This document shows, piece by piece, positions 1 to 64,000 of a DNA stretch of 64,000 nucleotides; the stretch's first letter is position 1; each line of letters starts with the position of its first letter. This DNA comes from Haliotis cracherodii (lineage: Eukaryota): contig NW_027266272.1 of the NCBI RefSeq assembly GCF_022045235.1, positions 20,832,001 through 20,896,000 on the forward strand, written 5' to 3'. Under the pieces are notes generated by a model, which was not told the origin of the DNA, made no database searches, and saw only the letters and a program-made list of their open reading frames with translations. A program made the position numbers and the translations under genes.

Positions 1-489
1 GATTTGCGTTTCTTTTGCATGTGAGTATATATATTCTGTACTATGCACCTCAATCAGCCTTGCTTGACAACGGTATAATGGTCTATAGCGAAACGTCGCC
101 TTTACAGAAATTACAGAAGTTGCTATCTATAAATTGTGTCTACTTTGTGAATAATGGAATTGATGGACATTGTTCACTGTCGTGTTTCAATAGTGTTTAT
201 GTAAAAGAGATATGAGACACATATTGACAGTTTAAAATATCTAGTAATGTTTCCCTTGTCTAGTCATTTTTGGATTCAAACAATGAACACTGAACATATT
301 GACACTTCAATTCCATGAGACAGGCAAGCCAGAACATGTCATTTTGAGCACAATCTGAGATAATGCACGCTGTTAATGTGGAACATGAGTGAGTGAGTGA
401 GTTGGGTTTAACGCCGCTTTTAACAGTATTCCAGTGTGGAACATGAACTGTTGTGGGTTGAAGATACCTATAAATACAAACCAGCGCAA

Positions 490-660
490 CAAACGTCCGT
501 CAGTTCATTATCTGGCTCGGAATGCACCATAACCGGATTGATTGAAGCTGGTATGATGGCAACACGAGTAACGGGGCATCTACAGGTTCACCGCACTAAG
601 ATAAACCGTCTTATTGTGCGCAGGATTGCCCAAGGAGCGGACGTCCACGTGTGACGTCGG
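490..660 (+). mobile_element. Tc1/mariner transposase N-terminal HTH fragment (degenerate)
   Basis: Translation GLIEAGMMATRVTGHLQVHRTKINRLIVR, then DCPRSGRPRVT in another frame; RSGRPR follows the first HTH in Tc1 transposases (compare 24257 ORF). Confidence 0.6.
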
Positions 661-859
661 TACAAGTGTTACTTGTCAACATGTCAAGAGTCAACTTTCC
701 CTTTTTGTCAAGTATTATTCCCTGAGCTGCAGCCGTTGGTGTCTGCATTTCCTAACTTTTGAGATATAAGTGAGCATGTTCTTTCTACCAAAATGTCAAA
801 GAGCGTCATACAATTTGTTGTTTGGTCAAAGTTACAGTATTCAAGGTCTCAGTAAAGCG

Positions 860-1060
860 TTCAAAAAATTATGACGGACATATTTGAGGTGATCTCCAAA
901 TTTGGCGCATCAGTGACAAAAATAAAGTGCGATGCAATTCCCTATTTCCACTTGTACCATATGTTCAGGTGAACAATTGACTTACTTTTGCGAGTGTTTG
1001 TGACGGATGTAACCTGTAGGGCAGGATACGCTTACCTTTTCGCGAACACCTGGTATCGTC
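860..1060 (+). repeat. Dispersed repeat, probable 3' region of a Penelope-like element
   Basis: Motif caaatttg.cgcatcagtgac...gcaattccctattt...gggcaggatacgct recurs near 27010, 37790, 46860, 48880 and 58440. At 46860 it follows a Penelope-like RT fragment. Confidence 0.5.
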
Positions 1061-2434
1061 ACATGCTCATGATATAGTCGGAATCGTACAGTCGCTTTTA
1101 TTTACGTCAAGATAGGGTTATCTCCCTTTCTCACCTGCGTCAACGCCTACCTACAAGCCTCAACTACTGCCAGAGTGACAGTCGGAACCCATCGCAGACC
1201 TGTGTCAGCACACGCGATGCATCAGTAGGTGCTGACATATATAGTTTGGGGTTTCTTTTGGAATTGAGTATATGTATTTACTATGTCAAAATATCCACAC
1301 ATGTTTAATGCTGGATCGCTGTATACGAATATACTCAATGGCAAAAATTACTGTGACATGGATTGTTTCCACGTACAAGCCTCTATTTGAATCTTTGGAT
1401 TTTTAACCGGGTAAATTGTTTAATATTAAAACCTTGAAGAACAGCAAACAACCAAACGTCGATGGTATTTCTGCAACAATAACGAATATTAAGACAAAAC
1501 CGATTCAAGAGTTTTCTGAAAAAAAGCCACATCCCACACCACTGTTACTCAATCAGTCTTCAGAAGGGCAGAGAAACATACAACTTTTAATTGATTTGTT
1601 CAGATTTCACCACCCTTTGACATATGGCGAGCCATAAGAACGCTTAAATCTGCTTGAATTGCAACCTGACGTGGCAGGTCAATTCAACGTCCTCAGGACC
1701 ACCACATCACTTATGGGGACGTCTTTAGCGTCAGGTTTCAATAAGTGGTGGGTATTTTAAGAAGCAGAGGTGGAGGAGAAAAGGGAGGATGCAATATGAG
1801 GGCCATGGGCTGTAAACACTAACAATACTTACAGCATGGGCTGTAAACCACGCAATAGACCTTCCCCGTACTGGCGACTCACCCTGACACCTCGGCAAGG
1901 CATATAGATTCGAACCACGCAAATTTGAAAACAGGTTGACGTGTCCTCTTCACGGATGAGTCACGTTTCCCTCTCAATGTAATTGGGTAGCCAGACCCTC
2001 AATTGTCACCTTTCGAACATGTCTGGGTTGAAAAGAAATGACGTTCGCGACATCTTCCAAATCCCCCCCTCCACCCTCCAAAAAAACCAAACAAAAACAA
2101 ACAAACAAAAAACAAAACAAAACAAAACAAACAACAACAAAACCTTTGAAGGAAATCCTGCCCTTCCCAAGTGATGGGATATCATTCATAAGGCCTTTCT
2201 TCAACGTTTAGTGGTCTCAGTGAGGTGAAGGTGAGAGTTATGCATCAATGCACATGGCGGACACAATCGCCCTTGACTTGTGTGAACATGCCTCTGAAAC
2301 TCCTTGAGTGACATGACCATTTGTAAGCGACCGGAGCGCTTTTCTTTCGAATGTTCTTGTTACGCTAAGACATTGTTTGTTCCATGTGAAATTATTTCAT
2401 CAACGTCAGTGCACTTTTTCTTCTTATGCTTTTT

Positions 2435-2636
2435 ATGCTTGTTGTAAGAGGCGACTAACGGGATCGGGTTGTCAGGCTCGCTGACTTGGTTGATGCATGT
2501 CATCTATCCCAATTACGTGGATCGATGCTCATGATATCAATCACTGGATTGTCTGGCCAAGACTCGATTATTTCCAGACCGCCGTCATATAGCTGGAATA
2601 TTGCTGAGTGCGGCGTAAAACAACAAACCAACCAAT
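2435..2636 (+). mobile_element. SINE-like repeat (family with GTAAGAGGCGACTAACGGGATC motif)
   Basis: Related copies at 2760-2950, 9640-9860 (minus), 15490-15590, 16105-16255, 28600-28770 (minus) and 31920-32120; shared tail gctggaatattgctgagtgcggcgt(t)aaacaac. Confidence 0.75.
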
Positions 2637-3680
2637 CTAACGATTCTCTTTGGAGTTTTTGTATGTAACAATACATTTTGCCCTTGAGTATATTTGAGGT
2701 CATAGATGATGATGCTGTTAATCCGGTAAACATATGGGTTACAATTCGTCTTACGCCTTGAGCAACCCCCGTTTGTCATAAGAACCGACTATGCATATCG
2801 TAAGAGGCGACCAACTGATTAGATGGTCAGAATCACGGACTTGATCGTATTGCATAGATCGATGATCATAATGTCAATCAGTGGGCTGTCTGGTCCAGAC
2901 TCGATTATCTATATAGCTGGAATATTGCTGAGTGTGACGTTAAACAACACACAAAGACATGTTACAGAGAGTCCTCTCATAATAGCAAGAAAATAACACT
3001 GTCGGACAACTGCTGAAACTGTTTGGCAACTTAATGTCTCAACCAACCTTCACACTGACCAATATTCGTATCCACTTCGTGAAATGATCATCTTACAAGA
3101 AGCAAACAAAATGAATTGTTGAGCAAGAAACAAACATGTTGTTCATTTCTCGATAGGATTGACTATGGATTTAGAATGTGATAGAAAGAAGTTTTCTAAC
3201 TGACGTTAGTGAGTGTTTTGTGTTTTACGCTTTTCACCAATATACAAGCAATATGATGGCAGGTGACACCAGAAATGGGCTTCACACAGAGTACCTCGAT
3301 TGAGAATGGAACCCGGTCTATACGTTAGAACGCTTCAAGGCCTACCCAACCACCCCTCATATAGCGTGGAGGTAATGATGCGGAATAGCTACACCAAGGA
3401 CATATATCAACTGATGTTCCTTGCAGAATGTCAAATGTTAATATTTTATCCTCAGTCACTATTTGCACACAATGCCTTCTTTGAAACAGGAACATTCTTA
3501 AATGTGCCTTTATATCGCTCTATTCATGTCTGAAAGGGCAAATAGGGCTTAAATGGGCTTAACAGAAGGAATTTCCAAACGACCACGTCATGAAAAATTA
3601 AATGTAAATGCTGATCCATATCAGCTGATTTTGCGTCTAGAGTTGAAGTTGAACGGACTGAGAGTGATGTTGCTGCATAG

Positions 3681-3844
3681 GCTGTTCTCGGTGTTCCTCT
3701 GCGCGCACTATGACCAGGTACAACGTGAAGCCATCCTCGAACTCAGTTATCCTGGTGATCAGACGAAAGAAACTGTCCTGTGCAAAAGCTTCCACATGGA
3801 CAATGGAATTTGTTCTTGTGTGTTGGGGAGCAATCGAATCCTAA
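3681..3844 (+). CDS. Probable internal exon of the B30.2/SPRY-like gene
   Basis: Open frame within ORF 3553-3894, bounded by AG at 3679-3680 and a GTAAGT donor at 3845. The donor is phase 1, matching the phase-1 acceptor at 4373. Confidence 0.4.
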
Positions 3845-4056
3845 GTAAGTGTTCCATTAAATTGGTTTCGCACATGAAAACATGTTGGGTCTAATGGAGT
3901 GTTCGATTTCGTTTAGGGTATGAGTGAGTGAAAGTGGTCGAGAATTATCATGGCGGCCATAAAATAGTAGGGGGCAGTGGGATAGCCTATCGTTGTGTAT
4001 CATTCCATTATTAACATTTAATAACTCCCAAGTCGCAGGGGGGGGGGGGGGGGGGG

Positions 4057-4220
4057 GGGGCGGTCGGGTAGCCGAGTGGTTAAAGCGTTCGCTCGTCACG
4101 CCGAAGACCCGGGTTCGATTCCCGACATGGGTACAATGTGTGAAGCCCATTTCGGTTACCCCCGCCGTGATATTGCTGGAATATTTCTAAAAGCGGCGTA
4201 AAATCAAATTCACTCACTCA
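4057..4220 (+). mobile_element. tRNA-derived SINE, full length with target-site duplication
   Basis: A box (tagccgagtggttaa), B box (gggttcgattccc), (CACT)n tail; flanked on both sides by ccaagtcgcagggg; long G run at the 5' junction. Confidence 0.85.
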
Positions 4221-4373
4221 TCCAAGTCGCAGGGGTGTTCGTTCAGGGGTGGGGGCAGGGGTGGGGGCGGGGGCGGGGGCGGGGATGGTGGGTGGGTGTT
4301 GGGGGGCGTCTTTCGTTTGATATCAGTTGCGGTCACTAATCCTTCAACATGCTTTTCTCTTTCCTAACCACAG

Positions 4374-5005
4374 GTCCCAAGTTCTCCCTGGATCCAAAAA
4401 CATGCGATGACTCTGTCCACGTTAATGCAGATGGTTGGTTAGAGAAAGGATATGCCTTTCACAGAAACCCTTCCGCCATTCCAGATCTAGGTTGGGCAGC
4501 TAGAACTCCTCCAAGTCTTTCAGGCCCCGAATCTATCTTCTTCGTCGTTCAACTCCAGCTTCACTTTCCCCTACCTCTGTACCACTTGATCGTACTTCAG
4601 GTGGTGTTGGGCTCGAATGCCAGCGTGTTCAGTTATGACAGAAACCGGCTCATCACAAATATACCAAAAACAGTTGCAGTTCAAATCAACATCGAAAGTA
4701 GAAGAGAGATGGAAGTGAGGTTTTGGAATGACGGAAGCCAGACGGGCCCGGCGAAGACCCTTTATCATGAAAATATGGATGTATGGCTCTTTGATCTAGG
4801 TGTTTTGATAGACTTCAAGAAGAAGCAGATTGTCTTTGTCAATGTAGCAGAATCAGTGGTGATGAGGTGCCTTCACGGAATAGATACACAACAGCCATTA
4901 GTGTCGTTGCTCACGATTGGCGATTCACGCGCCCGCATCCGCTCGGGAGGCGAACTTCAAATCTCCCGTCAGATAAAAGCATTACTTTCAGGGGACATAA
5001 ATTAG
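4374..5005 (+). CDS. Terminal exon encoding a divergent B30.2/PRY-SPRY-like domain
   Basis: Polypyrimidine tract plus CAG acceptor at 4371-4373; FSLDPKTC resembles the PRY start (LDPxTA); LGVLIDFKKKQIVFVN resembles the SPRY GVxLDxxxGxLxF strand; ~210 open codons. Confidence 0.55.
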
Positions 5006-6066
5006 GATGAAACCATTGCTTTGAAGAGGTTCCAGATATACCGATCGACGTGTGTGAATTTGGACTCAAATGATTACAATCAGCTAGATATATTCGCTCC
5101 ATCTTCCACGTTATCTCATGATCTTTAAAAATAACACAAGTCGACTACAGAACATATGTAAGCGTTATATGTACCAAAGGTATATCTAGATAGACCAAAC
5201 GCGTTAAAATTCAAAGCACCTTTTAATTGTACCAAACTGTAAGTGTAAAAATGTCTCGTAATCTTCCGGTTAATGTCGTAATCTTCCGGTTAATGTTGCA
5301 TACGCCATCTCACATTTTCATTTGTACCTCGCATGCTGAAAATTTCGAACAGAGAGTAATAAAACTTTTTTCTGTTCTGTTGACGTTTCTTTTTATGAGG
5401 TCTCATTTCATGATTGACACAAATGAACCGATGTTTATCTAAATTCATTGGGTAAAGAGAAGTAATTCTTTTCGTTTGCGTCGTCCCACCGTATTACTCA
5501 AGACAAGTGTGACGAGCTTTGCTAAGTTAATGGAGCTGCGGAGCTACATATATTCTGGACTTGTATGAATGAATGTCGGTAAGATATATTGGTTGTCGAC
5601 CAATCTCTCGGGGCAATTGCTATGACGTACCCTGTGTGTGAGCACCTGGTGGCTCAGGGTACATATTCCTCCCCAGATCGATGGACAACTTATTATGTAT
5701 GTGTGTGAACACCTTAGCCATGGCGCTTTCAGTGACTCGTATAAGCCACTCAACACACTGACAAGATCACTATATCTAGTGTCGCCCCGCTGTATTACGA
5801 GTTGTGTCCCTTTTTCGAGCATCAAGTTTACAATTTCAACACAATGGGGCTTCGCTGCATATGGCGCAACGGGGCTAAGGTAGTTACAGGCATAGTAGTG
5901 TTTGCCATGACTATACAGGACTGAAAGTGACGTCAAAGTCAATTTTAACAACTGATCTTGAATTGAAATCCTTAAAGAAGACCATACTGCGCGAAGACCT
6001 TTAGTAGTCAAACTAGAAACGTCATCCATGTCGCGGAGTGTACCCTTTGAATAAGGATTTATGTTG

Positions 6067-6256
6067 GAGTGAGTGAGTGAGTTTGGTTTAAAGCCGCTTT
6101 TAACAGTATTCCAGAAACCTATGATTGTGGGTTCGAATCCCGGTTCGACCCGATTATGTTTCTAGGTTTGCCAGCACCATACCCGTGCTCGTGGTAAGCG
6201 TCTGCATCACTTCGGGCTTTCCTACCACATTAAGCTGACACGCCGCGATATAACTG
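6067..6256. mobile_element. SINE copy with internal inversion (tail on minus strand, body on plus strand)
   Basis: 6067-6114 is the reverse complement of the tail of the SINE at 19296-19573; 6115-6256 matches its body in forward orientation. Confidence 0.75.
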
Positions 6257-6900
6257 CGTCTTTGAATCTCGCCCCACAGGTGCTCAATGGGATTTAAACC
6301 GGGACTGAAGGCACGTCACTGCATGGCTCTGATGCTATTCTGCTGGAGGAAGTCTCTTGTTGCTCTCGCAGTGTTGGAACGGGCGTTATCATGCTGAAAC
6401 TCATGCGGCGACGTGCCAAATGAGGTATGGCGTGTGGTTTCAAGACTTGATCAATGTACCGAGCTGCTGTGAAACCATTGCCTTTCCCTGGACCGATGTT
6501 CTGGGAGACCACAGGGCCAACCCTCTGTGCAAGACCAATTCCACCCCACACCATGATGCCCGTTACACCCCACGATTCTCTCTCAACAATACAAGCATCC
6601 GAATAACGTTCCCCACGATGTCGCCAGACTCTCTCTCTCACTCTGCCATCTGCTGTTGAGATACAGTAACGGCTCTCGTCTGAGAAGAGGACTCTTCTCC
6701 ACTGCCGGTGGTGCCAATGATGTGTTGCCCACTGAAGACGGTCCTGGAGATGACGTGGTGTCAGAATGGGTCCCCGGTGTGGCCTGTGACAGTGGAGAAG
6801 TCTGCTCGTCAATCGTCGAAGCACGATGTCCGCACTAATGTGTCCCCATGGTCTGTCGAGCAGTTTCCGCAGCAGTAACAAAGCGATCTTGAAGATACTG
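6257..6900 (-). mobile_element. Tc1-like transposase fragment (pseudogene)
   Basis: ORF 6294-6881 contains WRRVLFSDESRY, VWRHRGERY, IMVWGGI and RYIDQVLKP; it is frameshifted near the second catalytic Asp. Confidence 0.9.
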
Positions 6901-7164
6901 TCGCATGATTACTGCCTTTTGCTATCACCACACTATTTTTTGGTATTCATACTGACCACTGTCACCATATTCTATATTGCCATTGATTATTGTACGAGTA
7001 CTCCATTGTTTATTGCCATTGTGATTCTGCTCAATAATTTGTTTTGATTTGTAAACATAGGTAATTTTGGAATTAATTGTGAATTGTATACCATTTGTAG
7101 ATTGTTCTAGTCCGTACAGATTTTTGGGTTATCATGATGTACATGGGGTCACGGATTGCAACCT

Positions 7165-7490
7165 CGTCTAAGGCACCAAAATCCTATGTGATCCTAAGAA
7201 ACTTATGCTCGTGTATTTGAATCATAGATACGTTCTGATTGGAATCACAGATACGTCCTGATTGGAATCACAGATACGTCCTGATTGGAATCACAGATAC
7301 GTCCTGATTGGAATCACAGATACGTCCTGATTGTGTTTCTGGGGTTTTCAGCACCATACCCATGATCGTTGCTTTCACCAAAGGCGTAAACGTCTTAGAT
7401 CTGCATCAATTCAGGTTTTCAACATTCATCAAGCTAGCACGCCGTAAAATAACCTAAAATAGGTCAATGCGGAGTTAAACCATAGCCACT
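7165..7490 (+). mobile_element. Degenerate SINE containing a 23-bp minisatellite
   Basis: tcgtctaaggcacc head and cagcaccataccc...ctgcatca body match the 19296 SINE; about 5 copies of gatacgtcctgattggaatcaca at 7219-7333. Confidence 0.7.
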
Positions 7491-8259
7491 CCCTCGAAAG
7501 CAAGGAACTGTCACAAGGTTGCATTGTACTCAACTAAACAGCCGGGCAAAAGAAAGTATATATTTGAAAATTGAATTTCACCCCAAAATTACAAACGTTT
7601 ACAAAGCGTTACTAACTAGCCTGAAAAAAACTCGCAGAAACACTGCAAACTTAAGGCCAAAAACACTGTGTATTAAATACATCGCCATCGAATAACAATA
7701 TAATTTTGGTTTCATTTTTAGCCACCTTCAAATCATTATAAATACCCTCCTTTGCCCGCGGCAGTTTATTTCGTCTTTTGTTGAAAGTACATGTACACAA
7801 TTACTAGTACAGTAACAGTTTCAAGGCTGATAACCTCTCCCGCCAAACACAGTAAGCATGCTCAATAGGAATGTTTAGCACAGGCACTCATGCGGGGTTT
7901 TAGAATGATATTGATACCGTGTTGTGAACAGAGAGCACGATACACGAGCAATTGCTGACATTAAATCCATTACCGCATGATTGTTTAGGCAGGTTGTAGA
8001 GAATCTGCCTGTCACCATTATAAGCACAACACAAACACGACGTGGGCAATACATTCCCGGCGCGGGCAACACAAACACAACTAATGGAGTCAATGTGGGA
8101 CCGGATGAGGCAAATACATGATGTCAATTAAGGGATCACATTGCGATAAATTTCACCGTGATGGCGGACGTCTAGACGTGTTAGTCTTATGTTTGTGGAC
8201 AGAGTTTTCCTGCTATTATCTATATGAACACATATCCACACACGCACGCATGTACACAC

Positions 8260-8399
8260 NNNNNNNNNNNNNNNNNNNNNNNNNNNNNNNNNNNNNNNNN
8301 NNNNNNNNNNNNNNNNNNNNNNNNNNNNNNNNNNNNNNNNNNNNNNNNNNNNNNNNNNNNNNNNNNNNNNNNNNNNNNNNNNNNNNNNNNNNNNNNNNN
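8260..8399. other. Assembly gap (140 N) following a CA repeat
   Basis: Run of N in the sequence. Confidence 1.
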
Positions 8400-8490
8400 T
8401 TTACTAGGGCCATCGCTACAAATGTTGAATTTTGTTGGAGAAATTTAAAATTCGAATCAATCTTCATGCTGTATTTCTTGTAATACAAAC

Positions 8491-8595
8491 GGGGCGGTCG
8501 GGTAGCCTGTTGATTAAAGCGTTCGCCCGTCACGCCGAAGACCCAGGTTCGATTCCTGACATAGGTACAATGTGTGAAGCCCATGTCTGGTGTCC
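8491..8595 (+). mobile_element. tRNA-derived SINE, 3'-truncated
   Basis: Matches the 5' part of the 4057 SINE. Confidence 0.8.
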
Positions 8596-8689
8596 ATACT
8601 TACTCCCTGTGATACAAACAAGCGCAAAACTTGAACCTGAATTTACATCTTTACAGCTGAACATACTGCACAGTATTTGTTTGAATTTT

Positions 8690-8830
8690 GAAGACCTACA
8701 ATGTTAAACTGAAAACGTGGTCTGTGGCATTGAAGGTTCCCCTTGTGGGTTGATTTATGTTAAAAACCTCGAGACACAGTCGAAATTATCAAAGAGATTC
8801 AGCCAGTATATTTCGGGCATCAACAGAATA
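8690..8830 (+). mobile_element. Degenerate GIY-YIG endonuclease fragment (Penelope-like)
   Basis: Reads LQC*TENVVCGIEGSPCGLIYV...LSKRFSQYISGI, fitting the C..NVVY.I.C..C...YVG...L..R...H pattern. Confidence 0.45.
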
Positions 8831-10699
8831 CATGCATTTCCAAATGTGCCTACCAACATATTAATTCTGGAAAGTGAGGATAGTGGATGAAATATACCAT
8901 CCATCTACTATGTATATACGTTTATTTCAGTAACAATGGTACATATGTAAAGACGACAGAAGAGTTTACAATAATGCAATTTCTTAATGACATAGCATAA
9001 GATATAAACAATGAAAGGCTACTCGTTACTTTCTTGTTCTTGTTTGACACTAATGTTAAAATATCTCAATTTGGATTGACATATGTGTTTTAGTGCGTAC
9101 TCCACTTCCAGCCAACAAGACTATATCCTGAGGCCTGAGGGCCTTTTACCCCCACGCACCCATAGTAATTGAATTTATAAAACTTTGAATGTGTATTAAA
9201 TACGTATGACATATGGCGCCCCTCTATCTCCGACTTCGGTGACATTGATTGCTGAGGCAATTACGCCATAATGCCTGGTTTTGAAACTTTAATTTATTCG
9301 GTTGCTTTGCTACACATAGTAAATGGCGATCTGAATACAGGGACATAATTTGCATACTCTTATACATTGCTTCTGACCGACAGCCTGCTCAAAACATCAG
9401 ATTCACTTAAATATTTCCTTGATGTTAGAGAGTCACGTTTGATTTTAACATGTGGAATGACGCACCTACTATGATTTTCACTGTGAATGGCATAGCTGAA
9501 TTGAGGTCTCTTTGAATACCAAATGTTAATGCAAATAATTCCTTGTCCGCATTTGAAACTTCCGGTCTACCCCGAGATGAAAGAAAAATTGTAACATTCA
9601 CAAAGGTTCTACCGAAAGATCCTGAATTGAAGTTTGGCTGGTTGTTTGTTTGCCGCACTCAGCAAATTCCAGCTATATGACGGCGATCTGTAAATACTCG
9701 AGTCCGGAACAGACCATCCAGTGTTTGACATCATGAGCATCGATCCACGCGATTGGGATACGATGACATGCATCAACCAAGTCAGTGAGCCTGCCAACCC
9801 GATCCCGTTAGTGGCCTCTCACGACAAGCATAGTCGCCTTTTACGGCGAGCATGGGTTGCTACGCTTGCATTCTTCAAAATGTTTTAAGTTCAGGCATCA
9901 AATTGGAGTATTTTGCGATCTCTAATCATTTCCTGTGAACTGGCAGAAAGTAAAAAAACCTGAGAAGCTAAGATGGCAAATAATCTTAATGCATTCCAAA
10001 GGGTTGTCCTTAAAAGTACTCAGTGACAACTGAGCTACTATCACACTGTAATCAGCCGATTTGGATTAGTACAACGACAGTCATTTACCGTGAATCAGCA
10101 ATGACTACCCAACTGATGTTTGTTCACCAGAACCTTAAGGAACCGCATGACAGCAGCAGGAATGGCGCCCAGGAGAGTCATCAAACGCCCCCTACCGGCA
10201 GAACATTCATCAGAGGGTCCAACTGCCATGGTATTTAACACGACGAGCTTGGCGGAAAATCTATCGCTGAGACGACTGAGGGTTTAGAGGCTCAGGAAAA
10301 TGTCCTGGAAACAGTTGTTGCCTAGCATGTCGACAATCAACCCACGTGACTTCAGTTCAGGGATGATGAGGCCAGACACCATCGTTCCCGGTCGGTGACA
10401 GCCAACCTCCAGAACAACACTGTGACGACTCTGTCTTGTCCCGCCATGAGTCCGGATCTGCTGAGGCACACGAAGGACATTCTTGGGCGGGGTATACAGG
10501 CAATAGAGCCTCCTGTACAGATTCAGGTATTTAATTGAAAGCCTTTGAGATAAAATTTATTATTAATTGCAATTGGAAGCAACTTAAAGGGAGATAACTC
10601 CAAAACGTTTGGATAGGTTATTCAGGTCATCGGCAGGAGTTATCCTTTCCTGTCTAACGTATAAAGCGAGCTACACGTGGGTAACATTCACAGTCCATA

Positions 10700-11758
10700 T
10701 TGCCGCGTAACAGGAGCAGCATGACGAATAAAAAGAAGAGTGGAGGGTCTGTGAGGACAAGGGGGGCAGGACGAAAACAGGCGAGGCTTGACAGTGACCA
10801 AGGACCGCAGACAACTGAGCAGGCCGCCGCCGCAGACATCCAGTGCCAGCCGTCCGCTCCCGTAAAAGATGGCGCCATTTTGGGTGAGGTTATTCTTAAC
10901 ATAATTTCAATTACTCCTCCTGAAACCCTAGATATGTCTCACCCTCATTTAGGCCCATCTGACAACTCTCAGAACGTTCCTATATCTTTCGAAAGCATGG
11001 TAGGTACCAGTCGTTCTTCGTTCCCGGGCTCGTCAAACGACATGTCCAATGGAGCACATGTATGTTACGCTGACCCGTCCATGGCGACATCCACACAGCA
11101 CACTGTCGCCGATATCAGCCAAATGTGTATTCTACAAACTGGGGATGATTTGGAGGATATTGCACCACAGCATATTAAAGAAACGAATTGGAATCATGAG
11201 TATGTGGATTCAGCCATAATGCTCAAAACAACTAAGGGGTCATCATATTCTGATGAAGGTTTAGTAGGTGTAATTGGCCTAGATAACAGAGGCAATCTAG
11301 AGATAGTAAACCGCGAGCAGTCCAAGATTAATAATGTCGAAGAGTGGACATCAGCTTTCTTGGATTTTACCAGCATTTATATTGAGAAATGTCCTGCTAG
11401 AGCTCAACAGTTGTTGAAGTACATGGATATCATTTGTACGGCGTATGACAGGCTAAAGGGGGATGGCTGGAAACACTACGATCAGCAATTTAGACTGCGT
11501 CTTTCGCGTTACCAACTGACGCCTTGGTCCGAAATTAACCAGGAATTATGGTTGTCATTCATGACCCTACAATCGTACAACCCAGGCATGCCAGATGAGC
11601 GGCATTCAGCTTACAAACATTTGGCACACCTCAAACCGGTACATGCTTTGACTTCAACCGTACACAGTGCACACGTCGATTTTGCAAGTATTGTCATATC
11701 TGTACACTTTGCAGCAAGATTCATCCAGCTAAGTCACAATTGTAACAGCAAGCAATAA
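10700..11758 (+). pseudogene. Gag-like ORF1 of the Ngaro/DIRS element
   Basis: WTSAF..FTSIY...P....LLKYMDII...GWKHYDQQFR...W....ELW pattern typical of DIRS/Ngaro ORF1. Confidence 0.75.
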
Positions 11759-11819
11759 ACAAATCCCCAAACTAACTGAACCAGTAACTATCCAAGATAA
11801 AGGGACTTCTCCAATAAAT

Positions 11820-13260
11820 TTGCAAGTGTTAAAGTCCTATCTAGCGGAATATCCTAGGTATAAGGAGGCATCCTACCCGTGGCAAGGTTTTAATGCTCGA
11901 TTTAGCTTAGGTAATACTGGCGTTTGTCCTGTAAGAAACCTAAAATCTGCTTACCAATATCCACAACTTGTTCAACAGAAAGTAGACAAAGAGATAAGTT
12001 TAGGCAGGATGGCAGGACCCTACGTTAAAGCCCCAATGCAAGAATTTAGAATATCCCCTATAGGACTGGTTCCCAAACAAAACCCAGGCGAGTTCAGACT
12101 TATTCACCACTTATCATATCCAGAATGTTCATCTATAAATGACAATATTGATGACAATGTTGCCTCTGTCACATACACCCGCTTTGATCATGCGATCGCC
12201 TTGGTACATGATTTAGGCAAAAGAGCACTTTTGGCCAAGGCAGATATAAAAAGTAGATTTAGGCTTTGCCCAATAAGGAAAGAAGATTTTAATTTTCTTG
12301 GTTTTCAATTTCAAGGTAGTGATTACTTTGATATGTGCCTTCCAATGGGCTGTAAAATCAGTTGTTCTGTATTTGAAAAGTTTTCAACATTTTTGCAAAA
12401 GGCCACACAACGCACTCACCCAAAAGCAGAGGTTTTGCATTACCTATAGCTAGATGATTTTCTCTTTGGGGGATCAGCCAATACAATACAGTGTCAACGA
12501 AGTTTGGATATATTTCTGGATTTTTGCCATAGTCTTGGAGAACCAATAGCAGCGGAAAAGACGGTACTACCATGCCCTGGCCTTACATTTCTGGGCATAG
12601 AAATAGACACAGAGGCAATGGAAGCAAGAATCCCTGCTGAGAAAATCATACAATGTCAGCAAGCAATATCATATTAACTTAGGCAAAACAAAGTCCTACT
12701 TAAACAAATACAATCACTACAGGGTTTACTGAATTTTATCTACAGGGCTATACCAATAGACCGTCCTTTCTCTCGCTGGCTAATTGATGCTACTCGGCAT
12801 GCAAAAACACCCAATCATCATATTCGCTTGACGCAAGGAGTCAAAAAGGATTTACAAGTGTGGCAGGAATTCCTGCATCAGCACAATGGAGTCCCATTGT
12901 TTCTGGATAAAGAATGACAATCAAATACAGAGCTTCACCTTTATACGGATAGCAATGGAGGTGAGGGGAGAGGTTTCGGCCTATATTTGGGGTATCAGTG
13001 GTCCTATGGTGCTTGGCCATCCGAGTGGAGAAAAGCTGGTTTTACAGAGGAAATAACCTTTTTAGAGTTCTGGTGGCAATTCTGGTGGCAGTACAGCTGT
13101 GGGCAGCTTATGTTTCATTCAGACAACCAATCAATTGTGACGATTCTGAACAAATTGACATCTAAGTCTGCACGTGTCATGGTTCTTTGTTAGGTCTTTT
13201 GTGCTATATCCCAGGTAGTAAGAATGTCATCGAAGATGCTATCTCTCGTTTTCAGTTTCA
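11820..13260 (+). pseudogene. Reverse transcriptase / RNase H of the Ngaro/DIRS element
   Basis: SPIGLVPK, FRLIHHLSYP, AKADIKSRFR, LPMGCKISC; catalytic motif interrupted as YL*LDDF; RNase H motifs LYTDS, HSDNQSIV, DAISR; several stops. Confidence 0.9.
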
Positions 13261-13396
13261 TCGTCTACCACAGCTGGCTCCCAATCTCAATCTGCGACCA
13301 ACAGACACACCCAGCCAACACTGGGACAACTGGAAACTGAAACTATCAGGCTACTAGAGCTCTCACAAGCTGACAACACTAAGAAAGCCTATACAG

Positions 13397-14243
13397 TTGC
13401 TTTGCATTCCTTTGCCAGATTTAGATCAACTTACAACATACCAGAACTATGGCCAGCCCCTAAAGAACACTTACTTCAATATATCTCATATTTATTATCT
13501 GCACAACAGGTCTCATTCAACTGCATCACTACATATGGCAGCAATATGCAGGTATCACAAAGTAATGATGCTTGCAGACACCACTGATCATTTCATACTT
13601 AGAAAAATGTTGCTCGGCATGCGCAATGGCAAAGGCAAACCAGATTTTCGTGCTCCGATTACTTTGGACATACTGCTTAAGTTAAGCACAGCATTAAACC
13701 ATGTTTGCATCTCCAATTATGAAACTCTCCCTTTCAAGGCAATGTCTTCACTGGCTTTCTTTGCATTTCTTCGGATTGGTGAACTCATTTGCCTAAACAG
13801 GGTTGTGGGTCATGGTTTACTTTTAATGGATATAAAGACACAAACACAACAGGTTGAGCTAAATATCAGGTACTCCAAGACTGATCAAACAGGCTGGCAA
13901 ACACAGATCATCGTTGGATCTCATTCTAAATATGAAATATGCCCAGTACAAGCTATTTCTTCCTATTTTGCAATCCGGCCACCCACGCCTTCATCTCATG
14001 CTCTGTTCATTCACGTCAACCATTCTCCAGTTTACAAGAGCACAGTTTTCAGCTTTACTACTCAATGCCCTCAAGTTCAGTCAACTACCAGAAGCTGTAT
14101 TTAAACCTCATTCCTTCCGAATAGGGGCAGCAACAATGGCAGCCATTCAAGGCATACCACAGGGCACAACACAGCTGTGGGGCAGATGGAAGTCAGATTC
14201 ATTTAAGCGCTATATCGGAATCGGTCTGATTACTTCAGTTTAA
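13397..14243 (+). pseudogene. Tyrosine recombinase of the Ngaro/DIRS element (frameshifted)
   Basis: AFFAFLRIGEL, SKTDQ, CPV; in the second frame HSFRIGAAT and GRWKSDSFKRY (R-K-HxxR-W-Y catalytic set). Confidence 0.9.
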
Positions 14244-14290
14244 GTAGCAATGCAATGTTATGTGCTAATACCTCTTTCAAAGTTTCAGAT

Positions 14291-14747
14291 ATTTGGATTG
14301 TGGGATCATCTTACATTTATTGGGCACACAAGAGTTTGTTCTAGTTGGGGTTTAGAAGAAACCTAGGTTTGGGCCCTGATTCGTGCATTTCCTGGCCGGG
14401 GAAGACTCCATTGGCCTGAGCTGCTGCCATGTATCAAAGCAAAGCTGCATCACTACCATCCACCATGTACTATCCTACTACATGTTGGCTCAAATGACCT
14501 TACAGGCCTTAAGGGTAAAGAGATGTGTAATCTCATGGATGCAGACATGGATGATGGGATGGAGCTGACTCGCCAGTGGCAAATTGATGGAAAACGAAAA
14601 CAAGTAAACCGGTTCATGACTCGCAAAATCTGTCAAATGGGAGGTGCCAGAATCAAGCTTCAGATCAAGGCAAAGGATGCATGCCTGTATTTTGATGATG
14701 ACATTCATCCGTCCGAGTTAGGTGCCATTCAGGAGGCTCTGCAATAG
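14291..14747 (+). pseudogene. SGNH/GDSL hydrolase-like ORF remnant of the Ngaro element
   Basis: IWIVGSSYIYWA (block I, 14291), ILLHVGSNDL (block III, 14472) and DDDIHPS (block V, ~14694), spread over broken frames. Confidence 0.7.
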
Positions 14748-16304
14748 CAAACTTCAGATCAATTTGGTGGCGGTGATCCCATACTGGATCAGTGGCTGGA
14801 TCCTGGGGGAAATCTGTATTTGAATAGGGGCAATGTTTGTTGATGAGTTACCCTCACAAGCATCCCTTTGCTATGTGTTCATGGCTATGGTTTGGGGTTG
14901 GTCCAGCAGCCTCCTGGAGGGGATGTTCCGACGGCTTGTAGGGTTTTTGTTTGATTTAGCACGCATGTTAGTCGACGGCTTGTCGACAGGGCCAGTGAGG
15001 GGAGTTGCCCATTGATGGTTACCCCGTGGGTTATCTCCTCTGGGTTCTGAGCTGCTCGGGTGTTCTAGTTTTGCGCTCAGATATTATATTTGCTAGGTTG
15101 CTTCGATGGTTTGTTGACAGGGGCAGGGAGGGGAGTTGCTCATCGATGGTTACCCTCGTGGGTTATCTCCCCTGGTTTTTGAACTGCTCGGGTGTTTCAT
15201 AATGGTGATAGGTTATTATTTGTGATAGGTATCTTCCCCAGGGTACCGCCACCAATACTGAATAAACTGTGCCCATATTTTGCCACACACAAAGTGTTTT
15301 GTTTTGTTGTCATATTTGATGTTTCAATTGTTTGGTTTTCATGAATGGGTGACACAATTGTTCTTGGGTAATACAGTTCCCCCTTTAGTAGACCCGACGT
15401 CTCATTGGTGGGATGAGACGCAAAATGAATGCAGTCATACGGACCCCTGGAAGGTTGATTGTGTGTCATCATACCCTGATGGCGTGGATTGTTACTCACA
15501 ATATCGATCGCTGCATTGTCTGGCCCAGAATCGATTATGTACAGGCCTTTGACATATAGCTGGAACATTGCTCAGTGCGGCCTCAAACAAGATTGTTTCT
15601 GATTTCTGTCTGATTTGTCATTTTCGCATCAGATTGTACCAGCAAAGAGTATTCTGCCTGTATAATGATTGAGTGTACATTGCAGTTGAGATAAATGATA
15701 CATGCACACCTGTGGTGCAGTGATAATTTGCCAGACATGACACTGACATTTCCCTGGGCAAAGGGCTATGAAGGTATGTTATGGAACAAACGCACACCGA
15801 TCATTGTTGGGTAATCCAGTACTCCAGGATTCTACTTGAATGACGTGCGTAAGAATTCGTGCATTGCACGTTGTTAACAAGATGATACAGTGAATGTTGG
15901 CAATTACAACAACAACAAAATCTTGGATACAAACAGACATTAGAGTGTCTTTTTTGTTTCCATAAACGCCCATGAAAAGCGGAGTTTGGGAAATATTAAG
16001 AACTGGACACAAATTTAAATCTGGATTATTGATTACTTACATACAGTTGTTTCATAATGGACCTGTCGACGCCTGTGGATTTAAATTTATTTACTATTCA
16101 GTGTCGACCTGTGAAGATCCGGGTAAGAATAGGTCTTCAGCAACCAATGCTTAAAAAAAGGCGAGTAACGGGATCGGTCGGTAAGGCTCGCTGACTGTGT
16201 TGAGATCGCCGTCATATAGCTGAAATATTGCTGAGTGCGGCGTTAAACAACAATCAAAGAAAATTACACAGACACTAACAGTTCTTGCTCCTATTCATCA
16301 CACA

Positions 16305-16765
16305 TAGAGGATCTGTTCACACCGTGTGGTATAGAGTAGACCTGTTCACATCATGTAGTACAAAGTATACCTGTTCGCACCGTGTGGTATAATGTAGACC
16401 TGTTCACACCGTGTGGTATAAAGTAGACCTTTTCACACCGTGTGGTATAAAGTAGACCTTTTCACACCATGGGGCATAAAGTAGACCTTTTCACACCGTG
16501 TGGTATAAAGTAGACCTTTTCACACCATGGGGCATAAAGTAGATCTGTTCATCCGTGTAGTATACAGTAGACCTGTTCACATCGTGTGGTATAAAGAAGA
16601 CTTGTTCACACCGTGTGGTATATAGAAGACCTGTTCACAACCTGTGGTATATGGTAGACCTGTTCACACCCTTTTGTATATAGTAGGCCTGTTCACACCC
16701 TTTTGTATATAGTAGGCCTGTTCACACCCTTTTGTATATAGTAGACCTGTACACACCCTGTGGTG
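16305..16765. repeat. 29-bp minisatellite, about 16 copies
   Basis: Unit agtagacct(g/t)ttcacaccgtgtggtataa; starts at 16422, 16451 and 16480 give period 29. Confidence 0.95.
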
Positions 16766-17439
16766 TGGTGGATTGTAAAGTAAAAGATGATGTGCGAAAA
16801 GGTCTATTATACTCCTTCGTCCGGAGTGAGTGAGGGTTTTACACAGCTTTTAGTAATATTCCAGCAATGTGAAAAGGAGGGACGCCAGGGCTTGGCCTCC
16901 TACATTGTACCCATGTAGGGAATCGAACATAGGTCTTCACATAATGGGCGAATGCTTAAACCATCTGGCTACCCTATCGCTCACTCCACTTGAGAGCATG
17001 ACTTCCGATTCATTTCAAATCATCACCCAATGTATCTTGAAACATGTTAACATCGGCCGACGTAAAAAGAAAGTGTAAACTACAATTTTGCTCCTTGTTC
17101 AACCAACGTATGCATTTAGCTGTTAGAGCCCAAGACGCGCAGTACGTCTGTCGAACAAAGAATAGGTCGGCCGAGTTAGCTATAATTACATTTTGAATTA
17201 AAATAAAATTCAAGGCCAGAGAACAATCGATATTGAACATTCTGGAAACTGATTTTACAGGGCGCAATAATACCTCATGGAAATCAGTCATGACACAAGG
17301 TGTTGACGAAGGACGTGTCATATTTAGTAAATTCATCTGAATGACTACCAGTAAAATCACTTGAATAGGGCCTTTGGTGGTGAACCCTTTTATTAAAGCA
17401 CTCAGTAGCATGACACACGTCTTTCCTCGAAATGTGGAT

Positions 17440-17650
17440 AAAATGTACATTTTCTAAACTACTTCAGCAGAAATGTGAACACCATAAGCTGATCTGATTG
17501 CATATTCGTCAACATAAAGCCGAAATCCTCAGTCTTGTCATACAAGTTGCCATGGTTTTGACTGCCTATGTACAAGGTGCTTAGAACACTTTGATTGGTT
17601 TTAGATTCACAAGTGATCACGACATTTAATAGTGGATGCGTGTAGAAGCC
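17440..17650 (-). mobile_element. Penelope-like RT C-terminal fragment (unit 1 copy)
   Basis: Homologous to the 28830-29093 copy with an internal deletion. Confidence 0.6.
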
Positions 17651-17659
17651 TCTAATAAA

Positions 17660-17753
17660 TGTACAATGTGTAAAGCCCATTTCTAGTGTCCCCCGCCGTG
17701 ATATTGCTGGAATATTGCTAAAAGCGGCGTAAAACCATACTCACTCACTCACT
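17660..17753 (+). mobile_element. 5'-truncated tRNA-SINE specific to unit 1
   Basis: Matches the 3' half of the 4057 SINE; flanked by ctctaataaa on both sides; absent at 29090 and 51875. Confidence 0.8.
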
Positions 17754-18764
17754 CTAATAAACGCCTCAAAAGGAAATTGATTCAGAATGATTCTGACTGA
17801 TTACGACTTCTCATGATCAATCACACACTTCTCAATGTGATCCACGTTCTCCACGGAAATCACTGTAAACATCCACGATGTTGTAAGACACATCAACTGA
17901 TTTGTATTGTGTAACTGATGTCCCGTTAATTGTCTGCATGTTGTAATTATTCATCAGTCCTAATGGCATTTGTGTAAACCAGTGTTGCAGGTTACAGGGC
18001 CTCAGTGGTGTTTGTTATGATATTCATCGTGGACGTGCGTTATCGGTTGCATCTCATCGATCTGTGTACAGGCTGATAACAGATCGGTAGGTGGCATTAT
18101 CGTGGATAGGACGTTTTGTAGTTTGGTTGAATGTTTTTACGTTTCTCACAGGAAAGATATAACAAACTTCATGTATTTTTGCGACACTATATCACTGTAC
18201 CATCAGGAGGGATATGAATTTACAATGGACCAAGGTGTTTCAACAAGGAAATAACTACATCTTTACCGGTAAGTTTAGTTAGCGAGCAGGATACCGTTGA
18301 GTTCTACGGCTGCCTTTATCAGTGGTAATGCATAGGCACTATGGCTGTCTTGGTGCAAAGATCGCTTTGTGGAGTATGCCCTGATGGATATTGTTTTCCT
18401 ATTTGGATGTTAACTGATTGATCCAAAATACTCATATGAATGTAAAAGGCTTTGTATACGAATATTTGTACTAGCATAGTTTTATAATGACGTCATTTCT
18501 ATATTTCATTTTCTTGAATAATCTTACCAGTTACGGACAGGATTTCATAAATTTGTTTAGTTATATATTTACAACAAATACACGATTTCGAATGGAAGGA
18601 AATTGAGTTAATTTCTTCACATGTAGTGGCATTGTTTCAAATATGCAGGTAACAAGACAAAACTCAAACATATTGTTTAAACAAAGTTTGGTTGGCTGAC
18701 CGGTCAGAAGTATGATAAAATATATCGTACCCATTACCCTTAACATTCATTAAGTCATTTAGAT

Positions 18765-19070
18765 ACAGACTACATCCGTGGTCTAGCGAATAGAGAGTCT
18801 ACCCGGAGAACAAAAGGTCGGTAGTTCGATGCCTGCCAACGTCATACGAAAAAACGTTAAAAGACAGTGCTCCTTTTTTACCCTGCCTGGTCGGGTGAGA
18901 TTGAGTATACTGTGTCAGAGTGGGGTATCAATGATAAACTGTGGCATGCTATCTGTGTGGACTAGATCTATACAAGCGACATTCGTATGGACCGTCAACG
19001 ACAAACACGTGCGCGCATGCACGCACGCACTCACACACGCACACACGCACACACACATGCACGTCGCGGC
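18765..19070 (+). mobile_element. Old tRNA-headed SINE (Meta/MESC-core-like), present in every unit
   Basis: Degenerate A and B boxes (gtggtctag; ggtagttcga), core cgtcatac..aaa..gttaaaa..ccctgcctgg, CA-rich tail; copies at 31275, 42605 and 54115. Confidence 0.5.
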
Positions 19071-19295
19071 GTAAGTGTGTAAGTGTAAAAAGAAGCACAT
19101 CTTTTAACGTCTTTTCGTATGACGCATAATCTTCACCTCACTTCAACAGGTAATGTCAGCAGCGAGAATAATCCTTTGGCCATCTGAGGCTATAAAGATG
19201 CAAAATATACATACATAGTACCCTCTGAAATGCACATGGAAAAAGCGAAAATATCAGCTTCCATTCACACTATTCGATTCTTTACAAAATGCCTA

Positions 19296-19573
19296 AAGCT
19301 CATGGCCAAGTCGTCTAAGGCACCGCGATTCACTGTGCAGAGTTGCGTCTCTTGGGCACGTCACAAACCTATGATTGTGGGTTCGAATCCCGGTTCGCCT
19401 TAATTATGTTTCTAGGTTTGTCAGCACCATACCCGTGCTCGTGGGTTTCACCAAAGTTGTAAACGTCTGCGACCTGCATCACTTCGGGCTTTCCTCCCAC
19501 ATTAAGCTGACACGCCGTGATATAACTGGAATACTGTTAAAAGCGGCGTTAAACCCAACTCACTCACTCACTC
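19296..19573 (+). mobile_element. tRNA(Leu-like)-headed SINE, near full length
   Basis: tggccaagtcgtctaaggc A box, ggttcgaatcc B box, (CACT)n tail; ctaaagctca occurs at both ends (TSD-like). Confidence 0.8.
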
Positions 19574-20046
19574 TAAAGCTCAAGGCTATATTTGTCATGT
19601 AAGCCTCTTTTATGGCGATATGTAAGTGGAAAGAAAAAGAAAGTCTTTTGTTACCCAACCGTACCTATGGTGAGCAATTGACTATCCAAAACGAGTTTGA
19701 TAAAAACAAATCAACTAACACATACCCAACACACACACCCGAAAGGCCTGAGAAGGAACGCTTGTAGTCGTGGGAATACATTATGTGTGCCCCAACACGG
19801 CCAGCGTGTTATCAAATTTCAGAATTGCTAAGCACTTTCATATCACAAAACTAGATTTGTTTACATATATTCAGAAATAATTACTTCTTATTTCTTCATT
19901 TTTCATGTTAATTTCAGGAAAGACACAAGAAGCGCTTTTGACCAAAGTCAGTGCGTTTCATTGGCTGGTCCCAGAATTGAGAACAGGCAGCCAAGTGTGC
20001 TGAACATTAAGCAGAGGAAGAAGATAAGGGCTGATGCTATACGACC

Positions 20047-21276
20047 ATGATGTCGCCAGTTTTGTATATTCTTGCCTGTGGTTTTGTGTCCGTTGAGACA
20101 CAACTCAGAAACGCCACTGGTGAATTCCGCCTCTACAATGACATCATTAAGAACAACAACCCATACGAGAGGCCCGTCTACAACAAATCCAAAACTATTA
20201 CGGTTGAATTTGACTTTCATCTACATACAGTGAGCCAATACATTGAGTCACAACAACAGCTCCTATGCACAGGGTGGTTTTTTGTGACGTGGTCTGATCA
20301 GTTTCTCACCTGGAATTCTGAAATGTATGACGGAGTTGAGTTTATCAGACCCCCAGATAGCTACGTGTGGAAACCTGATATTGTTGTGTCCAATTCCTTC
20401 CAACAACTCGACCGCCTTGGAGGAGATTTCGTGTCTCTGAAACTATTTTCAAATGGACGTATACAGTGGATGCCTGGGGATTTATTCTACCTGCCATGTA
20501 ATGTTGATGTTGAGTTGTACCCATTTGATAGCCTGAGGTGTTCTATGAATCTGGTTGTGTGGTCACACTCAGTGACAGAAGTTGACCTGAAACCACAGCA
20601 ATCACGTGCTGGAGTGTCCAGTTCCAATATACGGGGTCAGTGGAGTTTGACGTCAGCCCCTATCATTTCGTTGAAAAAACATTCTGACAACAAAACAATG
20701 CCAACAGTGAAAATTACACTCATTCTAGAAAGACTCCCAACCAATTTTGTCTTTAACTTTATCCTTCCCGTCATGATTCTCTCTCTTCTAGGAACGTTTG
20801 TGTTCCTCATTCCAGCAGATTCAGGAGAAAAAGTATCATTTGCCATCACAATTCCTCTTTCTTATGGTGTCTACATGGGATTTCTAACAAACATGGTACC
20901 ACAAAGTTCCGAGGGTGTGTCCACCTTTATCATTTTCCTTGGAATCACGCTATCATTGTCTGCGTTATTTGTCATCCTCAGCATATTCAGTGTCAGGATC
21001 TCAGCACGCAGTAATTCACGACCCGTTCCTAAAGCATTCCAAAGAATCACCGTCTGGGTTGAACATGTTAAAAACTGTGGTCGACAAAGAAGGTTGCATC
21101 CTAACCATATCTCTGAGGACACAGAACAATCAGATGAGTGCGAGGCTAAGGAACATATTCAAGTAATGACGTGGAATCGAGTGAGCTCGGCTCTGGATCT
21201 GTTTTTCTTCTGGGTGTTGTGTATACCTTTGTTGATAGCGATTCCAGTACTGTTGGTGTCCATAGCAGTGCTTTAA
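20047..21276 (+). CDS. Cys-loop ligand-gated ion channel, nAChR-like non-alpha subunit, type A1 (single coding exon, intact)
   Basis: Signal peptide, RPV, WxD, WKPDIV, Cys-loop C-x13-C (CNVDVELYPFDSLRC), four TM helices, DSGEK before M2, W..V...LD.FFF before M4; no loop-C CC. Confidence 0.95.
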   Translation: MMSPVLYILACGFVSVETQLRNATGEFRLYNDIIKNNNPYERPVYNKSKTITVEFDFHLHTVSQYIESQQQLLCTGWFFVTWSDQFLTWNSEMYDGVEFIRPPDSYVWKPDIVVSNSFQQLDRLGGDFVSLKLFSNGRIQWMPGDLFYLPCNVDVELYPFDSLRCSMNLVVWSHSVTEVDLKPQQSRAGVSSSNIRGQWSLTSAPIISLKKHSDNKTMPTVKITLILERLPTNFVFNFILPVMILSLLGTFVFLIPADSGEKVSFAITIPLSYGVYMGFLTNMVPQSSEGVSTFIIFLGITLSLSALFVILSIFSVRISARSNSRPVPKAFQRITVWVEHVKNCGRQRRLHPNHISEDTEQSDECEAKEHIQVMTWNRVSSALDLFFFWVLCIPLLIAIPVLLVSIAVL

Positions 21277-23894
21277 TGACAAAATATTTCTTCCGAACCA
21301 TCAATTGTATATGTCGTATTTAGTAGAATAGGTTATAGTAATTCTCTGAGAAAAATATTCATTGTGAATTGTGTGTGGAAATAACTGACAGTGTCTTTAT
21401 TTTTGTGTGACTTTAGTATGCTCTATTATGATGTGCCATCTGAAATACAAAACGTTATCACCAGAGAGTAACCAGTCTCGATTATCCGCCAAAACAGATT
21501 CCTTTCCGCACAAAAGCCAAAACAGCAGTGAAAGCTATATGAATGAATCACTGCAAATCAGTGATGACTCTAGTTTTTCGCGCCCCGAAACTCAAAACTG
21601 TATGGTCTGTTCTCCAATGATGGCACGGACGAGGACATAAGAACTCATCTAAATCAGATTAGACTAGCAAAAGCTATCATGTGTCGCAGGAGAAGAATCA
21701 GTTTTCAGCCCTCGCAATTGGGAGAGACATTGGGGGACGCTGGTTGTCAAGTCATAGTTGAGAGAACAAAGCAAAGTGACGCAGGTCTCTGACAGTTTTG
21801 TGTGTGTGAAGCCCAAAGGAGAGCGGGTACAGTCTGAAAAACTAAGGATCATATTCAGTGGAAATCTTGGATTTGACCTGACGATAATAGGATCCTTGGA
21901 CGTAACAACTTGGGCACCCGTGCACCGTTGATCGAATCCAAGCTTGACCAGAGTGTTAAACGACTATGACCGTGCAGTATGGATGGTGCACTCTCTGGCT
22001 TTGGTTTATGCAATACATGTTGTGTCAATAAATGAAGAAGGACGAATCAAAAGTCATGCCTACCGAGCAGAAACAGTGTTCAAATGAAGTAATGCCATAA
22101 AGTGACATGAATAATGAATAAGATTTTAACTGACCATTCAGCACTGAAAATTGCTAAAATTCCCATGTGCAATTAGCATATAATTATCATGACAACCAAG
22201 TCCAAAAATCACAATATTATGTTATTTTTATGTGTGCAGTTCGACAAATGCTTTAAGGTGACACTAGGACACATGTGTTTATCTTGAAGGCAGCAACGTC
22301 TGCGACTGCCACCAACCAAAGATTCCTTGGTTTCCACAGATGTTAAACAGAGTTGGTGCCAATTTCTAATCTTGCTGCACAGTGGAATCGGTGATAACAT
22401 GAATTAGCAGTTAATACAACTGACTTAAGAGGTGCGTTATTGACGGTTATTGATTGCTGTGACGTGCTCGGGCTCTGTGCCCATGTTTACATTGCACTTT
22501 CTAGAGCATGTAAATTGTAAATGAACTGCTGAAGTAGTTGGACGCACAAAACACTCGTTCCTGTTATGTTTCATTGTGAAATGTTAGGACCCTGCAACTT
22601 CGAGTTTTGACATTCTGAACAGTCCAAGCTGTTGTGTGCAAACAGAACAGGGTTGGTCTTTATGAGCGGATTTTGGGGACGTAAATCATTGTGCTTGTTG
22701 ATAGGAGACTGTTCGTTGGGATTAACGCAGCTGTGCATGTGCAACTGTTTCCATGATTTGACATTGTCCATCTGAAAGGTTGAGATGTGTGGGGGTGAAA
22801 GACAAACATAATGGTAATGATCTGAACTCATTTACGGAAGACCGGTAAGTAACATACTTGTGTATGCCATTTCACAGGAATGTGACCCTTTCTATTTATC
22901 TTACTTTATTTAATATATCACTGAGAGGTGGCACATGTTTTAGCTTATCTGCAAATTCGTAAGTGGGTTGTTATCACGTTGCACTCTGCTTTTAGAAGAG
23001 ATTTCTTATGAATATGGGAATGGTTTTGTCTCTTTTATCTATTTCCGTATTAGAACGACCAGTTTCTCGTCACATGACCTCACTCATCCAATGTTACATT
23101 TTTGTTTCAATATTTCCGTCACAAATGGATATTGTCTGTTAAAAATATATTTGACATATACTTTGAATAACGTAGTGTCCGTAAATCTGTACTTTGTAAT
23201 TATAATGTCCACCAACAATTATTGAGATATTTCTTTTCGACAAATATTTAGGTCTGCGGTGATCATACTGAAACAGTCATGCAGGGCAATGTCTTTTAGA
23301 ATAACCAGAACGCTGATTAGGTAAGAATTCGGATTAACTTATTAAATATTTGACCAGTCACATGCCAAATGTGACGTACTGCTGAAATTGTATTTGCGAT
23401 ACCACTAGAATTAAATCTCACTAGAATAGACATCTCCTAAATGACTTGATGGTTCAGTTAAAATTGTATTCAATAAGCACGGAATAGCCAATTCCCTTCC
23501 ATTGACGCTTCCTTTTTTGGCATGAACTTGGTTTTAATCACTATTTGATAGTAATCAATAAACACATGCTCAGGATAGTGGGAACCGTACAATCAACTCT
23601 CCTTTGAGCAGATTTCTTATGGACATGAAAGGTATTTTGTCGCTCTTATTTCCCTGCATTAACCTATGAAAGAGAATGCAAATGCCATTGATTAAAAAAG
23701 CTCCTGTTTTCGTTGGAAAGCAATGAATGGAATGTGGGAATACATTGTACCAAAACATGTTGTGTATATATTATAGGACACTAAGTCAATAATAAAAGCA
23801 TCCATCGATTCTAACCCATGTTTGTTGCAAGAGACGACTAAATAGATTGGGTGTTCCTGGTCGCTGCCGCGGGTCCAGCCTCGAGATATATATA

Positions 23895-25509
23895 CTACTC
23901 AAAAGAAGTTAAAGAACACCAGATATATAATACATGATTTAGCAAATTGGTCATGGCATTATGTATTATAACATTACTATCATCTAATGTTTGGCAACTT
24001 GTTGTACCACGTCTGGGGTATTGCTGTTCCTCCTGACACTTTCTGGAAACACTTCTGCTAGTAATACAAATGAAATGAAAACATGAGCAAAACACAGGAA
24101 TATTGTCGCCCAAACACAATGCTGCACCTGTCCTTAGCAACAACCAACATAATTTCCATGCTCAGCATATGAAAGTGGTGATGTTCATGGTGCACGTGCA
24201 TGTGTTCCCTTTAAGAAGGCGATGACGATGATCGTGTAATCACACTCTCCAAAACCATGCCACAGAGACGACATCTGACTGATGTTAATAGAGGACGAGC
24301 TATTGGTTGGCTCCAGGATGGCCTTTATTTACGTGAGGTGGGCAGAAGATTGCAGGTGTCCCCCTCTGTCATTCACACCCTTTGGCATCGTTTTGCTGCC
24401 ACTGTCAGAGTGCAAGAGCAACATCGTTCTGGACGGCCAAGGTGTACCTCACAACGTGATGACCGATACCTGGTTCTCCAAGCACTCAGGCAGCGTACAT
24501 CAACAGCAAACAACCTCAGGTTACAGTTAAGGGCTGTCAATAACACTGTCGTTAGTGATCAGACGGTGCGAAACCGTTTACAAGTTGCGAACTTGAGAAG
24601 TCGACGACAAGCAGTGAGACCACCTTTACGTCCAGTTCACAGAACAGCACGTCTGGCTTGGTGTCGACAACATGTGCATTAGAACAGACAGCAATGGTCT
24701 CGTGTACTGTTTACAGACGAGTCGCGATTCTGTTTGGAGCTCAATGATGGAAGAATACGGGTGTGGCGTCGTACTGGAGAGAGATTCACTGATGCCACAG
24801 TACGTGAACGTGTCGCTTTTGGTGGGGGATCAGTGTTGTATGGGGAGGATTCAGTTGGAATCACAGGACTCCTCTGTACCATATTGTCGGGAATCTGAAT
24901 GCTGCCAGGTACCGTGATGAGATTCTTGAACCCGTTGTATTGCCCACACTTCATCAGATTGGTCAAGGTGCTATCCTTCAGGACGACAATGCAAGACCCC
25001 ACCGCGCTCGGATTATCACTGACGATCACACACAAAGGCAGATTACCGTTATGCAATGGCCTGCTTATTCGCCAGATCTGGCGCCCATTGAACATCTTTG
25101 GGATGCCTTGGGAAGAGCTGTTCAAGCTAACCATCCACCTCCTGTTAATCTCCAGCAACTGTTAGGATTTCTTCATCAGGAATGGCAAGTAATTCTACAG
25201 GCAACACTGCAGCAGCTTGTCCGATCTATGTGCAGAAGATGTCAGGACTGTATTGCTTCCAGGGGTGGACATACCCGATATTGAAGGAACAGGATTATCC
25301 TGAACTGTAGTGTGTGACTTTTGATTTATAGGGTACATGCAGTTCATATTGTTTTGCTCTGGTTAGCTGTATGCCAGCGTTTCTTTCGTCAATGAAATGT
25401 CATGATTAAATACTTAAATTTCCCAATCAGTGTTGTTCCTGTGTCCACGATCTATTTTTTGAGTCATTTCGATAACGTATTTGGGTGTTCTTTAACTTCT
25501 TTTGAGTAG
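23895..25509 (+). mobile_element. Full-length Tc1 (DD34E) DNA transposon with inactivated transposase
   Basis: 26-bp TIRs ctactcaaaagaagttaaagaacacc flanked by TA; empty site at ~36240 in unit 2; transposase 24257-25284 has LFTDESRF, QDDNARPH and SPDLAPIE (34 residues between D and E), with a stop and frameshifts. Confidence 0.95.
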
Positions 25510-25625
25510 TAATATGCTGAATGCGGCGTTACACATAAAACAATCTAACAATATCAATTTGACTATTTTACATTCCCTCTTATTTAATCTCTGAGACGCG
25601 TGTATCTTTTCAGTATTGCAGCTCC

Positions 25626-26863
25626 ATGGCAATCATGCTGCTCTTCACAATCTGTAATCTGGTGATTGGTGTTGTGTCTATCGAGTCAGCCAGACACTCC
25701 ACTGGTGAATTCCGCCTCTACAATGACATCATCTGGAACAACAACCCAAACGAGAGGCCCGTCTACAACAAATCCGAAACTATAACAGTTGAATTTGACT
25801 TTCATCTTCACACAGTGAGCCGATACATTGAGTCTCAACAACAGCTCCTATGCACAGGTTGGTTTGTTGTGACGTGGTCTGATCAGTTTCTCAACTGGAA
25901 TTCTGAGATGTATGACGGAGTTGAGTTTATCAGACCCCCAGATAGCTACGTGTGGAAACCTGATATTGTTGTGTCCAATTCCTTCAGACAACTCAACCAC
26001 GTTGGAGGAGATTTCGTGCCTTTAAAAGTGTCCTCTTATGGACACGTGCAGTGGATGACAGGAGACTTATTCTACCTGCATTGTGAAACGGACGTTCTAA
26101 TGTATCCATTTGATAGCCTGAAGTGTTCCATGGAGATTGTCGTCTGGTCATATTCGACGTCAGAAGTTGACCTGAAAGTCCGCCAGTCAGTAGCTGGAAT
26201 ATCTAGTTCAAACATAGGCGGTCAGTGGAAACTAAAACCAACATCAATCACAGCCAAGGAAAAGACCTTTGACAACAAGCCAATATCACATGTGCTTATT
26301 ACGCTTACACTGGACAGACGCCCTGTGCATTTTGTCTTCAACTTCATCCTCCCTGTGTTGATCCTGTCGGTCCTGGGGACATTTGTGTTTCTCATTCCAG
26401 CAGATACAGGAGAAAAAATATCCTTTGCCATAACGATTCCTCTGTCATATGGGTCTACTTGGGCTTTCTCACAGACATGATACCCCAGAGCTCCCAGGGT
26501 ATATCGCCCTTCATCATCATCCTTGGACTCACACTTACAATGTCTGCAGTATTTGTCATCGTCAGCATCTTCAGTGTCCGGTTCTGTGGACAGAGTGAAT
26601 CGAAACCCATTCGTAAAACATTACAAAGATTCACAATTTGGGTCGAAAAGGTCGATGCATTTGGCCGGTTTGGAAACCGTGACAAACCTGCAATTGAGGA
26701 ATCTGGACGGTTACAAGAGCTCCAGGCTAAGACTACTCAGCCCGTCACATGGGAACGAGTGAGCAAAGCACTGGATTTGTTTTTCTTCTGGGTGCTGTGT
26801 ATCCCTTTACTTTTGAGAATTCCAATAACACTGATATACATCGGCTTGAACTTGGGTTTCTAG
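25626..26863 (+). pseudogene. nAChR-like subunit type B1, 1-bp frameshift in M2
   Basis: ORFs 25626-26480 and 26459-26863 together match B2/B3; tatGGGtc at 26451 versus tatGGGGtc in B2/B3. Could be a homopolymer assembly error. Confidence 0.85.
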
Positions 26864-28107
26864 GTTATGAATCATTGATGGCGTGTGTTTAAAGCTATTA
26901 TATGTTGTCTCTCGTATTGATCAGTTCGAGTAGTAAATGTGTCTTTCCTTCTGAATGTATTCTCTCTTAAGGAGAGTGCCAAACAGTGTTATATATGACG
27001 TGGATCTTTTCAAATTTTACGCATCAATCACCACAAAGATGTCTGAAGCAATTCCCTATTTAAACAGGAACTAGATGTTCCTGTGTTTATTCAGGTGAAC
27101 ACTTGACTTGCCTTTACGCGTGTGACGTGAGCAACCGGAGGGACAGGATACGGTCGCATTTTCGCAAACACCTGGATTCATCTATTTGATAGTGATTCAA
27201 GAATGATGAAGTCAGAATCGTGCAATGGACATATATTTATAAAAGTCATTTGAGGAATTTATGACAATATGAGTTGCTTTTAATGTGATGCTTTCAGTGA
27301 ATAAAGATGTTGCAATTTATGATTATCGATTAATTAAAGAAAATAAGTCAAACTCATGTGTTTTGCAGGCAAACCAGTCGCTGAAGGAGCAAAAAACCAT
27401 TTCTCAGGCACCCAGGAATGATTTTCAGAGATTGTGCCGATGCAGAAAATATTACCACGGTCTTCGGCGTGACGAGTTAACGCCTTAATCATTAAGCTAC
27501 CCTGGAAAGGCGTTGGTCCCGCGTATGATGACGTCACTGGCCAACGACAGACTTAGATTTGCTTTCATGTGAGATATCAGGTATCGTTAGGAGATTCTGA
27601 ACACGTTCATTGATTTTCAAAGTGCAAAAAGTAAACAGGTAACGATGTTTACACAGTCTGCAAAGATTTTTTACAGCTTGAAGGGTGTCTTTTAAAATGG
27701 CTGACAGTAACAAAGTCCACTATGAAACTGGCATACATCCCGACTAGTACAAGCAGCCACGCAGGCCGCAAAATAAGTGAAGTAAGCTTGAACCCACCTC
27801 ACCTCATGTCAAGATTTCCTTTATAATTTCATTTGCAGTAAGCATAAAGAGTAAAAATGTATAAGTACAAAGCATTCTTGTTATTAAATGTTACTCCCCA
27901 AGGAAAGACTAGTTTGTAGAACGTAATGAGAACACTTGACTATCACAGCAAAAACACGTTGGTTTTTCTTCGATGCGCTGACGCTCGGCATTAAGAGGGT
28001 AATACAAGGATTAGCCGGCTCGGAGTCAGTATACTGTGTCTGAGTGGGGGATAAACGTTAAACTGCGCCATGATGAATCAGTATGATTGCACTATAAAGC
28101 CTACTAG

Positions 28108-28171
28108 TACACACACACACACACACATACACACACACTCACCACACACCACACACCACACACACACACAT
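28108..28171. repeat. (CA)n microsatellite at a SINE tail; also at 38886-38932 and 50052-50090
   Basis: Visible dinucleotide run. Confidence 0.9.
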
Positions 28172-28829
28172 ATGCACTAATCTTTGTTTCAACAAAGAAT
28201 TAGCCCCAACACAAACCAAAGATAACATATTTCACAAAAACTATTTTGAGGTTCATATGGACTGTTATTATCATTTCAAAATTGTTGAAAAAGAGTTCCA
28301 TTCTTCGAACAGACAAACGTGACTTACAGTTTGAATGCACAATTGTTTCACTCTGTACAGTACAAAATTGAGTATCACACCCGAACCTGTTCACGTATCA
28401 CAAAAACATTTACAAAGATTTTGAGGGAGAAGAAATACTTCACACAATGTTTTAAGGATCTTTCAGACAGAATTCATTTGAGCATTATCAGAATACAGCG
28501 CCTCGCAAACATAAGATCTTAGCAATAATGTACTCACACAATGCATTCGATTATGTGCAACTGCTTCGAAAGCAGTCTTTTTATTATATTTGTTTCTTTG
28601 TTTGTTGTAAATAACCGAGTCTGAACCATGCAATCCAATGACTGACATTATGAGCATCGATTAACACAATTTGGATGGTGGCATGCGAGACTAACCACAC
28701 GATCATGTCAATCATCTCAAATGGCAAGCACAGGTTGCTGAAGACCAATTCTAACTTGGATCTTCATGGGTATTTTGAATGTATTATCACTGGAATAGGG
28801 CCTTTGGTGGTGAACTCTATATTGAAGTA

Positions 28830-29093
28830 CTCAGTTGTAAGACAAATGTTCTTAACTATTTTAGCAGAAATATTGACGCCATAAGCTGGATCTGATTGCA
28901 TATTCGTTAAGATAAAGCCGAAATCCAAAGCTGGAAAATCGAAATCATCCCTTTTGTCATACAGCGGGTTACACAGGTTGCCATGGTTTTGACTGCCTAT
29001 GTACAAGGTGCTTAGGACACGTTGATTGGTTTTAGATTCACAAGTGATCACAACATTTAATAGTGGATGCGCGTAGAAGCCTCTAATAAACAC
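28830..29093 (-). mobile_element. Penelope-like RT C-terminal fragment; also at ~40170-40430 and 51638-51880
   Basis: LYDKRDDFDF...F....N.QSDPAYGV.IS matches the YDKRDDF.F...SN.P...YGV.IS motif of Penelope-like RTs. Confidence 0.7.
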
Positions 29094-29881
29094 CTCAGAA
29101 GGAAATTGAATGATTCTGACAGATTACGACTTCTCATGATCAATCACAGAGTATTTAATGAGGTCAACGCTCTCCATGGAAATCACTGTAAACATCCACG
29201 ATGTTACGAGACACATCAACTAATTTGTATTGTGTAACTGATGTCCCGACAACTGTTTGCATGTTGTAATTATTCATCAGTCCTAATGGCATTTGTGTAA
29301 ACCAGTGTTGCAGGTTACAGGGCCTCAGTGGTGTTTGTTATGTTATTCATCGTGGACGTGCGATACCGGGGAGGCTGCTTACACACAGTCATATCGGTTG
29401 CACCTCATCGATCTGTGTACAGGCTGATAACAGATCGGTAGGTGGCATTATCGTGGAAAGGACGTTTTTGGAGTGGAATGTTTTTACGTTTCTCACAGGA
29501 AAGATAAAACGAACTACATGTCTTTCTGCGACACGGTATCACTGTTCCATTATGACGGGTATGGATTTACAATGGACTAAGGTGTTTCAACAAGGAAATA
29601 ACTACATCTTTACCGGTAAGTTTAGTTAGCGATCAGGATACCTTTTCCACAAAGCAACCTTAGTTCTACGGCTGCCTTTATCAGTGGTAATGCATGGGCG
29701 GTACGGCTGTCTTGGTGCAAATATCTCTTTGTGGAGCATGCCCTGATGGATATTGTTTTCCTATTTGGATGTTAACTGATTGATCCAAAATACTCATATC
29801 ATTGTTAAAGGCATTGTACACGAATATTTGTACTAGCATAATTTTATAATAACGTCATTTCTATACTTTCATTTTCTTAAG

Positions 29882-30050
29882 TGGGCGGTCGGGTAACCTA
29901 GTGGTTAAAGCGTTCGCTCGTCACGCCAAAGACCCGGATTCGATTTCCGACATGGGTACATTGTGTGAAGCCCATATCTGGTGTCCCCCGCCGTGATTTT
30001 GCTGGAATATTGCTAAAAGCGGCGTAAAACCATACTCACTCACTCACTCA
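29882..30050 (+). mobile_element. tRNA-derived SINE with TSD cattttcttaa
   Basis: Same family as 4057; shared with unit 3, absent at ~18515 and ~52665. Confidence 0.9.
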
Positions 30051-30303
30051 TTTTCTTAAATAATCAGTTACGCATATGATTTCGTAGATTTGTTTAGTTA
30101 TATATTTACAACAAAAATACACGATTTTGAATCAAAGGAAATTATGTTAATTTCTTCACATATTGTGGTATTGTTTCAAATATGCAGGTAACTAGACAAA
30201 TCTCTAACATATTGTTTAAACACAATTTGGTTGGCTGACGGGACAGTCTCTTGAAAAGAAGTATGATTAAATATAACGTATCTATTACCCTTAACATTCA
30301 TTA

Positions 30304-31263
30304 TGAATTCCTTAATTACATACGTACATTTACAATTATAGGATTGTGTGAAACCTGGCTAAAAGCTTGCGACTTTTCAAAGGAGTTCTCTGAATATGTT
30401 TACTTTAATGTTGATGCTTGCCAAATCTCCAAACAAGGTAGGCTATCCGGTGGTATTACATTGTTAATAAAAAACACACTTTCAAAATCCATTTTATGGT
30501 CAAAAATATGTGACAACTGTGTTTTCATTTTGCTAAAGAAATCTGTATTTAATAATGCTAAGGACACTCTTATAGGTTGTGTATACATCAATCCAGAGAA
30601 GTCAAATTGGTATGTCAATAAAGCTGACAAGTGCGGCGTATCTATACTCCAGGATGCGTTAATATATGTACTTCAACAAGTGGGGAACGTCTCTATCCTC
30701 CTCGGGGGCGACTTCAACGCCCGCACTGGAACAGACTTTGATTTTGTTGAGGACGATATAATGAGAGCTCTGCAAATTGACAAGTGTCATTTTCTCTGTG
30801 AGGGTATTTGCACACAGCGATTTTCATCCGATAAGACTGTGAACAAATTTGGGCGAATTTTGCTTCATATGTGTGCTTCTCTAAACTTGACTATACTTAA
30901 TGGTCGTTGTGGATCTGATGCCAGTGTGGGAGATTTTACGTTTATGTCCCCTACAGGCACAAGCGTTATTGACTATGTTATCACAACAAGTGATTTGTTT
31001 ACATTGTGTAAGAATTTTAACATCGGATCTCGGATCGAGTCTCCGCACGCGCCATTCAGTTGTACTTTTCAGTCACGTGATACTGAAATTGACAATGCTA
31101 TGTCGGGTGAGAATCTGAAGCCGGATGTTTTTAATAGGAAAAAGGATAATGTTTCGTTACAAGCCTATTCACTGCAGCGTAAAACATATAAGGATACCGT
31201 TGGGTGTAAGAAAAGAGCTACCACTTTTTGTGAATAAACAATATATTCATTCAACATTCATTA
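30304..31263 (+). mobile_element. Internally deleted LINE (CR1/L2-group-like) carrying an APE endonuclease domain
   Basis: GLCETW, SGG, VYINP, GGDFNART, LNG, SVIDY and SPH motifs; AATAAA plus ATTC-type tail; flanked by aacattcatta direct repeats. Confidence 0.85.
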
Positions 31264-32405
31264 AGCCATTTAGATACAGACTACATCCGTGGTCTAGTGG
31301 AAAGAGAGTCTGCCCGGAGAACGAAAGGTCGGTAGTTCGACGCCCGCCTACATCATGCGAAAAGACGTTTAAAGATAGTAGTTCTTTTTACCCTGCCTGG
31401 TCGGCTGAGATTCAGTATACTGTGTCTTAGTGGGGTATCAATGATACATTGTGGCGTGCTATCTGTGTGGACTAGAACTACACAAGCGGCATTCGTACTG
31501 ACCGTCAACGACAAACACGCACGCATGCACTCACACACACGCGCACACACACATGCACGTCGCGGCGTAAGTGTGTTAGTGTAAAAAGAAGCACTATCTT
31601 TTAACGTCTTTTCGTATGACGCATAATCACCTCACCTCACCTCACCTCACCATGTATTGTCAGCAGCGGTATGAAACTTGCAAACAGTTATTTGGCCATC
31701 TGCATGTAGCTATAAAGATACAAAATATACATACATAGTACCCATTTAAATGTACATATTTTGTACACGGAAAGGGTCAAAATATCAGCTACCATTCACA
31801 CTATTACTATTATATGTAAACCAAATTCAATTCAATATGCCATATGCAAAACACAGATTCAGTTTGAAAATCGGACTAATTGATCGACATTACAATGACT
31901 CATTACACACAAGAAATTCCGCCGTGAAGAACCGGGCTGGAATCAGTCAGCAGCAGGTAAAGTCATCGGGTGGTCCAGCTAACTAAATTGGTTGATGCAT
32001 TTCATCAGATACCAATTATTACGATCGATGCTTATGATGTCAATCACTGGATTGTCTGGTTCAGACTCGATAGTTAAGAGCTTGAATGTTGCTGAGCGCG
32101 GAGGTAAACAACAAACAGATAAAATCAAAAGACTAAAAATATATTATATGTGCCCAAACATGGTCAGCATGTTATAAAATTTCAGAATTGATAAACACTC
32201 TCATACCACAAAACCAGATTTGTTTGCATATATTCAGAAAGAATTACTTAATTATTTTTTATATTAATTTCAGGTGAGACACTAGAAGCACTTTTGACCA
32301 AAGTCAGTGTGTTTCATCGGCTGGTCCCAGAATTGAGAACAGGCAGCCAAGTGTGCTGAACATTAAGCTGTCATCGCAGAGGAAGAAGATAAGGGCTGAT
32401 GCTAT

Positions 32406-33395
32406 ATGACCATGATGTCGCCAATTTTGTTAATTCTAGCCTGTGGTTTTGTGTCTGTTGAGACACAACCCCCAGATAGCTACATCTGGATACCTGATCT
32501 TGTTGTGTCCAGTTCCTTCCAACAACTCGACCGCCTTGGAGGAGATTTCGTGTCTCTGAAACTATTTTCAAATGGACATATACAGTGGATGCCTGGGGAT
32601 TTATTCTACCTGCCATGTAGTGTGGATGTTGAGTTGTACCCATTTGATAGCCTGAAGTGTTCTATGGACCTGGTTGTGTGGTCACACTTAGTGACAGAAG
32701 TTGACCTGGAACCACGGCAATCTCGTGCTGGAGTGTCCAGTTCCAATATACGGGGTCAGTGGAGTTTGACGCCAGCCCTTATCATTTCGTTGAAAAAACA
32801 TTCTGACAACAAAACAATGCCAACAGTGAAAATTACACTCATTCTAGAAAGACTCCCAACCAATTTTGTCTTTAACTTTATCCTTCCCGTCATGATTCTC
32901 TCTCTTCTAGGAACGTTTGTGTTCCTCATTCCAGCAGATTCAGGAGAAAAAGTATCATTTGCCATCACAATTCCTCTTTCTTATGGTGTCTACATGGGAT
33001 TTCTAACAAACATGGTACCACAAAGTTCCGAGGGTGTGTCCACCTTTATCATTTTCCTTGGAATCACGCTATCATTGTCTGCGTTATTTGTCATCCTCAG
33101 CATATTCAGTGTCAGGATCTCAGCACGCAGTAATTCACGACCCGTTCCTAAAGCATTCCAAAGAATCACCGTCTGGGTTGAACATGTTAAAAACTGTGGT
33201 CGACAAAGAAGGTTGCATCCTAACCATATCTCTGAGGACACAGAACAATCAGATGAGTGCGAGGCTAAGGAACATATTCAAGTAATGACGTGGAATCGAG
33301 TGAGCTCGGCTCTGGATCTGTTTTTCTTCTGGGTGTTGTGTATACCTTTGTTGATAGCGATTCCAGTACTGTTGGTGTCCATAGCAGTGCTTTAA
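32406..33395 (+). CDS. nAChR-like subunit type A2: chimeric, in-frame deletion of 82 extracellular codons (possibly non-functional)
   Basis: ETQ joins directly to PPDSY; 246 bp missing relative to A3 (43347-43592); Cys-loop and M1-M4 intact. Confidence 0.8.
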   Translation: MTMMSPILLILACGFVSVETQPPDSYIWIPDLVVSSSFQQLDRLGGDFVSLKLFSNGHIQWMPGDLFYLPCSVDVELYPFDSLKCSMDLVVWSHLVTEVDLEPRQSRAGVSSSNIRGQWSLTPALIISLKKHSDNKTMPTVKITLILERLPTNFVFNFILPVMILSLLGTFVFLIPADSGEKVSFAITIPLSYGVYMGFLTNMVPQSSEGVSTFIIFLGITLSLSALFVILSIFSVRISARSNSRPVPKAFQRITVWVEHVKNCGRQRRLHPNHISEDTEQSDECEAKEHIQVMTWNRVSSALDLFFFWVLCIPLLIAIPVLLVSIAVL

Positions 33396-36300
33396 TGACA
33401 AAATATTTCTTCCGAACCATCAATTGTATATGTCGTATTTAGTAGAATAGGTTATAGTAATTCTCTGAGAAAAATATTCATTGTGAATTGTGTGTGGAAA
33501 TAACTGACAGTGTCTTTATTTTTGTGTGACTTTAGTATGCTCTATTATGATGTGCCATCTGAAATACAAAACGTTATCACCAGAGAGTAACCAGTCTCGA
33601 TTATCCGCCAAAACAGATTCCTTTCCGCACAAAAGCCAAAACAGCAGTGAAAGCTATATGAATGAATCACTGCAAATCAGTGATGACTCTAGTTTTTCGC
33701 GCCCCGAAACTCAAAACTGTATGGTCTGTTCTCCAATGATGGCACGGACGAGGACATAAGAACTCATCTAAATCAGATTAGACTAGCAAAAGCTATCATC
33801 TGTCGCAGGAGAAGAATCAGTTTTCAGCCCTCGCAATTGGGAGAGACATTGGGGGACGCTGGTTGTCAAGTCATAGTTGAGAGAACAAAGCAAAGTGACG
33901 CAGGTCTCTGACAGTTTTGTGTGTGTGAAGCCCAAAGGAGAGCGGGTACAGTCTGAAAAACTAAGGATCATATTCAGTGCAAATCTTGGATTTGACCCGA
34001 CGATAATAGGATCCTTGGACGTAACAACTTGGGCACCCGTGCACCGTTGATCGAATCCAAGCTTGACCAGAGTGTTAAACGACTATGACCGTGCACTATG
34101 GATGGTGCACTCTCTGGCTTTGGTTTATGCAATACATTTTGTGTCAATAAATGAAGAAGGACGAATCAAAAGTCATGCCTACCGAGCAGAAACAGTGTTC
34201 AAATGAAGTAATGCCATAAAGTGACATGAATAATGAATAAGATTTTAACTGACCATTCAGCATTGAAAATTGCTAAAATTCCATGTGCAATTAGCATATA
34301 ATTATCATGACAACCGAGTCCACAACTCACAATATTATGTTATTTTTATGTGTGCAGTTAGACACATGCTTTAAGGTGACACTAGGGCACATGTGTTTAT
34401 CTTGAAGGCAGCAACGTCTGCAACTGCCACCAACCAAAGATTCCTTGGTTTCCACAGATGTTAAACAGAGTTGGTGCCAATTTCTAATCTTGCTGCACAG
34501 TGGAATCGGTGATAACATGAATTAGCAGTTAATACAACTGACTTAAGAGGTGCGTTATTGACGGTTATTGACTGCTGTGACGTGCTCGGGCTCTGTGCCC
34601 ATGTTTACATTGCACTTTCTAGAGCATGTAAATTGTAAATGAACTGCTGAAGTAGTTGGACGCACAAAACACTCGTTCCTGTTATGTTTCATTGTGAAAT
34701 GTTAGGACCCTGCAACTTCGAGTTTTGACATTCTGAACAGTCCAAGCTGTTGTGTGCAAACAGAACAGGGTTGGTATTTATGAGCGGATTTTGGGGACGT
34801 AAATCATTGTGCTTGTTGATAGCAGACTGTTCGTTGGGATTAACGCAGCTGTGCATGTCCAACTGTTTCCATGACTTGACATTGTCCATCTGAAAGGTTG
34901 AGATGTGTGGGGGTGAAAGACAAACATAATGGTAATGATCTGAACTCATTTACGGAAGACCGGTAAGTAACATACTTGTGTATGCCATTTCACAGGAATG
35001 TGACCCTTTCTATTTATCTTACTTTATTTAATATATCACTGAGAGGTGGCACATGTTTTAGCTTATCTGCAAATTCGTAAGTGGGTTGTTATCACGTTGC
35101 ACTCTGCTTTTAGAAGATATTTCTTATGAATATGGGAATGGTTTTGTCTCTTTTATCTATTTCCGTATTAGAACGACCAGTTTCTCGTCACATGACCTCA
35201 CTCATCCAATGTTACATTTTTGTTTCAATATTTCCGTCAGAAATGGATATTGTCTGTCAAAAATGTATTTGACATATACTTTGAATAAAGTAGTGTCTGG
35301 AAATCTGTATTTTGTAATTATAATGCCCACCAACAATTATTGAGATATTTCTTTTCGACAAATATTTAGGTATGCGGTGATCAAACTGAAACAGTCATGC
35401 AGGGCAATGTCTTTTTGAATAACCAGAACGCTGATTAGGTAAGAATTCGGATTAACTTATTAAATATTTGACCAGTCACATGCCAAATGTGACGTACTGC
35501 TGAAATTGTATTTGCGATACCATTAGAATTAAATCTTAGTATAAGAATGTGGAGAATGGAGACTTCAGATGTGATGAATTAAACTTTTATCATTTTTGTC
35601 AAAATATACGATAATGTTAGGGACCCACAATTTCACTGCTTCAAAACATGGGATTAGTATTGTGTGAAAGGAGGAGCCGACATCAGGACATCTAGCATTC
35701 ACCTTATTGTTAGCTCACCTGGTCTAAAAGGGTTTTGTCGCCGCAGGTCGCCCGTCGTCTGCGTACTCAATGCAATAGTTTTACATTTTAGACATCTCCT
35801 AAATTACTTGATGGTGCAGTTAAAATTGTATTCAATAAGCACGGAATAGCCAATTCCCTTCCATTGACGCTTCCTGTTTCGCAAGAACTCGGTTTTAATC
35901 ACTATTTGATAGTAATTAATAAACACATGCTCAGGATAGTGGGAACCATACAATCAACTCTCCTTTGAGCAGATTTCTTATGGACATGAAAGGTATTTTG
36001 TCGCTCTTATTTCCCTGCATTAACCAATGAAAGAGAATGCAAATGCCATCGATTAAAAAAGCTCCTGGAAAGCAATGAATGGAATGTGGGAATACATTGT
36101 ACGAAAACATGTTGTGTATTTATTATAGGACACTAAGTCAATAATTAAAGCATCCATCGATTCTAACCCTTGTTTGTTGCAAGTGACACTAAATAGATTG
36201 GGTGTTCCTGGTCGCTGCCGCGGGTCCAGCCTCGAGATATATATATGCTGAATGCGGCGTTACACATAAAAAAATCTAACAATATCAATTTGACTATATT

Positions 36301-36407
36301 ACATTCCCTCTTATTTAATCTCTGAGACACGTGTATCTTTTCAGTATTGCAGCTCCACGGTTTCAAAAGTCTGCACTGCGAAGTTCTGCATCACCATCTG
36401 TGCAATC

Positions 36408-37637
36408 ATGCTGCTCTACACAATCTGCAATTTGGTGATTGGTGTTTTGTCCATCGAATCAGCCAGACACTCCACTGGTGAATTCCGCCTCTACAATGAC
36501 ATCATCTGGAACAACAACCCATACGAGAGGCCCGTCTACAACAAATCCGAAACTATAACAGTTGAATTTGACTTTCATCTACACACAGTGAGCCGATACA
36601 TTGAGTCTCAACAACAGCTCCTATGCACAGGGTGGTTTGTCGTGACGTGGTCTGATCAGTTTCTCACCTGGAATTCTGAGATGTATGACGGAGTTGAGTT
36701 TATCAGACCCCCAGATAGCTACGTGTGGATACCTGATCTTGTAGTGTCCAGTTCCTTCCAACAACTAAATCATATTGGAGGAGATTTTGTGCCTTTGAAA
36801 GTATCCTCTTATGGACACGTGCAGTGGATGACAGGAGACTTATTCTACCTGCATTGTGAAACGGACGTTCTGATGTATCCATTTGATAGCCTGACGTGTT
36901 CTTTGGAGATTGTCGTCTGGTCATATTCGACGTCAGAAGTTGACCTGAAAGTCCGCCAGTCAGTAGCTGGAACATCTAGATCAAACATAGGCGGTCAGTG
37001 GAAGCTAAAACCAACATCAATCACAGCCAAGGAAAAGACCTTTGACAACAAGCCAATATCACATGTGCTTATTACGCTTACACTGGACAGACGCCCTGTG
37101 CATTTTGTCTTCAACTTCATCCTCCCTGTGTTGATCCTATCCGTCCTGGGGACATTTGTGTTTCTCATTCCTGCAGATTCAGGAGAAAAGATATCCTTTG
37201 CCATAACGATTCCTCTTTCCTATGGGGTCTACATGGGCTTTCTCACAGACATGATACCCCAGAGCTCCCAGGGTATATCGCCCTTCATCATCATCCTTGG
37301 ACTCACACTTACAATGTCTGCAGTATTTGTCATCGTCAGCATCTTCAGTGTCCGGTTCTGTGGACAGAGTGAATCGAAACCCATTCGTAAAACATTACAA
37401 AGATTCACAATTTGGGTCGAAAAGGTCGATGCATTTGGCCGGTTTGGAAACCGTGACAAATCTGCAATTGAGGAATTTGGACAGTTACAAGAGCTCCAGG
37501 CTAAGACTACTCAGCCCGTCACATGGGAACGAGTGAGCAAAGCACTGGATTTGTTTTTCTTCTGGGTGCTGTGTATCCCTTTACTTTTGGGAATTCCAAT
37601 AACACTGATATACATCGGCTTGAACTTGGGTTTCTAG
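36408..37637 (+). CDS. Cys-loop nAChR-like non-alpha subunit type B2 (intact)
   Basis: 409 aa; signal peptide; Cys-loop CETDVLMYPFDSLTC; DSGEK; four TM helices; no vicinal Cys. Confidence 0.95.
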   Translation: MLLYTICNLVIGVLSIESARHSTGEFRLYNDIIWNNNPYERPVYNKSETITVEFDFHLHTVSRYIESQQQLLCTGWFVVTWSDQFLTWNSEMYDGVEFIRPPDSYVWIPDLVVSSSFQQLNHIGGDFVPLKVSSYGHVQWMTGDLFYLHCETDVLMYPFDSLTCSLEIVVWSYSTSEVDLKVRQSVAGTSRSNIGGQWKLKPTSITAKEKTFDNKPISHVLITLTLDRRPVHFVFNFILPVLILSVLGTFVFLIPADSGEKISFAITIPLSYGVYMGFLTDMIPQSSQGISPFIIILGLTLTMSAVFVIVSIFSVRFCGQSESKPIRKTLQRFTIWVEKVDAFGRFGNRDKSAIEEFGQLQELQAKTTQPVTWERVSKALDLFFFWVLCIPLLLGIPITLIYIGLNLGF

Positions 37638-38882
37638 GTTATGAATCATTGATGGCGTGTGTTTAAAGCTATTACATGTTGTCTCTCGTATAGATCAGTT
37701 CGAGTAGTAAATGTGTCTTTGCTTCTGAATGTATTCTCTCGTAAGGAGAGTGCCAAACAGTGTTATAAATGACGTGGATCTTTTCAGATTTTACGCATCA
37801 ATCACCACAAAGATGTCTGAAGCAATTCCCTATTTAAACAGGAACTAGATGTTCCTGTGTTTATTCAGGTGAACACTTGACTTGCCTTTACGCGTGTGAC
37901 GTGAGCAACCGGAGGGACAGGATACGGTCGCATTTTCGCAAACACCTGGATTCATCTATTTGATAGTGATTCAAGAATGATGAAGTCAGAATCGTGCAAT
38001 GGACATATATTTATAAAAGTCATTTGAGGAATTTATGACAATATGAGTTGCTTTTAATGTGATGTTTTCAGTGAATAAAGATGTTGCAATTTATGATTAT
38101 CGATTAATTAAAGAAAATAAGTCAAACTCATGTGTTTTGCAGCCAAACCAGTCGCTGAAGGAGCAAAAAACATTTCTCAGGCACCCAGGAATGTTTTTCA
38201 GAGATTGTGCCGATGCAGAAAATATTACCACGGTCTTCGGCGTGACGAGTTAACGCCTTAATCATTAAGCTACCCTGGAAAGGCGTTGGTCCCGCGTATA
38301 ATGACGTCACTAGCCAACGGCAGACTTAGATTGGCTGTCATGTGAGATATCAGGTATCGTTAGGAGATTCTGAACACGTTCATTGATTTTCAAAGTGCAA
38401 AAAGTAAACAGGTAACGATGTTTACACAGTCTGCAAAGATTTTTTACAGCTTGAAGGGTGTCTTTTAAAATGGCTGACAGTGACAAAGTCCACTATGAAA
38501 CTGGCATACATCCCGACTAGTACAAGCAGCCACGCAGGCCGCAAAATAAGTGAAGTTAGCTTGAACCCACCTCACCTCATGTCAAGATTTCCTTTATAAT
38601 TTCATTTGCAGTAAGCATAAAGAGTAAAAATGTATAAGTACAAAGCATTCTTGTTATTAAATGTTACTCCCCAAGGAAAGACTAGTTTGTAGAACGTAAT
38701 GAGAACACGTGACTATCACAGCACAAACACGTTGGTTTTTCTTCGATGCGCTGACGCTCGGCATTAAGAGGGTAATACAAGGATTAGCCGGCTCCGAGTC
38801 AGTATACTGTGTCTGAGTGGGGGATAAACGTTACACTGCGGCATGATGAATCCGCCTATATGATTGCACTATAAAGCCTACT

Positions 38883-38925
<43 letters not shown>

Positions 38926-41221
38926 ACACCACATATGCACTAATCTTCGTTTCTATTTTCTCCGCGTTTTTCTGTTATAATAGATCGTTATTCGACGATA
39001 TCGAAGCAACATAACCACTCCTCCTCTATAAGCCTGTGATTCTAATTACAACCCCCCAGGAAGAGTATCGAGAGCAAGACCTCATCAAACGTGAGCTAAC
39101 ATCTTGGCCAGTGTTGTGTCTCCTTTCTAAACGCCCGTTCAACCAACCTGATTGCCACGTGCCGTCCAGTTGCGGAAGTTGTTACCACACCAACTGTTTC
39201 TAGCACAGATAACATTGTATGATCTTCTCAGTCATCACAGTGCAAAAACAGGGTCAGCCTGGCAACAATTTCTGAACGTGTTGTTTCAATCGGTTCTTGG
39301 GGCATGCACTGGAGAGACATGGGACCAAGATAAGATGTGATCATACCACGTTTATGCTTATCAAGTGATGGTTTAACGCCACAATCAGCAGTTTTCAAGA
39401 CATGGTGGCGGTTGGGTAATCTGGTGGTTAAAGTGTTCGCTCGTTACATCGAAGGTCCGGGTTCTATTCCCCACACGGGTAGAATGTGTGGAACCCATAT
39501 CGTCGTGGACTCGACTGACGGTTTGGATGCAATCATCAAGAATTTGCCCCAACACAAACCAAAGATAACATATTTCACAAAAACTATTTTGAGGTTCATA
39601 TGGACTGTTATTATCATTTCAAAATTGTTGAAAAAGAGTTCCATTCTTCAAACAGACAAACGTGACTTACAGTTTGAATGCACAATTGTTTCACTCTGTA
39701 CAGTACAAAATTGAGTATCACACCCGAACCTGTTCACGTATCACGAAAACATTTACAAAGATTTTGAGGGAGGAGAAATACTTCACACAATGTTTTAAGG
39801 ATCTTTCAGACAGAATTCATTTGAGCATTATCAGAATACAGCGCCTCGCAAACATAAGATCTTAGCAATAATGTACTCACACAATGCATTCGATTATGTG
39901 CAACTGCTTCGAAAGCAGTCTTTTTATTATATTTGTTTCTTTGTTTGTTGTAAATAACCGAGTCTGAACCATGCAATCCAATGACTGACATTATGAGCAT
40001 CGATTAACACAATTTGGATGGTGGCATGCAAGACTAACCACACGATCATGTCAATCATTTCTAATGGCAAGCACAGGTTGCTGAAGACCAATTCTAACTT
40101 GGATCTTCATGGGTATTTTGAATGTATTATCACTGGAATAGCGCCTCTGGTGGTGAACTCTATATTAAAGTACTCAGTTGTAAGACAAATGTTCTTAACT
40201 ATTTCAGCAGAAATGTTGACGCCATAAGCTGAATCTGATTGCGTATTTGTCAACATAAAGCCGAAATCCACAGCTGGTAAATCGAAATCATCCCTTTTGT
40301 CATACAGCGGGTTACACAGGTTGCCATGGTTTTGACTGCCTATGTACAAGGTGCTTAGGACACGTTGATTGCTTTTAGATTCACAAGTGATCACGACATT
40401 TAATAGTGGATGCGCGTAGCAGCTCTAATGAACACCTCAAAAGGAAATTGAATGATTCTGACTGATTACGACTTCTCATGATCAATCACAGAGTATTTAA
40501 TGTCTTCAACGCTCTCCATGGAAATCACTGTAAACATCCAAGATGTTTCGAGACACATTAACTGAATTGTAATGTGTAACTGATGTCCCGACAACTGTCT
40601 GCGTGTGGTAATTATTCATCAGTCCTAATGGCATTTGTGTAAACCAGTGTTGCAGGTTACAAGGCCTCAGTGGTGTTTGTTATGTTATTCATCGTGGACG
40701 TGCGATACCGGGGAGGCTGCTTAAACACAGTCATATCGGTTTCATCCCATCGATCTGTGTACAGGCTGATAACAGATCAGTAGGTGGCATTATCGTGGAT
40801 GGGACGTTAAGGAGTGGACTGTTTTTACGTTTCTCACAGGAAAGATAAAACGAACTACATGTCTTTCTGCGACACGGTATCACTGTTCCATTATGACGGA
40901 TATGGATTTACAATGGACTAAGGTGTTTCAACAAGGACATAACTACATCTTTACCGGTAAGTTTAGTTAGCGATCAGGATACCTTTTCCACAAAGCGACC
41001 TTAGTTCTACGGCTGCCTTTATCAGTGGTAATGCATGGGCGCTACGGCTGTCTTAGTGCAAATATCGCTTTGTGGAGCATGCCCTGATGGATATTGTTTT
41101 CCTATTTGGATGTTAACTGATTGATCCAAAATACTCATATCATTGTTAAAGGCATTGTACACGAATATTTGTACTAGCATAATTATATAATAACGTCATT
41201 TCTATACTTTCATTTTCTTAA

Positions 41222-41391
41222 GTGGGCGGTCGGGTAGCCCAGTGGTTAAAGCGTTCGCTCGTCACGCCAAAGACCCGGGTTCGATTCCCGACATGGGTAC
41301 ATTGTGTGAAGCCCATATCTGGTGTCCCCCGCCGTTATTTTGCTGGAATATTGCTAAAAGCGGCGTAAAACCATACTCACTCATTCACTCA
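41222..41391 (+). mobile_element. tRNA-derived SINE (duplicate of 29882)
   Basis: Same sequence context and TSD as the unit 2 copy. Confidence 0.9.
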
Positions 41392-41634
41392 TTTTCTTAA
41401 ATAATCAGTTACGCATATGATTTCGTAGATTTGTTTAGTTATATATTTACAACAAATACACGATTTTGAATCAAAGGAAATTATGTTAATTTCTTCACAT
41501 ATCGTGGTATTGTTTCAAGTAACTAGACAAATCTCTAACATATTGTTTAAACACATTTTGGTTGGCTGACGGGACAGTCTCTTGAAAAGAAGTATGATTA
41601 AATATAACGTATCTATTACCCTTAACATTCATTA

Positions 41635-42594
41635 TGAATTCCTTAATTACATACGTACATTTACAATTATAGGATTGTGTGAAACCTGGCTAAAAGCTTA
41701 CAACTTTTCAAAGGAGTTCTCTGAATATGTTTACTTTAATGTTGATGCTTGCCAAATCTCCAAACAATGTAGGCTATCCGGTGGTATTACATTGTTAATA
41801 AAAAACACACTTTCAAAATCTATTTTATGGTCAAAAATATGTGACAACTGTGTTTTCATTTTGCTATAGAAATCTGTATTTAATAATGCTAAGGACACTC
41901 TTATAGGTTGTGTATACGTCAATCCAGAGAAGTCAAATTGGTATGTCAATAAAGCTGACAAGTGCGGCATATCTATACTCCAGGATGCGTTAATACATGT
42001 ACTTCAACAAGTGGGGGACGTCTCTATCCTCCTCGGGGGCGACTTCAACGCCCGCACTGGAACAGACTTTGATTTTGTTGAGGACGATATAATGAGAGCT
42101 CTGCAAATTGACAAGTGTCATTTTCTCTGTGAGGGTATTTGCACACAGCGATTTTCATCCGATAAGACTGTGAACAAATTTGGGCGAATTTTGCTTCATA
42201 TGTGTGCTTCTCTAAACTTGACTATACTTAATGGTCGTTGTGGATCTGATGCCAGTGTGGGAGATTTTACGTTTATGTCCCCTACAGGCGCAAGCGTTTT
42301 TGACTATGTTATCACAACAAGTGATTTGTTTACATTGTGTAAGAATTTTAACATCGGATCTCGGATCGAGTCTCCGCACGGGCCATTCAGTTGTACTTTT
42401 CAGTCACGTGATACTGAAATTGACAATGCTATGTCGGGTGAGAATCTGAAGCCGGATGTTTTTAATAGGAAAAAGGATAATGTTTCGTTACAAGCCTATT
42501 CACTGCAGCGTAAAACATATAAAGATACCGTTGGGTGTAAGAAAAGAGCTACCACTTTTTGTGAATAAACAATATATTCATTCAACCTTCATTA
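41635..42594 (+). mobile_element. LINE APE endonuclease fragment, unit 3 copy (nonsense codon at 41867)
   Basis: ORFs 41582-41869 and 42011-42568 are near-identical to the 30251 ORF. Confidence 0.85.
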
Positions 42595-43283
42595 AGCCAT
42601 TTAGATACAGACTACATCCGTGGTCTAGTGGAAAGAGAGTCTGCCCGGAGAACGAAAGGTCGGTAGTTCGACGCCCGCCTACATAATGCGAAAAGACGTT
42701 TAAAGATAGTAGTTCTTTTTACCCTGCCTGGTCGGCTGAGATTCAGTATACTGTGTCTTAGTGGGGTATCAATGATACATTGTGGCGTGCTATCTGTGTG
42801 GACTAGAACTACACAAGCGGCATTCGTACTGACCGTCAACGACAAACACGCACGCATGCACTCACACACACGCGCACACACACATGCACGTCGCGGCGTA
42901 AGTGTGTAAGTGTAAAAAGAAGCACTATCTTTTAACGTCTTTTCGTATGACGCATAATCACCTCACCTCACCTCACCTCACCTCACCATGTATTGTCAGC
43001 AGCGGTATGAAACTTGCAAACAGTTATTTGGCCATCTGCATGTAGCAAGTAATCAAATTTCAGAATTGATAAGCACTCTCACACCACAAAACCAGATTTG
43101 TTTGCATATATTCAGAAAGAATTACTTAATTATTTTTTATATTAATTTCAGGTAAGACACTAGAAGCACTTTTGACCAAAGTCAGTGTGTTTCATCGGCT
43201 GGTCCCAGAATTGAGAACAGGCAGCCAAGTGTGCTGAATATTAAGCTGTCATCGCAGAGGAAGAAGATAAGGGCTGATGTTAT

Positions 43284-44519
43284 ATGACCATGATGTCGCC
43301 AATTTTGTTAATTCTTGCCTGTGGTTTTGTGTCTGTTGAGACACAACTCAGAAACGCCACTGGTGAATTCCGCCTCTACAATGACATCATCTGGAACAAC
43401 AACCCATACGAGAGGCCCGTCTACAACAAATCCGAAACTATTACAGTTGAATTTGACTTTCATCTACACACAGTGAGCCGATACATTGAGTCTCAACAAC
43501 AGCTCCTATGCACAGGGTGGTTTGTCGTGACGTGGTCTGATCAGTTTCTCACCTGGAATTCTGAGATGTATGACGGAGTTGAGTTTATCAGACCCCCAGA
43601 TAGCTACATCTGGATACCTGATCTTGTTGTGTCCAGTTCCTTCCAACAACTCGACCGCCTTGGAGGAGATTTCGTGTCTCTGAAACTATTTTCAAATGGA
43701 CATATACAGTGGATGCCTGGGGATTTATTCTACCTGCCATGTAGTGTGGATGTTGAGTTGTACCCATTTGATAGCCTGAAGTGTTCTATGGACCTGGTTG
43801 TGTGGTCACACTCAGTGACAGAAGTTGACCTGGAACCACGGCAATCTCGTGCTGGAGTGTCCAGTTCCACTATACGGGGTCAGTGGAGTTTGACGTCAGC
43901 CCCTATCATTTCGTTGAAAAAACATTCTGACAACAAAACTTTGTCAACAGTGAAAATTACACTCATTCTAGAAAGACTCCCAACCAATTTTGTCTTTAAC
44001 TTTATCCTTCCCGTCATGATTCTCTCTCTTCTAGGAACGTTTGTGTTCCTCATTCCAGCAGATTCAGGAGAAAAAGTATCATTTGCCATCACAATTCCTC
44101 TTTCTTATGGTGTCTACATGGGATTTCTAACAAACATGGTACCACAAAGTTCCGAGGGTGTGTCCACCTTTATCATTTTCCTTGGAATCACGCTATCATT
44201 GTCTGCGTTATTTGTCATCCTCAGCATATTCAGTGTCAGGATCTCAGCACGCAGTAATTCACGACCCGTTCCTAAAGCATTCCAAAGAATCACCGTCTGG
44301 GTTGAACATGTTAAAAGCTGTGGTCGACAAAAAAAGTCGCATCCTAACCATATCTCTGTGGACACAGAACAATCAGATGATTGCGAGGCTAAGGAACATA
44401 CTCAAGTAATGACGTGGAAGCGAGTGAGCAAGGCTCTGGATCTGTTTTTCTTCTGGGTGTTGTGTATACCTTTGTTGATAGCGATTCCAGTTCTGTTGCT
44501 GTCCATAGCGTTTTTTTAA
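43284..44519 (+). CDS. Cys-loop nAChR-like non-alpha subunit type A3 (intact)
   Basis: 411 aa; Cys-loop CSVDVELYPFDSLKC; M1-M3 identical to A1. Confidence 0.95.
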   Translation: MTMMSPILLILACGFVSVETQLRNATGEFRLYNDIIWNNNPYERPVYNKSETITVEFDFHLHTVSRYIESQQQLLCTGWFVVTWSDQFLTWNSEMYDGVEFIRPPDSYIWIPDLVVSSSFQQLDRLGGDFVSLKLFSNGHIQWMPGDLFYLPCSVDVELYPFDSLKCSMDLVVWSHSVTEVDLEPRQSRAGVSSSTIRGQWSLTSAPIISLKKHSDNKTLSTVKITLILERLPTNFVFNFILPVMILSLLGTFVFLIPADSGEKVSFAITIPLSYGVYMGFLTNMVPQSSEGVSTFIIFLGITLSLSALFVILSIFSVRISARSNSRPVPKAFQRITVWVEHVKSCGRQKKSHPNHISVDTEQSDDCEAKEHTQVMTWKRVSKALDLFFFWVLCIPLLIAIPVLLLSIAFF

Positions 44520-46604
44520 TGACAAAATGTTTCTTACGAACCATCAATTGTATATGTCGTATTTAGTAGAATAGGTTATAGTAATTCTCTGAGAAAAATA
44601 TTCATTGTGAACTGTGCGTAGGAATCAATGATAAGATCTTTGTTTTTTATGACTTGAGATTGCACTATTATGATGTGCCATCTGAAATAAAAAGCGTCGT
44701 CACCAGAGAATAACCAGTCTCGGGTTTCCGTCAAAACAGATTCCTTTTGGCACAAAAAGCAAAACAGCAGTGAAAGCTATATGAATGGATCACTGCAAAT
44801 CAGTGTTGACACTAGTTTTTTGCGACCCGAAACTCAAAACTGTACGCCCCATGCTTTGGTTTATGCAATACGTTTTGTGAGAATAAATGAGGAAGAACGA
44901 ATCAAACGTCATGATTACGTATCAGAAACAGTGTTCAGATGAAGAAATGCTTTTAAGAGACATGAATAATGAATAAAATCGTATCGTATTGTTCTCAAGA
45001 ATGGACCAATTTGGCGTCATCTCCCTTTTAACTGACCATTCAGCATTGAAAATTGTTAAAATTCCCATGTGCAAATAGCATATAATTATCAATAACTCAC
45101 AATATTATGTTATTTTTATGTGTGCAGTTAGACACCTGCGTTAAGGTGACACTAGGGCACATGTGTTTATCTTGAAGGCAGCAACGTCTGCGACTGCCAC
45201 CAACCAAAGATTCCTTGGTTTCCACAGATGGTATACAGAGTTGGTGCCAATTATTAATATTGCTGCACAATGGAATCTGTGATAACGTGTACTGACGGTT
45301 ATTGATTGCTATTATGCTCTGGGCCTCTGTGCCCATGTTTACATTGCACTGTCTGGATCCCGTAAATTGTAAATGAACTGCGGAAGTAGTTGGACGCACA
45401 AAACACTCGTTCCTTTTATGCTGCGAATTCGTGTTTCATTGTGAAATGTTAGGACACTACAACTCCGAGTTTTGACATCCTGAACAGTCCAAGCTATTGT
45501 GTGCAAACAGAACAGAGTTGGGATTTTATGAGCGGATTTTGTCAACATAAATCATTGTGCTTGTTGATAGCAGATAGTTCGTTGGGATTAATGCAGCTGT
45601 TCAACTGTTTCCATGACTTGACAGTGTTCATCGAAAAGGTTCAGATGTGTTTGGCGATAAAGTCAAAGACAAACATAATGGTAATAATCTAAACTGATTT
45701 TCGGAGGACTGGTAAGTAACATACTTGAACATACCATTTAACTGGAATATGACCCTTCTATTTATTTTACTTTATTCATTATATCATTGAGAGGTAGCAC
45801 ATGTCATTAGCCTATCTGCAATTGCGTAAGTGGTTTGGCATCACCATTCACTATTTCTTATGAATATGGGAATGGTTTTATCCGTTATATATTTTATTTA
45901 TTTCGGTATAAGAGCGATCAGTTTCTCGTCACATGACCTCACGGATCCAATGTTTCATTTTTGTTTCAATATTTCTGTCAAAAATGGATATTGTCTGTCA
46001 AAAATGTATTTGACATATGCTTTGAATAACGTAGTGAATGCAAATCTGCATTTTGTAATTATAATGCCCACCAACAATTATTGAGATATTACTTTTCGAC
46101 AAATATTTAGGTCTGTGGTGATCAAACTGAAACAGTCATGCAGGGAAATGTCTTTTTGAATAACCAGATCGCTGATTAGGTAGGAATTCGGATTAACTTA
46201 TTAAATATTTGACCAGTCACATGCCAAATGTGACGTACTGCTAAAATTGTATTTGTGAAACCATTAGAATTATATCTCAGAATAAGAATGTGGAGAATGG
46301 AGACTTCTGATGTGATGAATTGAATTTGTATCATTTTTGTCAAAATATACGATAATATTAGGGACCCACAATTTCACTGCCTCAAAACACGTGATTAGTA
46401 TTCTGTGAAGGAAGGAGCGGACATCAGGACATCCAGCATACAACTTATTTTTAGCACATCTGGCCTAAAAGGATTTTGTCGCCGCAGGTCGTCCGCCGTG
46501 GGCGTACTCAATGCAATTGTTTTACATTTTTGACATCTCCAAAATGGCTTGATGGTTCAGTTAAGATTGTATTCAATAAGCACCGAATAACAATTCCCTT
46601 CCAT

Positions 46605-47010
46605 TGAATTACTCACCTGAACTAGGAATAAAGGAGACCGGTGAGACCATTTTATCTGATTCATATTTAGATGTATGCATAAAGTTACAGAGTGACAAAA
46701 CACTCTCCCAATTTCTACATTTCGCAACTTTTGAGGTCAATCGAGCATGCCCCTTTTACGAAGATTACAACTCTGTGTCAGTAGTTGTTTGATCAAGGTT
46801 ACAACATTCAATGATTGAGCAAGGCTTCCAACCATTTTTATGGAAGACATACAGAGGAAAGTTTCAAATTTGACGCATCAGTGACAAAAATAATGTCCGA
46901 TGCAATTCCCTATTTTGACTTGTCCCCGTGTTAAACAATTGATTTGACTTTGAATGTGTTTGCGACGGGTGCCACTAGTGGGGCAGGATCTGCTCCCTTT
47001 TTCGCGAAAA
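46605..47010 (+). mobile_element. Penelope-like RT / 3' fragment shared by units 3 and 4 (second copy ~58210-58590)
   Basis: YSPELGIKETGETILSDSYLDVCI resembles YP.EL.IK.T......YLD; absent at the equivalent sites in units 1 and 2. Confidence 0.55.
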
Positions 47011-47499
47011 CCGAGTTTTAATCACAATTTGATAGTAATTAATAAACACATGCTCAGGATAGTGGGAATCGTACAATCAACTCTCATTTGAGCAGATTTG
47101 TAATGGACATGAAAAGGGTTTTGTCGCTCTCATTTCCCTGCATTTACCGATGAAAGAAAATGCAAATGCCATCGATTAAACAAGCTCGTGTTTTCGTTGG
47201 AAAGCAATGAATCGAATGCATTGTACGTTGTGTATTTAATATAGCGTTAATTAAAGAATCCCTCTATTCTAGCCCATGTTTGTTGCAAGAGACACTAAAT
47301 GGATTGGGTGTTCCTGCTCGCTGACGCGGGTCCAGCCTCGAGTTATATATATTCCTGAATGCTGCGTTAGATATCTAACAATCTAACAATATCAATTTGA
47401 CTATTTTACATTCCCTCATATTTTACCTCTTTTCATTATTGCAGATCCACGGCATCAAAAGTCGGCACTGCGAAGTTCTACATTACCATCTGTGCAATC

Positions 47500-48729
47500 A
47501 TGCTGCTCTTCACAATCTGTAATCTGGTGATTGGTGTTGTGTCCATCGAGTCAGTCAGACACTCCACTGGTGAATTCCGCCTCTACAATGACATCATCTG
47601 GAACAACAACCCATACGAGAGGCCCGTCTACAACAAATCCGAAACTATAACAGTTGAATTTGACTTTCATCTACACACAGTGAGCCGATACACTGAGTCT
47701 CAACAACAGCTCCTATGCACAGGGTGGTTTGATGTGACGTGGTCTGATCAGTTTCTCACCTGGAATTCTGAGATGTATGACGGAGTTGAGTTTATCAGAC
47801 CCCCAGATAGCTACGTGTGGAAACCTGATCTTGTTGTGTCCAATTCCTTCCAACAACTCAACCATATTGGAGGAGATTTCGTGCCTTTGAAAGTATCCTC
47901 TTATGGACACGTGCAGTGGATGACAGGAGACTTATTCTACCTGCATTGTGAAACGGACGTTCTAATGTATCCATTTGATAGCCTGAAGTGTTCCATGGAG
48001 ATTGTCGTCTGGTCACATTCGACGTCAGAAGTTGACCTGAAAGTCCGCCAGTCAGTAGCTGGAACATCCAGTTCAAACATAGGCGGTCAGTGGAAGCTAA
48101 AACCAACATCAATCACAGCCAAAGAAAAGACCTTTGACAACAAGCCAATATCACATGTACTTATTACGCTTACACTGGACAGACGCCCTGTGCATTTTGT
48201 CTTCAACTTCATCCTCCCTGTGTTGATCCTGTCGGTCCTGGGGACATTTGTGTTTCTCATTCCTGCAGATTCAGGAGAAAAAATATCCTTTGCCATAACG
48301 ATTCCTCTGTCATATGGGGTCTACATGGGCTTTCTCACAGACATGATACCCCAGAGCTCCCAGGGTATATCGCCCTTCATCATCATCCTTGGACTCACAC
48401 TTACAATGTCTGCAGTATTTGTCATCGTCAGCATCTTCAGTGTCCGGTTCTGTGGACAGAGTGAATCGAAACCCATTCGTAAAACATTACAAAGATTCAC
48501 AATTTGGGTCGAAAAGGTCGATGCATTTGGCCGGTTTGGAAACCGTGACAAACCTGCAATTGAGGAATCTGGACAGTTACAAGAGCTCCAGGCTAAGACT
48601 CCTCAGCCCGTCACATGGGAACGAGTGAGCAAAGCACTGGATTTATTTTTCTTCTGGTTGTTGTGTATCCCTTCACTTGTAGGAATTCCAATAACACTGA
48701 TATACATCGGCTTGAACTTGGGTTTCTAG
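47500..48729 (+). CDS. Cys-loop nAChR-like non-alpha subunit type B3 (intact)
   Basis: 409 aa; Cys-loop CETDVLMYPFDSLKC; DSGEK; four TM helices. Confidence 0.95.
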   Translation: MLLFTICNLVIGVVSIESVRHSTGEFRLYNDIIWNNNPYERPVYNKSETITVEFDFHLHTVSRYTESQQQLLCTGWFDVTWSDQFLTWNSEMYDGVEFIRPPDSYVWKPDLVVSNSFQQLNHIGGDFVPLKVSSYGHVQWMTGDLFYLHCETDVLMYPFDSLKCSMEIVVWSHSTSEVDLKVRQSVAGTSSSNIGGQWKLKPTSITAKEKTFDNKPISHVLITLTLDRRPVHFVFNFILPVLILSVLGTFVFLIPADSGEKISFAITIPLSYGVYMGFLTDMIPQSSQGISPFIIILGLTLTMSAVFVIVSIFSVRFCGQSESKPIRKTLQRFTIWVEKVDAFGRFGNRDKPAIEESGQLQELQAKTPQPVTWERVSKALDLFFFWLLCIPSLVGIPITLIYIGLNLGF

Positions 48730-50054
48730 GTTATGAATCATTGATGGCGTGTGTTTAAAGCTCTTATATGTTGTCTCTCGTATTGATCAGTTCGAGTAGT
48801 AAATGTGTCTTTGCTTCTGAATGTATTCTCTCGTAAGGAGAGGGCCAAACAGTGTTATAAATGACGTGGATCTTTTCAAATTTTACCCATTAGTGACCAC
48901 AAAGATGTCTGAAGCAATTCCCTATTTAAACAGGAACTAGATGTTTCTGTGTTTATTCAGGTGAACACTTGACTTGCCTTTACGCGTATTTGTGACGTGA
49001 GCAACTGGTGGGACAGGATACGGTCACATTTTCGCGATCACCTGATGTCATCTATTTGATAGTGTTTCACAAATGATGAAGTCAGAATCGTGCAATGGAC
49101 ATATATTTATAGAAGTCATTAGAGGAGTCTATGACAATATGAGCTGCTTTTAATGTGATGCTTTCATGTGAGATGTGTAAAGATGTTGCAATTTATGATT
49201 ATCAATTAATTAAACAAAATAAGTCGAACTCATGTGTTTTGCAGCCAAACCAATCGCTGAAGGAGCAAACAACTCTTCTCAGACTCCCAGGAATGTTTTC
49301 GGGAGATTGTGCCGATGCAGAAAATAAAACCACGGCGTGGTGAGTAAACGCCTGAATCATTAAGCTACCCTTGACAGGCGTTGGTCCCGCGTATAATGAC
49401 GTCACTGGCCCACGAGAGACTTGGATTTGCTGTCATTTGAGGCATTTGGTATCGTTATGAGATTCTGAACATGATCCTTGATTTCCAAAGTGCCAAAAGT
49501 AAACAGGTAATGATGTTTATCCAATCTATAAAGCCTTTTTACAGTTTGAAGGGTGTCTTTTCAAATGGCGGACAGTGACAAAGTCCACTATGGAACTGGC
49601 ATACATCCCGACTAGTACAAGCAGACACGCAGGCCGCTATATAAGTGAAGTAGACACGCAGGCCGCTATATAAGTGAAGTTATCTTGAACCGGTTTCACC
49701 TCACCTCATCTCAAGATATACATACAAATATGCATAATAAATTATTTCTTTTATAATTTCCTTTTCAGTAAACATAAATGGAAAACATTTATCAGTAAAA
49801 AGCATTCTTATTAAATGTTACTCCCCGAGGAAAGACTTGTTTGTAGACATGTTTGTAATAGGAACACATTTGTATATCACGTGACTATCACAGTAAAAAA
49901 CACGTCCGTTTTTCTTCGATGCGTTGACGCTCGGCATCAGGAGGATAATACCAGGATTGGCCGGCTCAGTGTACTGTGTCCGAGTAGAGGATAAACGTTA
50001 AACTGCGGCATGGTGAATCAGTATACTTGCACCATTAAGCCGGCATTAGTCACA

Positions 50055-50094
<40 letters not shown>

Positions 50095-52914
50095 TCTTCG
50101 TCTCTATTTTCTCCCATTTTTCTGTTATAATAGATCGTTATTCGACGATATCGAAGCAAGATAACCACTCTTCCTCGATAAGCCTGTGATTCTAATTACA
50201 ACCCCCCAGGAAGAGTCTCGAGAGCAAGACCTCATCAAACGTGAGCCAACATCTTGGCCAGTGTGGTTGTGCCTCCCCTCCTTTCTAAACGCCCGTTCAA
50301 CAAAAAAGATTGCCACGTGCAGTCCAGTTGCAGAAGTTGTGACCGCATCAACCGTTTCTAGCACAGGTAACATTGTATGATTTTCTCAGTCATCACAGTG
50401 TAAAAGCAGGGTCAGCCTGGCAACAATTTCTGAACGTGTTGTTTCAATCTGTTCTTGCGGCATGCACTGGAGAGACATGGGACCAAGATAAGATGTGATC
50501 ATACCACGTTTAGGATGCTTATCAAGTGATGGTTTAACGCCACAATCAGCAGTTTTCAAGACATATCATGGTGGCCGTTGGGTAGTCTGGTGGTTAAAGT
50601 GTTCGCTCATCACATCGAAGGTCCGGGATTCATTCCCAAGACGGGTAGAATGTGTGAAACCCATTTCCGGTGTCCTCCGCCATATTGCCAAACTCAGTTA
50701 CTGACTCATGATAGTTACCCAGTCTGGACCAGGCAAACCAAAGATTGAAAGGTTCTGTCTACCTAAACGGGCATATATTCGGTGGCCGAAGCAAAAGCAA
50801 AAAGTTTACTTTGCGAACAAACATGGAACCAGTTAATTCAAATGATCGGTACGTCTTGTCGCATGTTTTGTTTGCTTGTTTGTTTATGGTTTTATGCACT
50901 TGTCCATCTGTATGACTCAGTGTTCTTGTGACTCAATGTGTCGGTATGCAGATGAAAGTCAAATTCAACTGTAATAGTTTCTTATTTGTTGAAGACAAGC
51001 CTCTCGTATGGGTTCATGTTACAGGTGATCGTAGAGATGGAATTCGTCAGTGGAGATCGTCGTGGATGGTTTCACTCTGTACAGTACAAAATTCAGTATC
51101 CCACTCGAACCTGTTCACGTATCACGAAAACATTTACAAAGATTTGGAGGGAGGAGAAATACTTCACACAATGTTTTGTGGATCTTTCAGACAGAATCAA
51201 TTTGAGCATTATCAGAACACAGCGCCTTGCAAACATAAGATCTTAGCAATAATGTACTCTTTCAATGCATTCGATTATGTGCAACTGCTTCGAAAGTAGT
51301 CTTTTAATTATATTTGTTTCTTTGTTTGTTGTTTAACGCCAAACTCAGCAATCATCCAGCCATATGACGCGGTCTGTAAATAACCGAGTCTGGACCAGAC
51401 AATCCAATGACTGACATTATCAGCATTTATTTACGCAATTTGGATGGTGCCATGCGAGACTAACCACCCGTTCATGTTAATCATTGCTTATGGCAAGCAC
51501 AGGTTGCTGAAGACTTGGATCTTTTTATGTGTATTTTAAATGTATTATCATTGGAATAGGGCCTTTGGAGGTGAAGTCTTTATTGAAGTACTCAATTGTA
51601 AGACACATGTCTTTCTGCGGAATGCGGATAAAATGTTCTAAACTATTTCAGCAGAAATGTTGACGCCATAAGCTGGATCTGATTGCATATTCGTCAACAT
51701 AAAGCCGAAATCCACAGCTGGAAAATCGAAATCATCCCTTTTGTCATACAGCGGGTTACACAGGTTGCCATGGTTTTGACTTCCTATGTACAAGGTGCTT
51801 AGAGCAAGTTTATTGGTTTTAGATTCACAAGTGATCACGACATTTAATAGTGGATGCGCGTTGCAGCCTCTAATAAACACCTCGAAAGGAAATTGAATGA
51901 TTCTGACAGATTACGACTTCTCATGATCAATCAGACAGTGTTTACCACGATCAACGTTCTCCATGGAAATCACTGCAAACATCCACGATGTTACGAGACA
52001 CATCAACTGATTTGTATTGTGTAACTGATGTCCCGACAACTGTTTGCATGTGGTAATTATTCATCAGTCCTAATGGCATTTGTGTAAACCAGTGTTGCGG
52101 GTTACAGGGCGACAGTGGTGTTTGTTATGTTATTCATCGTGGACGTGCGGTACCGAAGGAGGCTGCCTACACACCGTCATATCGGTTGCACCTCATCGAT
52201 CTGTGTACAGGCTGATAACAGATGAGAAGGTGGCATTATCGTGGATGGGACGTTTGGAGTGGAATGTTTTTACATTTGTCACAGGAAATATAAAACGAAC
52301 TACATGTCTTTCTGCGACATGATATCACTGTACCATCAGAAGGGATGTGGATTTACAATGAACTAAGGTGTTTCACCAAGTAAATAACTACATCTTTACC
52401 GGTAAGTTTTGTTAGCGAGCAGGATACCTTTTCCACAAAGCGACCTTAGTTCTACGGCTGCCTTTATCAGTGGTAATGCATGAGCGCTACAGTTGTCTTG
52501 GTGCAAATATCGCTTTGTGGAGTATGCCCTGATGGATATTGTTTTCCTATTTGGATGTTAACTGATTGATCCAAAATACTCATATCAATGTAAAAGGCAT
52601 TGTATGCGAATATATGTACTGGCATAGTTTTATAATGACGTCATTTCTATATTTTCATTTTCTTGAAAAATCTAAGCAGTTACGCATATGATTTCGTAAA
52701 TTTGTTTAGTTATATATTTACAACAAAAATACACGATTTCGAATCAAAGGAAATTACATCATTTCTTCACATATCTTGGTATTGTTTGAAATATGTAGGT
52801 AACTAGACAAATCTCTAACATATTGTTTAAACTCATTTTGGTTGGCTGACGGGACAGTCTCTTGAAAAGGAATATGATTAAATATAACGTATCTATTACA
52901 CTTAACATTCATTA

Positions 52915-54105
52915 TGAATTCCTTAATTACATACGTACATTTACAATTATAGGATTGTGCGAAACCTGGCTAAAAGCTTACGACTTTTCAAAGGAGTTCT
53001 CTGAATATGTTTACTTTAATGTTGAATCTCCAAACAAGGTAGGCTATCCGGTGGTATTACATTGTTAATAAAAAACACACTTTCAAAATCCATTTTATGG
53101 TCAAAAATATGTGACAACTGAGTTTTCATTTTGCTAAAGAAATCTGTATTTAATAATGCTAAGGACACTCTTAAAGGTTGTGTATACATCAATCCAGAGA
53201 AGTCAAATTGGTATGTCGGCGTATCTATACTCCAGGATGCGTTAATATATGTACTTCAACAAAGGGGGACGTCTCTATCCTCGGGGGCGACTTCAACGCC
53301 CGCACTGGAACAGACTTTGATTTTGTTGAGGACGATATAATGAGAGCTCTGCAAATTGACAAGTGTCATTTTCTCTGTGAGGGTATTTGCACACAGCGAT
53401 TTTCATCCGATAAGACTGAACAAATTTGGGCGAATTTTGCTTAATATGTGTGCTTCTCTAAACCTGTCTATACTTAATGGTCGTTGTGGATCTGATGCCA
53501 GTGTGGGAGATTTTACGTGTATGTCCTCTACAGGCGCAAGCGTTATTTACTATGTTATCACAACAAGTGATTTGTTTACATTGTGTAAGAATTTTAACAT
53601 CGGATCTCGGATCGAGTCTCCGCACGCGCCAATCAATTGTACCCTTCAGTCACGTGATACTGAAATTGACAATGCTATGTCGGGTGAGAATGTGAAGCCG
53701 GATGTATGTATTAAGTATACTTGGCGTGATAACGTTGGTGATCGGTTAAGAGAAAATGTCTCATGTGATGAAATTGAGCATTTGTTTGATGATTGTATTA
53801 CGTTAGCATTAACAGACATAAATGCAGCAATTAGTAAATTTACGGACGCTTTGTTGAAAGCAGCAGATTTTACAAAGCGTAAGATTGTTCAGCATCATGG
53901 ACGCGACAGGCCATGGTTTGATAAAGAATGTGATTATCACAGAAGAGAAGCCTTCCGACTACTAGATGTTTTTAATAGTATAAAGGATAATGTTTCGTTA
54001 CAAGCCTATTCACTGCAGCATAAAACATATAAGGATACCGTTGGGTGTAAGAAAAGAGCTAACACTTTTTTGTGAATAAACAATATATTCATTCAACATT
54101 CATTA
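52915..54105 (+). mobile_element. LINE APE endonuclease fragment, unit 4 copy (longer, frameshifted)
   Basis: Retains an extra segment (~53705-53968, including RPWFDKEC) that is deleted in units 2 and 3. Confidence 0.85.
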
Positions 54106-55136
54106 AGCCATTTAGATACAGACTACATCCGTGGTCTAGTGGAAAGAGAGTCTGCCCGGAGAACGAAACGTCGGTAGTTCGACGCCCGCCTACATCATGC
54201 GAAAAGACGTTTAAAGATAGTAGTTCTTTTTACCCTGCCTGGTCGGCTGAGATTCAGTATACTGAATGCACTCACGCATGCACTCACACACAAACACGCA
54301 CACACACATGCACGTTGCGGCGTAAGTGTGTAAGTGTAAAAAGAAGCACTATCTTTTAACGTCTTTTCGTATGACGCATAATCTTCACCTCACCTCACCA
54401 TGTATTGTCAGCAGCGGTATGAAACTTGCAAACAATTCTTTGGCCATCTGCATGTGGCTATAAAGATACAAAATATACATACATAGTACCCATTTAAATG
54501 TACATATTTTGTACACGAAAAGGGTCAAAATATCAGCTACCATTCACACTATTACTAATATATGTAAACCAAATTCAATTCAATATGCCATATGCAAAAC
54601 ACAGATTCAGTTTGAAAACCGGACTAATTTATCGACCTTACAATGACTCATTACACTAAAGAAATTCCGCCGTGAAGAACCGGGCTGGAATCGGTCAGCA
54701 GCAGGTAAAGTCATCGGGTGGTCCAGCTAACTAAATTGGTTGATCCATTTCATCAGATACCAATTATTAAGATCGATGCTTATGATGTCAATCACTGGAT
54801 TGTCTGGTTCAGACTCGATAGTTAAAAAGAGCTTGAATGTTGCTGAGCGTGGAGGTAAACAACAAACAGATGAAATCAAAAGACAAAACAATTATTATAT
54901 GTGCCCCAACATGGTCAGCATGTTATCAAATTTCAGAATTGATAAGCACTCTCACACAATAAAAAGAGATTTGTTTGCATATATTTAGAAAGAATTACTT
55001 AATTATTTTTTATATTAATTTCAGGTAAGACACTAGAAGCGCTTTTGACCAAAGTCAGTGTGTTTCATCGGCTGGTCCCAGAATTGAGAACAGGCAGCCA
55101 AGTGTGCTGAACATTAAGTTCTGATGCAAAACGACC

Positions 55137-56347
55137 ATGATGTCGCCAATTTTGTTAATTCTTGCCTGTGGTTTTGTGTCTGTTGAGACACAACTCAGAA
55201 ACGCCACTGGTGAATTCCGCCTCTACAATGACATCATCTGGAACAACAACCCATACGAGAGGCCCGTCTACAACAAATCCGAAACTATTACAGTTGAATT
55301 TGACTTTCATCTACACACAGTGAGCCGATACATTGAGTCACAACAACAGCTCCTATACACAGGGTGATTTGTTGTTATGTGGTCTAATCAGTTTCTCACC
55401 TGGAATTCTGAAATGTATGACTGAGTTAAGTTTATCAGACCCCCAGATAGCTACGTCTGGATACCTGATCTTGTTGTGTCAATTCCTTCCAACAACTCGA
55501 CCGCCTTGGAGGAGATTTCGTGTCTCTGAAACTATTTTCAAATGGACATATACAGTGGATGCCTGGGGATATATTCTACCTGCCATGTAGTGTGGATGTT
55601 GAGTTGTACCCATTTGATAGCCTGAAGTGTTCTATGGACCTGGTTGTGTGGTCACACAAAGAAGTTGACCTGAAACCACGTGCTGGAGTGTCCAGTTCCA
55701 ACATACGGAGTCAGTGGAGTTTGACGCCAGCCTCTATCATTTCACTGAAAAAACATTCTGACAACAAAACAATGTCAACAGTGAAAATTACACTCATTCT
55801 AGAAAGACTCCCAACCAATTTTGTCTTTAACTTTATCCTCCACGTCATGATTCTCTCTCTTCTAGGAACGTTTGTGTTCCTCATTCCAGCAGATTCAGGA
55901 GAAAAAGTATCATTTGCCATCACAATTCCTCTTTCTTATGGAGTCTACATGGGATTTCTGACAAACATGGTACCACAAAGTTCCGAGGGTGTGTCCACCT
56001 TTATCATTTTCCTTGGAATCACGCTATCATTGTCTGCGTTATTTGTCATCCTCAGCATATTCAGTGTCAGGATCTCAGCACGCAGTAATTCACGACCCGT
56101 TCCTAAAGCATTCCAAAGAATCACCGTCTGGGTTGAACATGTTAAAAACTGGTCGACAAAGAAGGCCGCATCCTAACCATATCTCTGAGGACACAGAACA
56201 ATCAGATGATTCCGAGGCTAAGGAACATACTCAAGTAATGACGTGGAAGCGATTGACAAGGCCCTTGATCTGTTTTTCTTCAGGGTGTTGTGTATACCTT
56301 TGTTGATAGAGATTCCAGTACTGTTACTGTCCATAGCGGTGCTTTAA
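55137..56347 (+). pseudogene. nAChR-like subunit type A4 pseudogene
   Basis: TGG>TGA at the loop-D Trp (55365-55367), a second stop, several frameshifts and small deletions relative to A3. Confidence 0.95.
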
Positions 56348-58986
56348 TGACAAAATGTTTCTTACAAACCATCACTTGTATATGTCGTATTTAGTAGAAT
56401 AGGTTATAGTAATTCTCTGAGAAAAATATTCACTGTGAATTGTGCGTAGGAATCAATGATAGTGTCTTTGTTTTTTATGACTTGAGTGTGCGCTATTATG
56501 ATATGCCATCTGAAATTCAAAGCATCATCAGCAGAGAATAACCAGTCTCGAGTTTCCGTCAAAACAGATTCCTTTCCGCACAAAAGCCAAAACAACAGTG
56601 AAAGCTATATGAATGGATCACTGCAAATCAGTGATGACACTAGTTTTTCGCGACCCGAAACTCAAAACTGTACGCCCCGTGCTTTGGTTTATGCAATATG
56701 TTTTGTAAGAATAAATGAGGAAGGACGAATCAAACGTCATGCCTACATATCAGTGTTCCATGCTGTTAAGAGACATGAATAATGAATAAAATCGTATCGT
56801 ATTGTTCTCCAGAATTGACCAATTTGGCGTCATCTAAAATTCCCATGTGCAAATAGCATATAATTATCATTAACTCACAACATTATGATAGTTTTATGTG
56901 TGGAGTTAGACACATGCGTTAAGGTGACACTAGGGCACATGTGTTTATCTTGAAGGCAGCAACATCTGCGACTGCCACGAACCAAAGATTCCTTGGTTTC
57001 CACAGATGTTAAACAGAGTTGGTGCCAATTATTAATCTTGCTGCACAATGGAATCTGTGATAACGTGTACTGACGGTTATTGATTGCTGTGATGCTCTGG
57101 GCCTCTGTGCCCATGTTTACGTTGCACTGTCTGGACCCCGTAAATTGTAAATGAACTGCTGAAGTAGTTGGACACACAAAACACTCGTTCCTGAAATGTT
57201 AGGACCCTAAAACTCCGAGTTTTGGACATTGTCCATCTAAAAGGTTGAGATGCGTTTGGCGATAAAGACAAAAACAAACATAATGGTAATGATCTGAACT
57301 GATTTACGGAAGACTGGTAAGTAACATACTTGTGTATGCCATTTCACAGACATATGACCCTTTCAATGTATCTCACTTTATTTAATATATCACTGAGAGG
57401 TTGCACATGTTTTAGCTTCTCTGCAATTGCGTGAGTGATTTGTCATCAACTTTCACTCTGCTTTTAGAAGAGATTTCTTATGAATATGGGAATAGGTTTG
57501 TCCGTTTTATTTATTTAGAGCGATCAGTTTCTCGTCAATTGACCCTCACTGATCCAATGGTACATGTTGTTTCACTATTTCCGATATTTGAAACACATCG
57601 TATTGTCTGTTAACAATGTATTTGACATGTTCTCTGAATAATGTAGTGTCGGCAAATCTGCATTTTGTATTGCCCTCCAACGAATTTTGAGAAATTACGT
57701 TTCTACAAATATTTAGGTCTGCGGTGATCAAACTGAAACAATCATGCAGGGTAATGTCTTTTTGAATAACCAGAACACTGATTAGCTAAGAATTCGGATT
57801 AACCTATTAAATATATGACCAGTCACATACCAAATGTGACGTACTGCTGAAATTGTATTTGCTATAGCGTTAGAATTATATCTCAGAATAAGAATGTTGA
57901 GAATGGAGACTTCTGATGTGATGAATTGAATTTTTATCATTTTTGTCAAAATCTACGATAATGTTTGGGACCCAAAATTTCACTGCTTCAAACACGCGAT
58001 TAGTTTTCTGCGAAAGGAGGAGCCGACATCAGGACATCCAGCATACAACTTATTTTTAGCTCACCTGGCCTTAAAGGATTTTGTTGCCGCAGGTCGTCCC
58101 TCGTCGGCGTACTCGATGCAATTGTTTTACATTTTTGACATCACCGAAATGGCTTGATGGTTCAACTGAAATTGTATTCAATAAACACCGAATAGACATC
58201 TCCTTCCATTGATTTACCCACCTGACCTGAACAAGGAATAAAGGAGACCAGTGAGACCGCTTCACCTATTTCATATTTAGATCTATGCATAAACATTCTC
58301 CACATGTCTACATTTCGCAACTTTTGAGGTACAATCGAGCATGTTCTTTAACGAAGATTACAACTTTGTCTCTGCAATTGTTTGATTCAATTACTCAGAT
58401 AAGCTTTCAAACAGTTTAATGGTAGACATATGGAGGAAAGTTCCACATTTCACGCATCAATGACAAAGATAAAGTCCAAGTCAATTCACTTTTTTCACTT
58501 GTCCCCGTGTTTTTACGGAATCAATTGATTTGACTTTGAATGTGTTTGTGACAGGTGCCAACAGTGGGGCAGGATACGCTCCCCCATGGTATCATCACTG
58601 TTTGAAAGAAATTAATAAACACATGCTTAGTATAGTGGGAATCGTACAATCGACTCTCAGATAACAGATTTGTTATGGACATGAAAAGGGTTTTGTCGCT
58701 CTTATTCCCCTGCATTAACCAATGACAGAGACTGCAAATGCCATTGTTTAAACAAGCACGTGGTTTCGTTAAATATTTAATGGAAAGCAATGAATAGAAT
58801 ATGGGAATGCATTGTACGAAAACATATCAATAATTAAAGCATCCCTGGATCCTAACTTATGTTTGTTGCAAAAGACAACTAAATGGATCCGTGTTCCTGC
58901 TCGCTGATTTGGTTGATACAGTGATGCAAGTCATCGTCTTCCAATTGCGTAGATCGATGCTCACGTAATGGATGGTCGGGTTCAGC

Positions 58987-58987
<1 letters not shown>

Positions 58988-59062
<75 letters not shown>
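58988..59062. repeat. (AT)n(GT)n microsatellite at the right edge of the array
   Basis: Visible dinucleotide runs. Confidence 0.95.
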
Positions 59063-59064
<2 letters not shown>

Positions 59065-59069
59065 CTTAG

Positions 59070-59290
59070 TGCCGTGACAAACGTTGTCCTACTTGCAGAA
59101 ATATAATTGAAATATAATTGGAGGCTCTTTAGTCCAAATTACAAAGGACACTAAATTTACTGTAAAACAAAATATGACTTGTGATACTAGAAATGTTATT
59201 TATTTGATTGTTTGTAGTGGATGCATGAAAAGTATATCGGAAAGACAGAACTCAAATTGAAAAGAAGAATGAATCTTCACCGTTTACAAA
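59070..59290 (+). mobile_element. Penelope-like GIY-YIG endonuclease fragment, continuing at 60821-60866
   Basis: CRDKRCPTC, MTCDTRNVIYLIVCSGC, frameshift, KYIGKTELKLKRRMNLHRLQ; resumes as IKQPNNRTIPLSEHL after the insertion. Confidence 0.75.
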
Positions 59291-60822
59291 CAAGCATGAA
59301 ATACTCACATCCCCCGCCAATATGTCGGATGTGTGCAGTGCATAAGCTCCTCTGCACTATGTTCACTGGGCCTTTTTGTAAAGAAATATAGTACGTTTTT
59401 CAAGATCTGCTCCGGAAAGGAGGACTACCGCCATTTTCAGTCTAGATCAAAGTCGTTGCCATGGAAACTCGAAAAATAACTTTAAAAGAAAATCCCAAAC
59501 TATCAAAAGGCACCAGTTCACCACTAGATCCATCAATCTGCAAAATATGGTGAAGAAATATGGTATGGTTTCGAAGATCTGCTCCGGGGACGAGGACTAC
59601 CGCTATTTTCAGTCTAAAACTACTTTTTTTTAAATCCCAAACTATCAAAAGGCACCATTTCACCACTAGATCTATCTATGTGTTAAGTTTGGTGAAGAAA
59701 TATGGTACGGTTTTCGAGATCTGCTCCGGAAACGAGAACTACCGCCATTTTCAGTCTAAATCAAAGTCGTTGCCATGGAAACTCGAAAAATATTTTTTTT
59801 TTAAATCCAAACCTATCAAAAGGCACTAGTTCACTACTGGATCTATCTATGTGCTAAGTTTGTTGAAGAAATATGGTATGGTTTTCAAGATCTGCTCCGG
59901 AAACGAGGACTACCGCCATTTTCAGTCTAAATCAAAGTCGTTGCCATGGAAACTCGAAAAACTACTTTTTTTTAAATCCCAAACTATCAAAAGGCACCAG
60001 TTCACCACTAGATCCATCAATGTGCAAAATATGGTGAAGAAATATGGTATGGTTTCGAAGATCTGCTCCGGGGACGAGGACTACCGCTATTTTCAGTCTA
60101 AAACTACTTTTTTTTAAATCCCAAACTATCAAAAGGCACCATTTCACCACTAGATCTATCTATGTGTTAAGTTTGGTGAAGAAATATGGTACGGTTTTCG
60201 AGATCTGCTCCGGAAACGAGAACTACCGCCATTTTCAGTCTAAATCAAAGTCGTTGCCATGGAAACTCGAAAAATATTTTTTTTTTAAATCCAAACCTAT
60301 CAAAAGGCACTAGTTCACTACTGGATCTATCTATGTGCTAAGTTTGTTGAAGAAATATGGTATGGTTTTCAAGATCTGCTCCGGAAACGAGGACTACCGC
60401 CATTTTCAGTCTAAATCAAAGTCGTTGCCATGGAAACTCGAAAAACTACTTTTTTTTAAATCCCAAACTATCAAAAGGCACCAGTTCACCACTAGATCTA
60501 TCTATGTGTTAAGTTTGGGGAAGAAATATGGTACTGTTTTCAAGATCTGCTCCGGAAACGAGGACTACCGCCATTTTCAGTCTAAATCAAAGTCGTTGCC
60601 ATGGAAACTCGAAAAATATATTTTTTTAAAATCCCAAACTATCAAAAGGCACTAGTTCACAACTAGATCTATCTATGTGCCAAGTTTGGTGGAGAAATAT
60701 GGTACGGTTTTCAAGATCTGCTCCGGAAACGAAATGTGTAGGACGGACGGCCAGACGGAAAGACGGTCGGATGGAAGGACGGCCGGACGGCCGGACAGCA
60801 CCCATTCGTGGCGGGGGATAAT
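59288..60822. mobile_element. Non-autonomous Helentron (HINE/DINE-1-like) element with an internal ~170-bp tandem array
   Basis: Inverted repeat atcccccgcca (59309-59319) / tggcgggggat (60809-60819); about 8 tandem monomers; (GACG)-rich tract at 60741-60797; inserted in an A run. Confidence 0.7.
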
Positions 60823-60867
60823 AAAGCAGCCTAACAACCGCACGATTCCACTCAGTGAACATTTAGT

Positions 60868-61037
60868 TAAGAATTGACCTTCACTTTGTGTGAGTTCATT
60901 GGAGTATGAACCTGCATTGAGTGAGGGCCAAACTGTATGAACGTCGGAGCTTGCGACGATGTTCATACAATGTCTGGCCCTCACTCTATGAAGGTTCATA
61001 CTCCAATGAACTCACACAAAGTGAAAGTCAATTCTTA
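60868..61037. repeat. ~170-bp near-perfect palindrome
   Basis: taagaattgaccttcactttgtgtgagttcattggagtatgaacct pairs with aggttcatactccaatgaactcacacaaagtgaaagtcaattctta; the inner arms also pair. Confidence 0.9.
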
Positions 61038-62351
61038 TAATATTTTATCACAATTTCTTACCTGAAAGGATGTAGATCAAGATCTAAACACAATTTTATT
61101 TAGTACGTGTGACTTCATGTTTACACTGACAGCCTTACAACAACCAGCTATATCGCGGAGTAAAATAGTTCCTCAAAAAGAGAGGTGACATGGGCGTATG
61201 GATGCACAACTTGCTATTCAGAAACATCTTACGCAGCACATGCGTTCAAATCATATCCTCATTAGATGAGAAAGGTCTGTAAAGAACTACCTCAGTAAGT
61301 CAGTCACGATGACAGCGCGTCGTAATACATTTACATCAAGTACAAGACGTCAAAATGGCCGACACGATAAACGTGACGGGAGAGAAGTTGTTAATTAACC
61401 TGTAGCGGTTACATGTGTTAGTCATCATTGATCAACTGACCGATCATTGAAAGGTGAATAAAGATGCGTCAAACAGACACTAAGGTAAATTCATAGATTG
61501 CTGGAGACGGTCAATGTCAGCCTAGGCACGGATCGAGTCGATACTACGATAGTTTAGATGTGCATTTCTTTGTTTATTCATTAGGCTGGTCCGTAGCGAG
61601 GATATTCGTGAACAATAATGCACTCACGCTCTCTGACATTTCTCAATGTATACTGAAACGCTGAGACCAAGAATAAAGGTTATAAATGATCAGAACGAAC
61701 GCCTATGCATGTTTTCGTGCTAGGGAATTCCCAGGGGTTTCCCCAGGAATGTGGAAGTAGTCCGTCAGTGTTTACGTCATTTCAAGAACATGGCCTCGTG
61801 AAAAACGTATGAATGTCAAATTGTGTCGTTGATACACTTATGAACGTCAACTTCGCGGTCATGTGACCGACCTCTCGTCCAATGGAAAATCCGTATATCG
61901 TGTAAACTTCAAATTAAAAAATTATAATTAGGAGATAAATATTTCGTTTTGTAAGATTTGCGTGATGTTATGCTGAATGGATGTACGGAAATTTCATTTG
62001 AACACGACGCCGCTCACCTTCGAAAAGATGCATGATATGGGGTGCCGCGAAACCGATCAATGGTTTCGAGGTACTCCAATAATGAGGGTCCATTTTACGA
62101 AAGGGGTGGTCACATGTTCAAGCTCATTTCTCAGAAAATAAACAAACAACAGGAAATATCACAAATTCAATTCTTTATCACAGTTCCTCATCTTACTTGT
62201 AATTTGTAGTTATGCGTATCTATGAAATACAAATAATCAAAATTAGAAAAGACGTACATACTGTTTGGCCCCTGTACAAGATAGTGTCAACTCGCCTGAA
62301 ACTGAGGTGGTGACAAGAGACGTCAAACGTGCGAAATTTCAGACATGCAGC

Positions 62352-62680
62352 TTAGCTGGGATTGAAAAAGTTGTTTACTGTTACAGTGGAATAACATATG
62401 TGAGAGAGGCCGTGGAAATTAGCAGAAGAATTAACCTGGAAATTACTCACGGGAGCAGTGGACAGTGGCAGGATATTTGTATCTATGACAGGTACCAAAT
62501 TACGTTCGTTAGCGAGCTGCTGCTGTCTCTGAAAAATGTTCGAATAATGTCGTTTTTGAGACGAGCTCGAGTCAATGGAATACGACTTCAACGATTCATC
62601 GGATTTGTGGCCGGTAATTCTGCAAATCTCGCGATTTTCAATACCTGCGTTTGACAGCAAAGTGACGGCAGTTTGCAGTG
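62352..62680 (-). mobile_element. Crypton-like (DUF3504-type) tyrosine recombinase C-terminal fragment
   Basis: TAVTLLSNAGIENREICRITGHKSDESLKSY matches the T..T.L...G.....I...TGH.S..SL..Y catalytic end. Confidence 0.7.
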
Positions 62681-64000
62681 TGAAATTCCCGGTCTTGGAT
62701 AATGTTTATGCTGCGCTCAAATGGCGGCCCCCTGATGTGCCTGTGTATGGCAGCACGCAACCCAACAAAACTCGATTTTGAGTAAAGTTCTCCCTCAGCA
62801 TTTCTGACTTCGGCATAAAAGAACCTCAGTCTCTCATTCAGTTGAAAAGCAGGAAGCTCTTCGAACGTGGGTTCAAAACCTCGGAAACCAAGCCATTCTG
62901 GAAGTGAAAAGATTGCCTTGTTCAGGGTACAAATGTGACGGTAAGTGGGAGTATTTCGTTATTATTACGGTGTCGTGTTTAAATGAAATTTCCGTATATC
63001 CATTTAGTGTAACATATCTCAAATCTTACAAAACGAAATATTTAATTTATGTTAAGATTTTGGTCAATCTCGTTATATTATTGCCAATTTTTGCGATGAC
63101 ACATTGGTCACGCTTTACATTGCTATTATGGCAATGGTGTAAGGGAGGTAACTCTCGCTGATGTTGATCGAATCTGCGTAGGAATTTTTTTTTATGTGTT
63201 TATGTATTCTTTTATGTTTCAATGGCTTACGTCGAAATATTTTAACTCCCAGTAGATTTGGAGAGGTTCCTATCCACGATGTCCTGTACTGCTTTTGTAT
63301 CAAGGGACGCGAAGCGGTGACTGGACGCTTGAACTTTGGGCTCTACGGAAACGCTGGCTGTATTTCCTAGTTCGGGGGCCATCTCAGAACGGTTTTCAGC
63401 TTCAACAGCTTTTTGTGGGTTATAATAAGAACAAAATTAGGTGGGTGTATGAAAGTCATTATAGAGTTGCAATAAATGTTTTATACTCTGTTAAAAATTG
63501 ATTTTGTTTTGTTTTTTCCTTTGGCCAAGCCCAAGAAAATTACATTATTTATGATTATGATTTTGTAATTAATGGAAAAAGGTAAATTTCATTTACCTTC
63601 AAATTCTTGTATTATCTCAGAAAATGTCTCGTCGCCCCATTCACTCAATATTTCATCGAAATCTCAGATGTGGAAGTCAGGGTAAATTTCCATCTGTTCC
63701 TCCATGTTGATGATTTCAAAAATAGTTCCATTAATTAATGTATACATACACGGTGATGAGACCCCAAAAATTCAGCGATGTTATGCCCATTCGACAACAC
63801 TTTTTAGCCAATCAGATCAGGGAACATACCTACATTTATGTTACAATGTATTGTACATTTTACTGCCACTATAACACTTATTTCTGTATATGTCGAACGC
63901 CTGCCCTATCGTCTTAAGGGGCACTGACACGGTACAACTAGTTGTATACAATTTGTTGCATGCAACACATTGCACCGTGTGAACGGGCTAATCTGTCCAA

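What the first reader, a model, noticed from the sequence alone, without database searches (positions are those of the whole stretch)
20047..48729. Strict A-B alternation: two divergent subunits duplicated as a cassette
Seen: the order is A-B-A-B-A-B-A and every complete duplication unit contains one A and one B. The types differ strongly in loops E, F and C, M3, the intracellular loop and M4. Neither has alpha-type loop C. Inference: A and B may form a heteropentamer, with paralog combinations giving different specificities. The pairing could also be a passive result of unit length.
Basis: partly seen in the sequence, partly recalled or inferred. Interest (0 to 1): 0.7.

Follow-up and report, generated by a model that had tools for sequence, protein, structure and literature searches.

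The report
Alternating abalone channel genes swap DNA
Two related ion-channel genes of an abalone alternate along the chromosome because a block holding one of each was copied, likely by unequal crossing-over, and the two genes keep the first quarter of their protein almost identical, most likely by swapping DNA, while the rest stays distinct, which may let them build mixed channels.

Summary
The alternation is real, but it is best read as a by-product. Seven nAChR-like Cys-loop genes run A-B-A-B-A-B-A in ~11.4 kb units. Only four are intact (A1, B2, A3, B3), and one unit of four holds an intact pair. The youngest duplication broke inside an A gene (A2 is an A3/A1 chimera), so it had to carry the B between.

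A and B are old paralogs (dS about 1.0 over codons 122-409) but nearly identical over codons 23-121 (dS 0.04-0.15; 1 of 252 fixed differences). Variants there are shared across types, so gene conversion is recent. The tract covers the N-terminal half of the extracellular domain; loops E, B, F, C, M3, the intracellular loop and M4 stay type-specific.

Both types lack the acetylcholine pocket, keep a cation-type M2, and occur together in bulk contigs from relatives. Haliotis rufescens has 4 A and 4 B proteins, but only A-like proteins were found for H. asinina and H. rubra. Partial conversion tracts occur in 5 of 8 other clusters; strict alternation in 0 of 8. Co-assembly is plausible, untested and probably not obligate.

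The parts
17356..58906 (+). Tandem array of three full units and one partial unit of ~11.4 kb (starts 17356, 28786, 40189, 51547)
   Evidence: self-blastn; unit alignment
18200..18268 (+). 3' end of A1's upstream non-coding exon (start not mapped); splice donor at 18268, homologous donors at 29615, 40956, 52401
   Evidence: loose end of contig in run X13 located; GT donor in 4 of 4 units
20047..21276 (+). A1, intact 409 aa nAChR-like subunit
23895..25509 (+). Tc1/mariner transposon in B1's 5' intron, absent from B2 and B3
   Evidence: Pfam HTH_Tnp_Tc3_2 and DDE_3; terminal inverted repeats with TA
25635..26863 (+). B1, frameshifted in M2 (G run at 26451-26453 is one base shorter than in B2 and B3); real lesion or assembly slip not settled
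32412..33395 (+). A2, chimera (A3-like to codon 186, A1-like from codon 194) with an in-frame 243 bp deletion of codons 20-100
36408..37637 (+). B2, intact 409 aa subunit
43290..44519 (+). A3, intact 409 aa subunit; coding exon begins at 43152 after an intron from 40957
43357..43652 (+). A/B conversion tract as seen in A3 (codons 23-121); the same tract lies in A1, A4 and B1-B3, and A2 lacks most of it
45128..45711 (+). B3's 5' non-coding exon, covered by contigs from 609 nt after A3's stop; donor 45711 spliced to B's coding exon (acceptor 47444); homologous donors at 22844, 34962, 57316
   Evidence: contig joints in X12, X16 and X15
47500..48729 (+). B3, intact 409 aa subunit
50921..51055 (-). 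Inverted 135 bp relic of the N-terminal tract, 77-79% identical to all six copies that hold it
55137..56347 (+). A4, pseudogene with two in-frame stops and frameshifts
56906..58906 (+). Orphan B-type 5' exon and intron with no B coding exon behind it

Best explanation
This is an abalone array of two old, non-alpha nAChR-like subunit genes whose alternation likely arose passively from unequal crossing-over inside A copies, and whose codons 23-121 are kept nearly identical, most likely by continuing gene conversion, while the rest of each gene stays distinct. Shown: the order, the unit structure, the A2 chimera, the tract, the loss of the acetylcholine pocket residues and the cation-type M2 motif. 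Inferred: misalignment of two A copies copies or deletes everything between them, so a B always travels along. Conversion persists where identity is still high and substitutions are tolerated, and stops at the signal peptide and at beta5/loop E, where changes would likely alter ligand specificity. Both subunits likely form cation channels gated by something other than acetylcholine. They can probably co-assemble, but A probably does not need B.
For: Informative sites switch from units 1,4|2,3 left of A to 1,2|3,4 right of it, with 98-100% identity across the youngest copied block. Within the coding region A2 matches A3 at all 18 diagnostic sites to codon 186 and A1 at all 20 from codon 194 on. 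dS of A vs B is 0.95-1.05 outside the tract and 0.04-0.15 inside, Fisher p 5e-9 to 2e-16 in 4 of 4 intact pairs. 1 of 252 fixed A/B differences lies in the tract; the longest clean run is 210 bp against a maximum of 68 in 10,000 permutations; 4 polymorphisms in the tract are shared by both types. In the tract A vs B proteins are 91-98% identical, closer than A vs H. asinina or H. rubra A-like proteins (82-89%); outside, the order reverses (62-63% vs 72-81%). M1-M3 is also conserved in protein yet has dS 0.88, so protein constraint alone does not explain the tract. dN/dS of A vs B is 0.25-0.29 outside the tract. Only A-like proteins were found for H. asinina and H. rubra. Partial tracts occur in 5 of 8 other clusters at varied positions.
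Against: Strict alternation was seen in 0 of 8 other clusters, so this array is unusual. Intact copies are balanced in two species. The tract's 5' boundary is the same in a third organism (X13, X15). These three points fit selection on the pair. The protein tree of the tract alone does not reject one A clade (p-AU 0.159), so the case rests on the DNA counts. Only the youngest duplication was mapped; older ones are assumed to be alike. Absence of B in two species rests on annotation, not on genome search. No function was tested.
Confidence: 0.62

Rival explanations
1. A and B form a selected heteropentamer. Conversion of the N-terminal half of the extracellular domain is favoured because it keeps their assembly surfaces matched, while loops E, B, F and C diverge to build a new pocket at the A/B interface. 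Balanced copy number is kept by dosage selection.
For: Both types occur in 4 of 4 bulk runs. After the youngest duplication one A (A2) and one B (B1) were broken, leaving 2:2; H. rufescens has 4:4 annotated. Three of four glycine-receptor assembly boxes named in PMC6110938 fall in the tract by my recalled landmark mapping. M2 is 25/27 identical. A1/A3 carry more amino-acid change per silent change than B2/B3 (22:6 vs 10:15, p 0.0055, one pair each), as for a variable and a constant partner. Precedents: DEG-3/DES-2 and TLR1/6-type mosaic pairs.
Against: A-like proteins occur without B in two species. Cassette copying alone gives equal numbers. Tracts in other clusters fall at varied places. Only 1 of 4 units has an intact pair. 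Loop E, which also lines the subunit interface (recalled), lies outside the tract.
Confidence: 0.25
2. The pair is held together in cis. B's transcript begins about 600 nt behind A's stop, so B's upstream regulatory DNA lies in or under A's 3' end, or B is made by read-through, and copies of B without A would be silent.
For: Contigs cover A3's 3' flank into the bin ending at 44949 (X13) and B's 5' exon from 45128 (X14). AATAAA lies at 44882 and 44972. The fourth unit carries B's 5' exon together with A4.
Against: A and B each have their own upstream exon and donor. No listed contig bridges 44950-45127 at 90% likeness. Contigs cannot show transcript starts or ends.
Confidence: 0.11
3. The array or the tract is an assembly artefact from collapsed or chimeric reads.
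For: B1's lesion is a one-base loss in a G run, a typical sequencing slip. The raw DNA run laid here was uninformative.
Against: Units differ by 1-20% with private insertions. The same mosaic appears in 8 H. rufescens proteins and in contigs of another organism, where B's signal-peptide sequence runs into an A3-like tract.
Confidence: 0.02

Closest known systems
Lophotrochozoan expanded nAChR-like genes (Jiao et al. 2019, PMC6896357)
   Same: Coding-intronless Cys-loop subunits in tandem arrays, most without alpha-type binding residues; about 100 such hits in this genome
   Different: The main text has 0 occurrences of 'gene conversion', 'Haliotis' or 'alternat'. Here each gene also has a 5' UTR intron.
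Cephalopod chemotactile receptors and Alvinella Alpo4 (PMC11526382, PMC10338036)
   Same: nAChR-derived; described as not acetylcholine-gated; Alpo4 lacks the loop C cysteines; chemotactile receptors form homo- and heteropentamers
   Different: Orthology was not tested. A and B also lack the loop A and distal loop C aromatics that Alpo4 keeps. Ligand and tissue are unknown.
Nematode DEG-3/DES-2 (PMC8841521)
   Same: Two linked nAChR subunit genes with a chemosensory role
   Different: [quoted passage not shown] A and B are non-alpha, each has its own upstream exon, and co-assembly is untested.
Mosaic gene-conversion pairs: red/green opsins, TLR1/TLR6, CCR2/CCR5 (PMC3924837, PMC2720389)
   Same: Neighbouring paralogs homogenised in one segment and distinct elsewhere; selection on binding surfaces proposed
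   Different: Here the diverged part is about 70% of one coding exon with dS near 1, the pair is itself multiplied as a cassette, and the protein is a pentameric channel subunit.

Membership tests
Cys-loop pentameric ligand-gated ion channel subunit | Extracellular ligand-binding domain plus transmembrane region | tested here: met
   PF02931 and PF02932 above cut-off in 4 of 4 intact copies; best solved relative alpha7 nAChR, E 5e-48
Cys-loop pentameric ligand-gated ion channel subunit | C-x13-C loop | tested here: met
   residues 151-165 in A3 and the matching B3 stretch
Cation-selective nAChR/5-HT3 branch | Glutamate at M2 position -1' (GEK motif; rule recalled) | tested here: met
   SGEK in A and B, aligned to alpha7; selectivity itself not measured
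alpha-type nAChR subunit | Vicinal cysteines in loop C | tested here: not met
   absent in A3 in the alignment to alpha7 and in B
alpha-type nAChR subunit | Aromatic cage of loops A, B, C and D | tested here: not met
   loop D and loop B tryptophans kept; loop A tyrosine is Ser; first loop C tyrosine is Ser in A and Phe in B; second is Leu, Met or Ile
Lophotrochozoan retro-type tandem nAChR-like genes | Coding region without introns, in a tandem array | tested here: met
   single-exon ORFs; array
Cephalopod chemotactile receptors | Membership of the CR clade | not tested
   no CR sequences were fetched
Cephalopod chemotactile receptors | Gating by hydrophobic ligands in sensory epithelium | not testable with these tools
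   needs expression and recording
Obligate heteromeric pair (DEG-3/DES-2 type) | Both subunits always present together across species | tested here: not met
   only A-like proteins found for H. asinina and H. rubra; annotation-based
Obligate heteromeric pair (DEG-3/DES-2 type) | Co-expression in the same cells | tested here: inconclusive
   same bulk sample in 4 of 4 runs; no cell-level data
Obligate heteromeric pair (DEG-3/DES-2 type) | One primary transcript | tested here: inconclusive
   separate upstream exons, but under 200 nt between A's 3' cover and B's 5' exon
Mosaic gene-conversion pair | Silent-site identity confined to one segment | tested here: met
Mosaic gene-conversion pair | Paralogs closer than orthologs in the segment, reversed outside it | tested here: met
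   identity tables; the AU test on the tract tree was not significant

The most novel reading that the evidence does not exclude
A and B are a two-subunit sensory channel in which gene conversion is selected to keep the N-terminal assembly half of both subunits matched, while the other half diverges to build a non-acetylcholine pocket at the A/B interface. B would be the constant partner and A the variable one, and the pair is amplified as a cis-coupled cassette at balanced dosage.
Probability: 0.2. Interest if true: 0.75.

Novelty: new variant of a known kind. Interest (0 to 1): 0.45.

Why it matters
Molluscs carry about a hundred or more orphan nAChR-like subunits whose ligands and partners are unknown. 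This pair is a natural domain-swap experiment: a shared N-terminal half with two versions of loops E, B, F, C and the intracellular loop. It makes directly testable which half sets assembly and which sets ligand choice, and it names a partner to co-express when a single orphan subunit is silent. It also warns that trees and read mapping of these clusters are distorted by segmental conversion, and that alternating gene order is weak evidence for a heteromer.

Tried and rejected
AlphaFold2 on a 9-sequence alignment failed (pLDDT 35.7), so no fold search was run and the model was not used. No complex prediction was run, because homologous Cys-loop subunits would be expected to pass by likeness to solved pentamers. 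The run search listed no holder on record as RNA; runs were treated as RNA only where contigs join at GT-AG sites. Raw DNA run X18 laid 71 reads, 70 of them only partly, and could not test the lesions or copy number. The idea that 45128 is a splice acceptor with a further upstream exon was dropped: the unlaid part of X12 record 5 continues downstream, not upstream. A search for an alternative B upstream exon matching P0021's extra N-terminus found nothing in the array. No similarity was found between A's and B's upstream regions. Positive selection between A and B was not seen (dN/dS 0.26-0.34 in the C-terminal extracellular half). The root of the A/B family was not resolved (56/86), and the one-clade test for A outside the tract did not finish. 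A search for short B fragments scored 0 of 164 candidates. A Pfam scan of a possible decayed reading frame behind A1 was not completed. Earlier scan notes held nothing. PMC12068001 gave nothing used.
Full report
Observation. The window holds seven nAChR-like genes on the + strand in the order A-B-A-B-A-B-A. The four intact ones (A1, B2, A3, B3) carry the ligand-binding and transmembrane Pfam domains, and the nearest solved relative of A3 is alpha7 nAChR. B1 has a frameshift in M2, A2 has an in-frame deletion of codons 20-100, and A4 has stops and frameshifts. Named homologs are from Haliotis, with H. rufescens at 93% (A) and 98% (B, residues 120-409) identity, so the organism is inferred to be a close abalone relative. 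No further close copies were found in the genome: the next hits are about 35% identical (102 of 368 candidates scored), and the 10 kb flanks hold none.

How the alternation arose. The array is three ~11.4 kb units plus a partial fourth that ends about 120 bp before the place where a fourth B coding exon would start. In the four-unit alignment, informative sites group units 1,4 against 2,3 to the left of the A gene and 1,2 against 3,4 to the right, with 98-100% identity across one continuous block. Within the coding region A2 matches A3 at all 18 diagnostic sites up to codon 186 and A1 at all 20 from codon 194 on. The youngest duplication is therefore an unequal exchange inside A copies, which must copy the B between them. 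Older duplications were not mapped.

Over codons 122-409 A and B differ at dS 0.95-1.05 and dN about 0.27. Over codons 23-121 dS is 0.04-0.15 (Fisher p 5e-9 to 2e-16 in 4 of 4 intact pairs). Of 252 fixed A/B differences in the coding region, one lies in 43357-43652; the longest clean run is 210 bp against at most 68 in 10,000 permutations. Four polymorphisms in the tract, at codons 79, 109, 112 and 116, are shared by both types. B1 and B2 come from the youngest duplication, yet at codons 109, 112 and 116 B1 matches A1 and B2 matches A2 and A3. The serine at 116 in A2, A3 and B2 is in 0 of 8 H. rufescens proteins. Exchange therefore continued after the youngest duplication. Within the tract A and B proteins are 91-98% identical, closer than A is to H. 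asinina or H. rubra A-like proteins (82-89%); outside, the order reverses, 62-63% against 72-81%. M1-M3 is 81% identical in protein but has dS 0.88, so protein constraint alone does not give silent identity. Against this, the protein tree of the tract does not reject one A clade (p-AU 0.159), though none of 200 bootstrap trees had it; outside the tract B is a clade at 99/100.

What the tract covers. By the alpha7 alignment and recalled topology, it runs from the mature N-terminus through loops D and A and ends before beta5 and loop E. Loops E, B, F and C, M3, the intracellular loop, M4 and the signal peptide are type-specific. Both types keep the loop D and loop B tryptophans, lack the loop A tyrosine, the loop C cysteines and the distal loop C tyrosine, and keep the GEK motif and a nearly shared M2. 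They are likely cation channels gated by something other than acetylcholine.

Transcription. No holder was on record as RNA. In four runs guessed to be RNA, from two other organisms, contigs cover type-specific parts of both A and B in 4 of 4. Joints at GT-AG sites show a 5' exon of B ending at 45711 (X12, X16, X15) and a 5' exon of A ending at 40956 (X13). B's 5' exon is covered from 45128, 609 nt behind A3's stop, and A's 3' cover reaches the bin ending at 44949. This shows bulk co-occurrence and tight spacing, not shared cells or one transcript.

Relatives and controls. H. rufescens has 4 A and 4 B proteins on contigs of one length, read as one scaffold; gene order was not available. H. asinina and H. 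rubra each gave two A-like proteins and no B, in searches with A, with B's C-terminal part and for short fragments. This is annotation-based, and whether B was lost there or arose later is unresolved. In eight other clusters of this genome, chosen, 57 long reading frames were compared after dropping short or broken pieces. Strict alternation appeared in 0 of 8, one cluster interleaves two types irregularly, and 5 of 8 hold partial homogenised tracts at varied positions, including one over M2-M3 between two genes only 50% identical. Segmental conversion is common in these arrays; the alternation is not.

Literature. PMC6896357: part 1 of 6 of the text and passages. PMC11526382, PMC3924837, PMC6110938, PMC2720389, PMC10338036, PMC8841521 and PMC12068001: passages only. 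The listings of searches showed no title or abstract on this abalone pair or on conversion between Cys-loop paralogs in molluscs; the library lacks most subscription papers, and no supplements were read.

Verdict. The alternation is best explained mechanically, and an obligate heteromer is not supported. What deserves attention is an old subunit pair with a persistently shared N-terminal half, which makes co-assembly a concrete and testable possibility. New variant of a known kind; interest 0.45.

Noticed in passing
window 32412-33395: A2 keeps its signal peptide and an open frame but lacks codons 20-100, which recalls the truncated human CHRFAM7A subunit (named; its modulatory role is recalled). 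It is in the protein collection as P0015. It is too young to show selection.
   Followed up: partly
G000:C16:4596825-4598120 and 4647131-4648396 (L034, L039): Two nAChR-like genes 50% identical overall share an almost identical M2-M3 stretch (8 nucleotide differences in 50 codons), a pore-region conversion tract.
   Followed up: partly
G000:C56:12091203-12149002 (L005-L011): Cluster interleaving two types about 81% identical in the order X Y X X hybrid Y Y X.
   Followed up: partly
window 50921-51055, minus strand: Inverted relic of the tract, 77-79% identical to both types, perhaps from a lost inverted copy older than the present homogenised sequence.
   Followed up: partly
window 21389-22090: Stretch behind A1 and A2 with few stops in one frame, possibly a decayed coding relic; about 400 bp of it is missing from units 3 and 4, and a contig of run X13 runs into it.
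   Followed up: partly
window 30239-31237, 41570-42568, about 53175-54075: LINE-like endonuclease fragment inside A's 5' intron in units 2-4, largely missing from unit 1.
   Followed up: partly
window 10685-14744: Broken reading frames resembling a reverse transcriptase and a tyrosine recombinase of a DIRS-like element (resemblance recalled; frames listed).
   Followed up: no
window 59374-60732 and 16313-16764: Tandem repeats with 142/171 bp and 29 bp units on either side of the array.
   Followed up: no
M2 of A and B, residue 270 of A3: A proline at M2 position 8' in all A, B and A-like abalone proteins aligned, where alpha7 has leucine.
   Followed up: no

What the first reader, a model, noticed from the sequence alone, without database searches (positions are those of the whole stretch)
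20047..56347. Tandem array of intronless nAChR-like channels lacking the ACh site: candidate chemosensory receptor family
Seen: seven same-strand Cys-loop channel genes, each CDS in one exon, with a short M3-M4 loop, showing birth and death (4 intact, 3 damaged). Loop C has no Cys-Cys and no Tyr (A: KKHSDNKTMPTV; B: KEKTFDNKPISHV). The loop-A Tyr is Ser (PDIVVSN). Loop-B (VVWS) and loop-D (TGWF) Trp remain. Known: canonical nAChR alpha subunits need these residues and their genes are usually intron-rich; cephalopod chemotactile receptors are intronless, tandem, ACh-insensitive nAChR derivatives. Inference: this may be an independent or related expansion detecting environmental ligands.
Basis: partly seen in the sequence, partly recalled or inferred. 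Interest (0 to 1): 0.9.

Follow-up and report, generated by a model that had tools for sequence, protein, structure and literature searches.

The report
Abalone orphan nicotinic-like channel array
Seven head-to-tail abalone genes (four intact, three broken) encode nicotinic-receptor-like ion-channel subunits that have lost the acetylcholine-binding residues; they are real, transcribed and under selection, but belong to a mollusc-wide gene expansion already published, and a taste or smell role is untested.

Summary
Window 20047-56347 carries seven same-strand Cys-loop channel genes, each with its CDS in one exon. Four are intact (A1, B2, A3, B3) and three damaged (B1, A2, A4).

They form about 3.5 copies of an ~11 kb unit holding one A-type and one B-type gene. 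Loop-C Cys-Cys and Tyr and the loop-A Tyr are absent; loop-B and loop-D Trp and the cation-type pore (GEK, 9' Leu) remain.

New here:
- A ~295 bp A/B gene-conversion tract.
- A2 is a clean A3(5')/A1(3') crossover product.
- B genes have a spliced non-coding upstream exon, so they are not strictly intronless.
- RNA-like runs from three studies hold A and B contigs.
- Haliotis rufescens has the same array.

The genome has at least 103 such loci. None of 81 mollusc relatives keeps the ACh motif. The nearest named relatives are gastropod. Identity to octopus or squid chemotactile receptors (24%/20%) is below that to alpha-7 (28%).

Intronless tandem nAChR expansions (Jiao 2019) and the chemosensory idea for divergent gastropod clades (MolluscaGenes 2026) are already published. 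This scan reached the same verdict on other arrays of this genome. The ligand and the tissue remain unknown.

The parts
20047..21276 (+). A1: intact A-type nAChR-like gene (409 aa, single coding exon)
   Evidence: ORF. Pfam LBD and TM domains. The exact protein is in the public collection.
22831..22854 (+). Conserved splice donor (G|GTAAGT) of the non-coding upstream exon of B1
   Evidence: Pattern search. Homologous to the donor used in unit 3.
24257..25284 (+). Tc1/mariner transposase remnant inside the B1 5'-UTR intron, present in unit 1 only
   Evidence: HTH_Tnp_Tc3_2 and DDE_3 hits.
25626..26863 (+). B1: B-type pseudogene; a 1-bp deletion near 26450 shifts the frame in M2-M3
30251..31237 (+). 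LINE endonuclease (Exo_endo_phos) fragment carried in each unit; further copies at 42011-42568 and 53356-54075
32406..33395 (+). A2: A3(5')/A1(3') recombinant with a 246-bp in-frame deletion at 32466 (329-aa ORF lacking beta1-beta2 and loop D)
   Evidence: A2 matches A3 at 18 of 18 informative sites up to CDS nt 564, then A1 at 20 of 20 from nt 587. Flanks agree: upstream 98.3% to A3, downstream 98.8% to A1. Deletion.
36408..37637 (+). B2: intact B-type gene (409 aa)
43284..44519 (+). A3: intact A-type gene (411 aa). RNA-like contigs cover 43225-43652, 43623-43744 and 43928-44385
43357..43651 (+). A/B gene-conversion tract (CDS nt ~74-368, codons 25-122; N-terminal helix, loop D, loop A), as placed in A3. 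The same tract in B3 lies at about 47564-47858
   Evidence: A3 and B2 differ at 4 of 295 nt in the tract and at 264 of 862 outside it (binomial p 3e-40). Third codon positions differ at 3 of 98 versus 130 of 288.
45527..45711 (+). Non-coding upstream exon of B3 (3' part seen; its start was not mapped)
   Evidence: Contig 6 of run X1 joins 45708 to 47446. The donor reads ctg|gtaagt.
45712..47444 (+). 5'-UTR intron of B3 (GT..AG, 1733 nt)
   Evidence: The acceptor ttgcag| is conserved before B1, B2 and B3. The H. rufescens model P0051 reads through the same acceptor.
47500..48729 (+). B3: intact B-type gene (409 aa). RNA-like contigs cover 47830-48900
55131..56347 (+). A4: A-type pseudogene (2 stop codons and 5 deletions, of which 3 shift the frame)
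57225..58907 (+). Truncated fourth unit: homologue of the B upstream exon and intron (donor at 57303-57326) with no B coding exon

Best explanation
The region is one local array of the mollusc-wide, alpha-7-derived, intron-poor expansion of nicotinic-receptor-like genes, in an abalone genome (Haliotis, 97% protein identity to H. rufescens).

An ~11 kb unit carries two old paralogues, A and B (dS ~0.9, 68% protein identity). Each encodes a complete Cys-loop subunit: signal peptide, ligand-binding domain with the Cys-loop, M1-M3, a short loop and M4. The pore has a cation-type signature.

The unit was multiplied by unequal crossing-over; A2 is the crossover product. Its copies exchange sequence by gene conversion and decay one by one.

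Inferred, not shown: the intact A and B subunits assemble, perhaps together, into cation channels. Their own interfaces cannot bind acetylcholine in the classical way. They would therefore respond to another, unknown ligand, or work only beside a true alpha subunit.
For: **Identity**
- Pfam LBD and TM domains.
- Best solved relatives are alpha-7 (E 3e-51; Z 31.3).
- AlphaFold model has mean pLDDT 89 with the full pLGIC fold.

**Pore**
- GEK, 9' Leu and 13' Val are kept.

**ACh site**
- Y93, Y188, C190, C191 and Y195 are all replaced.

**Selection**
- A versus B: omega 0.31 overall, 0.12 in M1-M3, about 0.3 in the C-terminal LBD.
- B versus B: omega 0.23-0.37.

**Transcription**
- Contigs of three RNA-like runs lie on the A3 and B3 coding sequences.
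- One contig is spliced across a GT-AG intron.
- A DNA-like run covers every bin of the stretch, which these three runs do not.

**Array history**
- Self-alignment shows the ~11 kb unit.
- A2 has a clean 18/18 then 20/20 switch of parental sites.
- The conversion tract has p 3e-40.
- H. rufescens has 4 A and 4 B proteins that interleave with this genome's copies.

**Family context**
- At least 103 six-frame matches in this genome, mostly single open frames in tandem clusters.
- 919 relatives at E below 1e-30.
- The nearest named relatives are Patella, Lottia, Gigantopelta, Batillaria and other Haliotis.
- Intronless tandem expansion is described in PMC6896357.
Against: - No functional data exist: no ligand, no proof of assembly, and the tissue is unknown because run and sample names are coded.
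- The runs are only guessed to be RNA; the spliced contig has depth of about 4.
- Among the recent A copies omega is 0.5-1.3, on few substitutions. Some 'intact' A copies could therefore be drifting.
- A Pro at pore position 8', next to the 9' Leu gate, is unusual (9 of 84 sequences). Its effect on gating is unknown.
Confidence: 0.72

Rival explanations
1. These are environmental chemoreceptors that work like cephalopod chemotactile receptors. A and B would form channels in peripheral sensory cells (tentacle, epipodium, osphradium, larva) gated by external molecules, through a neofunctionalisation independent of cephalopods.
For: - They share CR-like features: a single coding exon, tandem birth and death, a lost ACh pharmacophore and a retained cation pore.
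- The clade is lineage-specific.
- All 9 A1/A3 amino-acid differences in LBD residues 123-232 fall in the binding loops (not significant).
- In bivalves the expanded genes are expressed most in gill, where ChAT is not expressed (PMC6896357).
- The idea has been raised for divergent gastropod clades (PMC13174522).
Against: - No tissue or ligand evidence exists.
- A/B differences are not enriched in the binding loops: 58% identity in loops versus 56% elsewhere, p = 1.
- The LBD is under purifying rather than diversifying selection between A and B (omega ~0.3).
- Loop C is polar and charged (KKHSDNK), unlike the hydrophobic CR pocket described in the literature.
- No closeness to the CRs is seen.
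Confidence: 0.22
2. These are non-alpha (complementary or structural) subunits of ordinary acetylcholine-gated receptors. A and B would lend only their complementary face to a true alpha subunit encoded elsewhere, as beta, gamma, delta and epsilon subunits do in vertebrates.
For: - Complementary-face residues are partly kept: loop-D Trp, the loop-E Gln117 equivalent, and Leu119 replaced by Met.
- Loop-B Trp is kept.
- Lack of loop-C Cys-Cys and loop-A Tyr is normal for non-alpha subunits (my own knowledge).
- NCBI names some paralogues beta-like.
Against: - More than 100 such non-alpha genes, with rapid lineage-specific turnover, far exceed what accessory subunits would need.
- The loop-E Leu109 equivalent is Lys in both A and B, which would put a positive charge at the cation site. 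This is an inference from the alignment only.
Confidence: 0.22
3. These are functionless retrocopies decaying neutrally, whose open frames persist only because the copies are young.
For: - Three of the seven copies are broken.
- Omega among the A copies is near 1.
- Jiao et al. report that more of the intron-poor genes have little or no expression.
Against: - A and B have diverged to dS ~0.9 and still keep omega 0.31 overall and 0.12 in the pore helices.
- Both types are intact in H. rufescens, and A-type relatives are intact in H. asinina.
- Contigs consistent with transcripts exist, one of them spliced.
Confidence: 0.04

Closest known systems
Expanded intron-poor, tandem nAChR-like genes of molluscs and other lophotrochozoans (Jiao et al. 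2019, PMC6896357; clades in MolluscaGenes 2026, PMC13174522)
   Same: - Alpha-7-affiliated Cys-loop subunits with the CDS in a single exon.
- Arranged in tandem arrays.
- Paralogues cluster by lineage.
- GEK cation motif.
- Substitutions at the ACh-binding residues.
   Different: - No difference of kind.
- Abalone was not among the species analysed by Jiao et al. ('Haliotis' and 'abalone' each occur 0 times in that text).
- This locus adds an A-B pair unit, a conversion tract and a 5'-UTR intron.
Cephalopod chemotactile receptors (octopus CRT1/CR518, squid CRB1)
   Same: - nAChR-derived and intronless.
- Tandemly expanded.
- Lack the ACh signature.
- Cation channels that can be homo- or heteropentamers (PMC11526382).
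   Different: - Only 24% (CRT1) and 20% (CRB1) identity, with Z 22.6 and 24.3, against 28% and Z 31.3 for alpha-7.
- The nearest relatives are gastropod, not cephalopod.
- Loop C is polar rather than hydrophobic.
- No sensory expression or ligand is known.
Alpo4, the orphan nAChR-like receptor of the annelid Alvinella pompejana (PMC10338036)
   Same: - A lophotrochozoan orphan.
- No loop-C Cys-Cys.
- Not gated by ACh or serotonin in tests.
- The ligand is unknown.
   Different: - Alpo4 keeps the aromatic cage (F103, W159, Y199, Y205, W65); the abalone genes keep only the two Trp.
- Identity is 22%, Z 25.3.
Vertebrate alpha-7 nAChR
   Same: - The best sequence and structure match.
- Shares the Cys-loop, the loop-B and loop-D Trp, the GEK motif and the 9' Leu.
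   Different: - The abalone genes lack Y93, Y188, C190-C191 and Y195.
- Their M3-M4 loop is about 55 residues against about 150.
- They have a Pro at 8' and no Glu at 20'.
- Their CDS lies in one exon.

Membership tests
Cys-loop pentameric ligand-gated ion channel, nAChR/5-HT3 (cationic) branch | Neur_chan_LBD plus Neur_chan_memb domains, the 13-residue Cys-loop, and four TM helices | tested here: met
   Pfam hits. C151 and C165 are invariant. The AF2 model shows M1-M4. The best PDB matches are nAChRs.
Cys-loop pentameric ligand-gated ion channel, nAChR/5-HT3 (cationic) branch | Cation-selective M2 signature: -1' Glu in GEK and no PAR motif | tested here: met
   The sequence reads PADSGEK; -1' Glu is present in 82 of 84 aligned sequences, including all A and B copies.
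nAChR alpha subunit | Vicinal Cys-Cys at the tip of loop C (YxCC), with the loop-A and loop-C Tyr | tested here: not met
   Loop C reads KKHSDNKTMPTV in A and KEKTFDNKPISHV in B. The loop-A Tyr is Ser.
Molluscan/lophotrochozoan expanded intron-poor nAChR-like genes (Jiao 2019) | No intron, or only 1-2 introns | tested here: met
   The whole CDS lies in one ORF. B genes have one 5'-UTR intron.
Molluscan/lophotrochozoan expanded intron-poor nAChR-like genes (Jiao 2019) | Tandem arrays and lineage-specific clustering of paralogues | tested here: met
   Unit repeats. Genome-wide clusters. The A/B clade has support 1.0 and contains only Haliotis; its sister is from Patella.
Cephalopod chemotactile receptors (CR clade) | Phylogenetic placement inside the CR clade | tested here: inconclusive
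   No CR sequence with a usable reference could be fetched, so no joint tree was built. Indirect evidence is negative: 20-24% identity to solved CRs against 28% to alpha-7, and all 20 named relatives are gastropod or bivalve.
Cephalopod chemotactile receptors (CR clade) | Intronless CDS, tandem clusters and loss of the ACh-binding residues | tested here: met
   These features are shared with the whole molluscan expansion, so they do not discriminate.
Cephalopod chemotactile receptors (CR clade) | Hydrophobic orthosteric pocket under diversifying selection | tested here: inconclusive
   Loop C is polar and charged, and loop E carries a Lys. LBD omega is about 0.3 between A and B. No site model could be run on so few sequences.
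Cephalopod chemotactile receptors (CR clade) | Expression in contact-chemosensory epithelium; gating by poorly soluble molecules and not by ACh | not testable with these tools
   Run and sample names are coded. Electrophysiology is needed.

The most novel reading that the evidence does not exclude
The conserved A-B gene pair encodes a heteromeric, non-cholinergic chemoreceptor of abalone sensory epithelia or larvae. This would be an origin of ionotropic chemosensation from nAChRs in gastropods, independent of cephalopod chemotactile receptors. Gene conversion would hold the N-terminal third (helix, loop D, loop A) identical in both partners, while loops B, C, E and F diverge to tune ligand choice.
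Probability: 0.15. Interest if true: 0.65.

Novelty: new member of a known kind. Interest (0 to 1): 0.3.

Why it matters
If these channels were shown to sense external chemicals, the route from neurotransmitter receptor to chemoreceptor known from octopus would extend to gastropods. It would also give abalone biology (settlement, feeding, spawning cues) a receptor family to test.

As it stands, the locus is a well-resolved example of how such arrays evolve: unequal crossover, paralogue gene conversion and decay. It also offers a concrete A+B pair to express. It does not change what is already published about the molluscan nAChR expansion.

Tried and rejected
- I therefore had no DNA of the H. 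rufescens or H. asinina orthologues, no cross-species dN/dS and no synteny.
- **Paper not held.** van Giesen 2020 (PMC7605239) is not held.
- **No cephalopod CR sequence.**
  - Two word-indexed protein searches, the exhaustive phmmer search and 20 name look-ups returned only gastropod, bivalve, vertebrate and arthropod proteins.
  - The solved CR chains appear only in the structure search, without a usable sequence reference.
  - The joint tree with CRs was therefore left out.
- **Uninformative results.**
  - The protein atlas search gave only generic LBD clusters.
  - The species check with an H. cracherodii protein matched at 90% over one exon. I name only the genus; earlier scan notes call the genome black abalone.
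- **Weak statistics.**
  - A/B differences are not enriched in the binding loops (p = 1).
  - All 9 A1/A3 differences in LBD residues 123-232 lie in loops, but loops make up 69% of that region, so this is not significant.
- **Steps not taken.**
  - The N run at 8260-8399 was left alone.
Full report
**What is there**

ORF listing and tblastn find seven nAChR-like genes on the + strand between 20047 and 56347.
- Intact: A1 (20047-21276), B2 (36408-37637), A3 (43284-44519) and B3 (47500-48729), at 409-411 aa each.
- B1 (25626-26863) has a 1-bp deletion near 26450.
- A2 (32406-33395) has a 246-bp in-frame deletion at 32466.
- A4 (~55131-56347) has two stop codons (55365, 55422) and five deletions, three of which shift the frame.

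Pfam gives Neur_chan_LBD plus Neur_chan_memb for all intact copies. The AlphaFold2 model of A1 is confident (mean pLDDT 89). It shows the beta-sandwich, M1-M3, a short loop and M4.

**Array structure**

Self-alignment shows an ~11 kb unit repeated about 3.5 times. Each unit holds one A gene, one B gene and a LINE endonuclease fragment. Unit 1 additionally holds a Tc1/mariner remnant. The fourth unit stops after the B upstream exon and intron homologue (57225-58907) and has no B coding exon.

A and B are old paralogues:
- They differ at 30.6% of nucleotides outside the tract, with dS about 0.9.
- Omega is 0.31 overall, 0.12 in M1-M3 and about 0.3 in the C-terminal half of the ligand-binding domain.
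- B copies compared with each other give omega 0.23-0.37.
- A copies give omega 0.5-1.3, on few substitutions.

**Two recombination signatures**

1. CDS nt ~74-368 (codons 25-122: N-terminal helix, loop D, loop A) is homogenised between A and B.
   - A3 and B2 differ at 4 of 295 sites there, against 264 of 862 outside (p 3e-40).
   - Third codon positions differ at 3 of 98 versus 130 of 288.
   - Inside the tract the copies do not group by type: A1-A3 differ at 16 sites and A3-B2 at 4.
   - This is ectopic gene conversion, still active after the unit duplications.
   - The tract is also the best conserved part of the extracellular domain against H. asinina (85-89% identity), so selection may add to the effect.
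2. A2 is a crossover product.
   - It matches A3 at all 18 informative sites up to nt 564 and A1 at all 20 from nt 587.
   - Its flanks agree: upstream 98.3% to A3, downstream 98.8% to A1.
- That is the expected product of an unequal crossover that created the newest unit.

**Gene structure and transcription**

Contigs of three small, RNA-like runs from three studies were laid on 43100-48900. The organism is coded and the contigs are about 3-4% diverged from the window.
- They cover A-specific parts of A3 and B-specific parts of B3.
- They leave several intergenic bins empty, whereas a DNA-like run covers all 30 bins.
- One contig joins 45708 to 47446. The window there reads ctg|gtaagt ... ttattgcag|a, a canonical GT-AG intron (45712-47444) ending 55 nt before the B3 start codon.
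- The donor is conserved in all four units and the acceptor before B1, B2 and B3.
- The 432-aa H. rufescens model P0051 reads through the same acceptor.

So the coding sequence is in one exon, but B genes are not strictly intronless. A conserved tttcag|g about 130 nt upstream of the A genes is a candidate acceptor without read support. The kind of run is a guess by the tool and the tissue is unknown.

**The acetylcholine site**

Alignment with alpha-7 gives:

| Position (alpha-7) | A | B |
|---|---|---|
| Loop A Y93 | S | S |
| Loop C Y188 | K | K |
| Loop C C190 | S | F |
| Loop C C191 | D | D |
| Loop C Y195 | M/L | I |
| Loop B W149 | kept | kept |
| Loop D W55 | kept | kept |

- Loop C is shorter than in alpha-7 and is polar.
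- The loop-E Leu109 equivalent is Lys.
- The pore keeps -1' Glu (GEK), 9' Leu and 13' Val, so it is cation-type.
- It has Pro at 8', seen only in the A/B clade and one Patella protein, and Asn or Asp at 20'.

The inference needs a caveat: non-alpha subunits of ordinary nAChRs also lack these residues. The sequence shows that A and B cannot supply a classical principal face. It does not show that a receptor containing them ignores ACh.

**Context in this genome and beyond**

- Six-frame search of the 1.18 Gb genome gives at least 103 matches, a lower bound. Most are single open frames of about 400 aa in tandem clusters on many contigs.
- The sampled paralogues all lack loop-C Cys-Cys.
- An exhaustive phmmer search finds 919 relatives at E below 1e-30. 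After B (69%), the best single-domain hits are at most 38% identical.
- In an 84-sequence alignment, 0 of 81 mollusc sequences keep the vicinal cysteines and essentially none keeps the loop-A Tyr. 63 keep the loop-B Trp.
- In the tree, the A/B clade (support 1.0) contains only Haliotis. Its sister (support 1.0) is a Patella caerulea protein plus an unnamed one. The wider neighbours are Patella, Lottia, Gigantopelta, Batillaria and other Haliotis. The whole radiation joins vertebrate alpha-7.
- H. rufescens has four A and four B proteins that interleave with this genome's copies. H. asinina and H. rubra have A-like genes. The array therefore predates the split from H. rufescens.
- NCBI already annotates these genes as 'alpha-7-like'.

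**Relation to chemotactile receptors**

Structure searches rank canonical nAChRs first:

| Solved structure | Z | Identity |
|---|---|---|
| Alpha-7 | 31.3 | 28% |
| Alpo4 | 25.3 | 22% |
| Squid CRB1 | 24.3 | 20% |
| Octopus CRT1 | 22.6 | 24% |

None of the 20 relatives I could name is a cephalopod. I could not obtain a CR sequence with a usable reference, so no joint tree was made and that test stays open. The literature places CRs as a mainly cephalopod clade, with a separate 'CR-like' clade that includes gastropods (PMC13174522). Whether A/B belongs to that clade is untested.

**What is already known**

- Jiao et al. 2019 (PMC6896357) describe massive, intronless, tandem, lineage-specific nAChR expansions in molluscs. 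In bivalves expression is highest in gill and responds to stress and infection.
- The MolluscaGenes preprint (2026) reports divergent clades with substituted binding residues. It explicitly proposes that they may add an ionotropic component to gastropod chemosensation.
- The Alpo4 paper makes the same argument for an annelid orphan.
- This scan has followed up at least six other such arrays in this same genome with the same verdict.

**Verdict**

This is a real, partly active gene array and a new member of a known kind. The identity and the evolutionary mechanics are shown. Assembly, ligand and tissue are inferred or unknown.

My estimates:

| Reading | Probability |
|---|---|
| Functional orphan cation-channel subunits of the known expansion | ~0.7 |
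| Within that, peripheral chemoreceptor | ~0.2 |
| Within that, accessory subunit of ACh receptors | ~0.2 |
| Neutral decay of all copies | <0.05 |

Noticed in passing
window 50943-51029 (- strand): A short inverted fragment matching aa 33-61 of the A/B ligand-binding domain (76-79% identity). It lies inside the conversion-tract region, between B3 and the LINE fragment of unit 3.
   Followed up: no
window 20854-20856 (A1 codon 270); same codon in all A and B copies: Pro at pore position 8', next to the 9' Leu gate. It is found only in the eight A/B-clade sequences and one Patella caerulea protein out of 84 aligned relatives. Gly is at 12' and 16'.
   Followed up: partly
window 44652-44845 and 46786-46979: Two short interspersed repeats inside the unit. 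Summed contig depth in the DNA-like run X16 jumps to about 1,400 and about 21,000, against 30-140 nearby, with many chimeric joints.
   Followed up: no
window 59375-60732: A satellite-like tandem repeat just beyond the truncated fourth unit, with self-matches at offsets of about 484 and 171 bp and 91-96% identity. ORF 60335-60655 shows the repeat as a duplicated peptide.
   Followed up: no
window 10700-14243 (+) and 6294-6881 (-): Remnants of mobile elements upstream of the array. One ORF has a weak reverse-transcriptase match (RVT_1, E 7.5e-4, below the Pfam cut-off) and sits among unassigned ORFs. There is also a second Tc1/mariner transposase fragment.
   Followed up: partly
window 43150 and 19916 (also upstream of A4): A conserved polypyrimidine tract followed by tttcag|g, about 130 nt upstream of each A-gene start codon. 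This is a candidate 5'-UTR splice acceptor for A genes, with no read support so far.
   Followed up: partly
window 8260-8399: An N run of 140 bases (assembly gap or masked). It was left untouched.
   Followed up: no
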